Source of the DNA: a virus | Length of the DNA stretch: 64,000 nt | IMG/VR virus record: IMGVR_UViG_3300035703_000027 | Coordinates: 32,001 to 96,000 of that record | Direction: 5' to 3' (one strand) | Shown: piece after piece, positions 1 through 64,000 of the stretch | Layout: every line of letters starts with the position of its first letter | How positions within the stretch are numbered: position 1 is the first letter of the stretch | Translations under genes and position numbers: made by a program | The notes under the pieces: generated by a model | The model's input: the letters and a program-made list of their open reading frames with translations, nothing else | What the model was told of the DNA's origin: nothing | The model's database searches: none

Positions 1-2
1 AC

Positions 3-1271
3 GACGGCGAGCAGCGTGTTTCATCGATCGGCAGCCCGAATGACTTGCGCAAGCACATCCGAGACATGTACTCGGTCGGGCATCCGGTGAGTGAAAACGC
101 GGCCGTGAACGCGGAGTATTATCCGCACCTTGATGCGGCCGTCAAGGCGATGCAGGCTCCGCACGCCCTTACCAGTGACGCCTACGTGAAGGCTATCGAG
201 GGCGCCATCGGGAAGCATGAAACCAGCACCGACCTCGGCAAGGCGTTTCACCGGCACCGGGAGGCGATGCGCAAGGCCCTGGCCGACGGCAAGGAGGTGC
301 CGGCGGCGGTGCGCAGCGAATACTTCGAGTTTGCCGACGGACCCAAGCTCCCCAAGGGGCCCCACACCGACGCCGTGATCGCCGCCGTTGCCGAGGTGAA
401 GCGCCGCCGGAAAGAGGTCGCGGACCAGATGCAGCTCATGGCCAATCAGCGCATCGAGCGACACGAGGCGTTTGCGGCCAGGTATCCGCTTCTGGGGGCA
501 GATGGCAAGCCGACAGGAATGATTGACGACAGCGCCGTGCCGCCCGAAGAATTGAAGCAGTACGAGGCGCAGCGGGACGCGGACTGGGAAGCCGTCGAGG
601 CCATTCAGCAGTCTTACAGCGCGGAGCAGGCCCGGGCCGACGTGGACAAGCTGCTGCGGGGAGCCGGCAAGGCCCGGTACACGGCGCACTTCGACCCCGA
701 AGTCAGCGACGAGCACAGGGCGGCCTACCAGAAGGCCCTGGACTACTACGCCGAGCTGGCGGGTGCTCGCGCCGGGCACCGTCACGTGGTGGTGCGCTAC
801 GTCGCCGACGGCGAGCACGGCCTGGAGGATCGCGCCTTTTACCGGAACCCTGAGATGACGATCGCCATGGGCAAGAGCCTTCCCAGGTGGCATGTTGGGC
901 AGGTTGTGGTGCACGAAATGGCGCACGGCCTGGAGTACGAGCACCCGGACAACGCCAAGGCGTCAGCGGCGTTCGTGTTCGAGCACACCGAGGATCGTTA
1001 CGAGAAGCTCAACACGCTCACGAACTCGGACAGGTTCCAGGACTATGAGGTCGCAAGGCCCGCCAAGGCCGACGGCAAGGCGCTCTGGGATCCCTACCTG
1101 GGCAAGGCTTACGGCGCAACAAAGGTCGCCCCGGGCACCATCGACGACGTGCGCGCCACAGAGCTGGTCAGCATGGGGATGGATAGACTCTATGAGGACC
1201 CCATCGCCTTCATCTCCGATCACCCCGAGCACTTCCGCGTGCTTTGGGGCATGCTGCGGTCACAGGAGTAA
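3..1271 (+). CDS. 5'-truncated large protein ending in a zincin-like metallopeptidase domain
   Basis: Frame is open from the window start (DGEQRVSSIGSPNDLRKH...). HExxH motif VVHEMAHGLE with a downstream ELVSMG acidic ligand. Confidence 0.7.
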   Translation, partial: DGEQRVSSIGSPNDLRKHIRDMYSVGHPVSENAAVNAEYYPHLDAAVKAMQAPHALTSDAYVKAIEGAIGKHETSTDLGKAFHRHREAMRKALADGKEVPAAVRSEYFEFADGPKLPKGPHTDAVIAAVAEVKRRRKEVADQMQLMANQRIERHEAFAARYPLLGADGKPTGMIDDSAVPPEELKQYEAQRDADWEAVEAIQQSYSAEQARADVDKLLRGAGKARYTAHFDPEVSDEHRAAYQKALDYYAELAGARAGHRHVVVRYVADGEHGLEDRAFYRNPEMTIAMGKSLPRWHVGQVVVHEMAHGLEYEHPDNAKASAAFVFEHTEDRYEKLNTLTNSDRFQDYEVARPAKADGKALWDPYLGKAYGATKVAPGTIDDVRATELVSMGMDRLYEDPIAFISDHPEHFRVLWGMLRSQE

Positions 1272-1274
1272 CCG

Positions 1275-1547
1275 ATGCGCATCCACCTGAGCGACGGCCT
1301 GGACACGGCCGTGCTGGACGACAGCGGACCCGAGCTGCGCTGGGAGTCCGACCGCCCGAGGCTGCGGGCTGCGCTTGATGCCTGCGTGCCCCGCTGGCGC
1401 AGCCGGGTCCAACCCCACCCCGACGACGGCACGATGCAGATCGCGAAGATGGCCGCGGCCGACTTTGCGCTGACCATCGTGAAGGTCGAAGGGGCGCGCA
1501 AGCGCCGCGCAGGGGCCGAGCCGCCCCCGCCCGGCACGGTGCTGTAG
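1275..1547 (+). CDS. small hypothetical protein coupled to the peptidase gene
   Basis: ATG 3 nt after the upstream stop, with GGAG in the upstream stop region; 90 aa. Confidence 0.7.
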   Translation: MRIHLSDGLDTAVLDDSGPELRWESDRPRLRAALDACVPRWRSRVQPHPDDGTMQIAKMAAADFALTIVKVEGARKRRAGAEPPPPGTVL

Positions 1548-1637
1548 GCCCCCCGGGAGCCGCACGCGCCGGCTCGCCTCGGCCGTTGTTTCCCCGCTGG
1601 CGCATAAGGGGTACAATCGAGGCCCGAGGAGAACGCC

Positions 1638-2498
1638 ATGGAAGCCCGACCCCCCGCGCTGTTCGGCCGCGCCGCCTTGCTGGTGGCGGCGGTGCTGTCC
1701 CTGTCATGTGCCGTCGCGGTGCCCGCGGAGGTGCTCGCGCCGCTGGCGGCGGCGTCGCCTGGCGCGTCCCCGGTGGCGGTGCCGAGCGCGGCGCCAACCG
1801 CCCCGGGCGAGGCCGCGCCGGTGCCGGCCCCCGAGGGGGGCTACCCCACGCCGGACCCGGGCGCGCGGCAGCTCCAGGTGGCGCGCGTGGTGGACGGCGA
1901 CACGATCCAGCTCGTGGAGGGCGGCAAGCGCTTTTCGGTGCGCCTCATCGGGATCGACACGCCGGAGACGGTGCACCCGAGCAAGGGCGTGGAGTGCTAC
2001 GGGCCGGAGGCGTCGGCGTTCGTGAAGGGCCTGCTGACGGGCAAGGTGGTGGCCTACGGGACGGACCCGACGCAGGGCGAGACGGACAAGTACGGGCGCG
2101 GCCTGGGCTACGTCTGGTACGAGGGGCGGCTGGTGAACCAGGAGATCGTGCAGCGGGGGCTCGGGCGCGAGTACACCTACGCGAAGCCCTACCGCTACCA
2201 GCGGGAGTTCCGGGCCGTCGAGGCCAGCGCCCGCGCGGCCGGGCTGGGCCTCTGGGGTGGGGCCTGCCCGCAGACGTTCGAGTTCAGGACCCGCACCGAG
2301 CCGCTGGACGGGCCGGCCCTGGTCGATGTGGACAGCCTCCCCGACGCGCCGGAGTACGTCGCGCCTTCGATCGCGGTGAGCCTCCCCGCCGTGGCAAGCC
2401 CGGAGCCGTACAACCCCTGCGGCCCGGGGATGGTCTGGGTGGACGGCTACACGCGCAAGGATGGCCGATCCGTGAAGGGCTACTGCCGGCGCAAGTGA
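1638..2498 (+). CDS. exported/lipoprotein thermonuclease (staphylococcal nuclease family)
   Basis: Signal peptide with LSC; motifs VVDGDTI, VRLIGIDTPE, DKYGRGLGYV, ARAAGLGLW; RBS GAGGAG; TACAAT at 1612-1617. Confidence 0.9.
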   Translation: MEARPPALFGRAALLVAAVLSLSCAVAVPAEVLAPLAAASPGASPVAVPSAAPTAPGEAAPVPAPEGGYPTPDPGARQLQVARVVDGDTIQLVEGGKRFSVRLIGIDTPETVHPSKGVECYGPEASAFVKGLLTGKVVAYGTDPTQGETDKYGRGLGYVWYEGRLVNQEIVQRGLGREYTYAKPYRYQREFRAVEASARAAGLGLWGGACPQTFEFRTRTEPLDGPALVDVDSLPDAPEYVAPSIAVSLPAVASPEPYNPCGPGMVWVDGYTRKDGRSVKGYCRRK

Positions 2499-2522
2499 CG
2501 CGCTTGGCCCGCTGCCGCAGGC

Positions 2523-2834
2523 CTACCAGTCCGGCTCGACCGAGGTCGTCTCGATGCCGCCGCCGGCCGGCATCACCGTGTAGAGGCGGTTCTCGACCCG
2601 GTAGACGCACTCGCCCGTCCACGTGTCGAGCCGCACGTTGCGGTGGTTGAAGCTGGCGTAGCGGCCCGGGAAGGGCATGTCGAACGCCACGATCGCGAGG
2701 TACAGCCCCGCGGCCGTGAGCAGCGCGACCTGGAGCCGTGACAGCGGGGCCTCGCGGGCGCGCCGGTAGCACTCGGGGCACACCGTGGTCGCACGGGGCG
2801 GCGTCTCGGGGCTGGGTGGCGGGGTGGTCGTCAT
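2523..2834 (-). CDS. small membrane protein
   Basis: ATG 2834 behind a CAGGAGG RBS; one hydrophobic segment (VALLTAAGLYLAIVAF); CPEC motif. Confidence 0.6.
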   Translation of the reverse strand: MTTTPPPSPETPPRATTVCPECYRRAREAPLSRLQVALLTAAGLYLAIVAFDMPFPGRYASFNHRNVRLDTWTGECVYRVENRLYTVMPAGGGIETTSVEPDW

Positions 2835-2912
2835 GGTGGGGCCCTCCTGACCACAGCCATACCCCGCCGCCGGGCGGACCACGCCGGCCCCGGAGCGATG
2901 CGCCCGCGTCGT

Positions 2913-2952
2913 GGCAATCAGGCGATCGCCCGGGCGCCAACGGTGGCACGCT
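2913..2952 (+). promoter_or_regulatory. class A promoter GGCAA-N29-CACGCT
   Basis: GGCAA 2913-2917, CACGCT 2947-2952, upstream of ATG 2974. Confidence 0.55.
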
Positions 2953-2973
2953 AGAGGCTGCCCGGAGGTAGCC

Positions 2974-5900
2974 ATGGCCCTGACGTTGCGTGTCCCGACC
3001 CGCCTGCTGAACCGCGACGAGCTGCTCTCGCTGCTCAAGTCGCTCAGCCACACCCGCGCGCACACGCGCCAGACGAAGTACGGCGCGCAGTGGGTGCACG
3101 ACTACTTCCGGCAGAGCAAGGAGGAGCGGGCGGCCCTGGTGGGCAAGCTCGCCAGGAAGCTCGCCCGGGGCGACCACCACGAGGCCATCGGCACGCTCGC
3201 GCAGGCCACGCTGGTGGCGAAGCGCATCAGCCGGCAGGCGCCCATCGACGTGCACGTGACGCAGGACGCGGACGGGCGCTACGGGGTGACGGCGAAGCCG
3301 AAGGCGACGCTCGCCATGCCGGTGGTGGCGTCGGCCGGCAAGGCCTACGTGGAGCACCCGGTGGCCGGCCGCGTCGAGATGAACGCGGTGCTCGCGGGCC
3401 GGGGGCTGCACCAGGTCGGGCGCAAGACGCTGGAGAAGCACGCGCACGTCGTGGCGACGATCGACGGGACGGACCACGCCACGGCGCTTGCCAAGCTGCA
3501 CGGCCAGCAGCGCGAGGCGATCGCCGCCCGGCTGGCGGCCGGCAAGACGGTGGCGGCCCGGGTGGTGGCGCCCCACGATTCTGCGTTGCACGCGCAGCTC
3601 GCCGGGGTGAAGGCGGAGCGGGCCCGCAAGGCGGAGCAGCGTCAGGCGGTCCGGCTGGCGCGCCAGGCGGAGCGCGAGGCGCGCGCGCAGCGCAACCTGG
3701 CGCGCGAGCAGCAGCGCACGGTGCGCAGGGCCGAGCAGAACCGGGCGCGCGCCGAGAAGCGGCGCACGGGCACAGGCCGCAAGCCCGGCGCGCAGCCGGG
3801 GAACGACAACGCCCAGGGTGCGCACGAAGTGCCCGCCTGGGCGCAGGGCGAGCGTACGCTGCCCACCTGGTCCTTCGGGGACGGCGGGGCGCGGCACGTC
3901 GCGGGGCTCGTCAAGGACGCGCTGGGCGAGCACGCGTTCCCGCAGACCACTGCATCGGCACCGGGCGCCATGGCCTATGTTTCGTGGCCGATGGGCGGCT
4001 ACAGCTACAACCTGGAGGTACGCCCCACCGCCGGCAACGTCATGGTGGCCTCGCTGGTGGCGCAGGACGGCAAGGGCCAGCAGGCGACGGTGTGGGAGCG
4101 GGCGGTGGACGGCACGCGTGACGACACCGAGGCCGCCCTGAAGGAGGGCGCCGGGGTGGCGCTGGTGCATGCGGGCCTGAAGGCCGGCACCCTGCCGCCC
4201 CTGCCCGAGCGCTGGTGGGCGCCGAAGCCGCCCGAGGTGGCGCCCACGCCCGAGGTGAAGCCGGCGGCCGAGAAGAAGCCGCGCGTCCGCAGCGGCAAGA
4301 AGGCCGGCGCGCAGCCCGGGAACGACAACGCCAAGGGGCCGCACGACGTGGAGCCGGCCGCCGAGGTGGCGAACCTGCACGCGCACCGGCACGACCTCGC
4401 GGAGCTGGTCAAGGCTGCGCTGGGGCCGGCCGGGGCGCGGCTGCGGGTGCAGGACTTCGCCCCGCGCGGACAGGGGGGCGTGCGGTCGATCATGGGACTT
4501 TCGGGCGCGGACCGGAAGGCGGCTATCGACGGGGTGGTGGGCCCCGGCAGTGCCCTGGAGATCGTAAGCGGCGAGCAGGGCGGGCCGGTCGAGCTGAGCT
4601 GGAGCATGCGGGGGGTCGCAGGGGTCGAGGAGAGCTACAGCCTGAAGGCCACGCCGGGTGGCGAGGTCGAGCTGGGGATGTGGCGCACCGACTACGACAA
4701 CCCGGACGCCAGCGGCTACGTGCCGCTGTGGCGCCAGCCGGCGGGGGCCTCGCTCGCGGAGGTGCAGGCCGCCCTTGCGGCGGGTGCCGAGGCAGCCCTG
4801 GTGCACGCCGGCGAGCGGGGGGACCAGGAGCTGCCGCCGCTGGGCGACGACACGGGCCGCAAGCCCGGCGCGCAGCCCGGGAACGACAACGCCAAGGGCA
4901 CCCGCGGCAAGAAGAAGGAGCGCGCGCCTCTGGCGACCCGGGACATCGCCGGCATGTCGCTGGAGGAGGTCAAGGCGCTCGTCGAGGACACCGCGTCCAT
5001 GCTGGATGGCAACACCGTCTACGACGGCGTGGTGATGGTCCAGGACGGCGCCGGGTTCAACGCGACGGACCACCACGCGGCGCTGCGCTGGCTGGGGCAG
5101 CACTACAAGACGGACCTCGACTACGTGCTGATGGCGCAGTCGCTCATCAAGTACAAGGGGCAGTACCTCGACGATCGCGCGGAGGTGTTCAAGGCGCTGG
5201 TGCGGGCGGCGGCCCCCGAGGACGGTGGTTCCGGGCCGCGCTTCAAGTGGAACATCAAGGCGGCGGGCTGGGTGCTCGGCAACGGGGACGTGCAGGGTGA
5301 GCGCCCGCCCATGTGCGTCTACGCCAAGGGCGAGGGCCAGTACGGGGTGCAGTTCAAGTACAACGCCGACTTCGTGGACGGCATCAAGCGGCTGGTGCCG
5401 CCAGGTCAGCGCACGTGGGACTCCGCCCGCAAGGAGTGGACCGTCAGCGCCCTGGGGGCGAACAAGCTGCTTGGGGAGTTTGGGCACCGGGTCGGGATCG
5501 ACTTCGAGGGGCACCAGGCCCTCGCGGCGGCGATGGAGTCCGAGGCGGGTGAAGCCGCCAAGAAGGAAGCCGCCGAGGCCGAGAAGCGCGCGGCCGAGCT
5601 GGCGGAGGCGCGGGTGCTGATGGGCGACGAGGTGCCGCAGGACGGAGAGTACGTGCTGCGGGGGCTCAAGGTCATCAAGGCGGCGCCTTACGTCACGCTG
5701 GAGGCGGTGCCGGGCTACGCGACCAACTACCAGGTGGCAGTGAAGTTCAACCAGTTCGACCCCGAGTTCAAGGATCGGCTCAAGGGGGCGGTGCGGGCGC
5801 GCTGGGAGCCTGCTTACAAGTCGTGGCTGGTGGACGCCCGCGAGGTGCGGGAGGTGCTCGCGCTGTTCCCGGGGGCCGGCATGGACGCCGCGGTGTACGA

Positions 5901-8460
5901 GGCCCACGGAGCCCTGCTTTCGGAGTCCGACGACGACCTCCGGCGGGCGCTGGGCATGTTCCCGGTCGTGAGCAAGGAGAACACCGACTTCCAGGAGCCG
6001 GCGGGCTGGTCCACGCACACGATGCACGACTACCAGCGCAAGGGTGCCAACTGGCTGCTGGAGACGAAGAAGGGGATCCTGGGGTTCGGGGTGGGGCTCG
6101 GCAAGTGCCTGGGGCACGGGACGCCGGTCATGATGGCCGACGGGAGCATCAAGCCGGTGCAGGACATCGTGAATGGCGATCGCGTGATGGGGCCGGACTC
6201 GGCGCCGCGGACCGTCATGGGGGTCAACCGGGGCCGCGGGCCGCTCTACCGCATCGAGCCCGTGAAGGGCGACGCCTGGGTCTGCAACGACGTGCACGTG
6301 CTGACGCTGCGCCAGAGCGTGGGCGGGGCGGTGTTCGACATTCCGCTGGACCAGTACCTCGCGCACAAGGACACGCGGGCGCTACGCGACGCCAAGCTGT
6401 TCCGGGTGCCGGTGGAGTTCCCGGCCCGGGCGACGGCGCTCGACCCCTACATCCTCGGGGTGTGGCTCGGGGATGGAAACTCGCACCGGCCGAACATCCA
6501 CACGGTGGACGAGCCGGTGATCGAGTACCTGGTGCGCGAGGCGCCGAAGTACGGCGTGGAGGCGAAGGTAAGCCCGCAGCGGACGTGCACGGACGTGTAC
6601 ATGACGACGGCACGGGGCAGTCGGCAGCGCAACGTGGTGCTGGAGGAGGTCCGGCGCTGCTGGGTGGGCGAGGAGAAGCGCATCCCGGCGGACTATCTGC
6701 GCAACGGGCGCGAGGCACGGCTGTTGCTGCTCGCCGGGCTTATCGACACGGACGGCCACCTGACGGGCGGGTGTTACGAGGTCATCACCAAGTTCCCCGG
6801 GTTGCGGGACGACGTGCTCTACCTGGCGCGCAGCCTCGGCTTCGCGGCGTATGCCTCACGGAAGGTGGCGACCATCAAGGCGACCGGCTTCGAGGGGGTG
6901 TACTGGCGCGTCGTCATCAGCGGCGAGCTGGATCAGGTGCCGTGCCGGGTGGCGCGCAAGCAGGCCCCGCCGCGGCGCAGCAAGAAGCTCGTGACCAACA
7001 CGGGGTTCACGGCGGTGCCGCTCGGGGAGGGCGACTACTACGGCTTCACGCTGGACGGTGATGGCCGGTTTTTGCTCGGGGACTTCACGGTCACGCACAA
7101 CACCAACATCAGCATCGCGGCGGCCTGCAAGGCGCAGGAAGAGCACCCGGGCCGGCCTGCTATCTGCGTGGTGCCCGGCAAGCGCCTGTATGGCTGGAAG
7201 GCGGACATCGAGGCGGCGATGCCGGGCAAAAAGGTGTTCGTGTTCGACCAGGGCACCTCAGAGCGCGAGCAGATCAAGAAGGCGGGCGACCTGAGCCAGT
7301 ACGACTTCATCGTCGTGACCTACCGGATGCAGACGATCGAGAAGGACCACCTGGTGGGCCTGAAGCCCAGCGTGGTCATCTACGACGAGGCGCACAAGCT
7401 CAAGAACAAGAAGGCCCAGCAGTCGCAGGCAGCGGCGGAGCTGTCGGCGGCGGCGCCCTATGTGTGGGACCTGACGGCCACGCCGATGCCCAACCGGCCG
7501 GACGAGCTGATGGCCCTCATTCAGCGCAACCACGGCAAGAAGGCCATCCCGTCCAAGGACCTGTGGAACCGCTACTACAAGGTCGAAAAGAGCCGGTTCG
7601 GCTCGAAGGTGGTGGGCATCAAGGATCCCGAGGGCCTTAAGCAGGCGATCGCGCCGTTCGTGTTCATGAAGCGGGGCGACGACGCGGACGTGAACCTCAA
7701 TCTGCCGCCGCTGCGCAAGGGGCGCACGGTGCTGGAGCAGACGCAGTTCGAGCCGGATCAGCGCAGGGCGTACAACAGCGCTGCCGCGAACGTCCTGGCC
7801 TACATCAAGAGCATCGGGGGCAACCCGACGGCGGCGCAGCGGGCGGAGGCGCTGGTGCGCATGGGCAAGCTGGAGCAGATTGCCATCACGCCGGAGCTGG
7901 TGGATCCGACCTACAGCAAGCGGACGCCGAAGATACAGGAGATGCTCGACGAGATCGAGAACCGGGAGGGCGAGTTCCCGGGCAAGGGCCACGTGGTGTT
8001 CTGCCGGTTCGCGCAGGCCCTCCAGATTGCGAAGCGCGAGGCCCTCGCGGACGGGATGTTCAGGCCGGATGAGATCGCCATCATCGACGGGGCCACGTCC
8101 AAGCCGGACGTGCAGCGCATCCAGGACGCCCTGAACGCGGGCCGGCTGAAGCTGGTGCTGTGCTCGGATGCGGCGATGGAGGGCCTGAACTTCCAGCGGG
8201 GCTCGAATCACATGGTGCACCTCGACACCCCGTGGAGCCCGTACATGCAAGAGCAGCGCGACGGCCGGGTGTACCGGCAGGGCCAGCAGGAGCCGGTGCG
8301 CATCCAGACCATCGCGCAGGGCCCGATCGACCAGCATAAGGACACCCTGTCGATGCGCAAGGAGCGCATGAACGCGCAACTGTTCGGCAAGCAAGACGAG
8401 GAGGCCGCGGCCGCCGCCGTGACGGTGGCCGACCTCATGACGATGGCCCGGGAGGTGTAG
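2974..8460 (+). CDS. giant SNF2/SWI2-family helicase with diverged cargo leader, internal repeats, two HARP-like domains and an intein
   Basis: RBS GGAGG before ATG 2974. Walker A GVGLGK|T is split by an intein. Motifs YDEAH, LTATPMPN, EGLNFQ...PWSP...QRDGRVYRQGQ. LLK/SL near the N-terminus. Confidence 0.9.
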   Translation: MALTLRVPTRLLNRDELLSLLKSLSHTRAHTRQTKYGAQWVHDYFRQSKEERAALVGKLARKLARGDHHEAIGTLAQATLVAKRISRQAPIDVHVTQDADGRYGVTAKPKATLAMPVVASAGKAYVEHPVAGRVEMNAVLAGRGLHQVGRKTLEKHAHVVATIDGTDHATALAKLHGQQREAIAARLAAGKTVAARVVAPHDSALHAQLAGVKAERARKAEQRQAVRLARQAEREARAQRNLAREQQRTVRRAEQNRARAEKRRTGTGRKPGAQPGNDNAQGAHEVPAWAQGERTLPTWSFGDGGARHVAGLVKDALGEHAFPQTTASAPGAMAYVSWPMGGYSYNLEVRPTAGNVMVASLVAQDGKGQQATVWERAVDGTRDDTEAALKEGAGVALVHAGLKAGTLPPLPERWWAPKPPEVAPTPEVKPAAEKKPRVRSGKKAGAQPGNDNAKGPHDVEPAAEVANLHAHRHDLAELVKAALGPAGARLRVQDFAPRGQGGVRSIMGLSGADRKAAIDGVVGPGSALEIVSGEQGGPVELSWSMRGVAGVEESYSLKATPGGEVELGMWRTDYDNPDASGYVPLWRQPAGASLAEVQAALAAGAEAALVHAGERGDQELPPLGDDTGRKPGAQPGNDNAKGTRGKKKERAPLATRDIAGMSLEEVKALVEDTASMLDGNTVYDGVVMVQDGAGFNATDHHAALRWLGQHYKTDLDYVLMAQSLIKYKGQYLDDRAEVFKALVRAAAPEDGGSGPRFKWNIKAAGWVLGNGDVQGERPPMCVYAKGEGQYGVQFKYNADFVDGIKRLVPPGQRTWDSARKEWTVSALGANKLLGEFGHRVGIDFEGHQALAAAMESEAGEAAKKEAAEAEKRAAELAEARVLMGDEVPQDGEYVLRGLKVIKAAPYVTLEAVPGYATNYQVAVKFNQFDPEFKDRLKGAVRARWEPAYKSWLVDAREVREVLALFPGAGMDAAVYEAHGALLSESDDDLRRALGMFPVVSKENTDFQEPAGWSTHTMHDYQRKGANWLLETKKGILGFGVGLGKCLGHGTPVMMADGSIKPVQDIVNGDRVMGPDSAPRTVMGVNRGRGPLYRIEPVKGDAWVCNDVHVLTLRQSVGGAVFDIPLDQYLAHKDTRALRDAKLFRVPVEFPARATALDPYILGVWLGDGNSHRPNIHTVDEPVIEYLVREAPKYGVEAKVSPQRTCTDVYMTTARGSRQRNVVLEEVRRCWVGEEKRIPADYLRNGREARLLLLAGLIDTDGHLTGGCYEVITKFPGLRDDVLYLARSLGFAAYASRKVATIKATGFEGVYWRVVISGELDQVPCRVARKQAPPRRSKKLVTNTGFTAVPLGEGDYYGFTLDGDGRFLLGDFTVTHNTNISIAAACKAQEEHPGRPAICVVPGKRLYGWKADIEAAMPGKKVFVFDQGTSEREQIKKAGDLSQYDFIVVTYRMQTIEKDHLVGLKPSVVIYDEAHKLKNKKAQQSQAAAELSAAAPYVWDLTATPMPNRPDELMALIQRNHGKKAIPSKDLWNRYYKVEKSRFGSKVVGIKDPEGLKQAIAPFVFMKRGDDADVNLNLPPLRKGRTVLEQTQFEPDQRRAYNSAAANVLAYIKSIGGNPTAAQRAEALVRMGKLEQIAITPELVDPTYSKRTPKIQEMLDEIENREGEFPGKGHVVFCRFAQALQIAKREALADGMFRPDEIAIIDGATSKPDVQRIQDALNAGRLKLVLCSDAAMEGLNFQRGSNHMVHLDTPWSPYMQEQRDGRVYRQGQQEPVRIQTIAQGPIDQHKDTLSMRKERMNAQLFGKQDEEAAAAAVTVADLMTMAREV
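3775..4899 (+). repeat. three copies of the peptide repeat G(R/K)K(P/A)GAQPGNDNA(Q/K)G separating duplicated domains
   Basis: Near-identical 45-nt units at 3775, 4294 and 4855. The two intervening domains both end in ...AALVHAG. Confidence 0.85.
6106..7101 (+). mobile_element. intein with LAGLIDADG homing endonuclease (332 aa)
   Basis: Starts CLGHGTPV, ends DFTVTHN followed by Thr. PYILGVWLGDG and LLAGLIDTDG blocks are present. Confidence 0.93.
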
Positions 8461-8462
8461 CC

Positions 8463-8711
8463 GTGGCGCTGCTTTCAAAAGACGTGATCCTGCACATGCT
8501 CTACTGGGGCCAGAGCACGGCCCACCGGCTGGCCTACTTCGAGCCCGAGGCCTATGCCGACCTGAAGGAGAGCCTCGCGGCGCTGGGGCTGGCTGCCGAG
8601 GCCCCGCCGTGGATCGACGAGCCGGCCGACGCCGGGTACGCGGCGCAGCGTGCCGCGCGTCTCGCGGCGCTGGAGCGTGACGAGGACGACGGGGGCGCCG
8701 ACGGGGAGTAG
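8463..8711 (+). CDS. small acidic hypothetical protein
   Basis: GTG 2 nt after the helicase stop, with GGAGG upstream; 82 aa. Confidence 0.65.
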   Translation: MALLSKDVILHMLYWGQSTAHRLAYFEPEAYADLKESLAALGLAAEAPPWIDEPADAGYAAQRAARLAALERDEDDGGADGE

Positions 8712-8713
8712 CT

Positions 8714-8753
8714 GGCAAACACCCGGCCCCCGTGGCGCGCGCTGCGCTACGCT
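8714..8753 (+). promoter_or_regulatory. class A promoter GGCAA-N29-TACGCT
   Basis: GGCAA 8714-8718, TACGCT 8748-8753. Confidence 0.7.
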
Positions 8754-8772
8754 GGGGCCGGAGGGTGTCGCC

Positions 8773-11598
8773 ATGCGGTTGTTTGCTGCCATCTACCTGG
8801 ACCTGTTGAAGGCCCTGATTCAGGTCAAGGCCCACACCCGGAAGGACGGCACCCAGGTGCGGGCGCACACCCGCAACATCCAGTCCCGGGCCGAGCGCAA
8901 GGAGCTGGTGGCGGCCCTCGCGCGCAAGATGGCGGACGGCGCGCGCACGCGCCACGCCACCCTGGCGTCGGCCGTCGGGGCCGCCCGGTACGCGTCGAAG
9001 GTCAACGGCAAGGCCGTGCACGTGTACGAGCACCCGGAAGGCGGCTGGGTCGCGACCCATGACGAGACGCACACGGAGGGGCACCCCGAGAAGATCGTCG
9101 CCCTGAAGGGCCGGGCGCGGCTGCACCGGGCGGGCGAGGCCTCGCGCAGCCTGGCGCACCTCAAGGGGCCCATCCTGGAGCACGTCGAGAAGCCGGCGCC
9201 CGCACCCAAGGTGAAGCCGGCCCGGCCCAAGCGGGAGAAGCAGCCGGAGCCGGTGGCGACGCCCGAGCCGGCCGCGAACGACGCGGAGGGGCTGCGCGCG
9301 CAGGCGGAGGCGCTGGGGATCCGGCTGTCGGCGGTGGAGAAGCGGGCGCTGGCGAACGGCAACCGGGTCGTGATGGGCTGGCTGCGCAAGCAGATCGAGA
9401 AGCGGCAGGGCAAGCCCGCGGCGCCCAAGCCGGCGCCCGTGGCGCCCGAGGTGGAGCAGGTGGCGCCCGAGCCTGACGCGCCCAAGCCGGAAGAGAAGCC
9501 CGCCGAACGGAAGCCCCGGGCGGAGAAGCCCAAGGCCCCCGCGCCGGAGAAGGCGGCCGACGCGGAACCCAAGGGGCCGCGCGGTGAACGCGAGTACGAG
9601 GACGTGGGCGAGAAGATCGGGGGGGCGCGCAAGGACCTCGCGGCAGCGTTCGCCCGGGGCGAAAAGAGCTTCGAGAACATCGACTGGTCCGAGATGCAGG
9701 AACTCCCCGAGACGGCGGCCAAGGTCATCATCAAGGCCAACCTGATTGGGCACCTGACACCAGAGCACCTCAAGAGCTTGGGGATGGACGCCCGCGCCGC
9801 GTACATGCTGGATCACATCCTCGGGACCATCGTGCGGGCTCCCAAAGACAGCAACTTGGAGCGTTATCGCTATGCGCGGGCGCTGGACCGCATCGCCAGG
9901 GCGGTGCGTAACGTCAAAACGCTGGACGACCTGCACGGCATGCTGCGAGATATGCACGACGAAGCCGCTGGCGTTTACGGCGACGCCGAGGATCTTGCCC
10001 CCCTGCAACTGCTACAGGCCAAAAAGGCCGTGGTCAGCAAGCGAATCCAGGACCTATATGCCGCTGGCATCCACCCGTCTGGAGACAACGCAGAACTCAA
10101 CAACCTGTTGGCGGAACGCAACAACCTGTGGGACGAGATGAGCACGCAGCTCGACAAGGTGCGCGCCAAGTCACGCAGCACGCCACACCCCTGGGGTGCA
10201 TGCTACGGCGCACTCGGTGCGAACTTCGCCAAAGGCCTGGACAAGCTCGGCTACCAGGTCAGCGATTTTGGGATCCCGTCAGACACCAAGACGATCATGA
10301 ACCTGCCCCGCGGCACCTACAAGACCTCGTGGAGTGACGCCCTGAGCAAGGCGCGCGGCATGAAGGCCGACGACTGGAGCTGGTCCGAAAAGGCGTCAGA
10401 GGGCTCTACGGCCCCGAAGGAAAAGGCAGCCAAGGGAGCAAAGCCGACGGGCGAGATTCGCCTGCCGGACTGGAAGCGCAAGACCCCCGAGCAGTACGAG
10501 CGCACGGGCGGCAAGACGGTGGACTTCGGCGCCCTCTCGAAAGACGGCAAGATCAAGCCGGAGGGCATTATGCAGGCGTTCAAGCTGCGAGGTGTCGAGT
10601 ACGGCAACTGGGTCACGCAGGCCGAGGCGGCCCACCACACGCAGCGCGCCGGCGAGGCCCTGCAAGACCTCGCGACAATTCTGGGGGTCACGCCAGAGCA
10701 TGTCAGCTATGGCGGACGGCTGGCCCTGGCGTTTGGGGCGCGGGGTTCGGGGAAAGCTTTGGCGCACTACGAGTCCGAACGTAAGGTCATCAACCTGACC
10801 AAGCACGCTGGTGGCGGCACGCTGGCCCACGAGTGGGCCCACTTCCTCGACAACATCGTGGCAAACGTCTCGCAGCCGACAACGGGTGAGGTGCAGGACG
10901 CGACGCGTTACATGTCTCACTGGGACGAGAAGGGGGTGCCCGGCCAGGCGCACCCACGCGTCGCACAGGCGATCGCGGGCGTCCTCAAGGCCATGCACGA
11001 GGGCGGCGTTCCCCAGCTTGAATCAGTCAAGCCGCCAAAAAACCCGGCCCCGCTCTACTACAGATACGCCGACCTGGACCAGTTTGTCGCCGAGCACGGC
11101 CCGCAAGAAGGCTTCAACAAGTACATCGAGGGCAAGCGTCAGACCGCGCGGTGGCAGATGCGCACGAGCACCGTGCGCGACTATGCCAAGTACGTCGCGG
11201 CGAAAACGGGGACCATCATCCACTATGACGTGGGGACGCAGAACAGCGATTTTTACACGACGGCCATCACGCAGGACATGGGCTCACCAAAATACTGGGC
11301 AACGCCCCACGAAATGTTTGCGCGGGCGTTCGAGGCCTACGTGCAGGACAAGGGCGCAGAGAAGGGCATCACCAACAACTACCTGGTGGACGGAACCAGG
11401 GTGCCCTCGGACCTCACATACCGGCACCCCACGGCAGGAGAGCGCCCCTTCGCGGTGTACCCGGTGGGCGAGGAGCGCAAGCGCATCAACGCCGCGATGG
11501 ACGACCTGATGGCCGCCCTGCGGGAGACGGACACCCTGAAGAAGGCCCTGGCGCTCGCGGGCCCGTCGAGCGGGATGCTGTTCCGGCGCTGGTGGTAG
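8773..11598 (+). CDS. cargo-leader protein with large-polyvalent-protein (LPD5/LPD1-like) domains and HExxH motif
   Basis: Conserved leader; EDVGEKIGGARKD; FKLRGVEYGNWV; LAFGARG...AHYE...VINLTK...LAHEWAHFLD; YWATPHEMFARAFEAY; C-terminal LKK/AL tail. Confidence 0.8.
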   Translation: MRLFAAIYLDLLKALIQVKAHTRKDGTQVRAHTRNIQSRAERKELVAALARKMADGARTRHATLASAVGAARYASKVNGKAVHVYEHPEGGWVATHDETHTEGHPEKIVALKGRARLHRAGEASRSLAHLKGPILEHVEKPAPAPKVKPARPKREKQPEPVATPEPAANDAEGLRAQAEALGIRLSAVEKRALANGNRVVMGWLRKQIEKRQGKPAAPKPAPVAPEVEQVAPEPDAPKPEEKPAERKPRAEKPKAPAPEKAADAEPKGPRGEREYEDVGEKIGGARKDLAAAFARGEKSFENIDWSEMQELPETAAKVIIKANLIGHLTPEHLKSLGMDARAAYMLDHILGTIVRAPKDSNLERYRYARALDRIARAVRNVKTLDDLHGMLRDMHDEAAGVYGDAEDLAPLQLLQAKKAVVSKRIQDLYAAGIHPSGDNAELNNLLAERNNLWDEMSTQLDKVRAKSRSTPHPWGACYGALGANFAKGLDKLGYQVSDFGIPSDTKTIMNLPRGTYKTSWSDALSKARGMKADDWSWSEKASEGSTAPKEKAAKGAKPTGEIRLPDWKRKTPEQYERTGGKTVDFGALSKDGKIKPEGIMQAFKLRGVEYGNWVTQAEAAHHTQRAGEALQDLATILGVTPEHVSYGGRLALAFGARGSGKALAHYESERKVINLTKHAGGGTLAHEWAHFLDNIVANVSQPTTGEVQDATRYMSHWDEKGVPGQAHPRVAQAIAGVLKAMHEGGVPQLESVKPPKNPAPLYYRYADLDQFVAEHGPQEGFNKYIEGKRQTARWQMRTSTVRDYAKYVAAKTGTIIHYDVGTQNSDFYTTAITQDMGSPKYWATPHEMFARAFEAYVQDKGAEKGITNNYLVDGTRVPSDLTYRHPTAGERPFAVYPVGEERKRINAAMDDLMAALRETDTLKKALALAGPSSGMLFRRWW

Positions 11599-11599
11599 C

Positions 11600-11639
11600 G
11601 GCAAGGGGGAGCCTCACGGGGCGCCCCCGCCCTTACGAT
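11600..11639 (+). promoter_or_regulatory. class A promoter GGCAA-N29-TACGAT
   Basis: GGCAA 11600-11604, TACGAT 11634-11639. Confidence 0.7.
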
Positions 11640-11657
11640 GGGGGCGGAGGACACCCC

Positions 11658-13529
11658 ATGCGTTCGATGTCGCACAGGCCTGGCCTGGCGTTGCTCAAGG
11701 CCCTCATCCAGGTGCGCCAGCACACCCGGAAGGACGGCACGACCGTGCGGGCCCACACGCGCAACGTGCAGACCCGGGGCGAGCGGCGCGCGCTGGTGGC
11801 GACGATGGCGGAGCGCATGGCCGGCGGTGCGCCCGTGCGGCACGCGAGCCTCGGGTCCGCCCTCGGGGCGGCCCGGCACGCGTCCAAGGTCAACGGCAGG
11901 GCCGCGCACGTGTACGAGCACCCGGAGGGGGGCTGGGTATCGACGCACGACGGCAGCCACACGGAGGGCCACGACGAGAAGATCGTGGCGGTGAAGGGCC
12001 GGGCGCGCCTGCACCGTGCGGGCGAGGCATCGCGCAGCCTGGCGCACCTCAAGGGGCCCATCGCGGAGCACGTCGAGAAGCCCGCGCCCGCGCCCGCGCC
12101 CAAGGTGAAGCCGGCCCGCCCCAAGGCCCCGCCGCCCGCGGCCGAGCCGGTGCCCGCCGCCCCGGCCGCGGACGCGGCGGCGGCGCGGCAGCGCGAGGCG
12201 GTCCTGCCCGCGGAGCGGCTGACCTACCCGGGGGCGCCGGAGGCGGTGGTGTACCACGACGCCAACAACCACTCGGTCGTGATCAGCTTCCGCGGCGGGG
12301 TGTCCACGGCGGCGACCCGCGAGGCCCTCAAAGCCCGGGGGTTCCGCTACAACGAGGTCGGCAACGACTGGTACGCGCCCCACACGCCCGAGGCCGTGCG
12401 CCTGGCGAACTACACGCGCCGGCGCTACAACGGCCTGACGCCCGAAGAGCACGCCCAGCGGGAGGCCTGGGACACCCTGACGCCCGCGAAGCGCCACGCG
12501 ATCGCCTACGAGCCGCTGACGCAGCTCGGGGGCGCCGGCCCGCAGCACGACAACCGCCCGCACGGGTTGCTGGCGCGCGCCCGGGGCCTCGACCTTCCCG
12601 TGTCGCCGGAGATGGCGCAGGCGGTGCAGGCGCACGACCACCTGGCCATGGTGCAACTGCACGGCGCGGTGCATGCCGCCGAGGGGCGGCGGGGCCGGGA
12701 GGAGGAGCTGCACGACGGCGTGGACCCCCACCCGATGGCGCTGCTGAAAGCGGCGTCCGAGGCCGGGCTGACGTTTGCCCCCGACGAGGTGCAAGCCCTC
12801 GTGGCGCGGCAGCGGCCCGCCCTGCTGGCGGCGCAGACGCGGGTGGCCGAGGCGCAGGTACAGGCCAAGCGCCGCCGGGCGCTGGACAACGCGGGCCTGA
12901 CGGGCGGCGCGCAGCCGCGCGCGTCCTTCACCGCCCCCATCCAGGTGCGGCGGCCCGGCGGGGGCGTCGCGGCGGTGTCCCACACCTTCGAGACCGGCCA
13001 GCGGGTGCTCTGGTCGCGCAAGGGGCAAGCGGTCCCCGTGACGCTCGCCGGCATCATGCAGAAGCCCGGCCAGGCGCCTACCTTCCAGGTGTTCAGCGAT
13101 GACGGGCAGCCGTTCAACGTGCCGGTGGCCGCCATCGCCGGGGCCCCGACCTACGACGCCCCGCCGGCGCAGGGCCCGGCCGACGGGCCCAGGTTCGTGG
13201 ACGCCTACACCGCCAACATCGAGGTCTGGGAGAAGCGGGGCGACGGGGCGGCAGGGGTGCGCAGGCCGCACACCTTCCGGCCCGGCCAGCGCGTCCGCTT
13301 TGCGGACGGCCGCGGCTTCTCCACCGGCGTGCTGCTGTTCATCTACCAGGAGGCCGGCAAGCGCCAGCCGACGTTCCGCGTGGTGAACGATCACACCGGC
13401 GAGGTGCATGCCGTGGTGGCCGACAACATGGTGCGGCGCGTGACCTACAGCCGGCCGCCGGCGCAGGCGGACGAGCTGCGCAAGGCCCTGGAGGGCCCGT
13501 CGAGCCGGCTGCTGGTCGCGCGCTTGTAG
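11658..13529 (+). CDS. cargo-leader protein, paralog A (two HTFxxGQRV beta-barrel-like repeats)
   Basis: RBS GGAGG; LLK/AL plus conserved leader; C-terminal LRK/ALEGPSSRLLVARL. Confidence 0.8.
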   Translation: MRSMSHRPGLALLKALIQVRQHTRKDGTTVRAHTRNVQTRGERRALVATMAERMAGGAPVRHASLGSALGAARHASKVNGRAAHVYEHPEGGWVSTHDGSHTEGHDEKIVAVKGRARLHRAGEASRSLAHLKGPIAEHVEKPAPAPAPKVKPARPKAPPPAAEPVPAAPAADAAAARQREAVLPAERLTYPGAPEAVVYHDANNHSVVISFRGGVSTAATREALKARGFRYNEVGNDWYAPHTPEAVRLANYTRRRYNGLTPEEHAQREAWDTLTPAKRHAIAYEPLTQLGGAGPQHDNRPHGLLARARGLDLPVSPEMAQAVQAHDHLAMVQLHGAVHAAEGRRGREEELHDGVDPHPMALLKAASEAGLTFAPDEVQALVARQRPALLAAQTRVAEAQVQAKRRRALDNAGLTGGAQPRASFTAPIQVRRPGGGVAAVSHTFETGQRVLWSRKGQAVPVTLAGIMQKPGQAPTFQVFSDDGQPFNVPVAAIAGAPTYDAPPAQGPADGPRFVDAYTANIEVWEKRGDGAAGVRRPHTFRPGQRVRFADGRGFSTGVLLFIYQEAGKRQPTFRVVNDHTGEVHAVVADNMVRRVTYSRPPAQADELRKALEGPSSRLLVARL

Positions 13530-13532
13530 GGT

Positions 13533-13572
13533 GGCAACTCGGGGCCCGGGCAGCCGCTTCCGGCCCTACGAT
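13533..13572 (+). promoter_or_regulatory. class A promoter GGCAA-N29-TACGAT
   Basis: GGCAA 13533-13537, TACGAT 13567-13572. Confidence 0.7.
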
Positions 13573-13590
13573 GGGGCAGGAGGCACCGCC

Positions 13591-15297
13591 ATGCGCTCGT
13601 ACTTCGTCGGCCCGGGGCTGCAAGCCCTGGAGAAGGCCCTCATCCAGGTGCGCCAGCACACCCGGAAGGATGGTACGGTCGTGCGGGCCCACACCCGCAA
13701 CGTCCAGTCCCGCTCCGAGCGGCACGACATGGTGGCGGCCCTGTCGCGCCGGATGGCGGGCGGGGAGCACGTGCGGCACGCCACGCTGGCCTCCGCCCTG
13801 GGGGGCGCCCGGCACGCCTCGAAGGCGAACGGCAAGGCGGCCCACGTGTACGAGCACGCCGACGGCGGCTGGGTGGTGACGCACGACGCCAGCCACACCG
13901 AGGGCCACAAAGAGCGCATCGTGGCGGTGAAGGGCAAGGCGCGCCTGCACCGGGCGAAGGGACCCTCGCGCAGCCTGGCGCACCTCAAGGGCCCCATCGC
14001 GGAGCACACGCCCAAGCCGTTCGTGCCCAAGGTGAAGCCGGCCCGGCCGAAGAAGCAGCCACCGGCCCCCGTGGTGGCGCCGCTGGACGCGCATGGGGCC
14101 AAGCAGCGCGACCGGGTGCTGCCGCCGCAGCGCATCGCGCTGGAGGAGCGCCCCACGGTGCTTGCCGCGCGCGACATGACGGCGCGCAAGGTCGTCATCA
14201 AGTTCAAGGGGGCGCTCCCGAGCCTCAAGACGGCGGAGGTGTTGCGGGCGCGCGGGTTCGAGCCGCAGCCGGGCGACCAGGTGTGGCTCGCCCCGCTTTC
14301 GCGGCGGGCGGTCCAGCTCGCGAACTACACGCGCCGGCGCTACAACGGGCTGTCGCCCGAGGAGCAGGCCGCCTGGGAGCGCTGGCCCGAGCTGCACCCG
14401 CACGAGCGGGAGCTGCTGGCTGCCGCCCCCCTGCCGCGCATCCGGGAGCGGCCCAAAGACTACCTGGTGCCTAACGACCTCACGGAGCGGGCGCGGGCCG
14501 CGGGCGCGGCCTACGGCATCGACCCGCAGTTCTGGCGCAAGGCCCAGGAGTCGCCCGCGTGGCAGCGGCACCTGGAGCGCCGGGTGGCGATCGCCGAGGC
14601 GGCGATCGACCCCGGGCAGCAGGAGCCCGACGACACCCCGCACGGCCTGCTGCTGCGGGCGCACCGCCTCGCCTTGCCGGTGGCGCAAGACCTCGCCGAT
14701 GCGGCCGTGAAGCTGGACCATGCCGCCCTCGCGAACCTCGCCGGCCAGGTCGAAGCGGCCGAACGGTCCGCGGGCGTGGCCCCCGCCTGGGAGCCTGCCG
14801 ACGATCGCAACGTGCGGCACGAGCCCGTTTCCCCGGGCGAGCTGATTCAGCGCGCGCACCGGGCGGGCCTCACGCTGCCGCGCGAGAGCCTGCAAGTGCT
14901 GCTGGCGGAGAAGCCCGACGAGACGGCGGAGGCCCTGCGGCGCGTCAAGGCGGCGGAGGCCGCGCAGTCCGGGACGGGCAGCTTCACGGCCACGCTGCGC
15001 ACGCCCACGGGGCCGGTGTCCCACACCTTCCGGCCCGGCCAGCGCGTGCTCTACCGGACGCCGTGGGGGCGTGTCGAGGAGGCCACCTTGCAGTCGATCG
15101 ACCTGGAGAAGCGCCGCGTCGGGCTGGTGACGTGGCGCGGTGCGAGCGTCGAGGCCCCGATCCTCGACATCACGCAGCCGATGTACCGGGTCATGCCCAA
15201 GGACCCCCCGACGGGCCTGCCCATGGCCAAGGCGCTGGGCCTGCCGCCCCGGGCCCGGCCCGTCAGCTCGCGGCTGTTTGCACGCTTCCTCGGCTGA
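13591..15297 (+). CDS. cargo-leader protein, paralog B
   Basis: RBS AGGAGG; LEK/AL plus leader; shares LANYTRRRYNGL, PHGLL and HTFRPGQRV with paralog A; C-terminal MAK/AL tail. Confidence 0.8.
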   Translation: MRSYFVGPGLQALEKALIQVRQHTRKDGTVVRAHTRNVQSRSERHDMVAALSRRMAGGEHVRHATLASALGGARHASKANGKAAHVYEHADGGWVVTHDASHTEGHKERIVAVKGKARLHRAKGPSRSLAHLKGPIAEHTPKPFVPKVKPARPKKQPPAPVVAPLDAHGAKQRDRVLPPQRIALEERPTVLAARDMTARKVVIKFKGALPSLKTAEVLRARGFEPQPGDQVWLAPLSRRAVQLANYTRRRYNGLSPEEQAAWERWPELHPHERELLAAAPLPRIRERPKDYLVPNDLTERARAAGAAYGIDPQFWRKAQESPAWQRHLERRVAIAEAAIDPGQQEPDDTPHGLLLRAHRLALPVAQDLADAAVKLDHAALANLAGQVEAAERSAGVAPAWEPADDRNVRHEPVSPGELIQRAHRAGLTLPRESLQVLLAEKPDETAEALRRVKAAEAAQSGTGSFTATLRTPTGPVSHTFRPGQRVLYRTPWGRVEEATLQSIDLEKRRVGLVTWRGASVEAPILDITQPMYRVMPKDPPTGLPMAKALGLPPRARPVSSRLFARFLG

Positions 15298-16126
15298 CGG
15301 CGGCCACCTCGGCCGGGTCGAAGCCGTGCTGCAAGGGGTCGAGGCCCACGCGCAGCGCTTCCTGGATGGCGGCGAGGCGCACCGGGGCCAGCCGGCTCCG
15401 GGCGCGGCGAGACAGCGTGCCCTGCACGGTTTCGCGGCTCGCCAGGCGCGCCGGCTCCGCGGGCGTCACCACCCGCTCGGGCGGGGCGGCCACCGCCACC
15501 GCCGCCCGGGCGATCGCCTGGTGGTCGGCGTCGGGGCCGGCGGCAGCCACCAGGGCCGTCGCCATCGTCGCGGCCTCGGCCCGCTCGCGGGCCCGGTGCG
15601 CCTCGCCCTCCACCAGTCCGGCGGGCTTCGTCCACATCGGGCGCCAGTCGCCCAGGATGGCGAGCCGCAGGTAGTGCCCGGGCGCCACGGGCTGCCCCTT
15701 GAGCCGGAAGGTCCAGCCCGCGGCCTTGCGCTCCGCGTGGTAGCCGAGCTGGCGCTCCACCCGCTCCCGGCCGTGCTCCCGAATCAGGTTGACCGCCGCC
15801 CCCGGGTAGATGCCCTCGGCCCGCAGGGCCTGCACCAGCGGGTCGTCGTCCGTCAGCGCAGCCCCCTGCGCAGCATCCTGCGCCGATCCTCTCTCTGTCC
15901 CATGCTCGATCTTACGATCGTCATGCGAAGAATCCTGCGCAGGGACGACGCCGACCTCCCGGACAGCCTTCAGCCCCCCCTCGATGGTGCGCACCGAGCA
16001 GCCCCATGCCTCCGCCCACCGGCCCTTCGGGCAGGGGCCGTCGGTTTCGAGCGACAGCGCGACCAGCACCTGCATGGGGTTCAGGCCGGCGGCAAACAAA
16101 GCGGTGATGCGGTTGTGCAGCGACAT
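15263..16126 (-). CDS. helix-turn-helix protein, possible replication initiator
   Basis: N-terminal HTH-like segment (KGRWAEAWGCSVRTIEGGLKAV), low-GC linker, C-terminal helical domain (PGHYLRLAILGDW). Function is inferred. Confidence 0.5.
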   Translation of the reverse strand: MSLHNRITALFAAGLNPMQVLVALSLETDGPCPKGRWAEAWGCSVRTIEGGLKAVREVGVVPAQDSSHDDRKIEHGTERGSAQDAAQGAALTDDDPLVQALRAEGIYPGAAVNLIREHGRERVERQLGYHAERKAAGWTFRLKGQPVAPGHYLRLAILGDWRPMWTKPAGLVEGEAHRARERAEAATMATALVAAAGPDADHQAIARAAVAVAAPPERVVTPAEPARLASRETVQGTLSRRARSRLAPVRLAAIQEALRVGLDPLQHGFDPAEVAAVSRGSVQTAAS

Positions 16127-16173
16127 GGGCAATCCTTTCAAGGGGTCCGGCGAAAACACGCCGGGGGGAGCCC

Positions 16174-16202
16174 TTGACACCTGGATCGCGCTGCCATACG
16201 CT
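16174..16202 (+). promoter_or_regulatory. sigma70-type promoter TTGACA-N17-TACGCT
   Basis: Perfect -35 at 16174-16179, 17-nt spacer, -10 at 16197-16202; points toward the sigma factor gene. Confidence 0.65.
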
Positions 16203-16429
16203 GGATCTGCTCTTGATCTTGTATGGCTTTTTGCGCGGTTTTGGGTGTCAGGGGCGGCGGCTCTAGGGCGGCGGCTTAGGAAACCAACTCCGACGGGTTA
16301 GATGCTTCGGTGTCTGACTGGGCTATCTCGATCCTCGTAACCACCTCCGTGTTCACGCACGGGGGTGGTTATGTTTTATAGGGGCTCGCTCGGTTGGATC
16401 GCAAGGTCGGCGATCGCAGACGGGACCGG

Positions 16430-16469
16430 GGCAATCCGCCGCGAAGCGCGCACGGGGCCGTGTTACGGT
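16430..16469 (+). promoter_or_regulatory. class A promoter GGCAA-N29-TACGGT
   Basis: GGCAA 16430-16434, TACGGT 16464-16469, ahead of ATG 16490. Confidence 0.7.
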
Positions 16470-16489
16470 GGATCCACGGAGGTCCCCCC

Positions 16490-18334
16490 ATGCCCCACCT
16501 GCTGCGATCCGTTGCCGATCACCTCGCCGGGTCCACCCCGCTCCAACGGGTCGCCGGCGCGCTGGCCGGCCCCCTCGAAAAGGGCCTCGTCCACACCTAC
16601 ACGCGCCACATGCACGGCGTCGCCCAGGTGGTGCCCGAGCACATGCGCGCGGACCCCGCCGCCATCATCGGGATGCTTGCCAAGCGGCACCACCACCAGC
16701 TCAGCTTCGACCTGTTCGGCGGTGGCGGCGGCGGGGCGCCCCCGGCCGTCCAGCCCCACGGCGCCGGCAACGGTGGCACGGTGCAGCGCGACAGCATGTA
16801 CCGGGTGCAGGACCAGGAGCCGGCCGTCGGCAGCATCGCGCAGGCCACCTTCAAGCCCGAGCCCGCGCCCCCGGCCACGCAGACGCACCGTCCGCGCGTG
16901 CCCCAGGGGCTGCACCTGCCGGCGGAGAAGGCCGAGGCCCGCAAGGTGCTGGAGGGGGCGCACCGGGACCTGGTGACGGCCCGCCAGCTCGAAGAGGACG
17001 CCAAGCTGGAGCCCGGCCGCCGCGAGGCGCTGCTCGCGCGCGCCACCACGCTGCGCGCGCGGCTCGCCGACGCGGCCGGCCCGGACTACGAGCGCGCCGT
17101 CGAGGGCAAGCTCGTGGCGAACTACGCCCCGGAGATTGGCGGCGTGGTGGCCGACTGGGCCCACAAGGTGGGCGTGCCCGTCGAGCGGGACGCGCACGGC
17201 CGGCCGTCGGGGAACTTCGGCCTGCTGCATGCCGAGGCGCTCGACGCCGCCTACCAGGCGGTGCACCGCTACCGCACCCACAACCGCACCGGCCTGCTGA
17301 AGCTCGTGAAGGGCCAGGTGGAGCAGCGCCTGTTCCGGCACTGGAAGCGGGCCGTCGGCAAGGGCGCGTTCAACATGGGCCAGAACGAGGCCGAGGACGC
17401 GAGCAAGGTCGCACGCTACACCAGCGCGCACGCGTCGGCCTACGGCGAGCAGCCCACGGACGAGCAGGTGGCGGAGGCCCTCGGGATGACGCCCAAGCGG
17501 GTCGCCGACATCAAGCGGCAGGCGATCGCCGCGCTCGGGGACAGCCTGAACCAGACCAGCGAGGACGGCAGCGAGCTGGGAGAGCGGGTGGGCAGCAGCC
17601 GCCAGGACCCGGCCCGGCGGGCGGAGGCCGACGAACTGTCCGACGCCGTGCATACCGCGCTTGCGGAGCTGGATCCGCTGAAGCGCGCCACGGTCCGGGT
17701 GGCGCACGGCATGGGGCTCGACGCGGACACGGCCGCGCACCTCGCCGCGCACACGCAGCTCGACGACCTCGCGGCGGCCTTGCAGGACCACGCCCACCTC
17801 GCCGAGCCCGACGCCCGCGCGACGGCCGCGGTGGGGGCGGTCCAGTGGCGCGCCCCGGGGGACGCGGCGCTGCGGGTGCGGGCGGCGCTGCACCTGCTGG
17901 ACCACGGCGCGGACCCGGTGCAGGCCTTGCAGGCGCCCGAGCAGCGGGAGGATGGGGACAAGCACGACATTTCCGTCTCCGAGGTCTACCGGCGCGTCGG
18001 GCTGAAGCCGGCCAACAGCGGCAGCGTGCTGCGGTCTGCTGAGCAGGCGCTGGCCCGGCACCCGGCGCTGGTCGGCTTCCGGGACGCGCTGCACAAAAGC
18101 TTGTTCGCGCCCATTGGCACGCCGTGGGGGTCGCTGCTCGCGGCGATCGCCCCTGCGGCCCTCCTTGCGAGCCTGCCGGCGCCCTTGGCAGCCCTCGCGC
18201 CCTCGCTCCTCGAAGATGATCGGCACGGCTGGGCGCTGGTGCGGGAGGATCGCGCCGCGGAGGCTGCCATTCTGGCGGCGGCGGCCCAGGGGGGTGGGGA
18301 TGAAACGGTTCACGGTGACGGCGCGGGGCGTTAG
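16490..18334 (+). CDS. sigma-70-family RNA polymerase sigma factor with cargo-like leader and region-4 insertion
   Basis: Region 2-like LVANYAPEI...EALDAAYQAVHRY; region 3 GEQPTDEQVAEALGM...SLN; region 4 LAELDPLKRATVRVAHG...ISVSEVYRRVGL. LEK/GL at the N-end and LHK/SL at the C-end. Confidence 0.75.
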   Translation: MPHLLRSVADHLAGSTPLQRVAGALAGPLEKGLVHTYTRHMHGVAQVVPEHMRADPAAIIGMLAKRHHHQLSFDLFGGGGGGAPPAVQPHGAGNGGTVQRDSMYRVQDQEPAVGSIAQATFKPEPAPPATQTHRPRVPQGLHLPAEKAEARKVLEGAHRDLVTARQLEEDAKLEPGRREALLARATTLRARLADAAGPDYERAVEGKLVANYAPEIGGVVADWAHKVGVPVERDAHGRPSGNFGLLHAEALDAAYQAVHRYRTHNRTGLLKLVKGQVEQRLFRHWKRAVGKGAFNMGQNEAEDASKVARYTSAHASAYGEQPTDEQVAEALGMTPKRVADIKRQAIAALGDSLNQTSEDGSELGERVGSSRQDPARRAEADELSDAVHTALAELDPLKRATVRVAHGMGLDADTAAHLAAHTQLDDLAAALQDHAHLAEPDARATAAVGAVQWRAPGDAALRVRAALHLLDHGADPVQALQAPEQREDGDKHDISVSEVYRRVGLKPANSGSVLRSAEQALARHPALVGFRDALHKSLFAPIGTPWGSLLAAIAPAALLASLPAPLAALAPSLLEDDRHGWALVREDRAAEAAILAAAAQGGGDETVHGDGAGR

Positions 18335-18506
18335 GTTCAAGAGCGCCAGCCGCGGGGGTCTGGTGGACCCCAAACACAAGCAACCGACGAACATCAGCTA
18401 CACCATCCTGGCAGAGGACATGGAAGCCGCCGCGGACCAGATCGAGTGGGTGATGCGGGCGGAGGACTTCGTGTTCCAGGATCTGCTCGTCACGGGCCCC
18501 CTGTGA
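18300..18506 (+). CDS. small hypothetical protein
   Basis: ATG 18300 overlaps the sigma gene end; 68 aa with normal composition. Confidence 0.5.
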   Translation: MKRFTVTARGVRFKSASRGGLVDPKHKQPTNISYTILAEDMEAAADQIEWVMRAEDFVFQDLLVTGPL

Positions 18507-18574
18507 CGTGCAGCGCCCGTGCTGCGGGCGTGCAGCACGGGCGCTGTGCGGGGGCTGCGTGCGCGCGGCGCGCC

Positions 18575-18886
18575 CTAGACGGGGGCCTCGTCCGCGCTCG
18601 CGGCGCTCGATGGGGGCGCGGGGGCGGCCGGGGCGGTGGGGGGTGCGGCCGGCGGGTGCACGCGGGTGCCCTCGGGGCGGCCGGGAGGCGGCGGGGTGAC
18701 GGGGTCGCACGTCGGGCAGGCCGCGGCGCGCCGCACCGGCACCTTGATCATGGCGGCGAGCGCGTCGGCGTAGCGCTGGGCGTCCGGCTCGGCCCACGCG
18801 TTCGTGAGGTTGAGCCGCTCCCCGTCGCCCACGAGGTCCACGGCCAGGAAGCGGCCGGGGTAGTGCATGTGGAGTTCGATGTGCAT
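18575..18886 (-). CDS. hypothetical protein
   Basis: RBS GGAGG; 103 aa. Confidence 0.55.
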   Translation of the reverse strand: MHIELHMHYPGRFLAVDLVGDGERLNLTNAWAEPDAQRYADALAAMIKVPVRRAAACPTCDPVTPPPPGRPEGTRVHPPAAPPTAPAAPAPPSSAASADEAPV

Positions 18887-18944
18887 GGGGCCTCCATGAG
18901 GAAGGGCCGCGCAGCGGGTGCCGCGCGGCCCGGGGCGGGGCGGT

Positions 18945-19874
18945 TCAGAAGGGCAGCTCGGCGTCGTCGGCCGCGTCCGCGTCGGGCGCCTCGGCCGCCG
19001 GGGCGTCCTGCGCCGCCTTGGCGGCCTTGGCCCGCAGGGCGAGCGCCAGCGCCCGGAGCTGGGCGGGCGTCAGCTTGGTGAAGCCGGCGTACCCGGGGAT
19101 GGTGTCCCGGCAGAACTGCGAGAGCGCCGCCTTGTCGAGCCCGGCGGCCTCGGCCGCGGCCTTGACGGCCGCCAGCGCGTCGCCGTCGGGCCCCTCGGGC
19201 TGCGCGGGCGCTGCGGGCACGCTGCGCACGGGCGGCATGGGCGCAACGGGCGTGTTGCGCATCGGCGGCTCGGCCGCCGCCACCGGGTTCTGGGCCTGGT
19301 CCATCTCCTCGGAGACGTACACGCCGCTCAGCTCGGACGGGAAGGCCCGCCGCAGCGCGAGGGCCTCGGCCACCTTGCCGATCATGACCTCGGGCATGGC
19401 GGCCCAGAACTTCATCAGGCCCCCGTCGCGCCGGCGGGCGGCGTAGGCGTTGAAGCGCGCCACCCCGTAGAGGGGCTGGGTGAACCCGTGCTTGAGCACG
19501 CCCACGCGGGCGGCGACCGGCGGCGTGTCGTAGGGCCACGCCTCGTGCCAGTTGCCGTCCTTGTCGAGCCAGTGCGGGCCCACCTGCCCGGCGTACCGCC
19601 CCGACCGCTCCGCGATGAGGCGGAAGCCGTCGATCGACACCTGGACCGCCACCACGTCGCGGCCCGCGTCATCGCGGCGCTTGACGTAGAACACCTGCCG
19701 GGCGAACGGGTCGAGCCGCAGGCGATTGGTCATGGCGATCGCCATGTCCACCTGGTCGGCCGGGGCGCCCGCCAGCATGGTGCGCTTGAGCAGCGCGATC
19801 TCTTCCTCGGAAAGGAAGGGGCGCTCGATGCTGACCACCTCGCCGGTGGTGTTGTTCACGTGCTCTGCCGTCAT
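18945..19874 (-). CDS. bet: phage single-strand annealing protein, Bet/RecT family
   Basis: LDPFARQVFYVKR...VQVSIDGFRLIAERSGRY; W..MPEVMIGKVAEALALRRAFP; acidic ELPF tail (SSB-like interaction tail). Confidence 0.88.
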   Translation of the reverse strand: MTAEHVNNTTGEVVSIERPFLSEEEIALLKRTMLAGAPADQVDMAIAMTNRLRLDPFARQVFYVKRRDDAGRDVVAVQVSIDGFRLIAERSGRYAGQVGPHWLDKDGNWHEAWPYDTPPVAARVGVLKHGFTQPLYGVARFNAYAARRRDGGLMKFWAAMPEVMIGKVAEALALRRAFPSELSGVYVSEEMDQAQNPVAAAEPPMRNTPVAPMPPVRSVPAAPAQPEGPDGDALAAVKAAAEAAGLDKAALSQFCRDTIPGYAGFTKLTPAQLRALALALRAKAAKAAQDAPAAEAPDADAADDAELPF

Positions 19875-19913
19875 GGTTCCTCCTTGGCCGGCTGCCTGCC
19901 GGGCTCAGGGGGG

Positions 19914-19940
19914 CCTATCCGCGCTGTCTGTGATTTATGC
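19914..19940 (-). promoter_or_regulatory. class B promoter-like motif GCATAA-N13-CGGATAGG
   Basis: Upstream of bet; recurs six times. Confidence 0.6.
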
Positions 19941-20492
19941 CGCGCCGATCGGGGCGATGGGCATGGCGGCGTCGGCCACCGTGCCCTTGCGCACCTCGAC
20001 GCGGTAGGGCCACAGCAGCGCGTGCTCCAGGATGACGAGCAGGTGCGGGCGCATGTGCATCGGATCGGCGTTCCGGTTGGCGATTGCCTTGGCGCGCAGC
20101 AGATCCGTCACGAGCGCCATGAGGGGGCCGGCCTGCGGCTGAATCTGGAGCCAGTCGTTGTGCACCTGGTAGGTGGGAGAGGGCTGGCGCGTCACCAGCT
20201 CCTCCGCGAGCTGCCCGCGGAAGCGCACGCGCTTGTCGGCGTCTTGCGTGTCCACGCCCGCCCCCGTCTGAAGGGCGGCGAGCATCAGGGCCCCGAGCTG
20301 GAGGCTGTGCGCGAGCGCCACGTCCGAGTCGAGCCCCGGGCCCTCCACGGCCTGCTGGTAGCCCGGCAGCAGCGCGAGCCCGCGGGCGATCGCCTCCTTC
20401 GCGGACACCGGGCGGGACAGCACCGGGTCGTCCGGGTTCTCCACCAGGTTCGCGAACAAACCCATCCAGCGCTTGAGCGCCAACTCTTCCAT
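19935..20492 (-). CDS. hypothetical protein
   Basis: GAAAGGA RBS before ATG 20492 (MEELALKRW). Confidence 0.65.
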   Translation of the reverse strand: MEELALKRWMGLFANLVENPDDPVLSRPVSAKEAIARGLALLPGYQQAVEGPGLDSDVALAHSLQLGALMLAALQTGAGVDTQDADKRVRFRGQLAEELVTRQPSPTYQVHNDWLQIQPQAGPLMALVTDLLRAKAIANRNADPMHMRPHLLVILEHALLWPYRVEVRKGTVADAAMPIAPIGAA

Positions 20493-20520
20493 GGCCGTGT
20501 CCTTTCGATGTGGGGGTGGG

Positions 20521-20829
20521 TCAGAGCCCTTCCAGCCAGCCGAGCCGGAACACGTAGCGCACCTGGTGCGCCTCCGCGAGGGCCTCGCCGGCCGTGACCT
20601 GGCGCGTGCCGGCACAGAAGCCCAGGTAGAGGTCAGGGCGCTCCGCCGCCAGGTAGCCCTGCGCGCGCGCCAGCGCCTTGATCGCCACGTAGACCGCCTG
20701 CTGGCCGATCGCCGTGACCTCCAGGTTCAGCTCGCGCCGGAACTCACGCTCCCGCACCGCATGCGCGATGGCGCCGGCGACACGCGCCGGCTGCGACTCG
20801 TTCTTGACCCGGATGGCCGTGGTGCTCAT
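20521..20829 (-). CDS. spoVS: SpoVS-like protein
   Basis: IRVKNESQPARVAGAIA...EVTAIGQQAVYVAIKALARAQGY parallels SpoVS LKVSAKSSPNSVAGALA...EIQAIGAGALNQAVKAVAIARGF. Confidence 0.75.
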   Translation of the reverse strand: MSTTAIRVKNESQPARVAGAIAHAVREREFRRELNLEVTAIGQQAVYVAIKALARAQGYLAAERPDLYLGFCAGTRQVTAGEALAEAHQVRYVFRLGWLEGL

Positions 20830-20847
20830 GGCCCCACCGTAACACGG

Positions 20848-21108
20848 TCAGAACGGCTCAAAGTCCTCATCTTCCACAGGCTCGTGCAACGCGTCGCGCC
20901 CGCCCGGGCCCGCGTCGCCTGCGCGCAGGTGCGCGCGGCCCGCCACCCAGAACACCGACCGCTTCAGGTAGGGGCCGCGCAGCAGCCCCTCGATGCGCGC
21001 CACGCCGGCCGCCCCCTGGCCGAAGTAGAAGGCCAGCTCCAGCGGCGTCGCCGGCCCAAGGGTCGCGAGCGCGTCGAGCAACGTGAAGATCGTGACGCGC
21101 CGCGGCAT
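20848..21108 (-). CDS. small winged-helix-like protein
   Basis: MPRRVTIFTLLDALATLGPATPLELAFYF; coupled to the upstream gene. Confidence 0.5.
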   Translation of the reverse strand: MPRRVTIFTLLDALATLGPATPLELAFYFGQGAAGVARIEGLLRGPYLKRSVFWVAGRAHLRAGDAGPGGRDALHEPVEDEDFEPF

Positions 21109-21112
21109 CCCT

Positions 21113-21718
21113 TCAGCCCCCGAACAACCGCGCGAGGAACCCCTTGGGCTTCTCGGGGGGCGCCTGCAACGCCGCGAGCTGCTGCTGCGCCGCAAGCAAC
21201 TCGCCCTGCAACCGCACAATCTCCGCCTGCGCGTCCCGGTCCGCCTGCAACTTCTCGACCATCGCGCGCGAGGCCTCGGCGAACTTCTCCAGCCGTGCCT
21301 CGGAGGACTCCGCGATCGCCAGGGCCTGCGCCTGCGTCTCCTGCATCGCCGCCCGCACCGCCTCGGCCACCGCCTGGTGCAGGTCCCGCTGCTCGGGCAG
21401 CGCCGCCGTCAGCCGGTCCAGGCGTTGCAGCACCTCCGCGAGGTCGGGCCCCACGCCCGCGCCCTTGCGGCTCGGGTGCGCCGTCGGGTGCTCCGCCTCG
21501 AACCGCCGCCGAATCTCCTCCCACGGCAGCTCGGGCTTCACCGTCAGCCGCAGCGGCTTGGCGTAGGCCAGCAGCGCCATGTCGTCCGGCGTGAACAGGT
21601 GCGTGTTGCCGGAGGTCAGCTCCGGGTCGAGCTGCAAGCTCGACACCCACGTGCGGAACTGCCCCGGCGTCAGGCCCAGGCGCTCCCGCACCTCGGCGCC
21701 GGTCATCTTCTTCTCCAT
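21113..21718 (-). CDS. MerR-type HTH, coiled coil and C-terminal amphipathic helix (RacA-like architecture)
   Basis: MTGAEVRERLGLTPGQFRTW...THLFTPDD; long coiled coil; ends KPKGFLARLFGG; AGGAG RBS. Confidence 0.7.
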   Translation of the reverse strand: MEKKMTGAEVRERLGLTPGQFRTWVSSLQLDPELTSGNTHLFTPDDMALLAYAKPLRLTVKPELPWEEIRRRFEAEHPTAHPSRKGAGVGPDLAEVLQRLDRLTAALPEQRDLHQAVAEAVRAAMQETQAQALAIAESSEARLEKFAEASRAMVEKLQADRDAQAEIVRLQGELLAAQQQLAALQAPPEKPKGFLARLFGG

Positions 21719-22007
21719 GGTGGCTCCTATGGTCGCGCACGGCCGCCTCGACGCGTGCACGCGACACGCTTGCAGCACGCTTGCGGCAGGCACGCTGCGC
21801 CCGCGCCGCCCGCGGCAGCCGGTAGCCCAGGCGCGCGAGCGCCGCGAGCGTCTCGGGCGAGAGGTGGACCGGGCGACGGTGGCAGCGAAGGGGATACATG
21901 CCGCCAGCGTAGCGCCCGCGCGCCCCGCGGGGAGGTGATGCCCGTCACCAAGCAGCGTGGGTGCTGCAAGCCTGTTGCAGGCACGCTGCACCGGCGCAAC
22001 GCGCGCG

Positions 22008-22471
22008 CCGCTCACGGCTGCCCCAGCCGGGCGGCGGCAAGGCCACCGTCGAGCGTCCAGAACCAGGACGTAGATGGCCCAGCAGGTCGGGCTTTCAGTG
22101 CTTTGCGGTCAGGCATCGAGTTTGTCCCACAGCGCCAAGTCCTCCGGCCGCGGGTTGTCTTTTAACGCCTCGCGGTGGGCCACGGCCGCATCGACCAGCG
22201 CCCACATGCGGCGCATCTCGCCCTCGGCACGCAGTCGCAAGGCTTCCAGCTCCTTCACCATCGCGGCGATGTCGGCATGGTCGATGTCTTCCGGCTGCGT
22301 CTTGCGGAAGACGGTCACTATGCGGGGTTCTGACGCCCTGAAGGCGAGCTTTTTCTTGATGGGTTCCAAGTCCAACATTGGGCTGTCCTTTCTTTTATCG
22401 GGGTTGGCAGACCTGTCATGCGTTCTCGCAGCGCCACCTGAACCGCTCACGGCTGCCCCAGCCGGGCGGCG
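22008..22471. repeat. 29-bp direct repeat CCGCTCACGGCTGCCCCAGCCGGGCGGCG flanking a small gene
   Basis: Identical copies at 22008-22036 and 22443-22471. Confidence 0.85.
22109..22378 (-). CDS. Ead/Ea22-like small protein
   Basis: MLDLEPIKKKL...IAAMVKELEALR; paralogous to genes at 37.5-38.7 kb. Confidence 0.6.
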   Translation of the reverse strand: MLDLEPIKKKLAFRASEPRIVTVFRKTQPEDIDHADIAAMVKELEALRLRAEGEMRRMWALVDAAVAHREALKDNPRPEDLALWDKLDA

Positions 22472-22704
22472 ATCGCGAGGCAGCGTGGGCAATCCGCCGC
22501 GGTGTTCCTGGTTTTCACCTCGGTGCTGAAGTGGTTAGCCAGCACGGCTTCCGGCCGGCACAGCAGTGTCATCGCTGGGCGCTTGATGCGCCCGACGGTC
22601 AGGTCCTCGTCCGTCATCCAATGGACGCGATCCATCAGCTTAAGCTCTATAAGACTACGACGCCCGAATCGGCGCAGGATCATTTGGGCCCTCACCAGTG
22701 CCAT
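22447..22704 (-). CDS. small Cys-containing hypothetical protein
   Basis: LC...DCPRCLAIAARL, similar to 25072-25431. Confidence 0.55.
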   Translation of the reverse strand: MALVRAQMILRRFGRRSLIELKLMDRVHWMTDEDLTVGRIKRPAMTLLCRPEAVLANHFSTEVKTRNTAADCPRCLAIAARLGQP

Positions 22705-22705
22705 G

Positions 22706-23767
22706 TCACACCTCCTCGTCGTGCAGCTCGGCCGCCTGGCGCGCCAGGTAGGCGCTCAGGGCGCCCTCGGCCTCGTAGGGGTCGGCGTAGGCGGGGCTGA
22801 ACGCCCCCTCGCCCCAGGCGTCGCCCTCGTCGCCCGCGCCCTCGAAGTGCCAGCCATCCGGCTGGAGCGTCACGTCGAAGCCGGCCGGACCAGTGACGCG
22901 GCACGGGACGGCCCAGGCGCCGTTCACGTCGGCCACCATCCAGGCCCGGGCCCGGCGGACCGTCGTGCGCTCGATGAACACCACCAGGGTGTCCTCGCGC
23001 TGGCGCAGGGCCTCCAGGTAGGTGGCCTCCACGTCCGGCGGGGGCGGCTCGCCCTCGCCCTCCAGGCGCTGCGCGCGGGCCCACAGGGCCTCGGCCGGGG
23101 TCGCGACCCGGTGCCGGAGGTCGGCCCGGATTTCCTCGGCGAACAGCGCGTCCCAGTCGCCGCCTCGCGCGGCGTGGACCGCCTCGCAGGCGGCCAGCTC
23201 GGACTCGGCCTTCACGACGGCCAGGTCCCGGGTGTTGTCGGTCACGCGGTAGTAGGTCATGGTTTGTCTCCTTCTTGGCAGACCCCCATCCGCACCCGCC
23301 CCGGGGCTATGCGGACCCGCCGCCAGCAGCCGCGCGATCGCCGCCTTGCGGGTCGGTGCGGGCTCGCCCGCCCAGAGGCACGGGTCGCCGTCGGGCGCCA
23401 CGGGCACCCACCCGCCGGCCTCGGCGGTCGTCACCCAGCCGCGGAAGCGGCCGTCGGCGTCGTGCACCTCGCGGCACCCATCGAGCCGCGCGTCCCCGAT
23501 CGCCGTGTCGGGCGTCAGGGTCACGGCCCCCGTGCCGGGGCGATCGCCCGGGTGCAGGTGGCAGGGGAGGTCTTGCACGGCCTCGCCGTAGGGCCATGGC
23601 TGGTCGCCCGTGGCAGCGCGCCACACGTCACGATCGCTGTGCGCCCACATGTCCGGCCCGAGGGCCGCGATCGCGGCCTCGACGGCCGCGGCGTCCGCCC
23701 GGGCGCCGCACACGCGGGCCAGGCGCTCCGCCACCAGGGCGCGCTGCAAGGGGGTGGTGGGGGTCAT
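22706..23767 (-). CDS. hypothetical protein(s): long frame with an internal start at 23260
   Basis: One open frame, but ATG 23260 has its own GAAGGAG RBS and class B motif. Confidence 0.55.
   Translation of the reverse strand: MTPTTPLQRALVAERLARVCGARADAAAVEAAIAALGPDMWAHSDRDVWRAATGDQPWPYGEAVQDLPCHLHPGDRPGTGAVTLTPDTAIGDARLDGCREVHDADGRFRGWVTTAEAGGWVPVAPDGDPCLWAGEPAPTRKAAIARLLAAGPHSPGAGADGGLPRRRQTMTYYRVTDNTRDLAVVKAESELAACEAVHAARGGDWDALFAEEIRADLRHRVATPAEALWARAQRLEGEGEPPPPDVEATYLEALRQREDTLVVFIERTTVRRARAWMVADVNGAWAVPCRVTGPAGFDVTLQPDGWHFEGAGDEGDAWGEGAFSPAYADPYEAEGALSAYLARQAAELHDEEV
23285..23312 (-). promoter_or_regulatory. class B motif GCATAG-N14-CGGATGGG
   Basis: Upstream of ATG 23260. Confidence 0.5.
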
Positions 23768-24534
23768 GGGGCCTCCGGGTCTGCGCCCGGGTGACGCGAG
23801 CTAGATGAGGGCGGTATGAATCGGGGTCGCATGAACACCTGCCGCTCGGGGTAGCCGAAGTCCACGCCGTCGAGCCACGAACTGCTGGTTTTGCCGGCCA
23901 GGTCGTAGTAGAGGCCGAGCAAGGGGCCTTTCTCCATAGCGCGCAGCGGCTCGTCGGTCTGATGGTCGAAAAGCCACATGGCAAGTTTTCCTGCGGACTT
24001 TTCACGCGCAATACAGGCCTCCAGCGCTTCTTCGGGCAGCTCGAAGGCGCCGCTCAGCCGCCCCTTACCATCCGCCCGTTGGTAGTGCCAGGTGAAATCT
24101 CCATCGCCGTACTGGGCCAGGACCACATAGCCACCGGGCACGTAGGATCGTGCCTCGACGGCATCCACCCAGCCCTCTTTTCCCGAGCCCTCTTCTACGC
24201 CTCGCACCAGCCACACGCGCCCGCCGTAAGCCACAAGCAGGCTGGCGCTATCCGATTTGCAAAACTCCATCCAGGTGGCTGTCAGGGCTGGCGGCACGGA
24301 GAGGCCTCCTCCCTGGTACATCACCTCGGTGTCACCGTCCTGAAGGAAAAAGTTGAACTCTTCGTCCCACGTTTCTCGGCAGGGCAGGTCGCCAGGGATG
24401 GCCTCCACCCCAACGTCCAAGAAAAAGATGTTGTAGGTGTGCACCAGCTCCATGATGTCGTCGCCCGAGTCGTCGTCGTGGACCACCCCGATCGTGCGTC
24501 CGTTCTTCTTCTCGAAAACGTGGTAGTAGGGCAC
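23764..24534 (-). CDS. acidic hypothetical protein (lower GC)
   Basis: GTG with GGAG RBS; 256 aa; visibly more AT-rich than its flanks. Confidence 0.65.
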   Translation of the reverse strand: MPYYHVFEKKNGRTIGVVHDDDSGDDIMELVHTYNIFFLDVGVEAIPGDLPCRETWDEEFNFFLQDGDTEVMYQGGGLSVPPALTATWMEFCKSDSASLLVAYGGRVWLVRGVEEGSGKEGWVDAVEARSYVPGGYVVLAQYGDGDFTWHYQRADGKGRLSGAFELPEEALEACIAREKSAGKLAMWLFDHQTDEPLRAMEKGPLLGLYYDLAGKTSSSWLDGVDFGYPERQVFMRPRFIPPSSSSRHPGADPEAP

Positions 24535-24544
24535 AGCTCCGTCC

Positions 24545-24784
24545 TCACTTCACCGTCACGTGCACGCGACCCTCGACATGGTTGCCGTAGCGGTCGGTGC
24601 GGATCGCCATCCCGATGTAGGCCCCGGGGACCACGCGGTCCGAGGCATCGACCGGCCCGCGCCGGTTCTCCCACTGGACGGTCCAGGCGTCGCCGTCCTT
24701 AAAACCGCACGCGCGCAGCGCGGCCCGGTCGATCCCGTCCGGGGTGCGGGCCTTGGCCGTGGTCTGCCCTTCGATGGTGTACAT
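24545..24784 (-). CDS. hypothetical protein
   Basis: AGGAGG RBS; 79 aa. Confidence 0.65.
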   Translation of the reverse strand: MYTIEGQTTAKARTPDGIDRAALRACGFKDGDAWTVQWENRRGPVDASDRVVPGAYIGMAIRTDRYGNHVEGRVHVTVK

Positions 24785-24793
24785 GGGTGCCTC

Positions 24794-25060
24794 CTACATG
24801 TCGCCGTTGCTAAGGATGTAGCCGAGCGTCTCGCGGTAGCCCCCGAGCGGGGCCTCGATGACCTCGGCCGCCTGCTCCGGGGTGACGCCCTGGTCGTGCA
24901 GCTCCTTCGCCGCCCGCGGCTGGTAGGTCTTGGCCGCGATGTAGCCGCGGATCAAGTCCTCACCGAGCCCCGTCGCGACCCACTCGGCCGCGATGGTTGG
25001 GGCGGGCTCGCCGCCGGTCAGCCAGTCCCCCTGGCTCTCGATGAAGGCAATCAGGTCCAT
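24794..25060 (-). CDS. hypothetical protein
   Basis: AGGAGG RBS before MDLIAFIESQ. Confidence 0.65.
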   Translation of the reverse strand: MDLIAFIESQGDWLTGGEPAPTIAAEWVATGLGEDLIRGYIAAKTYQPRAAKELHDQGVTPEQAAEVIEAPLGGYRETLGYILSNGDM

Positions 25061-25071
25061 GGTAGTTCCTC

Positions 25072-25431
25072 CTAACACTGTGCGCCACTTGCTTCGGGCG
25101 CGGGAAGGGCGAGCCGCTCGGCAATCTCCAGGCACCGCAGGCAGTTGGCCTTGTCGGCATGCCCGGGTTGCAGGCCCCAGAACTTGTGACTTGGCTTGCA
25201 CAGGGCGTCGCCCGCCTTGCGTTTGAGCCGGCCGCTGGCGATCGCCTCGGCCACGACGATGTGGTCGCCGCCGTCATTGGTGGCAGTTTGCGACCAGCCC
25301 ATATAGGCGTGCTTCACGACCGTCGGGAACGGCAGCCGCGCACGGAGCGCTTCGCCGGCCGCCAGGAAACCCTGCTTGGTCGCATCCGCGGCAGCACTGG
25401 CCTCGATCTCGTACTCGGTGATGGTGCTCAT
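25072..25431 (-). CDS. Cys-containing hypothetical protein
   Basis: GAAAGGAGG RBS; ALC...NCLRCLEIAERL. Confidence 0.65.
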   Translation of the reverse strand: MSTITEYEIEASAAADATKQGFLAAGEALRARLPFPTVVKHAYMGWSQTATNDGGDHIVVAEAIASGRLKRKAGDALCKPSHKFWGLQPGHADKANCLRCLEIAERLALPAPEASGAQC

Positions 25432-25456
25432 GGGGAGCCTCCTTTCGGTGGCCTTC

Positions 25457-25483
25457 CCTATCCACCCGTGCCCGGGTTTATGC
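25457..25483 (-). promoter_or_regulatory. class B motif GCATAA-N13-TGGATAGG
   Basis: Upstream of ATG 25431. Confidence 0.6.
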
Positions 25484-25670
25484 GCAGCCGGTCCGCGGCG
25501 GCACCCATCTTGATGAGGTCCAGCGGCGCGACCCAGCGCCGGACCCCATCGTCGAAGCGCACCTCGACGCCGCGCTCGTCCACGGCCAGGACCACGCCCT
25601 GCCGCAGCCCGCGCTCGTTGGGCACGGGCCGCCCCACGCGCTGCCCGGGCGCGATCGCCTCCGACATCAC
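25458..25670 (-). CDS. small SH3/KOW-like beta protein
   Basis: PGQRVG...GVVLAVDERGVEVRFDDG. Confidence 0.5.
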   Translation of the reverse strand: MMSEAIAPGQRVGRPVPNERGLRQGVVLAVDERGVEVRFDDGVRRWVAPLDLIKMGAAADRLRINPGTGG

Positions 25671-25894
25671 GCCCCCTTGCCGACCGCCAGCGGCAGCGCG
25701 AGTTGGCCCTGCAACGCCGGCAGGCCAAGCCCCCCCGCAAAGCGCTGCAACGCGATACCCGCCTCGCCCCGGGCGACCACCACCGTGATGGCCTCGCCGG
25801 GTGCCTGCGAGACGCTCACGACCTCCAGCGGCAGCCCGCGGGCCTCCAGCGCTGCGACGAGCGCGTGAATGGGTTGCTCCAGTAAATGCTGCAC
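25667..25894 (-). CDS. hypothetical protein
   Basis: 75 aa; coupled to its neighbours. Confidence 0.5.
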   Translation of the reverse strand: MQHLLEQPIHALVAALEARGLPLEVVSVSQAPGEAITVVVARGEAGIALQRFAGGLGLPALQGQLALPLAVGKGA

Positions 25895-25930
25895 GGTTCC
25901 CTCAGCAGACCAGTTACCCGCCCGCGGGGC

Positions 25931-26500
25931 TCAGGGCACGAGCTTGAACGACTGCACGACCCGTTTCAGGTCGGCCTGGATGCGGGGGACCAGCTCGGCG
26001 TTGGCCGTGTCGTAGGTCGCCAGGATGACGAACAGGTTGTCGGTCACGTAGACGTGGTGGTTCTTCTTCAGCAGCCGGTGCGTGCCCCACGCCTCGCACG
26101 CCTGCCGCTCGCCGATCGTGAGCGTTTCCTGGTTCATCGGTGTGTGCATGTCTTTGAGCACCGCAACCGCCCCGTCGCACAGCTTGGCGGGATCGATGGT
26201 GCTCTCAGCCTGCACCCGCATCACGCTGACAATCAGGTGGATGCCGCGCGCGTACTCGGCGCCAACGCTGACGAGGTTCAGGTCGAGATTGCCGGCCTTG
26301 GGCTTCACCGTCCAGCCTGTCGGGTGCTCCAGCGTGAAGCCGTCCGCGCGGCCGTCATACAGCGCGTAGGCTGCCTGGCCGGAGGCGGCGGGCGCTGCGG
26401 CCAGGGTGTCGGGCGTCGGGGCCGCGGCCGGGGTGGTGGGCGTGGCCTGGCACGCGGCCAGCACGGCGGTCAGGGCGATCGCCAGGACGATGGGCTTCAC
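25931..26500 (-). CDS. lipoprotein (PsbP/DcrB-like fold possible)
   Basis: MKPIVLAIALTAVLAA|C lipobox; FTLEHPTGW motif; GAGG RBS. Confidence 0.7.
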   Translation of the reverse strand: MKPIVLAIALTAVLAACQATPTTPAAAPTPDTLAAAPAASGQAAYALYDGRADGFTLEHPTGWTVKPKAGNLDLNLVSVGAEYARGIHLIVSVMRVQAESTIDPAKLCDGAVAVLKDMHTPMNQETLTIGERQACEAWGTHRLLKKNHHVYVTDNLFVILATYDTANAELVPRIQADLKRVVQSFKLVP

Positions 26501-26570
26501 GGGGACACCTCGCGTTCGGAAAGGGGGAGCCCCATGGTAGCCCGCCAGTTGTCAGACTTGTCAACGCCAG

Positions 26571-26606
26571 TTGAAAGCCCTCCCGCCCCGAGGGGCGGAA
26601 GGGCTC
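26571..26606 (-). terminator. intrinsic terminator-like hairpin
   Basis: AGCCCT(T)CCGCCCC...GGGCGG(G)AGGGCT followed by TTCAA. Confidence 0.6.
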
Positions 26607-26704
26607 AAGGAGCCGGTGCACCAGCACCTGCATGAACGCGCCGGGGGCAAGCTCCGGCCTGCTCTCCTATTCAAACCAGTTCCAGCCCCCAGGTTGCCCG
26701 ATGC
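26571..26704 (-). ncRNA. candidate ~135-nt small RNA
   Basis: Lies between a class A promoter (26711-26750) and a strong hairpin plus TTTCAA; no credible ORF; complementary GGGGGCA/UGCCCCC and GGUGC/GCACC segments. Confidence 0.45.
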
Positions 26705-26710
26705 CCCCTC

Positions 26711-26750
26711 AGCGTAACACGGCGCGCTGCACGCACGCTGCACGTTTGCA
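26711..26750 (-). promoter_or_regulatory. class A promoter TGCAA-N29-TACGCT
   Basis: Forward strand AGCGTA 26711-26716 and TTGCA 26746-26750. Confidence 0.55.
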
Positions 26751-26759
26751 CCGTGCACG

Positions 26760-27206
26760 CTACCGGGTTCCCCCGCACCACTTTTTTCCGTAGACGCGGC
26801 GCCGGATTCCACGCTCGTCCATCTCCATATTGGTGTGGTTGTAGCCCTCCGCCGTGAAGCCGAACGCCATGTACTCCGCCTCGCTGATGTAGCCGTTCCG
26901 GTTGGCGTCGAGCCGGGCGAAGGCCTCGTCGCACATCGGCGACGGCAGCGGATACGGGAAGCCCTTGGGGTAGAAATCGTAGGGCACCGGCGCCCTGGGG
27001 GTGGGAGTGGGGCTCGGGGCCGGGCTCCGGGTGATGAGCATCGGCCGCCCCAGCGGAGCCGGGGTGCCGCTGGCGGTGGTGCGGGTGCTGGGGGCGGCGG
27101 AGGCGCCGCCGAGGCTGATCAGGGCGGGCACGGGCGTGCCGGCCGGCACCTGAATGACACAGGCACACAGCGCCAGCGCCGCGGTAATCAACAGGGGGAT
27201 GCGCAT
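26760..27206 (-). CDS. exported EF-hand protein
   Basis: Signal peptide/lipobox-like LCAC; Pro-rich linker; EF-hand loop DANRNGYISEAE. Confidence 0.65.
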   Translation of the reverse strand: MRIPLLITAALALCACVIQVPAGTPVPALISLGGASAAPSTRTTASGTPAPLGRPMLITRSPAPSPTPTPRAPVPYDFYPKGFPYPLPSPMCDEAFARLDANRNGYISEAEYMAFGFTAEGYNHTNMEMDERGIRRRVYGKKWCGGTR

Positions 27207-27285
27207 CGGGTGCTCCTCTCGGGTGGTCCGGCCGTCGTGTTGTCTCATGTGATAAACTTTACCCCGCCGGGCAAGGGCAGGGGTC

Positions 27286-27312
27286 CCCATCCCGGGCGCC
27301 AGAGAATTATGC
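27286..27312 (-). promoter_or_regulatory. class B motif GCATAA-N13-GGGATGGG
   Basis: Upstream of the EF-hand gene. Confidence 0.55.
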
Positions 27313-27336
27313 GGGCCGCGGCCCGGGGGAGGCGTC

Positions 27337-27663
27337 GTGCGCGGGGTAGACCTGTATCCCTGGCTGCGGTTCTACGTGGCTGTGCTGCGGTGCTTCAACG
27401 GGCTGTCGCTGGGCGGCCTGGTGGTGTTCGTGGTCGCCGCCACCTACGGCACCCTGCAACTGCCCCCGCTGTTCGCGGCGCTGGGCACGGCGTGGGCCCT
27501 GCTGGTCGTCGTCGCCCCGTGGCTCATGTCCATCGCGGTGCTGGGGGTGTTCCACGAGGCCGCCGCCGCCCTTGCGGACCTCGCCGAGGCCGCCGCCGAG
27601 GCGGCCCTTCACGCCGGGCGCATCGAGCGGGGGCTTGCAGCGCCCGCGTCGCACGCGTCGTGA
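27337..27663 (+). CDS. two-TM membrane protein
   Basis: GGGGGAGG RBS; two long hydrophobic stretches. Confidence 0.6.
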   Translation: MRGVDLYPWLRFYVAVLRCFNGLSLGGLVVFVVAATYGTLQLPPLFAALGTAWALLVVVAPWLMSIAVLGVFHEAAAALADLAEAAAEAALHAGRIERGLAAPASHAS

Positions 27664-27693
27664 TCGCACGCTGCGCGCCTGCTGCGTGCAGGC

Positions 27694-27732
27694 GGCAATT
27701 CAGGCGCCGGCGGGCGTGCGGGGCTCTAGAAT
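27694..27732 (+). promoter_or_regulatory. class A promoter GGCAA-N28-TAGAAT
   Basis: GGCAA 27694-27698, TAGAAT 27727-27732. Confidence 0.65.
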
Positions 27733-27751
27733 GGGAGCGGAGGAACGCCCC

Positions 27752-30037
27752 ATGCTGCTGGTCCCGGTTCGCTCATCCCTCTCGCTCTCGGCCTACCTGA
27801 CGCTGCTCAAGGCCCTGATCCAGGTCAAGGCCCACACCCGCAAGGATGGGACGCGGGTCCAGGCGCACACGCGCAACATCCAGTCGAGGGCCGAACGCCG
27901 CGAGCTGGTCGAGGCCCTCGCCAAGAAGATGGGGAGCGGCGAGCACACGCGCCACGCCACCCTGGCGTCCGCGGTCGGCGCGGCGCGCTTCGCCTCGCGC
28001 GCCAACGGCAAGGCCGTGCACGTCTACGAGCACGCCGACGGCGGCTGGGTGGCGACGCACGACGAGACGCACACCGAGGGCCACGACGAGAAGATCGTGG
28101 CCCACAAGGGCAAGGCGCGGCTGCACCGGGCGGGCGAGGCCTCGCGCAGCCTGGCGCACCTCAAGGGTCCGATTGCCGAGCACGTCGAGAAGCCGTTTGT
28201 GCCCAAGGTCAAGCCGGCCCGCCCCAAGGCGGAAAAGAAGCCGGCCCCGACGCCCGTGGCCCCCGCCCCGGGCAAGGTGGACTTCGGCGCGGAGAAAACG
28301 GTCAAGGGGGAGACGCACGTCCCCGTGACGGTGGACGGGCAGATGACGCACGCCTTGACGAAGGACCGCCAGACGGGAGTCTGGGCGTTGCAGCGCGTGG
28401 ACGAGCGCGACCACCAGGGGCCGGTCAAGATGACGCTGGTGCGGGAGGGGATGACCCGAAAGGAAGCCCAGCAGTACGCCGCCGCCCTCGCCGGGAACGA
28501 TGCGGGCGAGCTGGCCCGCGTGCACCAGTACGATCGCGGCGTGCCGGTGTCGGAGATGCCGCAACTCAAGCAGATGCGGGATTTCTCCGCACTGCTTACT
28601 GGGCAGGATGGAGAGGGGCGCACCTGGTACACGCAGGGGTACTACCTCTCAACGGCCAATCAGGATGACTACCTCCTGCCAGGCGCCCAAGAGCAACCGA
28701 TGGTGCGCAGTGCCGGTGTGGTGGATGAGTTCATCCCAGCCGCCACCACCCCGGTCCACCCGGTCGCCTTCAAGACCTCGCCGACCAACGGCCGAACAGG
28801 CGCCGTCGTGTTCGACAACGGCGCCGTTGCAAGCGCCGAATACGTCCAGCGGCTGATGAAGCTGCACCCCGGGGCCTCCTGGCACTACGGCACCACCGCG
28901 ACCTCGGTTGCCGGCGTCCCGATCAACGGCGTGGGCGACGGCAGCTTCCCGTTCGTGCTGAAGGACCGCCACGGCGCGAACGTCGCCATGCTGATGCCGC
29001 TGAAAGCAGAGGCCGGCAAGGACGGCCTCAAGGAGCTGGCCGACCAGGTGGCCGCCGGCTACCGCCCGGCCAGCATAAAGCCCGAAAAGCCCGGATATGA
29101 GGGGCCGGAGGGTAAAGATATGACCGACGACAACGCAGCGGAGAGGAAGGCAGGCAGTGACCTCCGGGCCGCCGTGGCGGACAAGAACGGCGCGGTCGCG
29201 AAGGCACGCATCCGCCTGCACGACGACGTGGCGGACATCTACGCCGTCAAGCACCCCGACGGGCACATCACCGCCACCGTGCACTGGGTCGAAGGACAAA
29301 AGGCGCGCACTCAGCCCCACAACAGCTTCAACCTGGAGGGGTTCACGTCCAGCTTCAGCGGACCCAGGAAGTGGGACACCATCACGGCGTTCAAGCGCGA
29401 CCTGGATCGCAAGTTCGGGGGGAAGGGCTACGTTCATCCGAACTGGCGCGACGCCCACTACGAAAGCGAGCTTGAGGTACGCGACTTCAGCGAGGAGCAC
29501 GCCAGGGCCGTCGCGATCAAGGAAAAGCGGCGCAGGGCCGAAGCAGACGCCTACCGAGCAGGTGAGTCGGGTCGCAATCAAAGCCAGCAGTCCCGTCCCG
29601 TCAACTTGGCCGAGGAGTTAGCCAGGCAGGCAGCCGTGGCGACCGGCGATCGCGCGGACCTCAAGCACCCGGCCACGCGCAAGGCCGTGGTGGACGACCT
29701 TAAGAAGCTCGACGTGCACACCCTGGCGCCGCGGGCGCGGTGGAACAACATCGACCCCGACGTGACGGGCAAGCAGCTCACCGCGCGCGTCCAGCTCAAG
29801 CGGGCCGTGCCGCACCAGATGACGTACATCAACCCGAACACGGGCGAGAACCAGGGCCGTCTGGTCGAGCATGACGGCTACGATCTTCAGTGGCACCCCG
29901 ATCGGGGCGTCTCGCTCAAGAACGACGATGGCAAGAAGGTCTGGTCCGACCCGGCGGCCACGAAGGACCCCGTGGCTGCCGTGAAGGCCGCGCTTCAGGC
30001 CGCCAACGCGCTGCCGGATATGACCTACAAGTCCTGA
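27752..30037 (+). CDS. cargo-leader protein, isolated copy with an unrelated C-terminal region
   Basis: GGAGG RBS; LLK/AL plus conserved leader; ends ...DMTYKS. Confidence 0.8.
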   Translation: MLLVPVRSSLSLSAYLTLLKALIQVKAHTRKDGTRVQAHTRNIQSRAERRELVEALAKKMGSGEHTRHATLASAVGAARFASRANGKAVHVYEHADGGWVATHDETHTEGHDEKIVAHKGKARLHRAGEASRSLAHLKGPIAEHVEKPFVPKVKPARPKAEKKPAPTPVAPAPGKVDFGAEKTVKGETHVPVTVDGQMTHALTKDRQTGVWALQRVDERDHQGPVKMTLVREGMTRKEAQQYAAALAGNDAGELARVHQYDRGVPVSEMPQLKQMRDFSALLTGQDGEGRTWYTQGYYLSTANQDDYLLPGAQEQPMVRSAGVVDEFIPAATTPVHPVAFKTSPTNGRTGAVVFDNGAVASAEYVQRLMKLHPGASWHYGTTATSVAGVPINGVGDGSFPFVLKDRHGANVAMLMPLKAEAGKDGLKELADQVAAGYRPASIKPEKPGYEGPEGKDMTDDNAAERKAGSDLRAAVADKNGAVAKARIRLHDDVADIYAVKHPDGHITATVHWVEGQKARTQPHNSFNLEGFTSSFSGPRKWDTITAFKRDLDRKFGGKGYVHPNWRDAHYESELEVRDFSEEHARAVAIKEKRRRAEADAYRAGESGRNQSQQSRPVNLAEELARQAAVATGDRADLKHPATRKAVVDDLKKLDVHTLAPRARWNNIDPDVTGKQLTARVQLKRAVPHQMTYINPNTGENQGRLVEHDGYDLQWHPDRGVSLKNDDGKKVWSDPAATKDPVAAVKAALQAANALPDMTYKS

Positions 30038-30089
30038 GCAGCACGGCCGCGGCGCGCGCGCAGCATGCAAGCTGCACGCGCGCCGCGTG

Positions 30090-30755
30090 CTAGAAGCGCA
30101 TCCCCACCCCGACAAAGGGGCCGTGCCCGGCGGGCGCCCAGCTCCCCTGGTAGCCCAGGGCGGCGAACACCTTGTCCCCCGCGGCGATCGCGAGGCCGGC
30201 CTGGTTGAGGTTGGCCTCCACGTCCAGGCTCACCTCCAGCGCGCCGGCCGCCTGGGGCAGCACGTGCCAGTCCGCGAGGGGCCGCAGCGGCGTGCCGCGC
30301 ACGAGCTGCACGTCGAGCGCCACCACGCCCGGGAACGTGCCCGCGAGCACCCCGAGCCGGGCGTGGGCCTCGGGCGCCTGGGGCCCAGCCTGCATGGGCA
30401 TGGCCTGCATCAGCGGGGCCGGGTGCACGGTGGTCCGGGTCTTGGTGACGATCTTGATCACCTCGCCCGCGGGGCCCGGGGGCAGCGTGGGCACCGCGGA
30501 GGGCTCGCCCGGCTGTGCTGGCATCCCGGGCGGGCGCCCCGGCACCGCGGGGGTCGCTGTCGCCACGTGGCCGCCGGCCGGCCGCACGACCACCACCTCC
30601 GTCGTCGTCTGCGTCTCCACCCAGGGCGTCGCCACCGGCGTGGGCTTACCCACCGGCGCCACCGGGGTGGGCTTGTCGCACCCGACGTGCTGGCTGGCCC
30701 ACGTCAGTACGCCCAGGACCACCGCGCCGGCCGCGCCGGCCTTCTTCTTCTCCAT
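30090..30755 (-). CDS. membrane-anchored protein with beta-rich C-terminus
   Basis: GAGGAGG RBS; N-terminal hydrophobic segment plus GC; Pro-rich linker; ends FVGVGMRF. Confidence 0.65.
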   Translation of the reverse strand: MEKKKAGAAGAVVLGVLTWASQHVGCDKPTPVAPVGKPTPVATPWVETQTTTEVVVVRPAGGHVATATPAVPGRPPGMPAQPGEPSAVPTLPPGPAGEVIKIVTKTRTTVHPAPLMQAMPMQAGPQAPEAHARLGVLAGTFPGVVALDVQLVRGTPLRPLADWHVLPQAAGALEVSLDVEANLNQAGLAIAAGDKVFAALGYQGSWAPAGHGPFVGVGMRF

Positions 30756-30781
30756 GACGCCCTCCTCAACGAGACGCCCCC

Positions 30782-30821
30782 AGCATAGGCCCCGCCAGCC
30801 TCGCCGGGCGCCCGCGTTGCC
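30782..30821 (-). promoter_or_regulatory. class A promoter GGCAA-N29-TATGCT
   Basis: Forward strand AGCATA 30782-30787, TTGCC 30817-30821. Confidence 0.7.
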
Positions 30822-30859
30822 ACCGCGCAGCACGCACGCGGCACTCGCGCTGCATGGTG

Positions 30860-30897
30860 GCAGCGTGCGCGCAGCGCCAGGGGTGCGCGCACGCTGC
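30860..30897. repeat. perfect 14-bp inverted repeat GCAGCGTGCGCGCA / TGCGCGCACGCTGC
   Basis: Arms 30860-30873 and 30884-30897, directly after the thyX stop. Confidence 0.75.
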
Positions 30898-30901
30898 GCG
30901 C

Positions 30902-31675
30902 CTATCGGACCGCCTTCAGCTTCGTCTCCAGGCTGGCCGGCAGCCCCTGGGGCTTCGCCTCGCGCAGCGCGAGGGCCTCCGTGCGCGACAGCCGGACCCC
31001 GCCGCGCACGTGCTCCTCCCAGGCCGCCACCGCGGCCGGCACGTGCGGCGTGATGAGGTCCAGCAGCGCCTGCGCGTACACCTGGATCTCCTGCTGCGCG
31101 TGCGCGTCGATCCGCAGGCTGATGAACCGCAGCAGGTTGTGCAGGTCGATCCGCCAGTACCACTCCGTGTAGAGCGACAGCGGCAGCACCAGCCGCGCCA
31201 GCTCGCGCGCGACCCCCGCCTCCAGCAGCCCGTCGTAGGCCGCATAGGCCTCCGCGTTCTGCATGGCGAGGGCCGCGATCGCCTCCTGTGCCACCTCGGG
31301 CGGCAGGGCCTCGCCGCTGCCTTGCCGGTTCACCGGGTCCTGCCCCTGGATGCGCCCGGGTTCGGGCTGGTAGAACACGTCCTTGAGCACGCTGTAGCGC
31401 CCCGACACCTCGTTCACGCTCGCCATCCGGTGCCGCAGCCACTGCCGCGCCACGAACAGCGGCGCCCGCACGTGGAACTTGAACACCACCATCTCCAGCG
31501 GCGTCGTGTGCTGGTTCCGCACCAGGTAGTCGATCAGGCGCGCGTCCTCGCGCACCGTCTTGGTGCCCTCGCCGTAGCTCACCCGCGCCGCCTGCACGAT
31601 CGCGGCGTCGCTCCCCATCACGTCCACGAGCCGCACCAGCCCGTGGTCGAGCACCCGAATCGTCGCCTCGCTCAC
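30902..31675 (-). CDS. thyX: FAD-dependent thymidylate synthase
   Basis: IVQAARVSY; HTTPLEMVVFKF; VARQWLRHRMASVNEVSGRY; GTG start behind GGGAGG. Confidence 0.95.
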   Translation of the reverse strand: MSEATIRVLDHGLVRLVDVMGSDAAIVQAARVSYGEGTKTVREDARLIDYLVRNQHTTPLEMVVFKFHVRAPLFVARQWLRHRMASVNEVSGRYSVLKDVFYQPEPGRIQGQDPVNRQGSGEALPPEVAQEAIAALAMQNAEAYAAYDGLLEAGVARELARLVLPLSLYTEWYWRIDLHNLLRFISLRIDAHAQQEIQVYAQALLDLITPHVPAAVAAWEEHVRGGVRLSRTEALALREAKPQGLPASLETKLKAVR

Positions 31676-31819
31676 AGTGTCTTGCCCTCCCCTGTATGCC
31701 GCCGCCAGGTGGTAAACCCGGCGCATCCCGTCATGCACGATGCCCCATCCCTCGTTTGCTGCGTCCGTGCCGCCCGCGCGCAGCGTGCACGCGACGTGCG
31801 CACGGCGGCCGTGCCGCTT

Positions 31820-32605
31820 TCAGCGCCACCGCGCCCGCAGTCGGTCCAGCGTCTGGCGCGCCAGGCGCCCGCAATCCTGGGCCGGCGCCTGGCTGTAGCC
31901 TCCCTGCTCGTCGCGCGGGCATTTCCAGTTTTCTTCCTTGGCGTAGTGGAGCAGGGCCTCCTTCGCCTCCAGCAGCTCTCGCTCCCGACGCTCCACCGTC
32001 TCCAGTGCATCCGCCAGGGGCTGGACACTCCAGTCCCCGTCGCAGCGCGCGCCCTGGGCCTTGTGCTCGCGCAAGAAGGCGCGGGTCGCCTTCGCCACCG
32101 GCGCCGACGCACCCTTGCTGTGTTCCTCCAGCAGCCCTGCCGCCTCATCGAGCCGGCCTATCAGCGCATGGACCTGTTGCAAGGTTGCTTCATGCGCGCG
32201 GAGGATGGCGCCCTCGGCCTCCCAGTCCCGGAGCGCCGCCCGGGCCAGGGCCTCCTGAGCCTCCTGCCACTTTTCCGTGGCTGCGTGGGCTTGGTTGCGC
32301 ACAACACGTCCCACGCGCTCGGCGAGCAGCTCGGCCATGGTCGCCTCGGACCACGCCGGCGGCGCCGACAGCGACAGCTTGGGCCGGCCATCCGGCGCAA
32401 AGTTCATGTGCACCTGTACGGTGTTTGGCTCGTCCGATGGCACGAGGGTGCGCAATCGCGCCACCTCTTCGAGCAAATATTGGACGTTTTCCACCGCCTC
32501 CAGCGACAGCCGGAACAGCTCCGTCCTTTTGCTGGGCCATGGGCCGTGGTTCACTTCCTGCCACCAGGCGGCAATCTTCTCGATGTCGTAATGGTCGTTT
32601 GTCAT
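31820..32605 (-). CDS. Ead/Ea22-like protein with coiled coil
   Basis: YDIEKIAAW...GPW...VQYLLEEVARLR. Confidence 0.55.
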   Translation of the reverse strand: MTNDHYDIEKIAAWWQEVNHGPWPSKRTELFRLSLEAVENVQYLLEEVARLRTLVPSDEPNTVQVHMNFAPDGRPKLSLSAPPAWSEATMAELLAERVGRVVRNQAHAATEKWQEAQEALARAALRDWEAEGAILRAHEATLQQVHALIGRLDEAAGLLEEHSKGASAPVAKATRAFLREHKAQGARCDGDWSVQPLADALETVERRERELLEAKEALLHYAKEENWKCPRDEQGGYSQAPAQDCGRLARQTLDRLRARWR

Positions 32606-33402
32606 GTCGATGCCTCGTCAGGGGTGTGCCAGTAGGCGAACGCCACCGGCACGCACTCGCGCGCCTTGAACGCCAGGCACTCGTAACCCACGTCGCTCCC
32701 GGGGTTCGGCAGGCCCGCGGCGCACGTGCGGCATGCCAGGTCGCCCTTCTTGCGCCCGGCCACCTTGCAGACCGGACAAGCCCCCGTGGCCTTGCCCGTG
32801 TGGGGGGCCGCGAAGGACACCCCGCAGACCGTGCACTGCGCCACATGCTGCGAGGGCGGGGCGGACGGCTTGCGCAGCACCTTGGGGATGGCCCCGCGGG
32901 GCTCGGGCTGCTTCTCGGGTGCCTTGCCACGGGCGCGCGCGAGCCCTTCGGCCAGGCTGGTGGCCTTGAGGGCCGCGAGCAACTGCGCCCGCTCCGCCTC
33001 CGCAGCCTGCGCGCGGCGTTCAAGCTGCGCGCACGTCGCTTCCAGGCTGCTCGCGCGCAGCGCCACGTCCCGCATCGGGGGGCCGGCCTGCGCCTTCAGG
33101 GGCGCCAGCTCGGCCTCTGCTGCGTCCGCGCGGCGCTTGTGCTGCTCGCATGCTGCGTCCATGTCGCGCAGGCGCTGCTCCAGCAGCTCGACCTCGCGCT
33201 CCTTCAGGCCCAGCCGGGCCCGCAGCACGCCGGCGCCGTCCGGGGCCTCGGTCAGCGCGGCGAGGCGCCCCTGCGCCTCGATGGCGCGCACCTCGGCCGC
33301 CGCCGCCATCCGCACCACGTCGCACAGCTCGCGCAGGTGCAGGTGGGCGCGCTCCGACCAGTAGACGATCGCGCGCGTCACCTCCGTGTGGGCGTCAGCC
33401 AT
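32602..33402 (-). CDS. coiled-coil protein with C-terminal zinc-finger-like Cys pairs
   Basis: CTVC, CPVC, CRTC. Confidence 0.6.
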   Translation of the reverse strand: MADAHTEVTRAIVYWSERAHLHLRELCDVVRMAAAAEVRAIEAQGRLAALTEAPDGAGVLRARLGLKEREVELLEQRLRDMDAACEQHKRRADAAEAELAPLKAQAGPPMRDVALRASSLEATCAQLERRAQAAEAERAQLLAALKATSLAEGLARARGKAPEKQPEPRGAIPKVLRKPSAPPSQHVAQCTVCGVSFAAPHTGKATGACPVCKVAGRKKGDLACRTCAAGLPNPGSDVGYECLAFKARECVPVAFAYWHTPDEAST

Positions 33403-34267
33403 CGACGGCGCCCCCCTTGATGACGAGGCCGTCGGCGCTGTCGTCTCCGCCAGCGCCGCCGTCGCACGTGAACGGGCCGCACGAATACTGCCCGTCGGCG
33501 GCATCGTCGAGCAGCGACAACTGCCAGCGGTGGCTGCCGTTCACCACCTCGTCGAGGGGCCGCAGCGCGCCTGTCATGTACATGGGATCGCGCCCGAGCT
33601 TGGCGCGCCGCTCGTTGATCATCCGCTCAAGCGCCACGGACTTCGCAAACAGGTCCGGGTGCGCATCATAGATGCGGCGCCACTCCTTGACGGTGTGGAA
33701 AGGGCAGAAAAAGCACGACGACTTGGGCGGGACGGGCAGCCCGGCATCACGAATGACAGCCTTGCAGTCCTCCCGATTCAGCTCCAGGTCGATCAGCGGG
33801 TGCGCGTTGCGCAGGTGCGAAAGCTGGCTCGGCTTCATTCTCTGGATCTCGTCCACGCTGATGCCGATGCCGACCGTCCCGGGGTTGGTCTTTGTCGCCC
33901 CATGCGCCCGCATCCACTTCGAGACAACCCGGATCTTAAAGTCGGCCGTGCAGCTTCGATTGCCGGGTGCCCCCGACTGGAGCCGCATGGGGATGTCGAT
34001 GCTGCGCTCGGTGCGGTGCAGCTTCCCCCACAGCGTCTCGCGGGTGCCGTCCCGCCGGGTCTTGTGCAGCTCGATGAGGTCAAGCCCGTGCTTGGCGGCG
34101 AAGGGCACCGCCACCTCCCGCAGGTAGACCATCGTCTCGGGATACTCGCTGTCATCCCCCACGTTGGCAAACAGGAAGGTCCGGTAGTCGATCCGCCCCT
34201 CGGCGGCGAGCACCAGGGCGGCCATGGACTGAACGCCACCACCGAAGCTGAACGCCTTGGGAATCAT
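33395..34267 (-). CDS. PAPS-reductase / adenine-nucleotide alpha-hydrolase family protein
   Basis: AFSFGGGVQS PP-loop; FANVGDDSEYPET; SCTADFK; SSCFFCPFH. Confidence 0.8.
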   Translation of the reverse strand: MIPKAFSFGGGVQSMAALVLAAEGRIDYRTFLFANVGDDSEYPETMVYLREVAVPFAAKHGLDLIELHKTRRDGTRETLWGKLHRTERSIDIPMRLQSGAPGNRSCTADFKIRVVSKWMRAHGATKTNPGTVGIGISVDEIQRMKPSQLSHLRNAHPLIDLELNREDCKAVIRDAGLPVPPKSSCFFCPFHTVKEWRRIYDAHPDLFAKSVALERMINERRAKLGRDPMYMTGALRPLDEVVNGSHRWQLSLLDDAADGQYSCGPFTCDGGAGGDDSADGLVIKGGAVDG

Positions 34268-34305
34268 CGGAACCCTCCACACGGCAGGCGAGGCCCGCCC
34301 TCACA

Positions 34306-34345
34306 GTCGTACAGGGAAAAACACACCCCGTCACGCACTTTTGCC
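34306..34345 (-). promoter_or_regulatory. class A promoter GGCAA-N29-TACGAC
   Basis: Forward strand GTCGTA 34306-34311, TTGCC 34341-34345. Confidence 0.6.
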
Positions 34346-34519
34346 ACCCTCTCCGGCCGCCTCCCGCAGCACCTCCAGCGCCCCGATCGCCCGGCTGGAC
34401 ACCTGCTCGGCGCGGGCGAGGTCCGCCCGCAATCCGTCCACCATCCCGAGCAGCGCCTCCAGGTGCGCCGGCGTGTAGGTCTTGCTGGCGATCGCCGCCC
34501 GGATGGCCTCAAGCTCCAC
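34331..34519 (-). CDS. small Ead/Ea22-like protein
   Basis: MELEAIRAAI...LEALLGMVDGLR. Confidence 0.5.
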   Translation of the reverse strand: MELEAIRAAIASKTYTPAHLEALLGMVDGLRADLARAEQVSSRAIGALEVLREAAGEGGKSA

Positions 34520-35336
34520 GGACCACCCCCTTCAGCAGCTCGCCGGCCCGGATGGCCGCCCCGCTGATGGCGTCCCGGGCCGCCCGGCGGTCCCGCTCCG
34601 ACACCCAGTACGTCAGCCCGCCGTCGGCGGCCTCCTCCCGGCGCACGGCCAGCGCGGCGAGGTCGGCGTGGCTCTGCGCGGCCTCCGCCGCCACCGTGCC
34701 CAGCAGCGAGCCTTCGAGGTCGCCGTCCGCGAGCCGCACCTCCGCCTCGCGGGCCCCGAGGCCCGGCAGCACCACCTGGTCGGCGTCCACGCCGGCCGCC
34801 GCGGCGGCCTCGTGCTCCTCCAGCCAGGCGGGCGGCGGCAGCACCGCGAGCCGGTACACCTGCCCGAGCGTGAAGCGCTCCAGCAACCAGGCCCCCTCGT
34901 AGCGCAGCGTCAGCGCGCCCTTGATGGGCGGGGCGTCGTCGTCCCCCGCGTAGGGCTTGAACGCCATCACGGCCAGCTCGTCCCCGTCCGCCTTGCCGGG
35001 CACGGCGCGGCCCATCTCCGCAAGCACCATGAGCACCGCGAGGCGCTCGCCGTCGAGCAGCAGGGGCTGGGGCATCCCGTCGGCGTCGAGCGGGGCCTCC
35101 CGCAGCCGCACCACCTGGTGGTCCCGCGGGGCCGCGAGCGGCAGCCCGCCCTCCTGGGCCAGCGTGCAGCGTGCACGCAGCCCGGGCTCGTGCCGGCTCT
35201 CCTTGAGCCCGTAGGTGCTCGTGATGACCTCCTCCTTGGCCGTCCGGCGGATGCTGGCGCAGCGGGTGATGAACGTCAACAGGTCGGCGGCGTCCGCCTC
35301 GGCGCGCAGGCGCTCGGCGGGAGTCGTGTCAGGCAT
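34509..35336 (-). CDS. hypothetical protein
   Basis: GGAGG RBS; 275 aa; coupled to its neighbours. Confidence 0.65.
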   Translation of the reverse strand: MPDTTPAERLRAEADAADLLTFITRCASIRRTAKEEVITSTYGLKESRHEPGLRARCTLAQEGGLPLAAPRDHQVVRLREAPLDADGMPQPLLLDGERLAVLMVLAEMGRAVPGKADGDELAVMAFKPYAGDDDAPPIKGALTLRYEGAWLLERFTLGQVYRLAVLPPPAWLEEHEAAAAAGVDADQVVLPGLGAREAEVRLADGDLEGSLLGTVAAEAAQSHADLAALAVRREEAADGGLTYWVSERDRRAARDAISGAAIRAGELLKGVVRGA

Positions 35337-36090
35337 GGGAACCTCCTTGAAGGGTCGCGCGGTGCGCGCGGATGAGGGCGGGCAGCTCGTCGTGCAGCAG
35401 GGTGCGCAGCATCGGCGAGGTGGCGAGGGCGGGCCCGAGGGCGCCGAGGCAGGCCTCCAGCATCGTCAGGCGCCCGAGGTCGAAGGTGGCGTCGTCCCCC
35501 TGCGCCCCGCGATCGGACGGAGGCTCCGGGGGCACCGTGTCCCAGTCGAGGGGCGGCGCGTCGTCCGGGCGGGGCTTCGGCAGCACGGGCGCAGCGGGCG
35601 CGCTGCGCGCGTGCTGCGCGCGGGCGGCGTCCGTGCTGCCCGCGTAGCAGGCGACACACACCGCCCCGATCAGGACCAGCCCGGGCGGCTTGCGCTGACA
35701 CGCCGCGCAGGCGTCGCCCGTTCGCCCGATCCGGGGCTTTTGATACGCCAGCGCAGCAAACAGCGGGCTCCAGCGCCCCTGCCACAACCCCACCATGTGC
35801 GCCCGTTGCCGGGCGCGGTCATAGCACAGCGCACACAGGCCCTGGCAGTCGGCCGTGCGCTCGCACCCGGCGGAGCATGAGGGGTGTGAGCGCGGCGCTT
35901 GCGGTGCCGGCCCGTCGGCGCCCGCCGGCACCTCGACCTTGAGCTGGCTCGACTCGTCGGCGGCGTGGGGCTGCACCAGCACCTCCAGGGCGCGCCGCCG
36001 GGCGCGGCGTGCGGCCCCCGACGCAAGGCCACCGAGGTGGCCGGCGCGCACGCACCGGGGGTTCTTGGCCTTGTCGTGGCCGTCAGGCAT
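35329..36090 (-). CDS. Cys-rich zinc-finger protein, tandem paralog 1
   Basis: GLCALCYDR, CAACQR repeats; C-terminal domain shared with the next gene. Confidence 0.6.
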   Translation of the reverse strand: MPDGHDKAKNPRCVRAGHLGGLASGAARRARRRALEVLVQPHAADESSQLKVEVPAGADGPAPQAPRSHPSCSAGCERTADCQGLCALCYDRARQRAHMVGLWQGRWSPLFAALAYQKPRIGRTGDACAACQRKPPGLVLIGAVCVACYAGSTDAARAQHARSAPAAPVLPKPRPDDAPPLDWDTVPPEPPSDRGAQGDDATFDLGRLTMLEACLGALGPALATSPMLRTLLHDELPALIRAHRATLQGGSHA

Positions 36091-36796
36091 GGGGCACTCC
36101 TTCCAGCACGGCATGGTGGGCCGCGATCAACGCAGGCAGCTCGTCGTTCAGCAGCGAGCGCAGCATGGGCGGCGTCGCCGCAATCGCCGGCCCGAGCACC
36201 CCGAGGCAGGCCTCCAGCATCGCCAGGCGCTCGTGGTCGAACGCGCCGGCCGCCGGGGATGCCCCGCGCACGCTGCACGCGGGCGACGTTGGCGCAGCGT
36301 GCGCGCTGCTCGCGAGCTGCTCTGGCGCTGCGTGCGTGTTGCGCCGGCGCCGCGAGCGGCACCAGCCGCACAGCCCCTCGTGGATGACCATTGCGGGCCC
36401 AGCGGCTCCGCATGCCTCGCAGGGCGTGGCCGCCTCAACGGGCCGCGTCGGTTGGGGCTCGGGGACCGCGGGCGCGAGCAGCGCCGCCACCTCCGCGGTC
36501 CACTTCCCGGTCCACACGCCGGACGCGACGGCCCGCCGGTGGGCCCGGCTGTAGCACGTTGCGCAGACGCCGTGCGCCGTGGCCTTGCGCCGGCACCCGA
36601 GGACGCACCAGCGCGCGCGCTTGGCCTTGGGGCGCTTGGCCTTGCGCGCCAGCCGCGGCGTCCACGTGCCATCCTGCACGGCCTCGCGACGCTTGGCCGA
36701 GTAGCACGTCGAGCACATCCCGCGCGCGTAGATGGGCCTGCTCTGACAGGCCGTGCACATCCCTGCCGGCTCCACCGGCGTCGTCGGTTCTGACAT
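36083..36796 (-). CDS. Cys-rich zinc-finger protein, tandem paralog 2
   Basis: GMCSTCYS, GVCATCYSR, GLCGWC; C-terminal MLEACLG.LGPA.A..P..LR.LL.DELPALI.AH. Confidence 0.65.
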   Translation of the reverse strand: MSEPTTPVEPAGMCTACQSRPIYARGMCSTCYSAKRREAVQDGTWTPRLARKAKRPKAKRARWCVLGCRRKATAHGVCATCYSRAHRRAVASGVWTGKWTAEVAALLAPAVPEPQPTRPVEAATPCEACGAAGPAMVIHEGLCGWCRSRRRRNTHAAPEQLASSAHAAPTSPACSVRGASPAAGAFDHERLAMLEACLGVLGPAIAATPPMLRSLLNDELPALIAAHHAVLEGVPHA

Positions 36797-36817
36797 GATG
36801 AACCCTCCCAAACATCG

Positions 36818-36852
36818 TGATAATTGGCATTATCAAGCCGGAAATCCGCAAA
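36818..36852. promoter_or_regulatory. palindromic operator-like site TGATAAT-N4-ATTATCA plus ATCCGCAAA
   Basis: Perfect 7-bp inverted repeat; second copy at 38742-38774. Confidence 0.55.
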
Positions 36853-36883
36853 GCCTCGTAGGTAGACGCTTTTGGCCGTCCGC

Positions 36884-37549
36884 CTAGAGTTCCCCCAGTG
36901 CTCCCCACAGCTTGCGGTCGTCGTCTGTGCAGCAGGATCCCAGGTGTGTTTCGGCATGCTCGTGGATGGCAGATCGCAACCGCTCCACTTCCCACCTCAA
37001 GGCGACTTTGGCCTGCTCGACATCGGCCAGCCTGGCCTCGGCTTCCACGAGCTTCTGGTGTGGCGACTTTCCAGTCTTTCGCTGGATCGTCAGCGTCACG
37101 GCCTCCTTCCCGAGGCCACCCATGTCTATGCTCAGGTAGTCCTCGACATCGGAGAGTTCCAGCATCTGCACCAGACCTGCCAGGAGAGCCCGAAAGACCT
37201 CGGACTTGAAGGTGAAGCTGCCCTTGCTGAACGCCACCAGACTCGCCATCTCTGGTTCCATCAGTTCGCGGATATTCGTTCGCAGGCGCTCGTTTTCCGC
37301 CTCCAGCTCTGCGATGTGGGCCTCATCGCTCGCCATGTCCTCGCAGTGGTTCGAGCAGTAGCCGTGGAAGATGGGGTGGCAGTCCTTGGCCCCGCAGCGC
37401 TTGCAGTCGGGGCCCACCTGGTAGCCCGTCACGGGGTCGATCGTGTAGGTCCACTCGTAGCCGTCCGCTGCGATCGCCTTGAAGGGGCCCGGTTCGACGG
37501 GGGTCGGACCCCCTTCCGTGCGGCCCTTGTCAGACTTCTTGCGTGTCAT
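36884..37549 (-). CDS. hypothetical protein with CxxC motif and Ead-like C-terminus
   Basis: GGAGG RBS; ends EVERLR...DDRKLWGALG. Confidence 0.6.
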   Translation of the reverse strand: MTRKKSDKGRTEGGPTPVEPGPFKAIAADGYEWTYTIDPVTGYQVGPDCKRCGAKDCHPIFHGYCSNHCEDMASDEAHIAELEAENERLRTNIRELMEPEMASLVAFSKGSFTFKSEVFRALLAGLVQMLELSDVEDYLSIDMGGLGKEAVTLTIQRKTGKSPHQKLVEAEARLADVEQAKVALRWEVERLRSAIHEHAETHLGSCCTDDDRKLWGALGEL

Positions 37550-37883
37550 TTTCCACCTCCACCTCCACATCCTCGATGCCGATCGACGCCCACAGCTCGC
37601 GGTCCTGTGGCGTAAATGCCTCGATCGGTTGAGTCGCGGCGTGCAGCAGAATCGCGCCCGTCAGCCGTTTGACCTCTGCCACCAGGTCGCTGAGGTCGGT
37701 GGGGGCGCTGGCGATGAGGTCGGCGTCGCCCTGGGTCTGGCACTTTGCGACGTACAAAACGTCGTCGCCATCCGTTACCACCAGTGGCGCGTATCCTTGG
37801 TCTGCGGGTGCCTGCTGCTTCACGCTCCAGTCTCCCGGCGTCGCCGCTGCGAGTCGAGCCTGGATGGGTTCCAGGTCAAACAC
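37530..37883 (-). CDS. Ead/Ea22-like protein
   Basis: GAGGAGG plus GTG; FDLEPIQARLAAATPGDW...DADLIASAPTDLSDLVAEVKRL. Confidence 0.7.
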   Translation of the reverse strand: MFDLEPIQARLAAATPGDWSVKQQAPADQGYAPLVVTDGDDVLYVAKCQTQGDADLIASAPTDLSDLVAEVKRLTGAILLHAATQPIEAFTPQDRELWASIGIEDVEVEVENDTQEV

Positions 37884-38268
37884 CTGGCACCTCCTCGTGA
37901 TTGGGCTCCCGCAGCCACTCAACCAACCGATCCCAGGACTCCTCGCCGCAGTAGCAACCCAAGGCGAAGGACAGGATCGACTTTGCCGTCTGCGGCTTCT
38001 CGTCGATCATGAAGCCCAGCGCATGGCGGATGACCTCAACGACGTGCCCCATCATCTCCGTGTTGCCGTCGCGCTCTAGGTGTAGTTCTGCGATGTGCTC
38101 GGCTTGCTGCTCGTCCAGGCGGGTCCGCAGCCGCTCCACCTCATCCACCAGGTCGCCGAGGTCATCGCGGATGCCCACCCAAGGGTAGTCATCTTCAAGT
38201 GCGTCGGAGACGGAGAGTGACTTCCTCGATTCCGCCAGCTTGGACTTGATGAAATGAAGGTTAAGCAT
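37876..38268 (-). CDS. Ead/Ea22-like protein
   Basis: MLNLHFIKSKL...DLGDLVDEVERLR. Confidence 0.65.
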   Translation of the reverse strand: MLNLHFIKSKLAESRKSLSVSDALEDDYPWVGIRDDLGDLVDEVERLRTRLDEQQAEHIAELHLERDGNTEMMGHVVEVIRHALGFMIDEKPQTAKSILSFALGCYCGEESWDRLVEWLREPNHEEVPGV

Positions 38269-38386
38269 TTGGTATCCTTTCGGTGGGGCGTCCGACCCCC
38301 GTCGGACGCTCTTGGGGAGTGGGTTTGAGGCTGCCCAGATGGGGCTTGTTTCGACGGGGGTCGGACCCCCGTCCGACGGGTGTCGA

Positions 38387-38719
38387 TCAGCGGGCGCGAC
38401 CCTTGGGGGCGTAGACCACGCCGTTGACGATCACGTCCGCCAGCTCCGGGGTGTAGCTGATGGTGGTCGCGCCCCTCGCGTCCAGGACCGCCCGCAGCCG
38501 CTTCACCTCCTCCACGAGGTCCGCGACGAGGCGGGGCGAGTCCGCGATGAAGGTGGCGTCTTTGGCGTCGCTTACGCGGTCGTTACCCTGTCGCGAGCAG
38601 ACATGCCAGCGACCGACCGTGGCGACCTCGTAGGTGTCCTCCCACCGGGACCCGGCGACGTACCATGTCCCCGGCATGATTTCTTTCAGACGGGCCTCGA
38701 TGGCATCCAGGTTGAGCAT
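38387..38719 (-). CDS. Ead/Ea22-like protein
   Basis: MLNLDAIEARL...PGTW...DATFIADSPRLVADLVEEVKRLR. Confidence 0.7.
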   Translation of the reverse strand: MLNLDAIEARLKEIMPGTWYVAGSRWEDTYEVATVGRWHVCSRQGNDRVSDAKDATFIADSPRLVADLVEEVKRLRAVLDARGATTISYTPELADVIVNGVVYAPKGRAR

Positions 38720-38741
38720 GTGGCACCTCCAAAAGGGTCGG

Positions 38742-38774
38742 GATAATCGGTCTTATCACGATCGGATCCGCAAA
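38742..38774. promoter_or_regulatory. second operator-like site GATAAT-N4-CTTATCA plus ATCCGCAAA
   Basis: Matches 36818-36852; also lies just upstream of a minus-strand gene. Confidence 0.5.
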
Positions 38775-38858
38775 ACGTCGCAACGGCGCCATTTTCCGGC
38801 CCGTCGCACCCCCGGGGCGTCCCCGGAGGACAGTTTCGCGCCAGATAACCAGGGCCGC

Positions 38859-39053
38859 CTACGCGAGCCCCGCCCGAACGGCCGCCCGGAGTTTCATCCT
38901 GGCCACCGCCTGGTTGATTCCAGCGGCGAGGGCCGCGGCGTCCACCGGGCCCGTCACCACCACCTCGCGCGCGCCCGCCCGGATCACCACGCTCTGCTGG
39001 CCCGTCAACGGGCACACCAGCGCCTTCGCCCGCGGCGCCTCTTGCTGCTGCAT
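38859..39053 (-). CDS. small hypothetical protein
   Basis: GAAGGAGG RBS before MQQQEAP. Confidence 0.55.
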   Translation of the reverse strand: MQQQEAPRAKALVCPLTGQQSVVIRAGAREVVVTGPVDAAALAAGINQAVARMKLRAAVRAGLA

Positions 39054-39102
39054 ATCGTCCTCCTTCGCATCGGGACCGGCAACCAAGCGCCGGCCCCCCG
39101 TC

Positions 39103-39129
39103 CCCATCCGTGTGGCGGGGCGCTTATGC
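39103..39129 (-). promoter_or_regulatory. class B motif GCATAA-N13-CGGATGGG
   Basis: Overlaps the dnaN stop codon. Confidence 0.6.
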
Positions 39130-40236
39130 GAGGTTGAGCGGCATGATCAGCGCGAGGGGGCCCGGGTTGTCCGGGTTCGTCACGAACACCGGCCGCAGCG
39201 GCTCGGAAAACCCCAGCCGCGCCGCCGTCCCGGGCAGCGCGCGCAGGCTGTCGCGCAGGTACTGGCCGTTGAGCCGGATGCTGAAGGGCGCACCGCCCCA
39301 GTCGCAGTCCACCTGCTCCTGGCCGTCGCCCGAGGCCTCGCTGCCCACCTGCACGGTGAGCGCGTCCGCAGCCAGCGTCAGCGTCAGGATGCGCGCGTCG
39401 AGCCCCGTGGTCACCACGAGCGCGCGCTCCACGCACGCCAGCAGCTCCGCCCGCAACACGTCCACCTCGATGGGCGACGAGGGCGGGATGATGGCGGCCA
39501 CGTTGGGGTAGCCGCCTGCCGCCAACCGGCTCGTCAGGTAGCGGTTGCCCACCGCAAAGCCGACCCGGTTGTCGTCCAGCGCCACGATGCGCACCTCCGC
39601 GGGCGCGCAGTCCTTGATGAGCCGGCCCACCTCCACCATCACGCGGCGTGCCACCACGATCTCGAACGCACCCGGCCCCATGCCCGTCGCGCGGTAGCGC
39701 GCGAGCCGCGAGCCGTCGCACGTGTAGATGGTCAGCTCGTCGTTCGCCAGCGTCAGGCTCGCCGCCGACTTGAAGTCCACGGCCGTCTCGTCTGCGCAGT
39801 AGAGCGTTGAGGCCAGCGCCTCTGCCAGCACGTCCGCCGGCAGCGTCACGCCCCCCTCCGCCGGCGCGTCGGGCACCGCGGGGTAGTCCTCGGGCGACAG
39901 CCCGCGCAGCGTGTACCGGCTGCGCGCGCACGTCAGCCGCGTGCCCGTGCCGTCGCTCTGGAGCGTCAGCTCGGCCTCCGGCGAGGCCGTGAGCTTGTCC
40001 ACCAGCGCGCTGAAGGTGCTCCACGGCAGCGTGGCCGCGCCGGCCGCGAGCACCTGGCCGCTCAGCTCGGCGCGCAGCGTCAGGCCGAGGTCGCTCGCGC
40101 GGAACACGATGCGGCCGGACATGTCTGCTTCGAGCACCACGTGCTCCAGGATGGACATGATGCGCGTCCGCCCGGCCACCGGCTTCAGGTCGCGGACGGC
40201 CTCGCGCAAGGCGAGGCCCTTGAGGATGATGTGCAT
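39124..40236 (-). CDS. dnaN: DNA polymerase III beta sliding clamp
   Basis: ILEHVVLEA...FRASDL; YTLRGLSPEDYP; IYTCDGSRLA; LTSRLAAGGYPNVAAIIP; IRLNGQYLRDSL; ALIMPL; 370 aa. Confidence 0.88.
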   Translation of the reverse strand: MHIILKGLALREAVRDLKPVAGRTRIMSILEHVVLEADMSGRIVFRASDLGLTLRAELSGQVLAAGAATLPWSTFSALVDKLTASPEAELTLQSDGTGTRLTCARSRYTLRGLSPEDYPAVPDAPAEGGVTLPADVLAEALASTLYCADETAVDFKSAASLTLANDELTIYTCDGSRLARYRATGMGPGAFEIVVARRVMVEVGRLIKDCAPAEVRIVALDDNRVGFAVGNRYLTSRLAAGGYPNVAAIIPPSSPIEVDVLRAELLACVERALVVTTGLDARILTLTLAADALTVQVGSEASGDGQEQVDCDWGGAPFSIRLNGQYLRDSLRALPGTAARLGFSEPLRPVFVTNPDNPGPLALIMPLNLA

Positions 40237-40260
40237 GGGACACCTCGGGTGAGTGAGGCG

Positions 40261-40369
40261 GGCCCGACAAAAAAGCCGACCCCCGGCAAGCGCCAAGGGC
40301 CGGCTGAAACATCAGTCGGGCCAGCGGTCGCGACTGGTTAGGTCGCTGCGTTCGGGTGTCGAAAGTATA
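40261..40369 (-). promoter_or_regulatory. promoter and structured leader with intrinsic terminator upstream of dnaN
   Basis: TGCTATACT (-10, 40364-40372); GCCGGCCC...GGGGUCGGC-U6 hairpin at 40269-40304. Confidence 0.55.
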
Positions 40370-40390
40370 GCACGGGCCCCCCGCCGCTTG

Positions 40391-40705
40391 TCAGCGGGCC
40401 CGGTGCTCCAGCGCCAGCAGTTCCTGTGCCAGCGGGCCCGCCACCTCGCCGGACAGCCCGTGCGACGCCAGGTGCGCCAGCGCATGGTCCATCGCCAGCA
40501 CGAGGCTCTCATACGTCTCGGGCGCCAGCATCTGCGCCAACTGGTTCGCCGCGAGGTCCATTTCGGGAATCACAGGCAGGGACGCGCCGCGCTCCGACTC
40601 CGCCACCGCCCACAGCACGCGCGCAAGCACCCCGAGCGGCACCCGGGGCCACCCCAGTTCCCCCTCCGGGCTCAGCAAGCTGTGCAGCAGCGCGTTGTAA
40701 GGCAT
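40391..40705 (-). CDS. hypothetical protein
   Basis: AGGAGG RBS before MPYNALL. Confidence 0.6.
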   Translation of the reverse strand: MPYNALLHSLLSPEGELGWPRVPLGVLARVLWAVAESERGASLPVIPEMDLAANQLAQMLAPETYESLVLAMDHALAHLASHGLSGEVAGPLAQELLALEHRAR

Positions 40706-40866
40706 CGTTGCCCTCCTGCGGTTTTGTCTACTATGGCAAACAAGCGAGGCCGATTCAAGGGGGTTGCGCAAGATGGCGGTGCGGACTTCCGACCGAAGCG
40801 CGGCCCCGGGGGTCGTTTTTGCGGCCGTCGGCGTGCTGGTTTGGGGTGATGCTCGGAAGGCAACAG

Positions 40867-41097
40867 TCAGGCGAACAGCAGCGCGTCCGCGCAGCCGTGG
40901 CAGCGAGGCAGCCCGGCCAGGGGCTCGCCCGCGAGGCTCAGCGTGTCGATCAGGCGGCTGCGCGCCGTGCGACTCGCGCACGCCGGGCACAGCGCCTGTA
41001 CCAGGCCGTCCGGCCCGATGGCAGCATACACCACTGGCCTCCCGTCCACCACGGCCGCCATGCGGCCCCGCTCCATGTAGCGCATCAACTCGAACAT
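40867..41097 (-). CDS. small CxxC...CxxC protein
   Basis: GAAGGAGG RBS; CPAC and CHGC. Confidence 0.6.
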   Translation of the reverse strand: MFELMRYMERGRMAAVVDGRPVVYAAIGPDGLVQALCPACASRTARSRLIDTLSLAGEPLAGLPRCHGCADALLFA

Positions 41098-41217
41098 GCT
41101 GCCTCCTTCCGGCCCACGGCCGCGCGCCATGGTGCCAGCCCGCCCGCGCCGCGCCGCCCGTTTTGCCACACGCCAAAACGCCCCGGCCGGAGCCGGGGCG
41201 CTGCGTTCCTGCGCGCG

Positions 41218-41523
41218 TCAGTCGCCGTCGGCCGCGGCGCGGTGATCCACCCAGAGGCGCACCTTGTCCGGGTCGCCGAAAAGCTGCGGCGGGCAGTGCG
41301 CCACCACCGCCCGGGCGATGTCCACCAGGTGGGCCTGCCCCACGGCGTCCACCTGGCATGCGGCACCGTACAGGTCGCCCGCCAGGATGGCCTCCACCAC
41401 CTCGCCGGGCGCGATGCCGTCGGCCAGGTAGTCCGCGATCTCCTGCGCGTAGTCGGGCCAGGCGGCGCTGCCCACTTCGAGAATCCTGTCGGCGGCCAGC
41501 GCCGCCTTGCGGTTGATGGTCAT
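41218..41523 (-). CDS. hypothetical protein, paralog of 41855-42148
   Basis: AWPDYAQEIADYL...AILAGDLYGAA...DIARAVVAHCP. Confidence 0.65.
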   Translation of the reverse strand: MTINRKAALAADRILEVGSAAWPDYAQEIADYLADGIAPGEVVEAILAGDLYGAACQVDAVGQAHLVDIARAVVAHCPPQLFGDPDKVRLWVDHRAAADGD

Positions 41524-41525
41524 GG

Positions 41526-41840
41526 CTACACCCACCGCGCCGCGTAGGCCTTGGAGCCGTACCGCGGCTCGATCGCCTCCCAGGCCTCGGGCGCCAGCTC
41601 CGGCCCCGCAGGCCCCGCCGCCACCGCGGCCTCGACGCGGGCCCGCGCCCCGGGGATGGGGACCACGCGGGGGGCGCTGTCGCCGTACTCGACGGCAGTC
41701 ACGACGCCGCCCAGTTCGACGTGCGCCCAGCGGCGCCCGTCGTCGGCCTCCGCCACGACGCGGAGGGCCTCGCCGGCCAGCAGCCCGCCGTCCTCGTCGT
41801 GGCCGTGGGGCACCAGGAATGACATGGTGGTGAGGTGCAT
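41526..41840 (-). CDS. hypothetical protein
   Basis: AAGGAG RBS. Confidence 0.55.
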   Translation of the reverse strand: MHLTTMSFLVPHGHDEDGGLLAGEALRVVAEADDGRRWAHVELGGVVTAVEYGDSAPRVVPIPGARARVEAAVAAGPAGPELAPEAWEAIEPRYGSKAYAARWV

Positions 41841-41854
41841 GGGGTGTCTCCTTC

Positions 41855-42148
41855 TTAGCCGCAGCAAACCATGACCCAGCGGTGCAGCTTGTCGTAGCTG
41901 CCATAGAGCGCCTTCGGGCAGCAGGCCGCCACGGCCTGGGCGATGTCGCGAAGGTGCTCGCAAGACGCGGCGGCGTACAGGTCGCCCGCCAGGATTGCCG
42001 CCACGTCGTCGTCCGGGTAGAGCCCGGCAACCAAGTAGTCCGCGATCGCCTCGGCCGCCTCGGGCCAGGCGGTTCCCAGGGCCCGGATCGCCGCGGCGCC
42101 CTTGGCGGCGTCGGCGCGCAGGCTGGCGCCGGTGGTTCCCTGTTTCAT
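41855..42148 (-). CDS. hypothetical protein, paralog of 41218-41523
   Basis: AWPEAAEAIADYL...AILAGDLYAAA...DIAQAVAACCP. Confidence 0.65.
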   Translation of the reverse strand: MKQGTTGASLRADAAKGAAAIRALGTAWPEAAEAIADYLVAGLYPDDDVAAILAGDLYAAASCEHLRDIAQAVAACCPKALYGSYDKLHRWVMVCCG

Positions 42149-42187
42149 CGTGTGGGCCTTTCGTGTCGGGTGGGGTGTCTGCCCGCC

Positions 42188-42214
42188 TTCATCCGTGCCC
42201 CGGCGCGATTATGC
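42188..42214 (-). promoter_or_regulatory. class B motif GCATAA-N13-CGGATGAA
   Basis: Upstream of ATG 42148. Confidence 0.55.
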
Positions 42215-42541
42215 GCGGCGCGCTGCGCGATCGGACCGGATGAGCGCGAGCACGGCGGCGCGCTCGGCGTCGCTCAGCGGGCGCGAGGCGCCCCGGTCGT
42301 CCTCGGCCACGAACACGAGCGGGCCGGCGAGCCAGTCGCCCGCGGCGTGCCACATCATGTTGGCGCGCAGCCCGAGCACCTTGGCGGCCGGGTTGCCCCA
42401 GGCGAACACCTGCGGGTACTCCGGCAGCCACGGGCCGAACACGTCGAGGTCCCCGCCCACGAGCTGCTGAAGGTCGCCGTACTTGCGCGGCAGCGGGATG
42501 AGGTCGGGGTTTGCGCCGGGGCGCAGGTGAATCGCTTCCAT
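42209..42541 (-). CDS. DUF3846-like small protein
   Basis: DLQQLVGGDLDV...N...DWLAGPLVFVAEDDRG...L. Confidence 0.55.
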   Translation of the reverse strand: MEAIHLRPGANPDLIPLPRKYGDLQQLVGGDLDVFGPWLPEYPQVFAWGNPAAKVLGLRANMMWHAAGDWLAGPLVFVAEDDRGASRPLSDAERAAVLALIRSDRAARRA

Positions 42542-42566
42542 CGGGCGGGCCTCTCGGGTCGGCACA

Positions 42567-42623
42567 ATTTTAAGCACGCGCGTGGCAATTCCCCGATCCG
42601 GTTGCCACACCCCGCCGGATACT
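42567..42623. promoter_or_regulatory. divergent pair of class A promoters sharing a GTGGCAA/TTGCCAC inverted repeat
   Basis: Minus: GGCAA(42602-42606)-N29-TAAAAT(42567-42572). Plus: GGCAA(42584-42588)-N29-GATACT(42618-42623). Confidence 0.65.
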
Positions 42624-42629
42624 CGGCAT

Positions 42630-43436
42630 GTGGTTCGCGCAGAGTTCGATGGTCGTGATTTCCGCTTGACCCTCCCCGCCACCTTGGTGAAGGGGGGCGG
42701 CAAGGCCGCGCCCGTCGGCGGGCGCCTGGTCGAGGGCGTCGCAAGCACCCCGGCGCAGGATCTCCACGGCGAGCGCGTCGAGCCGTCCGGGCTCGACCTC
42801 ACCTACTTCGAGCGCCACGGGCGCATCAACTGGGACCACGGCAAGGAGCCCAGCTCCATCATCGGCGAGCCCGTGGACTGGACATGCACGCCCAAGCAGT
42901 TCTACCTGCACGCGCGCCTGTACGAGAACGTGAAGCGGGCCGAGGACGCCTACGCGCTGCTGAAGGCTGGCGCGCAGCTCGCGTGGTCCGTCGAGGGCCG
43001 CGTGACCGAGCGCGACCCGGACGACCGGCTGCACGTCACGGGCGCCCTGGTGGTGAACGTGGCGCTGACGCCCAACCCGGTCAACCCGGAAACCACCGCG
43101 TTCCTGACGGATCGCGTGGCAAAAAGCGTCACCGAGGGCGCAGCCCTGGCACAGAATCAAGCCGGGGCCAGCTCCGACCTCGCACCCCTGGTGGTGCAGG
43201 CGCTGGAGGGCGCCCCGCAGAACCTTCTGACCGTGCACCTGGCGCTGGCGCCCACCTGCGGCTGTATGGCCTGGGACGCGGACGGCATGGGCTTCGTGCA
43301 CGGTTACGCGGGAGCTGTGGCGCACTTCAGCCGGTGCTGCGGTGCGCCCATCGACCAGGCGGCAGCCCTGGCACATCGTTATCGCGCGGTTGCCCGTGTC
43401 ACCGGGCGCCAGTTACGGAGGGAGAACAACCCATGA
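42630..43436 (+). CDS. prohead (capsid maturation) protease
   Basis: VEGVAST...DLHGERV...INWDH...IIGEP...WSVEG; sits immediately before scaffold and capsid. The start is uncertain. Confidence 0.85.
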   Translation: MVRAEFDGRDFRLTLPATLVKGGGKAAPVGGRLVEGVASTPAQDLHGERVEPSGLDLTYFERHGRINWDHGKEPSSIIGEPVDWTCTPKQFYLHARLYENVKRAEDAYALLKAGAQLAWSVEGRVTERDPDDRLHVTGALVVNVALTPNPVNPETTAFLTDRVAKSVTEGAALAQNQAGASSDLAPLVVQALEGAPQNLLTVHLALAPTCGCMAWDADGMGFVHGYAGAVAHFSRCCGAPIDQAAALAHRYRAVARVTGRQLRRENNP

Positions 43437-44191
43437 GCGAAGCCACGAACGCCCTGCGTGCGGCGCTGGCGGGCGAGGACGACCTGGAGAAGGGGCTTTC
43501 CCTCTTTGCCCAGGGCGATCCGATGCAGACCGGCGGCGCGGGACCCAACGGCGGGTTCCAGTTCGGCGAGGATGACGAGGCGGACGAGGCCGAGAAGTCC
43601 TACATCGACAACCCCGAGATGGACAAGGCCTACGACGAAGGCGACGACGACGAGGACTTTGACGACGAGGACGAGGACGAGGAAGGCGACGACGACGAGG
43701 ACGACATGGAGAAGTCGCTGCGCGCTCTGCTCAGCGAGGACGACCTGATCGCCAAGAGCCTCGACGCGGCCCCGGTGCTCGAAGCGCTGGTGGACGGCCT
43801 CGACGAGGTGGCGGAGGGCCTGCGCGGCGAGCTGCGCAAGGGCCTGCGCGAGTCGGCCGAGTCGAGCGACCTGATCGCCCGCGGCCTTGTGAGCGTCATC
43901 GAGGCGCAGCGCGAGCTGTCCGCGATGGTCAAGAGCCTGTCGCAGACGTTCGAGGCGATCGCCGGCAAGCCGGTGGCCCCGCCTCGCTCACAGCGGCCGG
44001 CGCACGTGCTGGAAAAGGGCATGGGCGCCACTGCTCAGGCCCCCGCGCTCAACGCCGACATGGTGGGCGCCAAGCTGCTCCGGGGCATCCAGGCCGGGAA
44101 GATCGACCCGGTGTGGGCACACCGCTACGAGACGCAGGGCAAGGATCCTGCCAAGCTCCCCGCCGATATTCTCAGCGCAATCCAGGACTAA
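43433..44191 (+). CDS. acidic scaffold/core protein
   Basis: GGAGGGAG RBS; Asp/Glu tract and coiled coil; eight hydrophobic-x-K/(S,A,G) motifs; located between protease and capsid genes. Confidence 0.7.
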   Translation: MSEATNALRAALAGEDDLEKGLSLFAQGDPMQTGGAGPNGGFQFGEDDEADEAEKSYIDNPEMDKAYDEGDDDEDFDDEDEDEEGDDDEDDMEKSLRALLSEDDLIAKSLDAAPVLEALVDGLDEVAEGLRGELRKGLRESAESSDLIARGLVSVIEAQRELSAMVKSLSQTFEAIAGKPVAPPRSQRPAHVLEKGMGATAQAPALNADMVGAKLLRGIQAGKIDPVWAHRYETQGKDPAKLPADILSAIQD

Positions 44192-44237
44192 CACGGGCTA
44201 GGCGGCCCGCTTGGGCCGGATAGGAGGAATGAAAGAC

Positions 44238-45689
44238 ATGTCCGGTCACGTTTCCATGGCCGACTTCGGCGGCCACTTCAGCCACCTGGGCGACCCCACG
44301 GTGAACGGCGGCGCGTTCGCCCGTCACGACGTGGTGAACGCCCTGAACCAGGCCCTGGAGATGCGCAAGTCGCTCGCCACGGGCTCCAACCCTGCCCTGG
44401 GCTTCCAGGACGGCTCCGCGCTCATCCCGCAGTCGCTCGAAATGACGCTCCAGGTCCTCAGCTTCAAGATGAAGGAGCTGAAGATGTGGCAGCGCATCAG
44501 CAAGGCGCCCGCTCTGGCCATGTTCGAGGAGTACGACGTGCTCCAGCAGTACGGTTCGGACGAGGCGATGTGGATGCAGGAAGGCGGCCTGCCCGCCGAG
44601 GACGGCAGCGTCTACTCGCGTGAGGTCGCACAGGTCAAGTTCCTGGGCACCACCCGCTCCGTCACGCACCCGATGCAAATGGTCCGCACCATCACCGGCG
44701 TGGACCCCATCATCGAGCGCGAGGACATGAACGGCGTCATGCAGATCCTCCGCAACCTGGAGACGGCGTTCTTCTTCGGCGACGACCGCGTGAACCCGCT
44801 CTCGATCCGCGGCCTCTACCAGCAGGTCCAGATGTCCACCCCGGAGAACATCATCGACCTGCGCGGCAAGCCGCTGACCGACAAGACCCTCATGGACCTC
44901 GACAACGCGTCCGCCGACCAGTACGGCACCCTGGACACGCTGTTCATGTCTAACAAGTCGAAGAACAACCTCAGCCAGATCCTCATGGAGAACAAGCGCC
45001 TGTTCCTCGGGGATATGGGCAAGGACTACACGATGGGCGTGACGGCCAGCAAGTTCGTCGGCAACAACTCCGACGGCATCAGCCTGGAGTCGCACCAGTT
45101 CATCCGTGAGGGCGGCGCGCCCCCGACCACCGTGGCCGACCTCGCCCCCGCGGCGCCGGGTTCGATCACCGTCACCCCCCGCGCTGCGGGCGTGAACGAG
45201 GTCAGCCGCTTCTCCGAGGGCGTGACCGTCACCTACCAGGTGCACGCCATCAACGGCAAGGGCGAGGGCCTCGCCGTCGTCTCCACGGCCACCACGGTGG
45301 ACGCGGGCGACGTGGCGGACGTGGTGTTCCCCAACGTGTCGGGCGCGCAGTTCTACCGCATCTACCGCAAGGTGAACGGCGGCAAGATGCTGCGCCTGAT
45401 CGAGGTCGGCCGCGGCGCCTCCGCCAACGTGACCTTCACCGACCGCAACCAGTTCATCGAGGGCACCTCGATGGCCTTCGCCCTGATGACGGTCGAGGAC
45501 GCCATCCGCTGGAAGCAGCTCGCCCCGCTGATGAAGCTGCCTCTCGCCACCCTGGACACCCGGACCCGCTGGGCGATCCTGCTCTACGGCACCATGATGG
45601 TCTACCAGCCCCGCAAGCAGTTCGTCTGCATCAACGTGGGCAACGGCGACATCACGCACGACGTGGACATCACCCGCCCCCGCAACTAG
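44238..45689 (+). CDS. major capsid protein (SPO1/Twort-like type)
   Basis: AGGAGG RBS; EMRK/SLATG...GSALIPQSLE; EEY...EGG...VKFLGTTRSVT; followed by a terminator. Confidence 0.85.
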   Translation: MSGHVSMADFGGHFSHLGDPTVNGGAFARHDVVNALNQALEMRKSLATGSNPALGFQDGSALIPQSLEMTLQVLSFKMKELKMWQRISKAPALAMFEEYDVLQQYGSDEAMWMQEGGLPAEDGSVYSREVAQVKFLGTTRSVTHPMQMVRTITGVDPIIEREDMNGVMQILRNLETAFFFGDDRVNPLSIRGLYQQVQMSTPENIIDLRGKPLTDKTLMDLDNASADQYGTLDTLFMSNKSKNNLSQILMENKRLFLGDMGKDYTMGVTASKFVGNNSDGISLESHQFIREGGAPPTTVADLAPAAPGSITVTPRAAGVNEVSRFSEGVTVTYQVHAINGKGEGLAVVSTATTVDAGDVADVVFPNVSGAQFYRIYRKVNGGKMLRLIEVGRGASANVTFTDRNQFIEGTSMAFALMTVEDAIRWKQLAPLMKLPLATLDTRTRWAILLYGTMMVYQPRKQFVCINVGNGDITHDVDITRPRN

Positions 45690-45701
45690 GTGAACAGACC
45701 C

Positions 45702-45736
45702 AGGGCCGGCCAGTTCTTGCTGGCCGGCCCTTTCAA
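45702..45736 (+). terminator. intrinsic terminator after the capsid gene
   Basis: Perfect 12-bp stem AGGGCCGGCCAG/CTGGCCGGCCCT followed by TTCAA. Confidence 0.75.
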
Positions 45737-45750
45737 TGCAAGGAGCCCCC

Positions 45751-46059
45751 ATGCCCCGAATCAGCAACGCCTTCGGCCTCTCCAGCCTCAACACCCCGCA
45801 AGGCCCGATCGCCTTCGACGCCCGCGGGGTCGCCGAGGTCACACCCGAGCAGGCGGACTTCCTGCTGCGCCTGCCCGGCTATGGCCTGCTCGACGAGCCC
45901 GCTGCTCCGCCGGCCCCGGCCCCGGCTGCGCCCGCGGCGGAGCCCGAGGCCGCACCCGCGGCTGAACCCGAGGCGGAGCCCGAGGTCGCAGCGCCCGACG
46001 CGGACGCCCCCGAGGCCCCGGCGCCCGCCAAGGTGGCCCGCAAGCGCCGGGGGCGCTGA
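45751..46059 (+). CDS. small virion-module protein with Pro/Ala tail
   Basis: AAGGAG RBS; position after the MCP gene. Confidence 0.7.
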   Translation: MPRISNAFGLSSLNTPQGPIAFDARGVAEVTPEQADFLLRLPGYGLLDEPAAPPAPAPAAPAAEPEAAPAAEPEAEPEVAAPDADAPEAPAPAKVARKRRGR

Positions 46060-46062
46060 CCC

Positions 46063-47169
46063 ATGTACGAGCAGCGGCTCGCCGTGGGCGTCGGCGGCTA
46101 CGTCCAGTACCCGTGCTGGCGCGCCGAGGTGGGCATGATCCCCACTGCCGCCCACGTCGCCATCCCCAGCCTCGATTGGGAGTCGTCTGCTGCCATCATG
46201 CGCGACGGCCTCGTGCGCGCACGCCTGCCGCGCCAGCTCGCCGCTGCCCCGGGCACCCACGAGGTCGTCTGGACCCTCACCACGACCCAGCAGGGCGTCG
46301 TCTGGGAGCCCGATGCCCCGCCCGCCGTCGAAACCTACGAGGTTGGCGCCACCCTCGTGCTGGTGGCCGCCGCCGACCTCCCGCCCCCGCGCTCGGACTG
46401 GTACGACGACACCGGCCTGCCGACGCCCACCTACATGCGCGAGAACCAGCTCTTCGGCATCCCGCCGGTGGACGGCGACAACCGCCTGCTGCCCGACGAG
46501 GCGATCGCGCTCGCCATCCGAGCAGGCGTCCACCGCGTCGAGCGCCACCTCGGCATCACCCTCGGGCGCAAGCGCTACAGCGCCCTACCAGGCGCCCCCG
46601 CGGGCGCCCTGGAAGATCCCGGCTATGACTTCGACCCCTCCCGCTTCCGCATCAGCTACGGCTACCTGCGCCTGCGCCACTACCCCGTGCGCGAGGTGCA
46701 CGGGCTGGAGCTGTGGCTTGCGAACCACCAGGTCGCCAAGATGCCCGCCGAGTGGGTTCGCCTCAACAAGGCCCGCGGCGACGTGCAGATCCTCCCCGGG
46801 GCCCTCTCCAACCTGTCGCTCCCGGGTTCCATCGCCCTGCCCATCGTCATGAGCAGCTTCGGCGGCAACGTCGTGCCCCACCTCTGGCGCGTGGACTACA
46901 CCGCCGGCATGGACTGCCCGTCCGACATGGCCCAGATCATCGGCATGATCGCCTCGCAGGCCCTGCTCATCATCATCTCGGACTCCACCATCGCCGGCAT
47001 CGCCAGCCAGTCCGTCAGCCTCGACGGGATCAGCGAGAGCATCGCCACCACCTCGTCCGCCACCAACTCGACCTACGGCGCGAACATCATCGAACTGGAA
47101 AAGCGCATCAAGAAGTGGCTGGAGGAAGTGGGCCCCACCTACGCCGGCCTGCGGATCGTGGTGGTCTGA
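46063..47169 (+). CDS. head-tail adaptor/connector protein
   Basis: Synteny; C-terminal IAGIASQSVSLDGISESIATTSSATNSTYGA typical of SPO1-like neck proteins. Confidence 0.65.
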   Translation: MYEQRLAVGVGGYVQYPCWRAEVGMIPTAAHVAIPSLDWESSAAIMRDGLVRARLPRQLAAAPGTHEVVWTLTTTQQGVVWEPDAPPAVETYEVGATLVLVAAADLPPPRSDWYDDTGLPTPTYMRENQLFGIPPVDGDNRLLPDEAIALAIRAGVHRVERHLGITLGRKRYSALPGAPAGALEDPGYDFDPSRFRISYGYLRLRHYPVREVHGLELWLANHQVAKMPAEWVRLNKARGDVQILPGALSNLSLPGSIALPIVMSSFGGNVVPHLWRVDYTAGMDCPSDMAQIIGMIASQALLIIISDSTIAGIASQSVSLDGISESIATTSSATNSTYGANIIELEKRIKKWLEEVGPTYAGLRIVVV

Positions 47170-47170
47170 C

Positions 47171-47857
47171 GTGCCTGCCGTCAAAATCGACCTCAAGAAG
47201 CTCGACGAGCTGATCGCCCGCAAGGGCGTCAACCTGCTGCTGTACAAGGTCGTCGCCTGCCCCTGCCGGGACGACAACGGCTACGTGGACCCCACATGCG
47301 CGGCCTGCCTCGGCACCGGCTTCGCCCCGGGCCAGCCCACAGGCATCCGCGCCCTGCTGCTCGCGCACGACGCCAGCAAGCAACCGCTGCCCACCGGCGT
47401 GCATGAAACCGGCCTGCGCAGCCTGACGCCCCCGCGGCACGTCCGGCTGTCCGAGGGGGACTGGATCCGCATGGCGCAGTTCCGGGTGCGCACCAGTGAG
47501 GTCATCACGCCGGGTGCCGCCTTCAACGGCCGGCTCGACACCCTGTTCCCCGACGCCATCCTCGGCGTGTCGCGCCTTGTGGACGGCGTGCTGACCCCAG
47601 TGCCGCCCGCGGCCTACACCGACCCCGCCACGGGGGCGCAGGTGCGGCCGGACGGCGCGCTGGCCTGGCAGCCCGGCGCCCTGCCGCCCGACACGCGCGT
47701 CACCGTCGAGTTTGACTACTACGAGGCCTACCAGGTGTGGCGCGGCGCGATGCCGATGCAGCGCGGCGCGGAGGACAAGCGCCTGCCCGACAAGGCGATC
47801 CTGCGCCGCATCACCCGCAAGGTGCTGCGCCAGCAGCTCGCCGGGGGGGTGCCGTGA
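47171..47857 (+). CDS. head closure/neck protein
   Basis: Synteny; CPC...CAACLGTG motif. Confidence 0.6.
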   Translation: MPAVKIDLKKLDELIARKGVNLLLYKVVACPCRDDNGYVDPTCAACLGTGFAPGQPTGIRALLLAHDASKQPLPTGVHETGLRSLTPPRHVRLSEGDWIRMAQFRVRTSEVITPGAAFNGRLDTLFPDAILGVSRLVDGVLTPVPPAAYTDPATGAQVRPDGALAWQPGALPPDTRVTVEFDYYEAYQVWRGAMPMQRGAEDKRLPDKAILRRITRKVLRQQLAGGVP

Positions 47858-48459
47858 CCCTGCACATCGATCTCAGGCCGCGGCGGGCCAACCTGTTCGC
47901 CGCCATCCTCGACCGGCTGCGGCGGCTGCGGCGGCGCGAGCCGTGGGGGCAGACGGCCGCCGCCGTCGCCCGCTTGAGCCAGCAGGGCCAGCGCGAGGTG
48001 CTGCGGGCCCTCAGCGGCGCGACCGTGAGCTGGTCCGGGGGCACCTTCAAGGTCAACCGCCTGACGGGCGGCCTGTACCGCGCGGCGGCGCAGGGGCTGG
48101 AGTACCCCGTGAACGGGGATCGGCTGCACGGCCGCGTGGTGATCGACCACCCGCGCTACGCCTTCGTGCGGGACGGCATGAAGGCGTTCGACATGAAGCC
48201 GGGCCTGCTGCGCTCGCCCAAGGCCAAGGTGGTCATGTCGCGGCGGCACCGGCGCGTGATCCGGTCGTTGCTGGTGCCCATCCAGGACGGCCCGGGCGGG
48301 GCGGTGCAGTTCCGGCGCGTGACGAGCGAGAGCCGCGGGTGGATCCACCCGGGCACGCTGCCGCGCCGGGTGGATGGCTACGCCGCGGAGGCCATGCGCG
48401 ACCGGGTGCGCGCCGGGCTGCGCGAGGCCCTGCTGCGCGACCTCGGAGGCCGCTCATGA
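47854..48459 (+). CDS. basic neck/tail-completion protein
   Basis: Overlapping GTGA start/stop; AFDMKPGLL; FRRVT...GWIHPG. Confidence 0.6.
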   Translation: MTLHIDLRPRRANLFAAILDRLRRLRRREPWGQTAAAVARLSQQGQREVLRALSGATVSWSGGTFKVNRLTGGLYRAAAQGLEYPVNGDRLHGRVVIDHPRYAFVRDGMKAFDMKPGLLRSPKAKVVMSRRHRRVIRSLLVPIQDGPGGAVQFRRVTSESRGWIHPGTLPRRVDGYAAEAMRDRVRAGLREALLRDLGGRS

Positions 48460-49049
48460 ACTTCAAGACGGACGTGATCGCCTACCTCCAGACCCAGGTG
48501 GCGGCGCAGGCGCCGGCCATCCCGTGCCGGGTGCTGAACGCTTACCCCAAGGGGCTGGAGCTGCTGCCTTGTATCAGCGTGAACCACATGGCGGGCTCGC
48601 TGGAGCGGCAGTTCATCGGCGGCGGGCGCCTCGGGGTGGTGCAGAACGCGGCGGGCGACTGGGTGGACACCGAATCTGCCTACTGGCGTCAGTCGCTGGA
48701 GGTGAGCCTGTGGACCACGAACCCGAAAACGCGCGATGTGCTGGCAAATGCCTGCCGGATGGTGCTATGGCGCATGGTACGGTACTTCTCGGACACCGCA
48801 GACGTGCACGAGATGCGCGTTACGGAGCAAGGCGACGGTCAGGATCTGGAGCAACGGGCCCCGGCTGACGTGTTCTCCGCTGTGTTCGAGGTGTCCGCGC
48901 TCATCCCCATCGACATCGAGTGGCCGCTGGATCTGAGCGAGGGCTTTGAACTCACCGCAGACCTCAACGACAACGTGATGACCGTCTCGTTTGAAGCACC
49001 GCCCCCCGCAGGCGAGACGACCGCCCCAGGCGACACCCCCGCCGTGTAG
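48456..49049 (+). CDS. tail terminator-like protein
   Basis: ATGA overlap with GGAGG RBS; directly precedes the sheath gene. Confidence 0.6.
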   Translation: MNFKTDVIAYLQTQVAAQAPAIPCRVLNAYPKGLELLPCISVNHMAGSLERQFIGGGRLGVVQNAAGDWVDTESAYWRQSLEVSLWTTNPKTRDVLANACRMVLWRMVRYFSDTADVHEMRVTEQGDGQDLEQRAPADVFSAVFEVSALIPIDIEWPLDLSEGFELTADLNDNVMTVSFEAPPPAGETTAPGDTPAV

Positions 49050-49058
49050 GAGGGACCT

Positions 49059-50819
49059 ATGGCAACTCGTGGCATCTACTTCGGGGGTCGCACGATCCTG
49101 ATCCCCGGCGCATACGCGCAAGGCGACGCCTCCGATCTGGTGGAGATCACCGTCGGGGCGCTCAACATCGTCATGCTGGTCGGCGAGTCGGAGGGCGGCG
49201 AGCCCAACACCCCGCTGGTGTTCAACGCGGCCGGCCAGGACGCCGCCCTGGCCGTCCTGCGCGGCGGGCCCCTGTACGAGGCGGCCCGTGCCACCTGGAA
49301 CCCGAGCCCCAGCAGCGCGGGCGCCGACGTGGTGATCGCGGTGCGGGTCAACCCGGCGGTGCGGGCCTCGCACACCTTCCTGAGCGGCGCGGCGACGCCC
49401 GACAACTGCCTGACGGTGCGCGCGCGCGACTACGGCAAGCACGGCAACAACGCCCAGATCCAGATTCTCGCCGGGACAGCCGACGCCGACGCCCGCATCG
49501 TCAAGGTGCGCAAACTGGAAGATGGTGTGGACCAGACCAGCCCCGAGTTGGGCAAGGTGCTCGGGCTCGCCTACACCGGCAACGGCACGGCCACGGCCGA
49601 GGTCGTCGAGGTGTACGGGGAGCCCCGCCTCGTGCTCTCTGTGACGGGCGCCACCGACGGCTCCGCATCCTTCACCAAGACCCTGACGGACGCGGACGTG
49701 GCGACGATCGCCAAGCTGGCCGGCTGGCTGAACGCGCAGACGGGCTTCACCACCAAGGTGTTCGGCCACGACACGATGGCCTCCGCGCTGCTGGACCGCA
49801 CGGCCGCCCCGGTGCCCCTGAGCAGCACGCCGACCGCCCTGCGGGGTGTCAACGGCGCGATCGCGGACTGGCTGAACCGCTTCAGCCCCGCCGCGATCGC
49901 CGAGGTGCTCACGCTCGACGCGGTGGCGCCGGCCGGCCCCGTGTTCCTCTCGGGCGGCGGCAACGGTGCGCCCACGCTGGTGCACTGGAAGAACGCCCTC
50001 AAGCAGCTCGAAAGCCAGCCCGGGTACTTCCTCGTGCCCTGCACGGGCGACGCGCTGGTGCACCAGGCATGCCTGGAGCACGTGCTGCGGATGAGCGACA
50101 TCAAGATCAAGCGGCGCCGGCAGCTCTGGGTCGGTCACGACCCCGGGCTCGTGACCTTCAGCCCGGACGGCACGGTGGACTTCGACGCGCTGGAGGCCGC
50201 CATCTTCACGCTCAACTCCGAGCGCTGCGTCTACGCCACGCCCGGCATCTACCGGGAGTCGGGCGGGGCCAAGACCCTGTTCGGTTCGTGGCTGCTGGCC
50301 GCCGCCCTCGCCGGCATGAAGGCGGGCGGGATGCCGCAGGAGTCGCTCACGTTCAAGTACGTCAGCGCCCTCGCCGTCGAGGGCATCTTCGACAGCCTGG
50401 AGCAGGAGCAGGCCATCCTGGCGGCGGCGACGCCGCTCGTGCCCGTGCCCAACAAGGGCTTCCAGGTGGTGCTCAACCAGTTCGCCCAGACCCGCACCAC
50501 CAACGTGCTGGAGGTCGAACCGTCGGTGCTGCACTGCGCCGACACCCTGCTAACCAACCTGGAGATGGTGCTCGGCGAGAAGTACACGGGCAAGCCCGTG
50601 ACCAGTGACGTAACCTTCCGCCTCAACCAGATCAAGGGCGACACCGAGAAGGTGCTCGCCGAGGCCAGGCGCCTCGGGATGCTGGTCGGGGACGCCAAGG
50701 TGACGCGCGTGACCTACCAGAACCGCACCTACGCCGTCGAACTCAAGGCCGCAATCGCCGAGCCAGGCAACTACATCACCATCGCGGCCAAGTGGCAGGC
50801 CGTGCAGGGCTCGGTTTAG
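49059..50819 (+). CDS. contractile tail sheath protein
   Basis: MATRGIYFGGRTILIPGAY; LVGESEGGEPNT; 586 aa; C-terminal sheath-like domain. Confidence 0.88.
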   Translation: MATRGIYFGGRTILIPGAYAQGDASDLVEITVGALNIVMLVGESEGGEPNTPLVFNAAGQDAALAVLRGGPLYEAARATWNPSPSSAGADVVIAVRVNPAVRASHTFLSGAATPDNCLTVRARDYGKHGNNAQIQILAGTADADARIVKVRKLEDGVDQTSPELGKVLGLAYTGNGTATAEVVEVYGEPRLVLSVTGATDGSASFTKTLTDADVATIAKLAGWLNAQTGFTTKVFGHDTMASALLDRTAAPVPLSSTPTALRGVNGAIADWLNRFSPAAIAEVLTLDAVAPAGPVFLSGGGNGAPTLVHWKNALKQLESQPGYFLVPCTGDALVHQACLEHVLRMSDIKIKRRRQLWVGHDPGLVTFSPDGTVDFDALEAAIFTLNSERCVYATPGIYRESGGAKTLFGSWLLAAALAGMKAGGMPQESLTFKYVSALAVEGIFDSLEQEQAILAAATPLVPVPNKGFQVVLNQFAQTRTTNVLEVEPSVLHCADTLLTNLEMVLGEKYTGKPVTSDVTFRLNQIKGDTEKVLAEARRLGMLVGDAKVTRVTYQNRTYAVELKAAIAEPGNYITIAAKWQAVQGSV

Positions 50820-50838
50820 GTAGAGGAGGCACCCAGCG

Positions 50839-51423
50839 ATGGCAAAGAAAGACAAGCAATACGTTCGCTCGCACCTGCAAGCGATCATCTACCTCAAAAC
50901 AGGCGCCGCCGAAGCGACAGCGCAGCCCATCGGGCACGCGCGGTTGCAATCCTTCAGCGCGGATCACGACTACGGCACGCAGCCCGTGCACGGCCTCGGG
51001 GACTACCTGCCGGCCGAGCACGTGCACCTGAAGTTCTCGGGCACCATCCAGCTCGAAGCCTTCATGATCCGCAAGGCCGACCTGGTGGCCCTCGGGCTCG
51101 CCCCGCTGGGCGACACCATCCTGCAAAGCGGCACCCTGGAGATCAGCATCCAGGACCCGGACAACGGGGGCAAGGTGCTGCGGAGCTACGAGGGCGTCAC
51201 CATCCAGCGCTACAGTGAGAACGTTCGGGAAGGCCAGATTTGCGGCGAGAACGCCACGTGCTTCTTCCGCGAGGTCAAGCACGATACCGACTTCTACTCC
51301 GGCTACGCGAGCGCCCCGAGCCCCATCGAGACGACGCCCACGGCCGTCGAACCCGTCAAGCCGGGTGAAACCACGGCCGATCCGACCACCAGTCCGGCAG
51401 CCGGCTCGCCGCCGGGCAACTAA
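50839..51423 (+). CDS. tail tube protein
   Basis: Follows the sheath gene; LQSFSADHDYGTQPVHGLG...EHVHL; IQDPD...SYEGVTIQRYSE. Confidence 0.8.
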   Translation: MAKKDKQYVRSHLQAIIYLKTGAAEATAQPIGHARLQSFSADHDYGTQPVHGLGDYLPAEHVHLKFSGTIQLEAFMIRKADLVALGLAPLGDTILQSGTLEISIQDPDNGGKVLRSYEGVTIQRYSENVREGQICGENATCFFREVKHDTDFYSGYASAPSPIETTPTAVEPVKPGETTADPTTSPAAGSPPGN

Positions 51424-51477
51424 CGCCGGATGACCCCCACCGCGCGCCCGCGCGCCCCCCGAAAGGCACCACCGCCC

Positions 51478-51927
51478 ATGCCGAACCCCACCGACACCCA
51501 GCAACAGGCCGCCCTGGGCATCGCCTACACCGAGCGCTTCACCCTGGCCCAGGCGGTCGAGAGCTTCAACGCCACGCGCGCGCCCATCCCCAGTGCGGAT
51601 GGGCGCGTGGTCGAACCCGAGGCGCAACGGCTGACCTTCAGCGACGACTGGTATGCCCGTCACGCGGGGGAGTTCGTGCTGCGGCGGCCGTCGCTCTACG
51701 ACGAGATCGCCATGCGGGTGCGCACGGACGCGCTGTCCGGCGGCCGGGCGGAGGCCCTGAGCGGCCTCACGCGCTGGCTGATCGAAGCCACGGCGGTGGC
51801 GGAGACGCTGCTCATCGGCAAGCCGGACTGGTTCAGCCTCGCCACGCTGCGGGACACGGACGTGCTCTACCTCGTGCACCACTGGTACACGGAGTGGAGC
51901 GCCCGATTTCGCGACGGCGTTTCATGA
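51478..51927 (+). CDS. tail assembly chaperone (G-like)
   Basis: GAAAGG RBS; lies between the tube and tape-measure genes. Confidence 0.7.
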   Translation: MPNPTDTQQQAALGIAYTERFTLAQAVESFNATRAPIPSADGRVVEPEAQRLTFSDDWYARHAGEFVLRRPSLYDEIAMRVRTDALSGGRAEALSGLTRWLIEATAVAETLLIGKPDWFSLATLRDTDVLYLVHHWYTEWSARFRDGVS

Positions 51928-52312
51928 GCACCTCCCGGCGATCGCCCGGGCGGAACGCGAGAGCCTGTACGGCGTCTGGCGGGCGCGCTTCGGCGTGAGC
52001 CTGGCGGACGAGCGCGCCCGGCGTGTCACCTACGAGCAGGCCGTGCTGGACCTCGAACTGGTGCGCGCGGATGCCGGGGAGGCCGAGCGCCGGAGCGACC
52101 TCGATGACTGGTACGCTCAGATGGAGGAAGCCGACCAGACGCGCGCGCCGGCGGCGGCGCCCGAGGGGCTCGTGGCCCCGGACGTGGACGCGGCCAACCA
52201 GGACGCGGAGGCGGCAGAGCGGCGGCTGGCGGCGTTGCAGGCGGGGGCGTTCGAGCTGAAGGACGAGACGGTCTACGAGATCGTGGACTGGAGGGCGGGT
52301 GGCACAGATTGA
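51908..52312 (+). CDS. tail assembly chaperone extension (T-like), probably reached by +1 frameshift
   Basis: The +1 frame is open across the upstream stop; TTT-CGC at 51907-51912; no good RBS of its own. Confidence 0.55.
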   Translation, partial: FATAFHEHLPAIARAERESLYGVWRARFGVSLADERARRVTYEQAVLDLELVRADAGEAERRSDLDDWYAQMEEADQTRAPAAAPEGLVAPDVDAANQDAEAAERRLAALQAGAFELKDETVYEIVDWRAGGTD

Positions 52313-54968
52313 GAACCTGGGCTTCGAGGCCCGGATCGACGTGACCCAGGCCCAGGGGGCCCTCGGAAAGCTGGAGGCCGGCCTGCGCGCGTTGCAGGAG
52401 GCGTTCGCGCGCGCCTCGCGGTCGCGCATCCCGATGCCGGACGCCACGGGCTTCGGCCGCAGCGTCAGCCAGATGGAGGAGCGGCTGCGGGCGGCCTCGC
52501 AGGCCTCGCTCGCGGCCACGAACCAGCTCGACAAGGCGCTCGCCACGATGGCGGCACTGACAAACCAGCGCGTGCAGGCCGCGGCCCGGGGCAGCACCAA
52601 CCAGTTGGAGCAGCTCGACCGCAAGATCCTACAGGTGCAGCAGCGCATCCGCACGCTGCACGCGCAGCCGGTTGGCCCGGCGGGCGGCATGGGGGGCGGG
52701 GGCGCTGGCGGGGCGATGGGCGCGGGCGCCATGGGCGGTGGGCGCGGCCCGGGGGGTGGCGGCGTGCCGCACCACCTGGCGATGGTGCCTGCGACGGGCG
52801 CGCGCACAGCGAACGTCACGAACTTCGCCTCCGGCATGGCCCAGAGCGGCGGCAGCGTGGTGGGCAGCGGCCTCGGGACCGTCGTGGGGGCCTCGATGGG
52901 GTCCGCGGTGCCGGTGATCGGCACGGCGATCGGGGCAGCGCTTGGCGGGATGGTGGGCGGCACCATGCTGAACACCATGCTCGGGTTCGTGTCGGGTGCG
53001 GTGGCGCGGCAGTCCGAGGAGTACATCCGCGAAACCAACCTGTTCAGCCGAGACTCTGTGGTGCGGGGCTTGGAGCCCAACCTGCGCCGCGAGACGGTGG
53101 AGGCGACGGCCGAACGGGTCCAGTTGGCGGGGCGCGCCGACCTGTTCACGCGCGAAGAAACCCGGGGCGCCTACGAGGCGCTCGCGCGCGGGCAGGGCTT
53201 CGTGTCCGATCCCGCGCTGCTGAGCACGCTGAACTTCACGCGCGCCTTCGGCCTCTCGGCCCAGGAGACGGCGGGGCAGATCGGCCGAGCCGGCCTGTTT
53301 ACCTCGCTGGATGGCGACCTGACGCGCCAGTTGGCGGCGGGCATCCAGAACTCCGGCATGATGGAGCGGACAGAGGAGGCGCTGGAGGCCTCCGTCAGCC
53401 TGCTGGAGGGCCTCGGCGGGCGCATCGGCAAGCTGAACGACACCCAGACAGCGCAGTTGCTCGCCTTCCAGGCGTCGCTCGCGGGCACGAACAACCCGCT
53501 CTTCCAGGGCCAGCGCGGCGCGCGCGTGGCGCAGGACTTCATGGGCGCGATGGCCGACGGCGCGACGGACGACCAGATGGACGCCCTCATCACGCAGGGC
53601 CTCATGCGCTACGGCTCCCAGGTGGATCCGTCCTTCGACCCCCAAAAGGCCACCTACTTCGACATGCTCAAGTACCGGGAGACGAACGCCCTCGACACGG
53701 CCAAGTCGTTTTCGATGTTCGCCCGCAACGAGCTGGGCATGGACGACACCGTGGTGCAGATGATGCTGCGCAAGATGACGGGCTGGAGCGCGACACAGAC
53801 CGGCGCGTTCTACGAGAACTTCTTCAAGCCCGGGAAGTTCGGGGACCAGGGCCTGATCCAAGCCAAGGACGGCCAGCGCGTGATCGACCAGGGGCGGGAG
53901 GTGCAGCGCAAGGCGTTTTTTGACCAAAAAGATGAGGGCAAGGTGGGCCGGGCGGAGCTGGCGCGCAAGACAGCGCTCGACAGCGAGGACTTCGACCGGG
54001 CAATCGGCTACGCCGGCTTCCGCAGCTTCAAGGAGCTGCAAAGCACGGTGTTGGGGGTCGGCAACAACCTCATGAACTTCGTGAACCCGGCGATCGCCAA
54101 GTTCAACGAGCTGCTCGCGAACATGGGGGACGTGGTGAACGGCCGGCTGCCGGGCGGCCAGACCGGGTTCGCGGCGCGCTCGGACGGCAGCCCCGGCGGG
54201 CGCGTGCCGCCGGGCGTGGCAGCCGGGCGCCTGTTCATGACGGGCGGGCGCGGCCAGGTCACGAGCGAGGCCGCCGCGGTCCGCCGCAACCCCGTGACGG
54301 GCCAGATGCAGCCGCACGATGGCATGGACGTTGGGGCGGCGGCCGGGACGCCGGTGTACGCGGCCGAGGCGGGCACCGTCCGCTTCGCGGGGCCGGCGGG
54401 CGACATGGGCAACATGGTGGCGATCGACCACGAGGATGGCAGCATGAGCCGCTACGGGCACCTGCTGGAGGTGCTGGTGGGGACGGGGCAGCAGGTGTCA
54501 CGCGGCCAGATGATCGGGAAGGTGGGCTCGACGGGGCGCTCGACGGGCCCCCACCTGCACTTCGAGGTGCGTCGCGGCGGTCAGGCGATGGGCCAGGCCG
54601 GGGTGGACCAGTGGCTCCAGCAGCACGGGGGCGGCCCGCCCGGGGCGGCGCCGCCGGCCTCCGCGCCGGCGCCCGCGCCGGGCCCGACGCCGCGCCCTGC
54701 GGGCACGCCGCGGCCCGGCCCCTCACCGCGGCCGGCGCAGACCGGCGCGGTGCCCGGGGTCAACCCGCGGGACTACGCGGGCGCGCCCGCGGCGGCGGTG
54801 GCGGGCGCCGGGGGCGCGGCCATCGGGATGCAGGTGGCGTTCTCGCAAAACTTCCAGGTGGTGGGCGGCGACCCCGAGCAGGTGCGGCGGGCCGCGCGCG
54901 AGGGGGCGATCGAGGGCTACAAGCAGGCGGCGACCATGCTGGCCGGGATGACGATGGGAAATGTCTGA
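52299..54968 (+). CDS. tape measure protein with C-terminal M23 peptidase
   Basis: GGAGG plus GTG; helical Ala/Gly-rich N-terminus; HDGMD...YGHL...STGPHLHFEV. Confidence 0.85.
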   Translation: MAQIENLGFEARIDVTQAQGALGKLEAGLRALQEAFARASRSRIPMPDATGFGRSVSQMEERLRAASQASLAATNQLDKALATMAALTNQRVQAAARGSTNQLEQLDRKILQVQQRIRTLHAQPVGPAGGMGGGGAGGAMGAGAMGGGRGPGGGGVPHHLAMVPATGARTANVTNFASGMAQSGGSVVGSGLGTVVGASMGSAVPVIGTAIGAALGGMVGGTMLNTMLGFVSGAVARQSEEYIRETNLFSRDSVVRGLEPNLRRETVEATAERVQLAGRADLFTREETRGAYEALARGQGFVSDPALLSTLNFTRAFGLSAQETAGQIGRAGLFTSLDGDLTRQLAAGIQNSGMMERTEEALEASVSLLEGLGGRIGKLNDTQTAQLLAFQASLAGTNNPLFQGQRGARVAQDFMGAMADGATDDQMDALITQGLMRYGSQVDPSFDPQKATYFDMLKYRETNALDTAKSFSMFARNELGMDDTVVQMMLRKMTGWSATQTGAFYENFFKPGKFGDQGLIQAKDGQRVIDQGREVQRKAFFDQKDEGKVGRAELARKTALDSEDFDRAIGYAGFRSFKELQSTVLGVGNNLMNFVNPAIAKFNELLANMGDVVNGRLPGGQTGFAARSDGSPGGRVPPGVAAGRLFMTGGRGQVTSEAAAVRRNPVTGQMQPHDGMDVGAAAGTPVYAAEAGTVRFAGPAGDMGNMVAIDHEDGSMSRYGHLLEVLVGTGQQVSRGQMIGKVGSTGRSTGPHLHFEVRRGGQAMGQAGVDQWLQQHGGGPPGAAPPASAPAPAPGPTPRPAGTPRPGPSPRPAQTGAVPGVNPRDYAGAPAAAVAGAGGAAIGMQVAFSQNFQVVGGDPEQVRRAAREGAIEGYKQAATMLAGMTMGNV

Positions 54969-56772
54969 AAAGACCACGCTGTACGGAGTCAACGGCAACT
55001 ACGGCGGCTTGCCGGTTGTGACGGTGCTTGGCGAGGACCGTTCGACGCCGCTTGAGGAGGACATCGTGCTGGCGCAGCACCGCGGCGGCGTGAGCCTGTG
55101 CCGGGTGACGTTCTACAGCGCCAACGGGGTGTTCACGATCAACGGGCAGGTGGGCGAGGGCGAGGATCCCCTCGCGGGGGACCTCATCAGCGTGAGCACG
55201 CAGAAAGACCTGAGCGCGCCGGCGGGCACCTTCACGATCGTGATGCACGACCGCCCCATCCGCACGGAGGGCCCTTACAAGGGCATGCACCTCGGGGACG
55301 TGGTGGCGCCGATGGATCTCGTGGTCATCTCGTTCGGGCGCCATGACCTCGACAAGCACGCGGTGCCGCTGACGGCCGTCATGGTGGGCGTGGTGGCGCA
55401 AGGCCCCACGGAGTCCGAGCGGATGGGCGAGCACGGGGTGGCGTCCCACACCGTGACCATCACGGGCCACGACTTCGGCAAGCTGTTCCTGAACGCGCAG
55501 CTCACCTACTTTCAGGACGTGCCAAACGCCGACCTGAAGGCCTTTGCGGCCCGCAACCTCATCTTCATCGACAAGGAGTTCAAGTTCCCGGCGGGGTCCA
55601 AGGCCTACATCATCGCGTACATCCTCGAAAAGGTGTTCTATCCCCGCGTCAGCCTGAGCTACCGCTTCGCGGCCGAGGGCACGCCGAACGGCCTGCAAGA
55701 CATCCGCAGCCTGTTCGGCTACTACCTCGGGCAGACCTACGGCCTTTTGTACGAGGGCAAGGCCTTCTTGCAGCAGGAGGACACGGTGTGGAACCTGATG
55801 GAGAACCACGCCGAGCAGCCATGGTGCGAGCTGTTCATCGACTGCGTGCCGGCGGAGGGGGATGCGGAACCTGAAGATTGGCTTAACCGTATGACCCAAG
55901 TCGGCGCCATTGACATCAGCGGCGCGCGCCAGGTGGGGCCAGAAGGCGAGTTCCGGCTGACACAGCAAGAGGGCGCGGAGCACGACGGCATCAAGCCCAA
56001 GATCGTGCCGCGCACGTTCGACAACTCAAAGGTGTACCTGATACTGCGTATGGCCCCGTTCTGCAAAGATTCGTGGCGCCGGCTGCCGGTGTTCAAGATT
56101 GACGACACGGTGGTGCTAGACGGGACGGTCGGGGGCGAGCCGACGGTCTACAACGTGTTCTACGCAAAGGTGGCGGCCTTCCTCGGGATGGACAAGGTGA
56201 GCGCGGTGCTCACGAACATCCCGCTGTTCAACCGCACGAGCTACCTGCGGTTCGGCTACCGGCCGCTGGTGGCGCACTCGTCGGTGTTCCCGCTAACGCG
56301 TAAGCAGCGCCAGGATCCCGCTTACAAGGCGGACAACACCTTCAGCGCGGTGTCGCGCACGCTCACCAAGCTGTTGTATGACTGGTACGCGCCAAGCGCC
56401 GACTTCGTGGCGGGCTCCATGACGGTGCAGGGCCATCCGGCCTACCGCATCGGGACGCGGCTCCGGCGCACCTACCTCTCCCGGGGCGATCGCCGCACCG
56501 AGGTGCAGGTGCCGGTGATGGTGTCGCCCGACGCCCCGGTGGCGGGCGAGCCCCAGACCGTCACGATGGGGGGCGGGCCGCTGGTGCGCGAGTTCTACAT
56601 CGAGGGCGTGAGCCACTCGTGGCAGGCCTTCGGGACCTACACGACGACGCTGCGGGTGACGCGCGGGCTGCCGCTCGCGGCGCGCGCGACGGACCCGTCG
56701 GCGCGTCACCCCAAGTTCGACCAGGGCGACATCACGATCCCGCCCGACGACGTGTACCCCTTCCGCCACTAG
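54961..56772 (+). CDS. baseplate hub protein
   Basis: Synteny after TMP; GHDFGKLF; IEGVSHSW...YTTTLRVTRG. Confidence 0.65.
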   Translation: MSEKTTLYGVNGNYGGLPVVTVLGEDRSTPLEEDIVLAQHRGGVSLCRVTFYSANGVFTINGQVGEGEDPLAGDLISVSTQKDLSAPAGTFTIVMHDRPIRTEGPYKGMHLGDVVAPMDLVVISFGRHDLDKHAVPLTAVMVGVVAQGPTESERMGEHGVASHTVTITGHDFGKLFLNAQLTYFQDVPNADLKAFAARNLIFIDKEFKFPAGSKAYIIAYILEKVFYPRVSLSYRFAAEGTPNGLQDIRSLFGYYLGQTYGLLYEGKAFLQQEDTVWNLMENHAEQPWCELFIDCVPAEGDAEPEDWLNRMTQVGAIDISGARQVGPEGEFRLTQQEGAEHDGIKPKIVPRTFDNSKVYLILRMAPFCKDSWRRLPVFKIDDTVVLDGTVGGEPTVYNVFYAKVAAFLGMDKVSAVLTNIPLFNRTSYLRFGYRPLVAHSSVFPLTRKQRQDPAYKADNTFSAVSRTLTKLLYDWYAPSADFVAGSMTVQGHPAYRIGTRLRRTYLSRGDRRTEVQVPVMVSPDAPVAGEPQTVTMGGGPLVREFYIEGVSHSWQAFGTYTTTLRVTRGLPLAARATDPSARHPKFDQGDITIPPDDVYPFRH

Positions 56773-56781
56773 GAGGCCGCC

Positions 56782-57750
56782 GTGCTTCACCACCGCCAGG
56801 CCGGGTTGCCGGCCCCCCGGGACACCCGCAAGGAGGCCGTGGGGGGGCTCTCGAACCTGCACATGGGCCGCGTGACCTTCGTGCACTGGGCGGAGCGCTG
56901 CGTGGATCTGCTGCTCGACGACGCCACGGTGCTGTCCCGGGTGCCGGTGCTCGGGCCGGACAGCGGGCCCGACCGCGGCACGGACGACCTCCCGCGAAAG
57001 CGCGCGCTGGTGGTGGTGGCGTTCCTGTACGGGCACCGCGACCAGCCGGTGGTGCTCGGGTGCCTGAACCGCCCCAGCCACGCGCTGCCGGTCCCGGAGG
57101 TGCCCGAGGACGATCGCGGGGGGCTGAGCCGCCGGGTGTGGGCGAGCGGGACGCACGCGGCGGTGCTCGGGGACGGCCAGTTCGAGCTGCGCACGCCGGA
57201 CGGCACGGTGATCGTGGTCGGGCCGGAGCCGGCGGCGGTGGGCAACTTCAGCGAGACGCAGCGCGAGGCGTGGAACGGCAACCCCTACAAGGCGCCGGAG
57301 CCGGAGGCGCGCGAGGCACCGCCGGACTTCGCCGTGACCATCCGGCGCCCGGACGGCACGCATGTGACGCTCAAGGGCGGCAAGCTGACGATCGAGGCGC
57401 CCGAGACGGTGGAGGTGACGCAGACCGACGGCGGCACGGTGCTGCTTGCGGGCGGCAAGGCGACGGTGACGGCGCCCGGGCGCATCCAGGTGGAGCAAGA
57501 GGGCCAGGGGTCCATCACGCTGGACGGCGCCACGCTGACGCTCAAGGCGCCCGGCAAGGTGGACGTGCAGGCGCCGTCCATTCACCTGCGCGCGGGGCCG
57601 TCGGGCCTCGCCGTGAGCCCTGCGGGCGTGGCGCTGGTGGGCCCGTCGCTCCAGTGGTACGCGACGCCCCTGACGGTCGCGCAGTTCCCGCCCGCGGGGC
57701 CCGTGAACCTCATCCCGATGCCGGGCGTGTCGCCGCTCCCGCTCGTGTAG
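56782..57750 (+). CDS. baseplate central spike (OB-fold plus beta-helix repeats)
   Basis: GRVTFVHW...VVVAFLYG...PVVLGCL; repeated xTIxAPG-like strands. Confidence 0.65.
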   Translation: MLHHRQAGLPAPRDTRKEAVGGLSNLHMGRVTFVHWAERCVDLLLDDATVLSRVPVLGPDSGPDRGTDDLPRKRALVVVAFLYGHRDQPVVLGCLNRPSHALPVPEVPEDDRGGLSRRVWASGTHAAVLGDGQFELRTPDGTVIVVGPEPAAVGNFSETQREAWNGNPYKAPEPEAREAPPDFAVTIRRPDGTHVTLKGGKLTIEAPETVEVTQTDGGTVLLAGGKATVTAPGRIQVEQEGQGSITLDGATLTLKAPGKVDVQAPSIHLRAGPSGLAVSPAGVALVGPSLQWYATPLTVAQFPPAGPVNLIPMPGVSPLPLV

Positions 57751-57754
57751 CCCT

Positions 57755-57794
57755 GGCAAAGCGAGGCGGCGGCGCGCCCCGGCCCCGCTAGACT
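57755..57794 (+). promoter_or_regulatory. class A promoter GGCAA-N29-TAGACT
   Basis: GGCAA 57755-57759, TAGACT 57789-57794. Confidence 0.7.
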
Positions 57795-57811
57795 GGAGGC
57801 AGGAGGGGGCG

Positions 57812-58789
57812 ATGCCGGCGCAAACCGACGAGTCGAACGACGCGCGCGAGATGCGGGCGTTCACGCTGGAGCTTCGCCGCCCCGGCGAGGACCCGGCGTA
57901 TCTCACGCTGCCCATCAACCCGCAGAGCCTGACGATCACGCACCCGTCGCGCAACGCCCCGCAGCACACGCTCGGCGGCCACTACATCGAGGCGTGGGGC
58001 CCGGGCCTGCCGTCCATCACGCTGGAGGGGCACACGGGGTACGCGCCCCGCAGCCCGGTCGAAGGCATCGAAGCGCTGGACGGCTACCAGGCATTTCGGG
58101 CGCTGCTCGACATGCTCAGGCTTTACGACGTGGCGACGACCCGCCAGCGCAACGTGGTGGTCAAGCCCGGCGCGGAGCTGGCGCAGCTCTTTCTTCACTA
58201 CTGGGAGGAGGACGAGCACTGGGAGGTCGTGCCGACGGGCTCGGACGCCCTGCGGCGCTCGCGCAGCGCGGACTCCCCGCTGCTGTTCCGCTACCAGCTC
58301 TCGCTGACAGGGGTCGCGCCCGCGACGGTAAGCGACGAGCTGTCGATGCTGCTCGGGTTGCCGTCGCTCGACAACCTGCTCGGCAACCTCACAAAGGACT
58401 GGGGCGAGGTGGGCAAGTTCCTCGGGGCCCTCGGGGCCGGGGCCTCCGCCGCGGCCAAGGTTGCCAAGGAATACGCGGACAAGGCCAAAGGCTTGATGAC
58501 CAAGGCCCAGAAGGTCATCCAGACCGGCACGAAGGCCATCAACGCCCTGCTTGCACCCGTGCGCGCGCTGGTAAAGGAGGGCCGCGCACTGCTCGCGCAG
58601 GCCTCGCGTGTCGTCAACTCCTTGGCGGCGTTCGGGGGCACGCTTAGCCGGGCGGAGGCGGCGCTCGGCATCCGGGCGCTGCGCTGCTTCAACAACACCT
58701 TCGCCCAGATCGCGGCGTGGGGCCGCAAGTTCGTCTCGCCCATCACGGACGGCTGGGCGCGCTACCGCAAGTCGTATGAGCGGTGCTGA
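57812..58789 (+). CDS. baseplate/tube-initiator protein
   Basis: LPINPQSLTITHPSR...TLGGHYIEAWG...ITLEGHTG. Confidence 0.7.
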   Translation: MPAQTDESNDAREMRAFTLELRRPGEDPAYLTLPINPQSLTITHPSRNAPQHTLGGHYIEAWGPGLPSITLEGHTGYAPRSPVEGIEALDGYQAFRALLDMLRLYDVATTRQRNVVVKPGAELAQLFLHYWEEDEHWEVVPTGSDALRRSRSADSPLLFRYQLSLTGVAPATVSDELSMLLGLPSLDNLLGNLTKDWGEVGKFLGALGAGASAAAKVAKEYADKAKGLMTKAQKVIQTGTKAINALLAPVRALVKEGRALLAQASRVVNSLAAFGGTLSRAEAALGIRALRCFNNTFAQIAAWGRKFVSPITDGWARYRKSYERC

Positions 58790-58791
58790 CG

Positions 58792-59370
58792 ATGGCGGCG
58801 ACGTGGCACACCGTCTTGCAGTCCGACACCCTGCGCGGGTTGGCCGTCCGGTACTACGGCGACCACCAGCGCTGGGTGGAGATCGCCAAGGCCAACGGCA
58901 TCGTCAACGAGTACGACAACCTCTCGGCCTACAACACGCTGCTGATCCCCGACCTGACGGACGAGGCGCTGGGCGACCCGGGCGACCCGTTCTACGTGGA
59001 CGTGGCGGTGGGGGCGGACGGCGGGCTGGCGCTGGACGCGCGGGGCGAGGTGCGGCCGGTGGGCGGCCCCGAGAACCTGATGGCCGGCCTGCTGCGGGCG
59101 CTGACCACCGACATAGGGGATCTGCTGCCGCACCCTGGCTATGGGATCGCGCTGTCGCGCTACATCGGCTTCGCCGGCACGCCGCTGTTCCACCGCTTCC
59201 TGGCGCTGGAGGTGCGGCGCGTCATCCTGCGCGACCCGCGGGTGGCGGACGTGAAGAACATCCGGGTGCGCCAGAAGCCGGGCACCCGCCACATCGAGAT
59301 CGCCGCGGAGGTGCTGCCCATCGGGGGCGGCGCCTTCATTCGGCTGTTGTTTGACCGGGAGGCCGCATGA
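58792..59370 (+). CDS. LysM plus gp25-like baseplate wedge protein
   Basis: HTVLQSDTLRGLAVRYYGD...W.EIAKANGI; HPGYG...ILRDPRV. Confidence 0.8.
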   Translation: MAATWHTVLQSDTLRGLAVRYYGDHQRWVEIAKANGIVNEYDNLSAYNTLLIPDLTDEALGDPGDPFYVDVAVGADGGLALDARGEVRPVGGPENLMAGLLRALTTDIGDLLPHPGYGIALSRYIGFAGTPLFHRFLALEVRRVILRDPRVADVKNIRVRQKPGTRHIEIAAEVLPIGGGAFIRLLFDREAA

Positions 59371-60476
59371 GTGACCCCTTGAGGCCGTTGCCCTTCGACC
59401 AGATCGTGCAGGCGATGGCCGACCAGTTCACGGCCTACCAGATCGCCACGGACATGCCCCTGACGGACCTGTCCGAGGGCTCCGTGGTGCGCAGCCTCAT
59501 GGAGGCCGTGGCGGCGCCGCTTGAGGATCTCATGCTGCGGTTCACGGTGGACTTGCCGAGCCAGTATTTCCTGGACCAGGCCAGCGGCGCCGCCCTGGAC
59601 CGCCTGATCGAGAGCTTCACCTTCGGCCTGCTCGCGCGCATCCCGGCCGCCACGGCAGCGGGCGAGGTGGTGCTGGTGGGGACCTCGGGGGCCATCACGA
59701 CGGCGAGCGCCGAGGCGCGCACGGCGGACAACTGGCGCGTGCGGCTGCTGGCGCCCGTGACTCTGGTCGCGGGCCAGACGCGGGCGACGGTGCCTGCGGT
59801 CGCGCTGCGGACGGGAGCGGCCGGCAACCTGCCAAAAGGCACGCGCCTGACTCTGGATCCGCCGGTGGCCGGGGTGTCGCACCTGGAGGTGGCGACGGCG
59901 TGGTCGGGCGGGAGCGACGAGCAGAGCGACGAGGACTTTTTGGCCTCGCTCATCACGTGGATCGGGTCGCTGTCGCGCGCGACGCGGCCGGCGCTGCTGG
60001 TGGGGGCGCAGGCGGCGGGCTACCAGTGGGCCTACGTGGCGGAGACGGGTGGGGCCGTGCGGGTGTACCTCGACGACGGTGGCCCGGTGAGCGAGACGAA
60101 GCTCGCCGCGGCCCAGGCCCTGATCGCCCGGGAGTGGAAGGCGGCGGGTGTCTATCTGCGGGTGCTGCCGCGCGTCGCGCACCCCATCACGCTGGTGGCG
60201 GAGGCTTTCAGCAGCCCGACGGCCACCAAGGCGGAGCTGGAGACGCGCATCGAGGCCGCCTGGCAGGCGGTGTTTGACGCCAAGCGCATGGGGGACGCCG
60301 TGAGCCGGCTGGACCTGTTGGCGGCGGCGGCCGGCGTGGCGGGCTACAACGGCGTGAACCTGGAGAACCCAGACTACGAGGTGCGCCCGGCGCTCGACGA
60401 GTACGGGGCGACGTTCGGGGACGGCGACCTGTACCCGTATGAGCGGCCGGTGCTGGCCGGGGTCACGTGGCAATGA
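59367..60476 (+). CDS. baseplate J-like protein
   Basis: TDLSEGSVVRSLMEAVA; ASGAALD; GGSDEQSDEDF. Confidence 0.85.
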   Translation: MSDPLRPLPFDQIVQAMADQFTAYQIATDMPLTDLSEGSVVRSLMEAVAAPLEDLMLRFTVDLPSQYFLDQASGAALDRLIESFTFGLLARIPAATAAGEVVLVGTSGAITTASAEARTADNWRVRLLAPVTLVAGQTRATVPAVALRTGAAGNLPKGTRLTLDPPVAGVSHLEVATAWSGGSDEQSDEDFLASLITWIGSLSRATRPALLVGAQAAGYQWAYVAETGGAVRVYLDDGGPVSETKLAAAQALIAREWKAAGVYLRVLPRVAHPITLVAEAFSSPTATKAELETRIEAAWQAVFDAKRMGDAVSRLDLLAAAAGVAGYNGVNLENPDYEVRPALDEYGATFGDGDLYPYERPVLAGVTWQ

Positions 60477-61387
60477 CGGCCACGCTGGACGCGGCACGCG
60501 CCAAGGCCTACCGCCGGATCTTCGCGCACCTGCCGCGCAACTTCCTGGATCCACGCCACCCGAACAACGAGCTGGTGGTGGGGGCGCTCGCGCACGGGCT
60601 GGCGCTGACCACGGTGCTGTACGAGGCGGCGGAGGCCGGGCTGTTCCTCGACACGGCAGGCCAAGAGCTGGTGGCGGACGTGCACGGGGACGGGCTCGCG
60701 CCGTTGCAGCGCTGGGCCTTGTGGCTGAACGTGCCGCTCATCGCGGGCGAAACGGACGCGCGGCTGCGCGCACGCATCATGGCGCGCCTGTACTCGCCAC
60801 GGCTGACCATCGCGGCGATCGAGGACGCGGTGTCGCGGGCGACCGGGCGCACGGTGCGGGTGCAGGAAAGCTACGAGCAGGTGGCGCGGTTCAACGCGGG
60901 GCCCTTCGGGGGCCAGCGCATCGCCGGGAGCCGCTTCAACTGGGGCCGTATCGAGGTGGTGACGGAGCTTCAGGTGGGCGACCCGCCGCTCGCCGGCACG
61001 TCGCCGGTGTCGGCCCTGCTGCGGGAGATGCGGGCCGCGGGCATCTACTGGCGGCACTTGGAGCGAACGCGCGGCCTGGCGCGCTTAGAATGGGAGACGC
61101 TGGGGTCGGCAACTTGGGCGGCCCGGTCGGTGGTGCGGTTGTGGTCACAGGGGCTGCGGCCGAACCAGCCGGCCCCATGGCGCCCGACGCGACGGTTCTG
61201 GCACCTCGGCGGCACGCTTGCGGCGCGGGGTCACGCGGTGCAGCGGGGCGGCGGCGCCATGCTGCTCGCAGGGCCGGCCGGGGGGCCATTGGACGAGGTG
61301 CTCGCACGCCACCGGCCGGCGGGGACGCTGGTGCTCACCTGGGACGACACGCGCAGCCACTGGGATGAGACGGACTGGAACGCATGA
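60473..61387 (+). CDS. baseplate wedge (gpI-like) protein
   Basis: LQRWALWLNVPLIAGETDARLRARI...TIAAIEDAV. Confidence 0.7.
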   Translation: MTATLDAARAKAYRRIFAHLPRNFLDPRHPNNELVVGALAHGLALTTVLYEAAEAGLFLDTAGQELVADVHGDGLAPLQRWALWLNVPLIAGETDARLRARIMARLYSPRLTIAAIEDAVSRATGRTVRVQESYEQVARFNAGPFGGQRIAGSRFNWGRIEVVTELQVGDPPLAGTSPVSALLREMRAAGIYWRHLERTRGLARLEWETLGSATWAARSVVRLWSQGLRPNQPAPWRPTRRFWHLGGTLAARGHAVQRGGGAMLLAGPAGGPLDEVLARHRPAGTLVLTWDDTRSHWDETDWNA

Positions 61388-62043
61388 CCGAGCCGCTGGA
61401 AACCCCGATCTACCTGTTGCCGCGCCAGGCCGGCGGGCCTGCCAACCGGGCGCGCTTCAACCAGGCGCTCGACCGGATCGACACGCTGCTGGGCGGCCTC
61501 GCCGCGCAGGTGGCGACGGTGGATCTGGAGGTGCCGCGCATCAAGCAGCACGGGCCCTTCGTGATGGCGGGGGGCGAGACACAGGTCGAGCTGCCCGAGC
61601 TGTACCAGGTGGGCGCGCGGCGGCTGGAGGTGGAGCGCAGCGGCGTGCGCCACGTGCTGGGGGTGCATTATCAGGAGTTAGACGCGCGCACGATCGAGTT
61701 CTTCGACCCGTGCCAGCCAGGGGAGATTGTGATGGTGACGGAGTACCAGATCGGGCGCGACGCCGGCGCCCTCGCACCGCTGCCCGCCGGGCCGATGTAC
61801 ACGGCCACCGAGCCGCCCACCGGGACGATCGACAGCACGGACGGCAGCGACGGCAACGGGACCTTCCTGCTCACGCGGCCCATCGCCGACGGCACCACCC
61901 CGCGGGTGGTCATCAGCGGCGTCATCGAGTTGGCTCCGGTGGCACACTTCACCTGGGCCGGCAACACCGTGACCATCCTGCCCGGCTACAAGCCGATCCA
62001 GGGTGAAACGCTCAGCGTCGAGTACCGCTGGGCCTTTTCTTGA
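61384..62043 (+). CDS. tail fibre/baseplate-associated protein
   Basis: Synteny; beta-rich modules (GVHYQE...IEF; GNTVTILPGYKP). Confidence 0.55.
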   Translation: MTEPLETPIYLLPRQAGGPANRARFNQALDRIDTLLGGLAAQVATVDLEVPRIKQHGPFVMAGGETQVELPELYQVGARRLEVERSGVRHVLGVHYQELDARTIEFFDPCQPGEIVMVTEYQIGRDAGALAPLPAGPMYTATEPPTGTIDSTDGSDGNGTFLLTRPIADGTTPRVVISGVIELAPVAHFTWAGNTVTILPGYKPIQGETLSVEYRWAFS

Positions 62044-62051
62044 GGGCGACC

Positions 62052-62363
62052 ATGTTCTACGTGAGTATTTCCGGCACGCTGGACATCAACAGCAACCTGA
62101 ACGGCGGGGCGAGCGACGCCGGCGTGACCTACGAGGTGCCTGCCGGCTGTGCGTCCCTGTTTGCCGTCAACGCCTCGACGGGGCTCGTGACGCCCGCAGC
62201 CACCGGGATGGGCGTCGTGCTGGTGAAAAACGCCAGCACGGGTGTGGTGCTGCGCCGGCTGCCGGTGTGTGTCTTGTCGGTGAGTGAGTTCAGCATCCGC
62301 CAGCAGCTCGCCAGCGGGGCCGTCACGCTTGCCACGGGGATCGCGGCGGCAAACGGGGCTTAG
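62052..62363 (+). CDS. small Ig-like tail protein
   Basis: GAGGG RBS; AVNASTGLVT...G; paralog of the N-terminus of 63505. Confidence 0.55.
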   Translation: MFYVSISGTLDINSNLNGGASDAGVTYEVPAGCASLFAVNASTGLVTPAATGMGVVLVKNASTGVVLRRLPVCVLSVSEFSIRQQLASGAVTLATGIAAANGA

Positions 62364-62465
62364 CCTGTCCGGGCCGCCAGGGCCCCGCCACTTTCACAGC
62401 GCCGCGGACGCCATTCCATCATCGCGCAGGCAACGGCCGGGTGCTCCACATCAGTCGAGGGCAGC

Positions 62466-63494
62466 ATGTCAGAGGCAAGCATTACGGCCACCAACCTGGC
62501 CGACGAGATCAGCACCCGCGCGGCGGCGGACAAGGCGCTCAGCGATCGGGTCACGGCGCTGGAGCAGGCGCCCGCGGGCGGCGCCAGCTTCACCCACGTG
62601 GACTTCGAGGCCGTGACGCTCGACGCCAACAACGAGCACGTGCTGGCCGCGGCGTCCAGCGGCATCGTGACGGGCAGCGTTCCCATGCTGGTGGTGGACG
62701 GCGTGGTGCAGGACGGCGTGACCGCCACCAAAACCTACGAGGTGCTGAACGACGCGGGCGGCATCAAGCGCAAGCTGCGCATGTACCCGCTCTCGCGCAG
62801 CTACTCCGTGCTGGGGGACGCCAAGCTCGCCCTGCCGCCCGGTCAGGCCACGACGGCCCTGCTGCTCGACGGCAACGGCGACTACGTGCTTTCGGCCACC
62901 GACGCGTCCCATGCACTGGGCACGGGCGACTTCACGCTGGAGTGTCGCATCTACCCGACGGGCGTCTACAACTACAACACCATCCTGAGTTCGCGCCCCG
63001 ACGCGCGCTCGGACCCGAACATGTACGGGTTCGGCCTACGCGGAAACGGCGAGGTGTTTTTCTACACCAACGGCTGGATCCTGATCAGCCCGTCGAACAC
63101 GATCCTGGCGAACAACTGGTACCACCTGGCCCTGACGCGCAGCGGCACCACGCTGACGCTGTGGGTCAACGGCGCGTCCGTGGCGACGGCCACGAACAAC
63201 CAGAACTTCACCGAGACGCGCCTGTACATCGGGGCGCACGCCAACGGCGCGGAGGCCTACGCGGGCTACCTCCGGGACGTGCGCGTGACCAAGGGGGTCG
63301 CGCGCTACAGCACCACCTTCACGCCGCCGGCCTCGCCCCTGGCGATCGCAGGCGACGCGCACGGCAGCAGCGTCGCGCTGCTCTCCACGTTTGCCGGCAC
63401 CAACGGCAGCACGACGCTGACCTACGTCAAGGGCATCGGCGGCGTGCTGCCGGACGGCAGCAAGGCGTTCATCAGCTACCGCGCGGCCCTGTAG
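62466..63494 (+). CDS. fibre protein with LamG/concanavalin-A-like domain
   Basis: GDFTLECRIYP; WYHLALTRSG; LYIG; DVRVTKGVARY...FTPP. Confidence 0.75.
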   Translation: MSEASITATNLADEISTRAAADKALSDRVTALEQAPAGGASFTHVDFEAVTLDANNEHVLAAASSGIVTGSVPMLVVDGVVQDGVTATKTYEVLNDAGGIKRKLRMYPLSRSYSVLGDAKLALPPGQATTALLLDGNGDYVLSATDASHALGTGDFTLECRIYPTGVYNYNTILSSRPDARSDPNMYGFGLRGNGEVFFYTNGWILISPSNTILANNWYHLALTRSGTTLTLWVNGASVATATNNQNFTETRLYIGAHANGAEAYAGYLRDVRVTKGVARYSTTFTPPASPLAIAGDAHGSSVALLSTFAGTNGSTTLTYVKGIGGVLPDGSKAFISYRAAL

Positions 63495-63504
63495 GTAAGG
63501 CGCC

Positions 63505-64000
63505 GTGTACTCCGTATCGCTAGGCGGCACGCTCAATCTGGCCGAGCTGCTCGCAATCCCGCTCGAAGCGGGGGCAATTTACGCGCTGGATGACGGCGCT
63601 GGCTCTATCCTGGAAGTGGGTAGCGCCTCGGGCGTCGTCACCACGCTCGCGACGGGCACGGGCACCGTGCTCGTCCTGGATGTGACCGGGGCCATCTGGC
63701 AGCGTGTGGGAATCACGGTGCTGGCGGCAGCGGAAGCCATCGTCCGATCACAGATTGAAAGCAACGCAATCACGCTCACCATCGGGGCAGTGGCCCTACA
63801 GTCGGAGGGGAATCCCAACATGACGGATCGCGGCATTATTGGCGGTATCAGGCTGATCGACAATTCGACGCCTGATGCCAAGCTCCAGACCATCACCACG
63901 GCTGGCAAGGTCAGCAACTCGGCCACGACGGCCACCAGCGCCAACACCGCCAGCGCCATCGTGGCACGCGACGCCGACGGCAAGTTCACCGCGGCGATGA
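63505..64000 (+). CDS. 3'-truncated tail fibre-related protein (absent from the ORF track)
   Basis: My translation from GTG 63505 is open to the window end: MYSVSLGGTLNL...; ATSANTASAIVARDADG fibre-type repeat; in-frame ATG 63820 has its own GGAGGG RBS. Confidence 0.65.
   Translation, partial: MYSVSLGGTLNLAELLAIPLEAGAIYALDDGAGSILEVGSASGVVTTLATGTGTVLVLDVTGAIWQRVGITVLAAAEAIVRSQIESNAITLTIGAVALQSEGNPNMTDRGIIGGIRLIDNSTPDAKLQTITTAGKVSNSATTATSANTASAIVARDADGKFTAAM

Follow-up and report, generated by a model that had tools for sequence, protein, structure and literature searches.

A putative late-gene promoter class with a far-upstream box in an uncultured high-GC myovirus

Class B sites in the window and across the contig

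The window analysed here is a 64,000-nucleotide stretch, bases 32001-96000 of the 121,189-bp viral contig of a phage we refer to as G000. It carries leader-bearing capsid cargo genes, a gene of the sigma-70 family, a head module that begins with the maturation protease, and tail tube initiator and fibre genes. On both strands we identified sites of the form GGCAA-N28/29-TAnnnT, hereafter class B, which are listed below together with the genes that follow them (positions are those of the window).

2913..2952, plus strand: class B site whose hexamer, CACGCT, is weak; 18.5 bits; 22 nt before the SNF2/intein cargo gene
2974-8460: 1828-aa leader-bearing SNF2/intein cargo gene, downstream of the 2913 site
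8714..8753, plus strand: class B site, N29, TACGCT; 28.0 bits; 20 nt before a 941-aa LPD1 cargo gene (8773-11598)
11600..11639, plus strand: class B site, N29, TACGAT; 22.4 bits; before a 623-aa cargo gene (11658-13529)
13533..13572, plus strand: class B site, N29, TACGAT; 27.2 bits; before a 568-aa cargo gene (13591-15297)
16430..16469, plus strand: class B site, N29, TACGGT; 21 nt before a 614-aa sigma-70-family gene (16490-18334)
26711..26750, minus strand: class B variant with a TGCAA box, N29, TACGCT; 21.1 bits; next called gene 211 nt away
27694..27732, plus strand: class B site, N28, TAGAAT; 22.6 bits; before a 761-aa cargo gene (27752-30037)
30782..30821, minus strand: class B site, N29, TATGCT; 24.3 bits; 27 nt before a 221-aa gene (30090-30755)
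34306..34345, minus strand: class B site, N29, TACGAC; 21.2 bits; 39 nt before a 290-aa gene (33395-34267)
41129..41167, minus strand: weak candidate with a perfect box and a poor hexamer, CACCAT, N28; 14.5 bits; 32 nt before a 76-aa gene
42567..42606, minus strand: class B site, N29, TAAAAT; 21.9 bits; 26 nt before a DUF3846 gene (42209-42541)
42584..42623, plus strand: class B box paired with the poor hexamer GATACT; the gene that follows (42630-43436) encodes the head maturation protease
57755..57794, plus strand: class B site, N29, TAGACT; the tail tube initiator gene (57812-58789) follows after 18 nt
63573..63611, plus strand: possible class B site, N28, TATCCT; 19.4 bits; intergenic, 209 nt before a fibre gene at 63820

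A first-pass annotation of this DNA had described a bipartite GGCAA-N29-TAnnnT promoter, and all of the coordinates that it listed were found to carry the sequences described. Its weaker site at 40768 scored about 0.7 bits, however, and was excluded from class B. Two candidates that its list lacked are those at 41167 and 63573. A further match, at 48743, is intragenic and best taken as chance. The divergent sites at 42606 (minus strand) and 42584 (plus strand) overlap, their boxes jointly forming GGCAA-N13-TTGCC.

The motif is enriched: GGCAA-N28-30-TAnnnT occurs 10 times in the window, compared with an average of 0.73 and never more than 3 among 100 dinucleotide shuffles. Across the whole 121,189-bp contig we identified 19 exact class B matches, 17 of which end their hexamer 5-60 nt before a co-oriented start, a zone that comprises 2.9% of strand positions (binomial P = 1.4e-24). 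A single one of the 19 falls in coding DNA, in a contig that is 89% coding, such that the motif is more frequent upstream of genes than inside them. Scanning with a two-block weight matrix returned 23 hits of at least 16 bits, versus 0-1 in shuffles, and at a threshold of at least 12.5 bits, 25 of the 29 hits were intergenic and faced a start 7-53 nt away.

The extended consensus consists of T-GGCAA-A, 28 or 29 variable bases and GC-TAnnnT-GG, followed by a Shine-Dalgarno site and an ATG about 20 nt on, with a median hexamer-to-ATG distance of 21 nt; the sites are thus sense-oriented and lie just upstream of the ribosome binding site and start codon, in agreement with their initial description. 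Among the 20 best sites, the spacer was N29 in 16 and N28 in four. Information content is confined to the box, together with the T before and the A after it, and to GC-TAnnnT-GG, in which the T, A and final T of the hexamer are nearly invariant. The spacer itself has zero information content and lacks a -35-like word, as does the interval from -38 to -30, and the profile therefore reproduces the earlier observation that the spacers hold no consistent -35 hexamer. With the hexamer set at -12 to -7, the box occupies -47 to -41, which corresponds to the placement of the upstream element near -44 rather than -35. No dyad, repeat or second half-site was apparent for the box in the information profile, an absence of symmetry that contrasts with most activator sites. 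Canonical two-hexamer (-35/-10) sites occur in the window at background level only. A sigma-54 promoter (-24 GG / -12 GC) was also considered and rejected, since the GC that such a promoter would show 10 bp after the GG, with the start about 12 nt beyond it, is not conserved after the box, and the hexamer would then fall within the transcript.

Target genes and conservation in relatives

Class B sites precede nine of the 11 leader-bearing capsid cargo genes, including those with DarA_C-like, LPD1 and SNF2 payloads. The first-pass claim that every such gene has a site thus holds for these nine and fails for the genes at contig positions 20537 and 25472, both outside the window, which begin 16 and 4 nt after the preceding gene, respectively. 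Other targets comprise the portal, the head protease, the tube initiator, the baseplate/fibre module, and a holin and amidase (holin-endolysin). As for the head and baseplate genes also named there, the tube initiator is preceded by a site and the protease (42630), the first gene of the head module, by the weak 42584 site, and the major capsid gene has no class B site of its own. The leaders of six cargo genes are 70-88% identical, and their promoters are therefore to be counted as paralogous copies rather than as independent events; nine unrelated genes are preceded by class B sites. In all, about twenty virion, capsid-cargo and lysis genes appear to start from a class B promoter. Since the targets include portal, protease, cargo, tube initiator, fibre and holin-endolysin genes, the best reading is that class B represents the late-gene promoter class of G000 and its relatives, both promoter function and late timing being what we infer from the nature of these genes. 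Several large cargo proteins (1517, 969 and 850 aa) gave no family match, and a PDB relative of the 1517-aa protein was not found. A motif that marks late genes directly should make it easier to recognise virion cargo among the large proteins that lack an assigned function.

Comparison with relatives sharing 78-95% protein identity, and among paralogous cargo genes, revealed that both blocks are invariant and that the spacer has been rewritten. As judged from these sequences, the class B blocks and their spacing are evidently under purifying selection. The tube initiator site is retained in relatives of 95%, 79% and 78% identity and in G001 (37%), a distant relative whose structural proteins are 26-56% identical to those of G000; in a 54%-GC relative it takes the variant form GGCAT-N28-TAAATT. 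Closer examination of G001 indicated that the motif precedes the tube initiator, a fibre-network gene, the head protease and the sigma-bearing gene, as in G000, and that a GGCGA box variant lies upstream of its portal gene. Its head protease homologue has a strong class B site (25.9 bits), compared with the weak 42584 site of G000. The site before the sigma gene is retained in three relatives in which the sigma factor is 70%, 37% and 33% identical; class B is kept before this gene in L143, L144 and L146. The box is retained across phages of 54-71% GC, which probably infect different hosts. Together, the fixed distance between blocks, the free spacer, the sense orientation and the occurrence at the same genes in relatives of 33-37% identity support the interpretation of class B as a phage-specific promoter class.

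The clade of G000 has neither an isolate nor an annotated relative in the phage collection searched, in which we also found no close DNA relative and, by tblastn, no relative of the sigma protein. Viral contigs yielded nothing when scanned with a single protein and, with a 14-base motif, only single, apparently chance matches; a search of species genomes for prophages found none, and no tRNA genes were found. For this clade of uncultured high-GC myoviruses, class B may provide a transcription programme at the level of sequence.

The phage sigma factor and a second promoter class

Collinear matches to regions 3-4 and a region 2 signature in the family alignment identify the 614-aa protein as, by all indications, a genuine sigma factor. 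Its AlphaFold model is confident over residues 145-600, and all of its best PDB matches are primary sigma factors. The protein also possesses a helical insertion of about 85 aa between regions 4.1 and 4.2 and a C-terminal extension after 4.2. A scan of 121 kb found one strong canonical promoter, TTGACA-N17-TACGCT-GG, which lies upstream of the sigma gene, is separated from the sigma ORF by a strong terminator and is conserved in two relatives. Its hexamer type and downstream GG are identical to those of class B. This correspondence favours a host-type -10 for class B, an assignment that rests on one conserved canonical promoter.

We also identified in G000 and G001 a second promoter class with the 16-17-nt spacing typical of sigma factors. 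Between the two phages, its -10-like word is kept and its -35-like word is changed; correspondingly, region 2 of the phage sigma is conserved and the recognition helix of region 4.2 is different, whereas the class B box is identical. Given that the second class co-varies with the divergent sigma of the phage, this sigma more likely reads the second class than class B. The first-pass annotation had left open whether class B is read by a modified sigma or by an activator. The hexamer type shared with the canonical promoter, along with the co-variation of the phage sigma with the other promoter class, favours the second of these options, namely an activator that would work with the host primary sigma; a modified sigma encoded by the phage is the less favoured reader.

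Candidate readers of the box and comparison with known phage systems

On balance, we lean with moderate confidence towards host RNA polymerase with its primary sigma, assisted by a phage activator that would bind around -44 and work in the manner of Mu C/Mor. The host polymerase would read TAnnnT and its G-rich downstream flank as a -10 element. With the -35 contact absent, a phage-encoded DNA-binding activator from earlier in infection would take the asymmetric T-GGCAA-A at -47 to -41, one helical turn upstream of the position of sigma region 4 and facing the same side of the helix, and would contact the polymerase directly, thereby recruiting or stabilising it. The tolerance of 28 or 29 bases may reflect this activator-polymerase contact. 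The predicted transcription start lies about 7 nt past the hexamer, giving a 10-15-nt leader in which the Shine-Dalgarno site would be the only element. Such an arrangement would constitute a compact and testable promoter/activator pair.

Several known phage systems resemble parts of this design. Late promoters of phage Mu have a -10 and no typical -35, and are served by the host sigma-70 holoenzyme with an activator site centred at -43.5 (PMC2582627). The Mu C late promoters (Plys, PI, PP, Pmom) and the Mor middle promoter are like class B in their -10 without a -35 and in late control, and the class B box centre of about -44 matches the position of the Mu C/Mor activator. However, the activator site of Mu overlaps the -35 region and is an imperfect dyad of 16 bp that accommodates a dimer, whereas the class B box is asymmetric and 7 bp long, and Mu encodes a Mor/C protein, of which none was found in G000 or G001. 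Middle promoters of T4 (MotA/AsiA sigma appropriation) are like the design proposed for class B in combining a host-type -10 with a box that replaces the -35 and is read by a phage activator acting as a monomer. In T4 the centre of the MotA box is at about -30, which leaves some 12-13 bp to the -10, unlike the class B box at 28/29 bp, and a MotA domain was not found in our searches. Phage P1, which like G000 packages Dar-type capsid cargo, relies on a phage activator (Lpa/gp10) at its late promoters, which likewise have a -10 but lack a -35. In the three late promoters annotated in the P1 record, its 9-bp box lies at -22, 4-9 bp from the hexamer and hence much nearer to it than in class B, and Lpa homologues were absent from the G000 and G001 searches. 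Finally, Twort-like and SPO1-like phages, whose virion module is distantly related to that of G000 (sheath 26-27% identical), use their own sigma at -35-less late promoters (PMC7698491). In those promoters the -10 is extended and distinctive and an upstream element is lacking, in contrast to class B, with its host-type -10 and a far-upstream box that conservation indicates to be required. Full-text literature searches returned no description of a design in which a box lies far upstream of a host-type -10 with rigid spacing between the two.

For the class B late design and its reader, family searches with Mor/C, MotA and Lpa gave no homologue of a known activator. Searching for the Mor/C family (PF08765) at E up to 1 returned nothing from G000, with a contig estimated as 80% complete, or from G001; MotA (PF09114) had no match; and phmmer with Lpa, at E up to 10 against six-frame ORFs of G000 and G001, found no homologue. 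Within these searches, homologues of the three activators were accordingly rejected as readers of the box. At a completeness of about 80%, the gene for the reader could lie in the missing part of the contig. Among proteins encoded in G000, a 321-aa helix-turn-helix (HTH) protein (contig 117020-117985) is common to G001, where it adjoins terminase, and lies behind seven short repeats, a context more like that of a small terminase/pac-binding, packaging or operator protein. Also set aside were a 122-aa protein (contig 108124) common to G001, with a beta-sandwich model that makes an unconvincing activator; a 189-aa tandem-HTH protein (contig 120214) with matches to excisionase and small-terminase families; and a MerR-type 201-aa protein (window 21113-21718) common to L144 and not detected in G001. 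A SpoVS/Alba-like 102-aa protein common to G001 is a speculative candidate for the activator.

Two further explanations would assign class B to a specificity factor of the phage itself. In one, which we regard as rather unlikely, the 614-aa sigma (16490-18334) reads the hexamer through region 2 and the box through a displaced region 4.2 HTH. Its regions, alignment and AlphaFold model all point to a genuine sigma, the insertion of about 85 aa is placed where region 4.2 could be displaced, class B is found alongside a sigma module in G000, L144, L146 and G001, and the sigma gene, with class B adjacent and a canonical promoter lying beyond it, has the arrangement that auto-regulated sigma genes typically show. 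Yet the region 2.3 aromatics that primary sigmas use on the -10 are not conserved in the alignment, the 4.2 recognition helix is rich in small residues and varies among homologues of the protein while the box is constant, and it is the normally spaced second class that shifts its -35-like word in step with this helix; the early class would, moreover, be left with no evident reader. We know of no holoenzyme of the sigma-70 family that uses a 29-bp spacer, which also counts against this explanation, and it is distinctly unlikely that a phage sigma holoenzyme spans 28/29 bp with a sigma-family domain one turn upstream, a geometry that would be new for the family. There is a slim prospect that the reader is instead another phage factor, such as a gp55/gp33-like late sigma with a co-activator, perhaps coupled to the beta-clamp, or an unrecognised virion or non-virion RNA polymerase. 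A homologue of the DNA polymerase III beta-clamp is encoded by the phage and common to G001, which would suit this explanation, given that the clamp serves late transcription in T4 and, according to the title of a 2026 paper, in Mu (PMC2988020, PMC12867686). Also compatible with it are the 1517-, 969- and 850-aa cargo proteins without a family match, and the reading of -35-less late promoters by a phage sigma in Twort-like phages (PMC7698491). On the other hand, the hexamer and its flank resemble a host-type -10, T4 late promoters activated by the clamp work without an upstream box, and no RNA polymerase family was detected, although the T7-type search, in which the controls gave no signal either, is uninformative.

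The remaining alternatives dispense with a phage reader or with promoter function. The positions -47 to -41 coincide with the proximal UP subsite and with those of class II activators, and the box might hence be the site of a borrowed host transcription factor or serve the alpha subunit as a promoter-proximal UP-like element, an explanation to which the failure of the Mor/C, MotA and Lpa searches to find a phage activator also lends weight. Constancy of the box in phages of 54-71% GC, probably of different hosts, could be taken in its favour, but constancy across such different GC contents points rather to a reader carried by the phage itself. The box is not an A-tract, and control over late-gene timing would be lost; we therefore judge a host factor or UP-like element very unlikely. 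It is hardly probable that class B acts at the RNA or DNA level (a processing site or translational hairpin) or merely hitchhiked with the duplication of cargo genes. Consistent with such a role, the six cargo genes are paralogues of recent origin, folding of the sequence that runs from the box to the Shine-Dalgarno site is slightly more favourable than that of shuffles (mean z -0.84), and at the 8714 site the Shine-Dalgarno site is predicted to pair with the 5' portion of the spacer (z -3.45). However, the spacer alone is unstructured (mean z 0.05), a value on which a spacer hairpin or cruciform was rejected, and the predicted folds vary from site to site. Conserved blocks that flank a fixed-length but free spacer are the opposite of what an RNA helix would leave as its signature, nine of the sites stand before unrelated genes, and orthologous positions have been kept in distant relatives.

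Abundance and anatomy of the two-part motif

The viral contig (121,189 bp, with the window at 32001-96000; 71% GC; 80% complete by the IMG/VR estimate) belongs to a contractile-tailed phage without a near relative in the annotated phage collection, and its sheath gene reaches no more than 26-27% identity to SPO1-like sheaths. Tail genes were identified for the tube initiator and baseplate J, with an M23 peptidase inside a tape-measure-sized protein, as were head genes for the protease, scaffold and capsid; the portal and large terminase are encoded beyond the window limits. A 2-kb stretch (window 36091-38094) lacks a called gene and contains weak canonical-promoter-like words.

Further genes identified (window coordinates)
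18945-19874: RecT
20521-20829: SpoVS/Alba-like protein, also in the distant relative G001
30902-31675: ThyX, also in G001
39124-40236: DNA polymerase III beta clamp, also in G001

The two-part motif described in the first-pass annotation, GGCAA-N29-TAnnnT (class B hereafter), is real, far above chance and conserved. All sites listed there were re-inspected, and each coordinate bears the sequence described. Exact matches, with spacers of 28-30 nt allowed, number 10 in the window, where shuffled backgrounds predict 0.73 (maximum 3 in 100 shuffles), and 19 in the entire contig. As had been proposed, the enrichment is before genes rather than within them: in 17 of 19 matches the hexamer ends 5-60 nt 5' of a co-oriented start codon, a zone comprising 2.9% of strand positions (P ~1e-24), and a single match of the 19 lies in coding DNA, versus 89% of the contig. 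One exact match, at 48743, was rejected as a site on account of its position internal to a gene.

From an alignment of the 18 best N29 sites, information was found to be confined to two blocks, T-GGCAA-A and GC-TAnnnT-GG; the intervening spacer carries zero information and no -35-like word, bearing out the reported lack of a -35 hexamer. Spacing among the 20 best sites is N29 in 16 and N28 in four, and a Shine-Dalgarno site and ATG follow downstream (median hexamer-to-ATG distance 21 nt). Scanning the contig with a two-block weight matrix identified 23 sites of at least 16 bits, compared with 0-1 in shuffles, and 29 of at least 12.5 bits (25 of them intergenic and aimed at a nearby start), although the matrix was trained on this same contig, so that only hits in other contigs are independent. 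The site at 40768, previously listed as weaker, fails at 0.7 bits. Also observed was an overlapping divergent pair of class B sites between the DUF3846 and head protease genes (window 42567-42623), whose boxes, 13 bp apart, are inverted repeats of each other.

Conservation and targets of class B sites

Tube-initiator homologues on short metagenomic contigs (95%, 79% and 78% identity) possess an invariant box and hexamer at equal spacing, with the spacer rewritten. In G001, a complete 157-kb relative (69% GC) with structural proteins 26-56% identical to those of the study phage, the motif stands before the same genes, namely the tube initiator, fibre-network gene, head protease, sigma-bearing gene and portal (the last two with GTCAA and GGCGA box variants, respectively), and the box word is ~20-fold enriched in upstream regions. 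A 54%-GC relative carries GGCAT-N28-TAAATT ahead of its tube initiator, and the sigma-gene site is retained in three contigs at sigma identities of 70%, 37% and 33%. Together, fixed blocks at constant spacing, freely varying spacers and orthologous placement mark a promoter read by a protein and not an RNA helix. Consistent with this, spacers fold at shuffle level (mean z 0.05), and whole sites fold slightly above shuffles (mean z -0.84) into structures that vary between sites. At 8714-8790 (z -3.45 for the 8714 site), and likewise at some other class B sites, the spacer's 5' part complements the Shine-Dalgarno region; the ribosome site might thereby be masked in read-through transcripts from the upstream gene and unmasked in those begun at the class B site.

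Genes preceded by class B sites
Portal
Sigma gene
Head protease (hexamer weak in the study contig, strong in G001)
Tube initiator
Baseplate/fibre-network gene, then the gene for a 1398-aa fibre protein
Holin and amidase
A few small genes without assigned function

These targets are a late-gene set, including head and baseplate genes as first suggested, and the class B sites are almost certainly late promoters of a phage-specific class, a confidence that refers to their forming a promoter class. Its proposed presence before every leader-bearing cargo gene holds for nine of 11; the remaining two start 16 and 4 nt after the preceding gene. This array of large genes, located between the portal and head module (window 2974-30037 and contig 17968-33271), encodes eleven proteins with a common N-terminal leader of ~150 aa (internal in one), 70-88% identical among six of them and fused to unrelated payloads, e.g. 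SNF2 with a Hint/LAGLIDADG intein, LPD1 and a DarA_C-like domain. We read these proteins as capsid-packaged cargo.

The phage sigma and a second class of sites

Window 16490-18334 encodes a 614-aa protein that is a genuine, if divergent, member of the sigma-70 family. Its regions 3 to 4 match collinearly, a region 2 signature is visible in the family alignment, and the best PDB matches of its AlphaFold model (confident at residues 145-600) are all primary sigmas, whose region 2.3 aromatic residues the phage protein lacks. It also contains an insertion of ~85 aa that separates region 4.1 from 4.2. Relatives carry the sigma module as a fusion to SNF2 helicases, giving proteins of ~2,150-2,200 aa (the homologues P0012 and P0015, and G001 100054-93590). 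The N-terminal ~140 aa of the 614-aa protein are disordered, with no link to the cargo leader by BLAST, and there is a C-terminal extension. A 68-aa ORF (18300-18506) overlapping the gene's end, and directly following the sigma gene in G001 and the related contig L143, may encode a sigma partner.

Scanning the whole contig for canonical promoters revealed one strong match (16174-16208), ~300 nt 5' of the sigma gene and kept in two relatives (L143 and L144), with a perfect -35 word, a 17-bp spacer, a class-B-type hexamer and the same GG. The host primary sigma thus evidently recognises standard -35/-10 promoters, and class B shares their type of hexamer. A terminator (16336-16373; 17-bp stem, T tail) lies between this promoter and the sigma gene's class B site; the unit at 16174-16373, without a match in Rfam, could represent a leader or small RNA of ~170 nt, or an attenuator.

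A second, promoter-like class is phage-specific and has sigma-type geometry. In the study contig it reads GCATA-N16-GGAT(A/G)G, in 12-13 copies versus 1.1 in shuffles; the sites precede RecT, an SNF2 helicase and small genes, and most of them lead into a G-rich/C-rich hairpin and a CGAAAGGA ribosome site.

Second-class sites
Window 19940, minus strand
Window 23312, minus strand
Window 25483, minus strand
Window 27312, minus strand
Window 39129, minus strand
Window 42214, minus strand
Window 29073, plus strand
Contig 2579, 4339, 5506, 8589 and 11349

The G001 counterpart is GGAAC-N17-GATAG (14 copies versus 0.5 expected), such that the -10-like word is common to both phages whereas the -35-like word differs. 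Their sigmas likewise share a conserved region 2 and differ in the region 4.2 recognition helix, a co-variation that points to the phage sigma as reader of the second class.

Candidate readers of class B sites

As the class B box does not differ between the two phages, its reader must be conserved. The most economical proposal pairs host holoenzyme on the hexamer with a phage protein, itself conserved, on the box; host sigma with a putative phage activator is the best-supported reading. Of the "modified sigma or activator" offered initially, the constant box favours the activator, whereas the sigma's co-variation with the second class weakens the alternative. With the hexamer set at -12 to -7, the box falls at -47 to -41, a full helical turn beyond the customary -35 position and facing the same side of the DNA; from there an activator could contact sigma region 4 or the alpha C-terminal domain, and the tolerance of 28 or 29 bp only fits direct contact.

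The sites of Mu C and Mor are centred on -43.5, in promoters that have a -10 and lack a typical -35 (PMC2582627); class B resembles them in these features and in the proposed mode of action. Class B nevertheless falls outside this family, since its site is not a dyad and family searches of the contig and G001 gave no Mor/C protein. MotA and P1 Lpa likewise gave no match, and their boxes lie at other distances. Class B is a new variant of a kind already known, namely late promoters that lack a -35 box and depend on an activator.

Alternatively, the phage sigma might read class B through a displaced region 4.2, a geometry for which we know of no precedent; because the sigma co-varies with the second class and its recognition helix is variable, we consider this unlikely. 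A late factor of an unrecognised kind, which might be coupled to the beta clamp that the phage encodes, seems less probable again, and a borrowed host factor at the box slightly more doubtful than that. A non-promoter element is the least probable of these readings.

For the favoured phage activator, one tentative lead is the SpoVS/Alba-like protein of 102 aa, which is common to the study phage, G001 and L144 and, in G001 and L144, carries a class B site of its own; SpoVS was related to Alba by Rigden and Galperin (PMC2732212). Separately, ACTTTAC(A/G) or its complement occurs seven times in the 163-nt gap (contig 116857-117019) before the gene for a 321-aa HTH protein, which adjoins the large terminase in G001; the gap might serve as an operator or as a pac site.

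Follow-up and report, generated by a model that had tools for sequence, protein, structure and literature searches.

The window analysed here, a stretch of 64,000 nucleotides, is part of the 121,189-bp genome (71% GC) of a myophage with a SPO1/Twort-type capsid module. It carries members of a family of plus-strand genes with a common build, in which a leader ends in a hydrophobic-x-Lys|(Ala/Ser/Gly) site and is followed by a basic module, rich in His and about 150 aa long, and then by an unrelated payload. A preliminary description had recognized such a shared-leader family from some of its members; the family is real but larger than was seen, comprising 12 genes (g1 to g12, hereafter cargo genes) and 13 module copies, some of them diverged, in the whole genome. 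Six of the 12 genes lie upstream of the window. The features of the window are as follows.

1..1271, plus strand: C-terminal part of g6, a gene that starts 1,638 bases before the window does; module internal (aa 116-283); an HExxH zincin motif begins near position 912
1638..2498, plus strand: SNase-family nuclease with a lipoprotein-type signal, without the leader
2974..8460, plus strand: g7, SNF2 helicase cargo; leader 2974-3039, Lys|Ser site, diverged module from 3040
6106-7101, plus strand: intein of g7 (Hint and LAGLIDADG), inserted in the P-loop
8714..8753, plus strand: promoter-like motif GGCAA-N29-TAnnnT before g8
11600-11639, 13533-13572, 16430-16469 and 27694-27732: more copies of the promoter-like motif
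8773..11598, plus strand: g8; leader 8773-8811, module 8812-9231; payload with HExxH and LPD1 zincin; C-terminal Lys|Ala-Leu site with a 17-aa tail (11545-11595)
11658..13529, plus strand: g9; leader 11658-11699, module 11700-12125; payload without a family match; C-terminal site with a 14-aa tail (13485-13526)
13591..15297, plus strand: g10; leader 13591-13635, module 13636-14052; payload paralogous to that of g9; C-terminal site with a 21-aa tail (15232-15294)
16490..18334, plus strand: g11, sigma-like cargo; leader of 31 aa (16490-16582), Lys|Gly site
18945-19874, minus strand: RecT gene
27752..30037, plus strand: g12; leader 27752-27811, module 27812-28228
42582..43436, plus strand: prohead protease
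43433..44191, plus strand: acidic scaffold protein
44229..45689, plus strand: major capsid protein, SPO1/Twort type; predicted maturation site Lys47|Ser48 (Ser codon 44370-44372)

In all 12 cargo genes a GGAGG ribosome-binding site precedes the ATG, the leader is 13-31 aa long, and an invariant Leu and an invariant Lys stand just before the module. The modules earlier placed in the genes starting at 8773, 11658, 13591 and 27752 were found there, ending at 9231, 12125, 14052 and 28228, respectively; they are alike, with 63-73% protein identity and 75-82% DNA identity. Diverged copies are likewise present in the SNF2 gene (site 3031-3039) and in the sigma-like gene (site 16574-16582), the latter having the opening hairpin of the module alone, without its alpha/beta core. 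The g5 protein, 1517 aa long, carries two modules and a zincin, and both g5 and g6 resemble fusions. Most cargos have one or two recognizable domains, with much of each unannotated, and the payload of g12 is partly common to the g1 homologue of a sister phage. The 12 cargos together take up about 11,000 residues of coding capacity, and they have a pI of 8.8-10.5 with the exception of g5 (7.3). A search for tRNA genes in the window found none.

The motif [LIMF]-x-K-[ASG]-[LMI] occurred 21 times in the cargo block, where 2.7 were expected, and six times in the 252-aa scaffold protein, where 0.12 were expected (p = 3e-9). With the scaffold and capsid proteins set aside, about seven occurrences against about 3.5 expected were counted in the remaining proteins. 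The enrichment in the cargo block and the scaffold is not due to chance. Furthermore, related scaffolds from three lineages hold 7-9 such sites each, and the scaffolds of SPO1 and 812 are likewise rich in x-K|S. The phage encodes a protease, a scaffold and a capsid protein that are all of SPO1/Twort type: the prohead protease had no Pfam match and is 37% identical to SPO1 gp3.2 (E 7e-23), and the capsid protein shares about 30% identity with those of the SPO1 group, with a match to the solved chain of SPO1 Gp6.1 at E 1.5e-51. Because the literature search returned no usable experimentally determined Herelleviridae cleavage site, the annotation of the A511 record and PDB chain lengths served as the reference for the mature capsid N terminus. 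Lys47|Ser48 of the capsid protein aligns with the mat_peptide start of Listeria phage A511 (after Lys23), and also with residue 1 of the deposited 439-aa chain 9row_B, which corresponds to residue 25 in the phage 812-type precursor of 463 aa; about 45 capsid homologues conserve an L-N-K|A-L site. The Lys junction between leader and module, which had been read as the motif of the capsid-maturation protease, is in silico the same as these capsid and scaffold sites, suggesting that one protease would act on all three. It is also conceivable that the cargos are packaged and then processed by their own zincin peptidases, as the HExxH motifs of g5, g6 and g8 and the LPD1 domain might indicate and as Iyer et al. 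(PMC5512222) proposed for polyvalent proteins. Yet the motif is that of the capsid and scaffold sites of a protease family for which a cut after Lys is annotated in A511, and it is enriched in the scaffolds of relatives, so we regard processing by the zincins in place of the prohead protease as very unlikely.

The residue pair K|(A/S/G) was kept in all 28 module copies examined from three phage lineages (71, 64 and 54% GC). In five of the six internal module copies a second site, mostly L-E-K|G, lies 11-25 aa upstream, and the leader would therefore be excised even inside a fusion. At the other end of the proteins, the three Lys|Ala-Leu tails previously noticed in g8, g9 and g10 are present, and so is a site near the C end of g11, 78 aa from its last residue (tail 18098-18331). 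In three of three lineages, the LPD1 protein retained its C-terminal K|A(L/M), with diverging tails past the site, and the g9 and g10 homologues also keep theirs. The proteins had been called "bracketed" by the cleavage motif, which is true of 4 to 5 of the 12, with a site at both ends, and not of the remainder; the "YKS" at the end of g12 is no cleavage site.

The cargo block begins one gene past the portal gene (Phage_portal, 91.6 bits), which lies one gene upstream of g1. The promoter-like GGCAA-N29-TAnnnT has 19 sites in the genome, 10 of them in the window against 0.73 expected, and is common to the cargo block, the portal and the tail genes. These data bear on the possibility that the 12 proteins are ordinary intracellular paralogues for anti-defence or DNA metabolism, made after infection and never packaged, with the module as a working domain that, for example, binds DNA or RNA polymerase or localizes the protein. 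The module is indeed conserved and basic, and AlphaFold placed the invariant Leu-x-Lys within a predicted helix continuing into the module, so that these residues may have been kept for structural reasons. Nevertheless, a purely intracellular role would leave unexplained the C-terminal motif with its divergent tails, the second site upstream of internal copies, the match with the capsid and scaffold sites, and the portal-adjoining position with a promoter motif common to structural genes, and we consider such a role unlikely.

Pfam and PHROG scans support, at the level of sequence families, a tie between the payloads and virion- or conjugation-delivered proteins. LPD1 scored 82 bits (cut-off 27) and SNF2-rel_dom 74.8 bits (cut-off 24.9), and DarA_C was found in g4 with 36.3 bits (cut-off 27, E 8.3e-9), weakly in g1, and also in an L008 homologue. 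A ParB-like PHROG matched at 8.7e-6, and another PHROG match bears the name "released from the phage upon host infection." LPD1, DarA, SNF2, ParB-like and zincin domains have been proposed to be delivered with DNA (PMC5512222). With zincin motifs in three cargos, some self-processing is conceivable. Phage_Mu_F had no match in the 12 cargos or in the gene after the portal (E up to 0.01-1). The many basic paralogues, with their predicted processing, are reminiscent of the head paralogue families of giant phages (PMC10052503), and the module-bearing proteins might accordingly have a structural task as an inner body or core within the head, with secondary payload parts. However, the payloads consist of enzymes and of domains that counter defence (SNF2, ParB-like, zincins, DarA_C) rather than of structural repeats, and a structural inner body appears highly improbable.

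Shuffling of payloads is visible in the family, since some payload domains have passed from one cargo gene to another and internal cassettes distinguish sister phages. With the RecT gene nearby, the main use of the module DNA might thus be to offer RecT the homology for exchanging cassettes and so payloads, and it had indeed been supposed that near-identical leaders let Bet-type recombination do this. The supposition was not supported: at the DNA identity given above, the copies have no long identical tracts, and the shuffled payload is just 33% identical, indicating that the event is old. Furthermore, the pattern of protein conservation indicates selection on the peptide, and we give recombination as the main function of the module very little probability.

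Taken together, we think it probable that the 12 cargos are head-packaged, protease-processed and injected effectors that share one standard loading handle. Under this packaging model, the cargo genes near the portal would be expressed together with the structural genes, and the amphipathic N-terminal leader and the basic module would take each cargo into the assembling prohead, assisted in some cargos by the short hydrophobic C-terminal tail. The SPO1-type prohead protease would then cut after Lys in hydrophobic-x-K|(A/S/G)-(L/M/I), thus removing leader and tail and splitting the fused forms, and the mature cargo would remain in the head with the module as its new N terminus. At infection, the cargos would exit with the DNA and act early; the ParB-like, DarA_C, zincin/LPD1 and SNF2 payloads would act against host defences, and the sigma-like factor would perhaps serve transcription. 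The last point fits poorly, as a packaged sigma factor is ill-matched with a promoter class of its own that also precedes portal and tail genes. The model predicts exact cleavage sites. If it is true, one lineage has standardized protein delivery, in that a single type of leader, protease site and adaptor domain loads at least 12 large effectors into the head, and the idea of "polyvalent" invasion proteins becomes a set of separately testable units. For early takeover and anti-defence biology, it would be of interest that a sigma-like factor and an SNF2 helicase may travel with the DNA. The handle would also be a candidate for a portable tag, with which foreign proteins could be brought into capsids of a type that Herelleviridae-like phages have as well.

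The cargo system would be a variant of a known delivery logic, represented by the T4 capsid targeting sequence (CTS), the P1 Dar proteins and polyvalent proteins. The internal proteins of T4 are also basic. In T4, the short N-terminal leader of IPI-III and Alt has a prohead-protease motif at its end and is lost within the head, and the cargos are injected with the DNA (described in part in PMC9024508 and PMC9026906). The leader ending in a protease motif and the basic cargos, known here from their genes, are like those of T4, whereas the protease is of another family, the cut is after Lys instead of after Glu in L/I-x-E, a conserved module of about 150 aa would stay on the mature protein, and there are twelve large multidomain cargos, some with a C-terminal site too. 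No sequence relation to the T4 system was found by the Pfam and PHROG scans, which listed no IPI-III or Alt family for the cargos, a result that does not exclude a relation. In P1, large antirestriction proteins are head proteins, DarB having a 30-aa N-terminal packaging signal and DarA being processed (PMC9024508). The P1 system (DarA, DarB, DdrA/B, Hdf, Ulx) resembles the present one in the DarA_C of g4, the sole domain shared in general family scans, but its proteins have no common module and are loaded hierarchically via DarA/Hdf. Polyvalent proteins (Iyer et al. 2017; PMC5512222) have the same repertoire of LPD1, zincin peptidase, SNF2, ParB-like and DarA domains, and their genes likewise adjoin packaging genes, as the portal does g1 here. 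Their repertoire, however, sits in one giant polypeptide, whereas here it is spread over 12 genes with one handle, and no MuF or ArdC-N handle was found in the cargos. Polyvalent proteins have 2 to 15 such domains per polypeptide; the cargos have mostly one or two recognizable ones, with g5 and g6 resembling fusions and much of each cargo unannotated. Phage phiKZ-like giants (SPN3US, 201phi2-1) have head-internal proteins, some of them paralogues, that the prohead protease trims at a fixed motif (PMC10052503); unlike the present case, that motif is A-x-E, the propeptides are mostly 111-254 aa long and discarded, and no shared module is retained on varied payloads. MuF-fused polymorphic toxins and other polymorphic effectors similarly join a constant trafficking part to variable payloads, but no MuF domain was found here by Pfam, and the constant part is a new domain.

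The module is a new domain family without known relatives. Whether it was a known domain had been a question from the start, and it matched no family in Pfam or PHROGs; Foldseek searches of its predicted fold against PDB and BFVD gave nothing at E <= 0.001, and the best VIA-align hit among 48,161 chains (ribosomal protein bL17, 61 residues, Z 4.7) was background. No usable match came from the ESM Atlas, no relatives from pattern scans of IMG/VR and GTDB, and none from tblastn against 50,697 phage records. A module search of 1.84 billion representatives returned 25 proteins only below 1e-10. Three further candidates were discarded: an inverted zincin motif in the HxxEH string of the module, because it is missing from the diverged copies and sits in a predicted strand; a weak Pfam match of the Pro/Lys linker to T7 gp6.7, which was not significant (E 0.14); and a secretion signal in the leader, because the payloads are cytoplasmic enzymes and an A-x-A site is absent.

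To our knowledge, none of the known capsid targeting peptides remains on the mature protein. Unlike the targeting peptide of T4, the module would survive the predicted cleavage, which makes any part that it plays in loading a guess. We tentatively propose that the His-rich module may be a new adaptor for capsid loading and co-injection, kept on the mature protein, that tethers a dozen effectors to the packaged genome or to the portal and thereby lets them enter with the leading DNA; this is possible but doubtful. If so, it would be a natural plug-and-play tag for phage delivery of large proteins. Its binding partner may be the scaffold core, the portal or DNA. Two features hint at a possible binding to DNA: the module has a pI of 10.1-11.5, and the short "YTRKDG" hairpin motif at its start also makes up the last 22 aa (2430-2495) of the SNase-family nuclease.

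The phage, a single contig of 121,189 bp with 71% GC of which the window covers bases 32001-96000, is contractile-tailed. Its head and tail genes were placed as follows.

Head and tail genes (window coordinates except the portal gene)
42582-43436, prohead protease, 37% identical to SPO1 gp3.2
43433-44191, acidic scaffold gene, between the protease and capsid genes
44229-45689, major capsid protein, match to PHROG 752 at 9e-66
49059-50819, tail sheath
upstream of the window, portal gene, Phage_portal 91.6 bits

The major capsid protein was about 30% identical to SPO1-group capsid proteins and matched the solved SPO1 Gp6.1 chain at 1.5e-51. One gene downstream of the portal gene begins a block of cargo genes, each encoding a leader, a Lys junction, a basic His-rich module and a payload. 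A preliminary description had reported an N-terminal module common to four genes (at roughly 8803-9231, 11691-12126, 13627-14052 and 27803-28228), diverged versions of it in two further genes, the SNF2 and the sigma-like one, and Lys↓Ala-Leu tails (↓, predicted cut) at three C termini. All of these were found, the four shared modules being 63-73% identical in protein and 75-82% identical in DNA. Reading the whole genome enlarged the family to 12 plus-strand genes (g1-g12) with 13 module copies, and six of these genes are located upstream of the window. Each gene has an ATG and a GGAGG ribosome-binding site. The leader, 13-31 aa long except in g6, where a 110-aa domain precedes and the module is internal, is followed by an invariant Leu-x-Lys, then by Ala, Ser or Gly, and then by the module. 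The layout of g5 (genome 25472-30025, plus strand; 12472-17025 of the genome piece L002) is polyprotein-like: two leader-module-payload units are fused in it, and two motif sites precede the second module at aa 625-782.

The Lys junction was proposed to match the capsid-maturation motif, and four independent lines, namely the capsid, the scaffold, the cargo block and conservation, say yes to its being a predicted prohead-protease site. The capsid site of this phage reads Met-Arg-Lys47↓Ser48-Leu. HMMER aligned Ser48 to residue 25 of 5lii, a phage 812-type capsid chain of 463 aa; this residue 25 is where another deposited chain of that protein, 9row_B (439 aa), begins. At the aligned point the phage 812 gene has Val-Val-Lys↓Ser-Phe, and in Listeria phage A511 the mat_peptide annotated in GenBank starts directly after Ala-Leu-Lys23. 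Among about 45 capsid homologues Leu-Asn-Lys↓Ala-Leu is conserved; here its Lys is replaced by Gln, and six residues further downstream there is a new site, Met-Arg-Lys↓Ser-Leu (44340-44372, plus strand). The maturation site appears to have shifted in this phage; two relatives carry both sites.

Sites were then counted as [LIMF]-x-K-[ASG]-[LMI]. The 252-aa scaffold held six (expected 0.12, p = 3e-9), its counterparts in three related metagenomic lineages held 7-9 each, and x-Lys↓Ser is likewise abundant in the SPO1 and phage 812 scaffolds. The cargo block contained 21 sites against 2.7 expected, and the remaining proteome, minus scaffold and capsid protein, about 7 against about 3.5. The suggestion that the motif stands at both ends of the cargos held for g1, g8, g9, g10 and g11 only, which have a C-terminal site; the terminal 'YKS' of g12 is no protease site. 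Between the portal gene and g1 lies a gene (genome 15980-17875, L002:2980-4875, plus strand, upstream of the window) for a 631-aa product without a family match; this product begins with a 10-aa leader that ends in Leu-Arg-Lys↓Ala-Val, and it may be a further protease substrate, one without the module.

Relatives were found in two other lineages, an ENA scaffold (L006, 54% GC) and a JGI contig (L008, 64% GC); in each, the module-bearing genes form a syntenic block. Lys↓(Ala/Ser/Gly) was retained in all 28 module copies of the three lineages. Five of the six internal copies had a second site 11-25 residues upstream, mostly Leu-Glu-Lys↓Gly, so that their leader-like spacer would be excised on both sides. 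The LPD1 protein retained its C-terminal Lys↓Ala-(Leu/Met) in 3/3 lineages, with differing tails beyond it, and the g9/g10 homologues retained the C-terminal site together with a hydrophobic aromatic tail. As side observations, the L006 Nudix homologue is a single 1779-aa protein whose Nudix domain precedes an internal module, and the Nudix-bearing cargo gene of L008 (L008:86-4567) seems to be interrupted by an intein, with an opposite-strand ORF inside the intein region weakly matching MTES_1575.

The payloads were assigned as follows.

Payloads of the cargo genes
g3, ParB-like
g4, DarA_C (36 bits), PHROG named 'released from the phage upon host infection'
g5 and g6, HExxH domains at their ends
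g7, SNF2 helicase, intein-interrupted
g8, HExxH and LPD1 (82 bits), also matching giant uncharacterised PHROG families
g11, sigma-like (Sigma70_r3 24 bits, PHROG 351)

Domains of these kinds have been assigned to proteins delivered with the invading DNA (Iyer et al., PMC5512222), and the P1 Dar proteins are head proteins, DarB carrying an N-terminal packaging signal (PMC9024508). The most likely reading, which we hold to be reasonably probable, is that the cargos would be synthesized together with the structural proteins, enter the prohead via leader and module, plus the C-terminal tail in some of them, be trimmed after Lys by the prohead protease, be kept in the head with the module as new N terminus, and be injected alongside the DNA; all three steps, packaging, cutting and ejection, are inferred. 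By analogy, such a system, predicted here from genes, would work like the T4 capsid targeting sequence, P1 Dar and the phiKZ-like propeptide ejection proteins (PMC9024508, PMC10052503), and its payload domains are those of polyvalent proteins. It differs from known systems in that the mature protein is predicted to keep a large module, 12 genes with one common handle divide the polyvalent repertoire among them, and the protease is predicted to cut after Lys. No MuF domain was found in the cargo system.

It had further been proposed that near-identical copies allow Bet-type (RecT-driven) payload swapping. This idea is unsupported, because the copies are 75-82% identical in DNA without long identical tracts and the visible shuffling of payloads is old (33% identity).

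The module was modelled by AlphaFold2 from an 11-copy alignment (mean pLDDT 74; near 90 in the core, residues 40-125). In the model, a helix spanning leader and junction comes first, followed by a tandem 'HTRKDGT'-type hairpin that is poorly defined, then by the alpha/beta core and a Pro/Lys-rich disordered linker. The pI of the module is 10.1-11.5, with 10-16 His per 140 residues. Neither Pfam nor PHROG contained a family matching it, and comparison with solved structures and predicted viral ones gave no match either (top Z score of 4.7, within background). Searching 1.84 billion representatives with a profile gave only 25 proteins below 1e-10, and no relatives were found in IMG/VR, GTDB species genomes or GenBank phages. 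The short hairpin without the rest of the module is widespread, and many small proteins secreted by bacteria (P0033-P0051) carry it. It also forms the C-terminal end of a nuclease of the SNase family (1638-2498, plus strand), which has a lipoprotein-type signal but no leader and lies inside the cargo block. The charge of the module and this hairpin closing a nuclease, the only basis for the idea, suggest that the module may bind DNA.

The genome contains 19 copies of a promoter-like motif, GGCAA-N29-TAnnnT, and the window 10 (8714-63611; 0.73 expected). Copies precede the portal gene, nine cargo genes, among them the sigma-like gene, and several tail genes; on the plus strand, none was observed immediately ahead of the protease-scaffold-capsid operon. 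The 332-aa intein of the SNF2 gene (window 6106-7101, plus strand), with Hint and LAGLIDADG homing endonuclease domains, sits in the P-loop (G-L-G-K / T), a motif uninterrupted in the L006 homologue. Three repeats of about 112 nt in the SNF2 N-terminal region (window 3720-4911, plus strand) encode a Pro/Gly/Asn-rich 'PGAQPGNDNA' linker, which was found again in L006 cargo proteins.

Follow-up and report, generated by a model that had tools for sequence, protein, structure and literature searches.

The window analysed here is a 64,000-nucleotide stretch of viral DNA (positions 32,001 to 96,000 of the IMG/VR record IMGVR_UViG_3300035703_000027), taken from an environmental phage record of 121 kb. 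It carries P0001, a real gene of 614 codons with a GC3 of 0.93, whose start is supported by homologues that begin at the same MPH. The upstream elements, the domains of the product and the other features discussed below are listed in the table. No tRNA or Rfam family was found anywhere in the window.

Features of the sigma locus and related sites (positions in the window; in motifs, the slash marks the putative cleavage point)
Feature	Position	Strand	Remarks
Host-type promoter, TTGACA-N17-TACGCT	16174..16202	+	TTGACA 16174-16179, TACGCT 16197-16202
Terminator-like hairpin	16336..16384	+	17 bp, then TTTTATAGGGG T-run; between host-type promoter and ORF
Class A promoter, GGCAA-N29-TACGGT	16430..16469	+	GGCAA 16430-16434, TACGGT 16464-16469
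Shine-Dalgarno GGAGG	16478..16482	+	ATG 7 nt downstream; same geometry at other class A genes
Sigma-like ORF P0001	16490..18334	+	614 aa
Putative N-terminal propeptide	16490..16582	+	aa 1-31, ends L-E-K/G
Basic hairpin motif (VHTYTRHMHGVAQVVPEHMR), 'IIGMLAKR' helix, Gly/Pro-rich low-confidence linker	16583..16912	+	aa 32-141
Sigma regions 1.2 + 2 (sigma-2 domain)	16913..17356	+	aa 142-289
Sigma region 3	17381..17560	+	aa 298-357; HMM-detected
Sigma-4, first half (region 4.1 helices)	17609..17713	+	aa 374-408
Inserted helical domain within sigma-4	17714..17968	+	aa 409-493
Sigma-4, second half (region 4.2 HTH + recognition helix)	17969..18082	+	aa 494-531
Conserved L-H-K/S site right behind sigma-4	18089..18100	+	K536/S537
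C-terminal tail domain	18098..18331	+	aa 537-614; hydrophobic Ala/Leu/Pro-rich stretch, beta-hairpin, helix
Conserved 68-aa ORF, candidate partner protein	18300..18506	+	overlaps sigma stop codon
Second motif class (class B), CGCATAAA-N14-GGATAGGGG	e.g. 25482	-	
Candidate prohead protease gene	42630-43433		

A divergent sigma factor with a domain inside sigma-4

The gene product is a very divergent, phage-specific sigma-70-family protein, encoded by the sole sigma-like gene of the 121-kb record. HMM detection was limited to regions 3 to 4.1. Pfam Sigma70_r3 (PF04539) matched P0001 at E 3e-5 (24.5 bits, cut-off 25.3), rose to 28.3 bits in a six-frame search, which exceeds the cut-off, and gave 37-39 bits on the relatives P0007 and P0008; NCBIfam RpoD_Cterm matched P0001 at E 1e-7, and a profile of the family matched region 3 of PDB sigma factors at E 2.3e-8. 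Pfam Sigma70_r2 (PF04542) gave no match on P0001, and PF04545 (region 4) was not significant on it, its weak match landing in region 3. AlphaFold models and fold searches recovered sigma regions 1.2 to 4.2, with regions 2 and 4.2 detected by fold only. All top PDB matches of the P0001 model in Foldseek were sigma factors, and VIA-align placed aa 141-535 on residues 103-610 of sigma70 and 233-526 of Mtb SigA. At the domain level, aa 142-347 aligned by fold to Taq SigA regions 1.2-3.1, aa 147-289 to the sigma-2 domain of Mtb SigA (4x8k_A; Z 8.4, rmsd 4.6 over 122 aa) and aa 199-289 to that of SigE (8b3z_D; rmsd 1.5 over 78 aa). Regions 2, 3 and 4, which a preliminary description of the sequence had reported as recognisable, are thus borne out, and structure prediction against sigma families returns a sigma fold. 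The extension preceding the core, put at about 190 aa in that description, measures about 140 aa, because region 1.2 begins near aa 141-147.

Members of this sigma family share only 25-37% identity and keep all three domains and an intact HTH in high-confidence models. In the region 2 helix LLKLVKGQVEQRLFRHWKR, read by eye in alignment A3, the G...LxR..W pattern is kept, as in group 3 sigmas, and no clear YxxWW equivalent is seen. As region 2 shows no obvious equivalent of the aromatic melting residues, the protein might be unable to initiate transcription. A tblastn search with P0001 against 50,697 phage records gave no match, and IMG/VR scans with A1, P0004 and P0008 returned no relatives. 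At E up to 5, Pfam had no match for the sigma-2 segment, the insertion, the tail or the N-terminal extension, nor for the 68-aa ORF or the product of the divergent HTH gene (15266-16126); the Sigma70_r4/HTH leads that ESM Atlas gave for aa 405-614 all stayed below threshold. Model confidence was low in the linker (pLDDT <50 over aa 77-141) and reached 71-84 in the C-terminal tail domain. Foldseek with the C-terminal model alone gave nothing at E up to 1e-3, but VIA-align did give matches; nothing convincing matched the fold of the tail itself, the best values for insertion or tail being Z 3.4-3.8.

The segment between ...RVAHGMG and ISVSEVYRRVGL (aa 409-493) lies exactly where the preliminary description had placed some 85 residues, between the region 4.1 helix and the HTH. 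When the model was compared with 48,161 representative PDB chains, sigma-4 domains filled the top 26 places, every one of them interrupted by the insertion (Z 4.3-6.2, rmsd 1.9-3.3 Å over 57-84 aa); they include the -35-DNA-bound region 4 of SigL, Taq SigA, sigma-32 and SigE. These Z values are modest in absolute terms, and the family consistency of the matches is complete. Since contiguous PDB sigma-4 domains of about 75 residues are spread over model residues 1 to ~160, the net insertion amounts to about 75-80 aa. It is predicted with a pLDDT of 93-98 and spans 84-103 aa in 9 of the 10 family members, being reduced to 37 aa in P0006. The inserted domain had no Pfam match and no convincing fold match. 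Literature searches returned no sigma in which a domain separates region 4.1 from region 4.2, and we know of no characterised one; as modelled, this conserved folded domain is a new sigma architecture.

The domain order is that of group 3-like sigmas (FliA/WhiG, SigF/B) and of phage sigmas (phiEco32 gp36, SPO1 gp28, gp33/34, cyanophage), and, as with other phage-encoded sigmas, the gene belongs to a lytic-type myovirus with phage-specific promoter motifs. WhiG (7lq4_A) was the best single structural match (Z 9.1), and the FliA_WhiG model matched at E 2.5e-6. The protein resembles the FliA/WhiG subfamily and is not a member of it, with 27.4 bits for TIGR02479 against a cut-off of 189.6. Group 3 and phage sigmas measure 200-300 aa, whereas P0001 has 614 and, unlike them, carries the sigma-4 insertion (~80 aa), the N-terminal extension (~140 aa) and a C-terminal domain of 78 aa. 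Another long sigma-like protein, MzaA of the MZA anti-phage system (NF041931), matched regions 3-4.1 at E 1.8e-4 (20.5 bits); membership was rejected, as the cut-off is 800 bits, only ~110 residues align, and the gene lies among phage head genes instead of in a defence operon.

Promoters and a conserved hairpin upstream of the gene

Both promoters that had been assigned to the gene, one of host type and one of the phage's class A, are present and conserved in relatives. The host-type site is the sole match to TTGAC[AG]-N16-18-TAnnnT in the 121-kb record; it is kept in L002-L004 and, together with a preceding ACGCCGGGGGAGCCC block, in L011. About 0.5 such sites per genome would be expected by chance, a figure that is our own estimate, so that the weight rests on the conservation of the promoter. 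Downstream of it lies a terminator-like hairpin that the preliminary description had overlooked. The RNA from 16209 to 16395 folds at -79.5 kcal/mol (z -3.8), and the relatives show compensatory changes in the hairpin (CCACC/GGTGG versus GCCC/GGGC). First expression from the host-type promoter followed by an autoactivation loop, as had been proposed, is not supported in that form, being complicated by a conserved terminator that intervenes before the ORF. The ATAGGGG at the hairpin is similar to the -10-like box seen in the phage's second motif class. The AT-rich string of the hairpin is unique in the genome; TATGTTTTATAGGGG, considered as a repeated 'class A' motif, was rejected, that string being unique in the genome.

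The GGCAA box of the class A promoter lies 60 nt from the sigma ATG. L002-L004 keep the two boxes unchanged around a spacer of varying sequence, and the L011 sigma gene is preceded by GGCAA-N29-TAGACT. Genome-wide, GGCAA-TAnnnT pairs occur at 14 sites with N29 and 4 with N28, against 0-2 at any other spacer between 15 and 44. The cassette (GGCAA-N29-TAnnnT, Shine-Dalgarno, ATG) is common to portal, cargo, baseplate and other virion genes; a further class A site lies at 13533-13600. Class A promoters hold no information at the -35 position, and their -10 (TAnnnT then GG), which agrees with that of the host-type promoter, belongs to the host SigA type. A gap held so rigidly at 29 bp between TGGCAA and TAnnnT, in a promoter that lacks a -35 element, is architecturally unusual. 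Class A co-occurs with the sigma family in three lineages, which the second motif class does not. GGCAA-N28/29 was seen only where the sigma stands alone with a full insertion (the window clade, L011 and L013).

This spacer had been explained by the insertion, which would shift the HTH about one helical turn so that sigma-4 reads GGCAA at about -44; in a variant, the inserted domain itself would read GGCAA. The strikingly fixed gap, the empty -35 position and the restriction to stand-alone, full-insertion lineages all point this way, as does the difference between 29 and 17, which at 12 bp is about one helical turn. However, both models superpose a compact sigma-4 on the canonical one at the rmsd given above, with the insertion as a loop excursion. 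With sigma-4 kept as an intact four-helix unit, a loop insertion alone does not move the HTH one turn upstream, and a role in setting the spacer is left unsupported. The roughly 20-kb loci of P0007 and P0010 contained no GGCAA-N29 site, although both proteins carry the full insertion. A host sigma acting with a phage activator at -44 would explain the geometry equally well. In either variant, this mechanism is in our view improbable.

The genomic module and a shared motif at protein ends

The sigma gene is the last gene of a portal-proximal module of about 35 kb encoding large leader-bearing proteins, headed by the portal (Pfam E 7e-26), with LPD1 and SNF2 proteins as its neighbours. This synteny is repeated in five other phage contigs, where the neighbours include DarA_C, LPD1 and NUDIX proteins, and the sigma gene always closes the portal-proximal LPD1, SNF2 or DarA-type module. 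In two lineages (P0007 and P0010) the sigma is fused to SNF2, which suggests a functional link between the sigma and a RapA-like remodeller. From the gene order and the sigma::SNF2 fusions, a place of the sigma among polyvalent, Dar-like head proteins is supported. The survey of polyvalent proteins (Iyer et al. 2017, PMC5512222) predicts their injection; its text mentions sigma 0 times. In virions of Thermus phages, a large helicase from the structural cluster has been found (bioRxiv 10.64898/2026.04.20.719267). The GC content had suggested a Thermus host, as had the TAnnnT -10 and the GGAGG sites; this is not supported, the samples being subsurface and freshwater.

The 68-aa protein encoded at the 3' end of the sigma gene shows 76% identity in L002 and L004, and 43% identity with the product of the gene 3' of the giant sigma::SNF2 in L008. 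Complex prediction for sigma aa 141-614 with this protein gave 0.00 and 0.05, values that carry no weight either way.

A motif of the form [LIVMF]-x-K/[GSA]-[hydrophobic] stands on either side of the sigma core, at K31/G32 (LEK/GL) and K536/S537 (LHK/SL), two sites which had been noted before and prove to be conserved. K536 is invariant in the family, and the motif matches at that column in all 10 members. Canonical sigmas have 0-1 sites. In P0007 and P0010, clusters (at 767, 800, 810 and 843, and at 655, 698 and 732, respectively) fall in the linkers of the sigma::SNF2 giants. The motif is short, and about 0.37 chance matches are expected per 614-aa protein. Elsewhere in the phage, the scaffold has 7 sites for 0.2 expected, the capsid protein carries a conserved one at its N-terminus (ALEMRK/SLATG), RVAK/SV lies near the C-terminus of the candidate protease, and the motif marks the ends of about 11 leader-bearing large proteins. 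Over the head and cargo set, 35 sites were observed for 9.0 ± 3.1 expected, compared with 16 for 10.7 ± 3.3 in all other proteins; the 10 leader copies are paralogous and so not independent. The pattern is replicated in the L011/L016 phage, whose sigma is 37% identical: its scaffold has 7 sites for 0.35 expected, its capsid site is identical, its protease has a site and its cargo several, and 12 non-head proteins have 0-1 each. A stricter pattern, L-x-K-[AGS]-[LMIF]-[IVLTF], applied to a gene list without the scaffold ORF, did not pick up the sites in scaffold and capsid; the idea that the motif is confined to the leader was overturned once the scaffold ORF was added and P3 relaxed. We infer that the enriched motif is an apparent prohead-protease consensus; literature searches on prohead proteases with Lys at P1 gave nothing usable.

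A leader-like module at the sigma N-terminus, as in the preliminary description, has weak support. The cargo leader consists of an N-terminal L-x-K-A-L-I-Q-V-K-A-H-T-R-K-D-G-T-x-V-R-A-H-T-R followed by a domain of ~100 aa; an HMM built from it did not detect the sigma N-terminus, but a profile-profile comparison (hhalign) gave a weak match over 43 co-linear columns (P 8e-4, probability 24%). In the L008 phage, a common hairpin and helix can be seen at the N-termini of the sigma::SNF2, LPD1 and SNF2 proteins. The propeptide is absent from P0006, P0007 and P0008, which start directly at the hairpin motif. For the cargo leader, Pfam returned only an insignificant Colicin_Pyocin match (E 0.11), and ESM Atlas no usable match.

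A possible packaged sigma precursor

The reading we favour, at a probability of roughly one half, is that the sigma is made as a precursor with the head proteins, packaged, trimmed and ejected to reprogram the host polymerase. The precursor would comprise a short N-terminal propeptide and the 78-residue C-terminal domain, each bounded by a motif site. Synthesised together with the head proteins, it would enter the prohead, where the head maturation protease would trim it at its two core-flanking sites. The trimmed sigma would then be ejected with the DNA and reprogram host core RNA polymerase at the start of the next infection, while the host-type promoter with its attenuator may provide a second, low-level intracellular route of expression. 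A virion-packaged, protease-activated sigma had been suggested from the outset; the motif, the synteny and the promoter cassette speak for it, and packaging, cleavage, injection and the promoters read by the sigma are putative. More tentatively, the protein may travel in the virion as a pro-sigma, loaded alongside polyvalent-type proteins and released by the head maturation protease, in some relatives from a sigma::SNF2 polyprotein, and, once injected, redirect the host core to phage promoters before phage gene expression, and the sigma-4 insertion could, just as tentatively, serve promoter or partner recognition at a non-canonical geometry. It counts against a packaged sigma that the leader profile misses its N-terminus, which leaves the profile-profile match as weak support, and that a conserved host-type promoter would be unnecessary if the protein were always injected. 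The gene's own promoter is of the virion-gene class, so that, if the sigma reads this class, injection would activate late genes first, which is temporally awkward.

Alternatively, the protein may be an ordinary intracellular middle or late sigma, never packaged, that activates class A promoters, its own included, and so provides positive feedback. Host RNA polymerase would start at TTGACA-N17-TACGCT, some transcripts passing the attenuator, and the N-terminal module, tail and K/S motifs would serve, for example, RNA polymerase or DNA binding or turnover. Intracellular phage precedents exist in SPO1 gp33/34, T4 gp55 and phiEco32 gp36. The conservation of the genome's one host-type promoter agrees with such a factor, as do the absence of any other sigma-like gene in the record, the position of class A before portal, cargo, baseplate and other virion genes, and its co-occurrence with the sigma family, which the second class lacks. 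It leaves unexplained, however, the motif sites flanking the core in all 10 members, the clusters in the sigma::SNF2 linkers and the constant place of the gene at the end of the LPD1, SNF2, DarA module, and the conserved terminator parts the host promoter from the ORF; we regard it as somewhat unlikely. The protein might instead be a sigma-derived effector that no longer initiates transcription and acts against the host, for example by sequestering its core RNA polymerase or as a tether between that enzyme and the SNF2 partner. Sigma-model scores far below the family cut-offs, with regions 2 and 4.2 invisible to HMMs, the fusions to SNF2 helicases and the neighbouring anti-defence-type proteins are compatible with this. 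Yet three DNA- or core-binding domains and an intact HTH are retained in high-confidence models at 25-37% identity, and the phage-specific promoter classes need a specificity factor; we consider an effector of this kind very improbable.

Phages inject whole RNA polymerases (N4, phiKZ, crAss-like phages) or polymerase modifiers (T4 Alt), and to our knowledge no injected sigma subunit using the host core enzyme has been described. Whereas the known injected transcription proteins are whole polymerases or modifying enzymes, the packaged precursor proposed here would be a sigma subunit; if so, injection of a specificity subunit would represent a third and much cheaper take-over strategy, and capsid maturation proteolysis would be linked to transcription control. 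In its setting, the gene resembles those of N4 vRNAP, the phiKZ and SPN3US virion RNAP and ejection proteins, T4 Alt and the internal proteins bearing a capsid-targeting sequence, P1 DarA/DarB and polyvalent proteins, in having a portal-proximal module of large proteins; likeness to packaged or ejected proteins extends to the LPD1, SNF2 and DarA_C neighbours, the shared N-terminal modules and the consensus protease sites in common with scaffold and capsid. Paralogous cargo families are found in SPN3US as well (PMC5512222, PMC7411985, PMC12810830). The B. subtilis pro-sigma-E and pro-sigma-K are likewise sigma precursors with an extension removed by a dedicated protease, unlike which the phage protein would depend on a candidate prohead maturation protease and have sites on either side of its core, with processing tied to the assembly of the capsid instead of to sporulation signalling. 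A pro-sigma-K complex (8vjl_B) is itself among the fold matches of the phage sigma.

The phage sigma factor and its inserted domain

With a GC3 of 0.93, the 614-aa ORF shows the distribution of GC over codon positions that is typical of a genuine gene. GGAGG is found 7 nt 5' of its ATG, and the same MPH start is used by two homologues with 68% identity. Pfam Sigma70_r3 matched the protein with an E value of 3e-5 (slightly below the cut-off, and slightly above it in a six-frame search), while the NCBIfam models RpoD_Cterm (1e-7) and FliA_WhiG (2.5e-6) each stayed far under their own cut-offs. PHROG 351, annotated as sigma factor, was also matched by sequence, as were PDB SigA chains over aa 302-408, the PDB match improving to E 2.3e-8 with a family profile of seven members. 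The preliminary description had considered regions 2, 3 and 4 as recognisable; by sequence this holds from region 3 to 4.1, the rest being invisible at that level and recovered by fold. The AlphaFold model was confident at aa ~145-350 and ~380-600, and every top match in a Foldseek search of the PDB was a sigma factor (probability 1.0). VIA-align placed aa 141-535 end-to-end on sigma70 (103-610), Mtb SigA (233-526) and Thermus SigA (86-423), and sigma-2 superposed with an rmsd of 4.6 A over 122 residues of Mtb SigA and 1.5 A over 78 residues of SigE. The sigma fold first proposed from the sequence is thus returned by structure prediction. The protein is a very divergent sigma-70-family member, which its modelled fold places in the sigma-70 superfamily, outside all curated subfamilies. 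No further sigma-like gene or RNA polymerase gene was found in the whole record. An exhaustive profile-free search gave only 23 matches, eight of which, at E<=1e-10 (P0003-P0010), represent a specific family, the remainder being generic sigma hits.

An insertion had been described inside region 4, and it lies exactly there, at aa 409-493, between RVAHGMG and ISVSEVYRRVGL. Residues 372-614 were modelled separately (pLDDT 86, pTM 0.79) and compared with 48,161 representative PDB chains without Foldseek pre-filter. The best 26 matches were all sigma-4 domains, with 57-84 residues aligned at 1.9-3.3 A, including SigL, Taq SigA 354-438, sigma-32, SigW and -35-DNA-bound SigE region 4. Because each contiguous ~75-residue sigma-4 domain of the PDB stretches over model residues 1 to ~160, sigma-4 appears to be intact yet split by a helical excursion of ~80 residues (pLDDT 93-98). 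The inserted domain itself had no fold match among the PDB chains and no Pfam match. Its length is 84-103 aa in nine of ten members of the family, the exception being P0006 with 37 aa, and its presence is ancestral in this sigma clade. In the literature we found no sigma factor whose regions 4.1 and 4.2 are separated by a domain, and to our knowledge none is known.

Promoter classes and the region upstream of the sigma gene

Class A promoters (GGCAA-N29-TAnnnT) are statistically solid: GGCAA and TAnnnT are separated by 29 bp at 14 sites of the genome, by 28 bp at 4 sites, and by every other spacing from 15 to 44 at 0-2 sites. Nearly all class A sites lie just 5' of a Shine-Dalgarno sequence (SD) and start codon, and their consensus, TGGCAAa-N27-cTAnGnTGG, carries no information at the -35 position. 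In L011, from a related phage (contig of 97.6 kb) with a 37% identical sigma, the class also precedes the genes for sigma, LPD1 and SpoVS, and in the related contig L013 it precedes the SpoVS gene. It had been suggested that the insertion shifts the HTH one turn upstream and thereby sets the 29-bp spacer. The models do not support this idea in its literal form, since sigma-4 remains a compact unit and the HTH is therefore not displaced from region 4.1 by a loop insertion. The relatives P0007 and P0010 also count against it, as they contain the full insertion and no GGCAA-N29 site was found in their roughly 20-kb loci. Contact of the inserted domain itself with a partner or with DNA, one turn upstream, is possible.

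A second phage-specific, promoter-like motif, CGCATAAA-N14-GGATAGGGG, in which CGCATA and ATAGGG are 17 bp apart, a near-canonical spacing, is present in ~8 copies, mostly at the genome left end, where the DpdA-like gene is among those it precedes, with one copy before RecT. An SD and a start codon come ~45 nt after each copy. The motif was not seen in the sampled loci of relatives.

Both promoters previously assigned to the sigma gene were found, the host-type TTGACA-N17-TACGCT and, 60 nt 5' of the ATG, the class A GGCAA-N29-TACGGT. The former is the sole match to TTGAC[AG]-N16-18-TAnnnT in the whole record (~0.5 sites estimated by chance); it is kept in the 68%-identical relatives and, together with the preceding 15-nt block, in L011. 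The preliminary description had overlooked a terminator-like hairpin which shows compensatory changes in relatives, and L011 also has a hairpin with a T-run directly after its host-type -10. Since the hairpin of the sigma gene, with its TTTTAT, lies between the host promoter and the ORF, host-promoter transcripts are probably attenuated ahead of the sigma ORF. The ~170-nt RNA expected from the predicted start to the hairpin has an unusually stable fold (z -3.8); its body is poorly conserved and its hairpin covaries. It is possibly a small RNA, or else a leader subject to attenuation.

The block ACGCCGGGGGAGCCC, immediately 5' of the TTGAC box, is conserved between phages whose sigmas are just 37% identical, and may serve both the sigma gene and the divergent HTH gene as an operator or UP-like element. 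That gene, which encodes 287 aa, has a same-position divergent counterpart in the relatives L002 and L011. Its product has an HTH-like N-terminal region by eye and no family match in Pfam or PHROG, and is a candidate regulator of the shared intergenic region or of the GGCAA element.

Features of the window and of the whole record (G000:C1)
Feature	Coordinates	Strand	Remark
SNF2 protein with intein	2911-8457	+	portal-to-sigma module
LPD1 protein	8650-11595		portal-to-sigma module
Divergent gene, 287 aa	15266-16126	-	
15-nt block	16155-16173	+	L011: 9740-9759
Host-type promoter	16174-16202		
~170-nt RNA	16203-16384	+	
17-bp hairpin, then TTTTAT	16336-16384	+	
Class A promoter of sigma gene	16430-16469		
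Sigma ORF	16490-18334	+	
Insertion in sigma-4	17714-17968		
68-aa ORF	18300-18506	+	overlaps sigma stop codon
Second-motif copies	G000:C1 2580-11400; window 25482 and 19939	window copies -	G000:C1 copies upstream of window
Head maturation protease	42630-43433		
Scaffold-like ORF	43433-44191	+	
Major head protein	44211-45686		
Tail sheath	49059-50816		baseplate genes come next
L019	G000:C1:25472-30025		
TCGTGATAA-N5-ATTATC	36787; 38776	+; -	

Candidate protease sites, cargo leader and gene order

The phage is a myovirus, recovered from a subsurface metagenome as a linear IMG/VR record of 121,189 bp (~80% complete, ~70% G+C), of which the window covers bases 32001-96000, with partial relatives from freshwater metagenomes; no RNA runs are listed publicly for the source samples. 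Its capsid protein is ~31% identical to SPO1-type capsid proteins. The proposed cleavage sites LEK/GL (K31) and LHK/SL (K536), the slash marking the putative cleavage point, are present in the sigma and invariant in close relatives, so that the sigma core is bracketed by K31/G32 and K536/S537. The motif is not confined to the leader, as the scaffold, capsid protein and protease also carry it. The acidic scaffold-like protein (252 aa), encoded between the protease and capsid genes, contains seven [LIVMF]-x-K/[GSA]-[hydrophobic] sites, against a mean of 0.2 and a maximum of 3 in 2,000 shuffles. Its ORF, with long Asp/Glu runs, escaped GC3-based gene calling. The capsid protein has EMRK/SLATG near the start of its homology to SPO1-type proteins, the protease has RVAK/SV close to its C-terminus, and several cargo proteins (large, portal-proximal) have one site before a hairpin motif and a second 16-25 residues from the C-terminus. 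The head and cargo set totalled 35 sites versus 9.0 +/- 3.1 expected, and all other proteins 16 versus 10.7 +/- 3.3.

L011, followed to its head module, served as a replication: seven sites in the scaffold versus 0.35 expected, an identical ALEMRK/SLAT in the capsid protein, RLAK/AL in the protease, LVK/A before the hairpin and sites near the C-termini of cargo proteins, and 0-1 sites in each of 12 non-head proteins. A site directly follows sigma-4 in 10/10 family members, whereas ten canonical sigmas, used as control, carry 0-1. P0007 (2,197 aa) and P0010 (2,148 aa), in which the sigma module is N-terminal to an SNF2 helicase, have sites clustered in the post-sigma linker (767, 800, 810 and 843; 655, 698 and 732, respectively). 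P0006, P0007 and P0008 are without the N-terminal site and begin directly at the hairpin motif. This distribution is the pattern expected of the substrates of a prohead protease such as T4 gp21 or SPN3US gp245, and from it we infer a cleavage specificity.

Eleven module proteins have in common a promoter-leader cassette, GGCAA-N28/29-TAnnnT, GGAGG, then ATG (GGCAA to ATG 57-60 nt in most), followed by L-x-K-A-L-I-Q-V-K-A-H-T-R-K-D-G-T-x-V-R-A-H-T-R and ~100 more conserved residues. The sigma gene shares this cassette, and its product a looser form of the motif, LEK-GLVHTYTRHMHGVAQVVPEHMR...IIGMLAKR. The leader HMM did not match the sigma N-terminus, and profile-profile comparison gave a weak similarity (P 8e-4, probability 24%, 43 co-linear columns). 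In the unrelated phage L008, LPD1, SNF2 and sigma::SNF2 proteins visibly share a basic N-terminal hairpin, then an 'IVxxLAKQ' helix. The 1,517-aa product of L019 carries the cargo leader twice (aa 16-47 and 631-663) and looks like two cargo units joined as a polyprotein.

On all five other contigs recovered from phages, a rightward module of large proteins (LPD1, NUDIX, SNF2, plus a DarA_C protein in L011) ends with the sigma gene, opposite a leftward module of small genes of early type (SpoVS-like, ERF/RecT, DNA pol III beta clamp). This arrangement is repeated in the window, where the module begins with a Pfam-confirmed portal and is directly followed by minus-strand RecT and SpoVS-like genes. 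A paper that makes no mention of sigma factors predicts that such 'polyvalent' proteins enter the host with the DNA (PMC5512222). The SNF2 helicase (1,849 aa) contains an intein at aa 1066-1337, with Hint and homing endonuclease domains, and an N-terminal leader-like LLSLLK/SL site. The 68-aa ORF and the sigma module make up a conserved gene pair (76% identity in the relatives L002 and L004; 43% to the gene after the giant sigma::SNF2 of L008). The ORF matches no known family, and its product possibly acts as a partner or co-factor of the sigma.

A possible packaged sigma factor

The most likely course would be that the sigma precursor is produced alongside the head proteins, enters the prohead, is trimmed at both bracketing sites and is ejected. 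What the analysis itself establishes is a sigma fold with an inserted domain, conserved promoter classes, an enriched motif, a shared gene order and the SNF2 fusions. The packaging logic resembles that of T4 internal proteins, P1 Dar proteins, SPN3US and phiKZ ejection proteins and the N4 vRNAP; processing, if it occurs, would recall the pro-sigmas sigma-E and sigma-K, and the mode of action that of the phage-encoded alternative sigmas phiEco32 gp36, SPO1 gp28/33/34 and T4 gp55. No report of a virion-borne sigma was found in the literature, and we know of none.

Two scenarios for its targets are self-consistent. In the one put forward by the preliminary description, class A promoters are read by the sigma, which also activates its own gene, and the co-occurrence of class A and this sigma family in three lineages speaks for it. 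Alternatively, the injected sigma acts on an early promoter class, with the CGCATAAA...GGATAGGGG promoters of the genome left end as plausible members, and class A promoters would be read by host SigA with an activator at about -44. The class A -10 (TAnnnT then GG) is indeed host-like, being equal to that of the host-type promoter, and the cargo-like features of the sigma favour this early-class scenario because it would be odd for an injected sigma to switch on virion genes first.

The HIP1-like palindrome GCGATCGC occurs in 69 copies in the 121 kb record (~5 expected, as estimated from base composition), and TCGTGATAA-N5-ATTATC, operator-like in appearance with its inverted GATAAT/ATTATC, is present twice in a large non-coding stretch at 36.1-38.4 kb.
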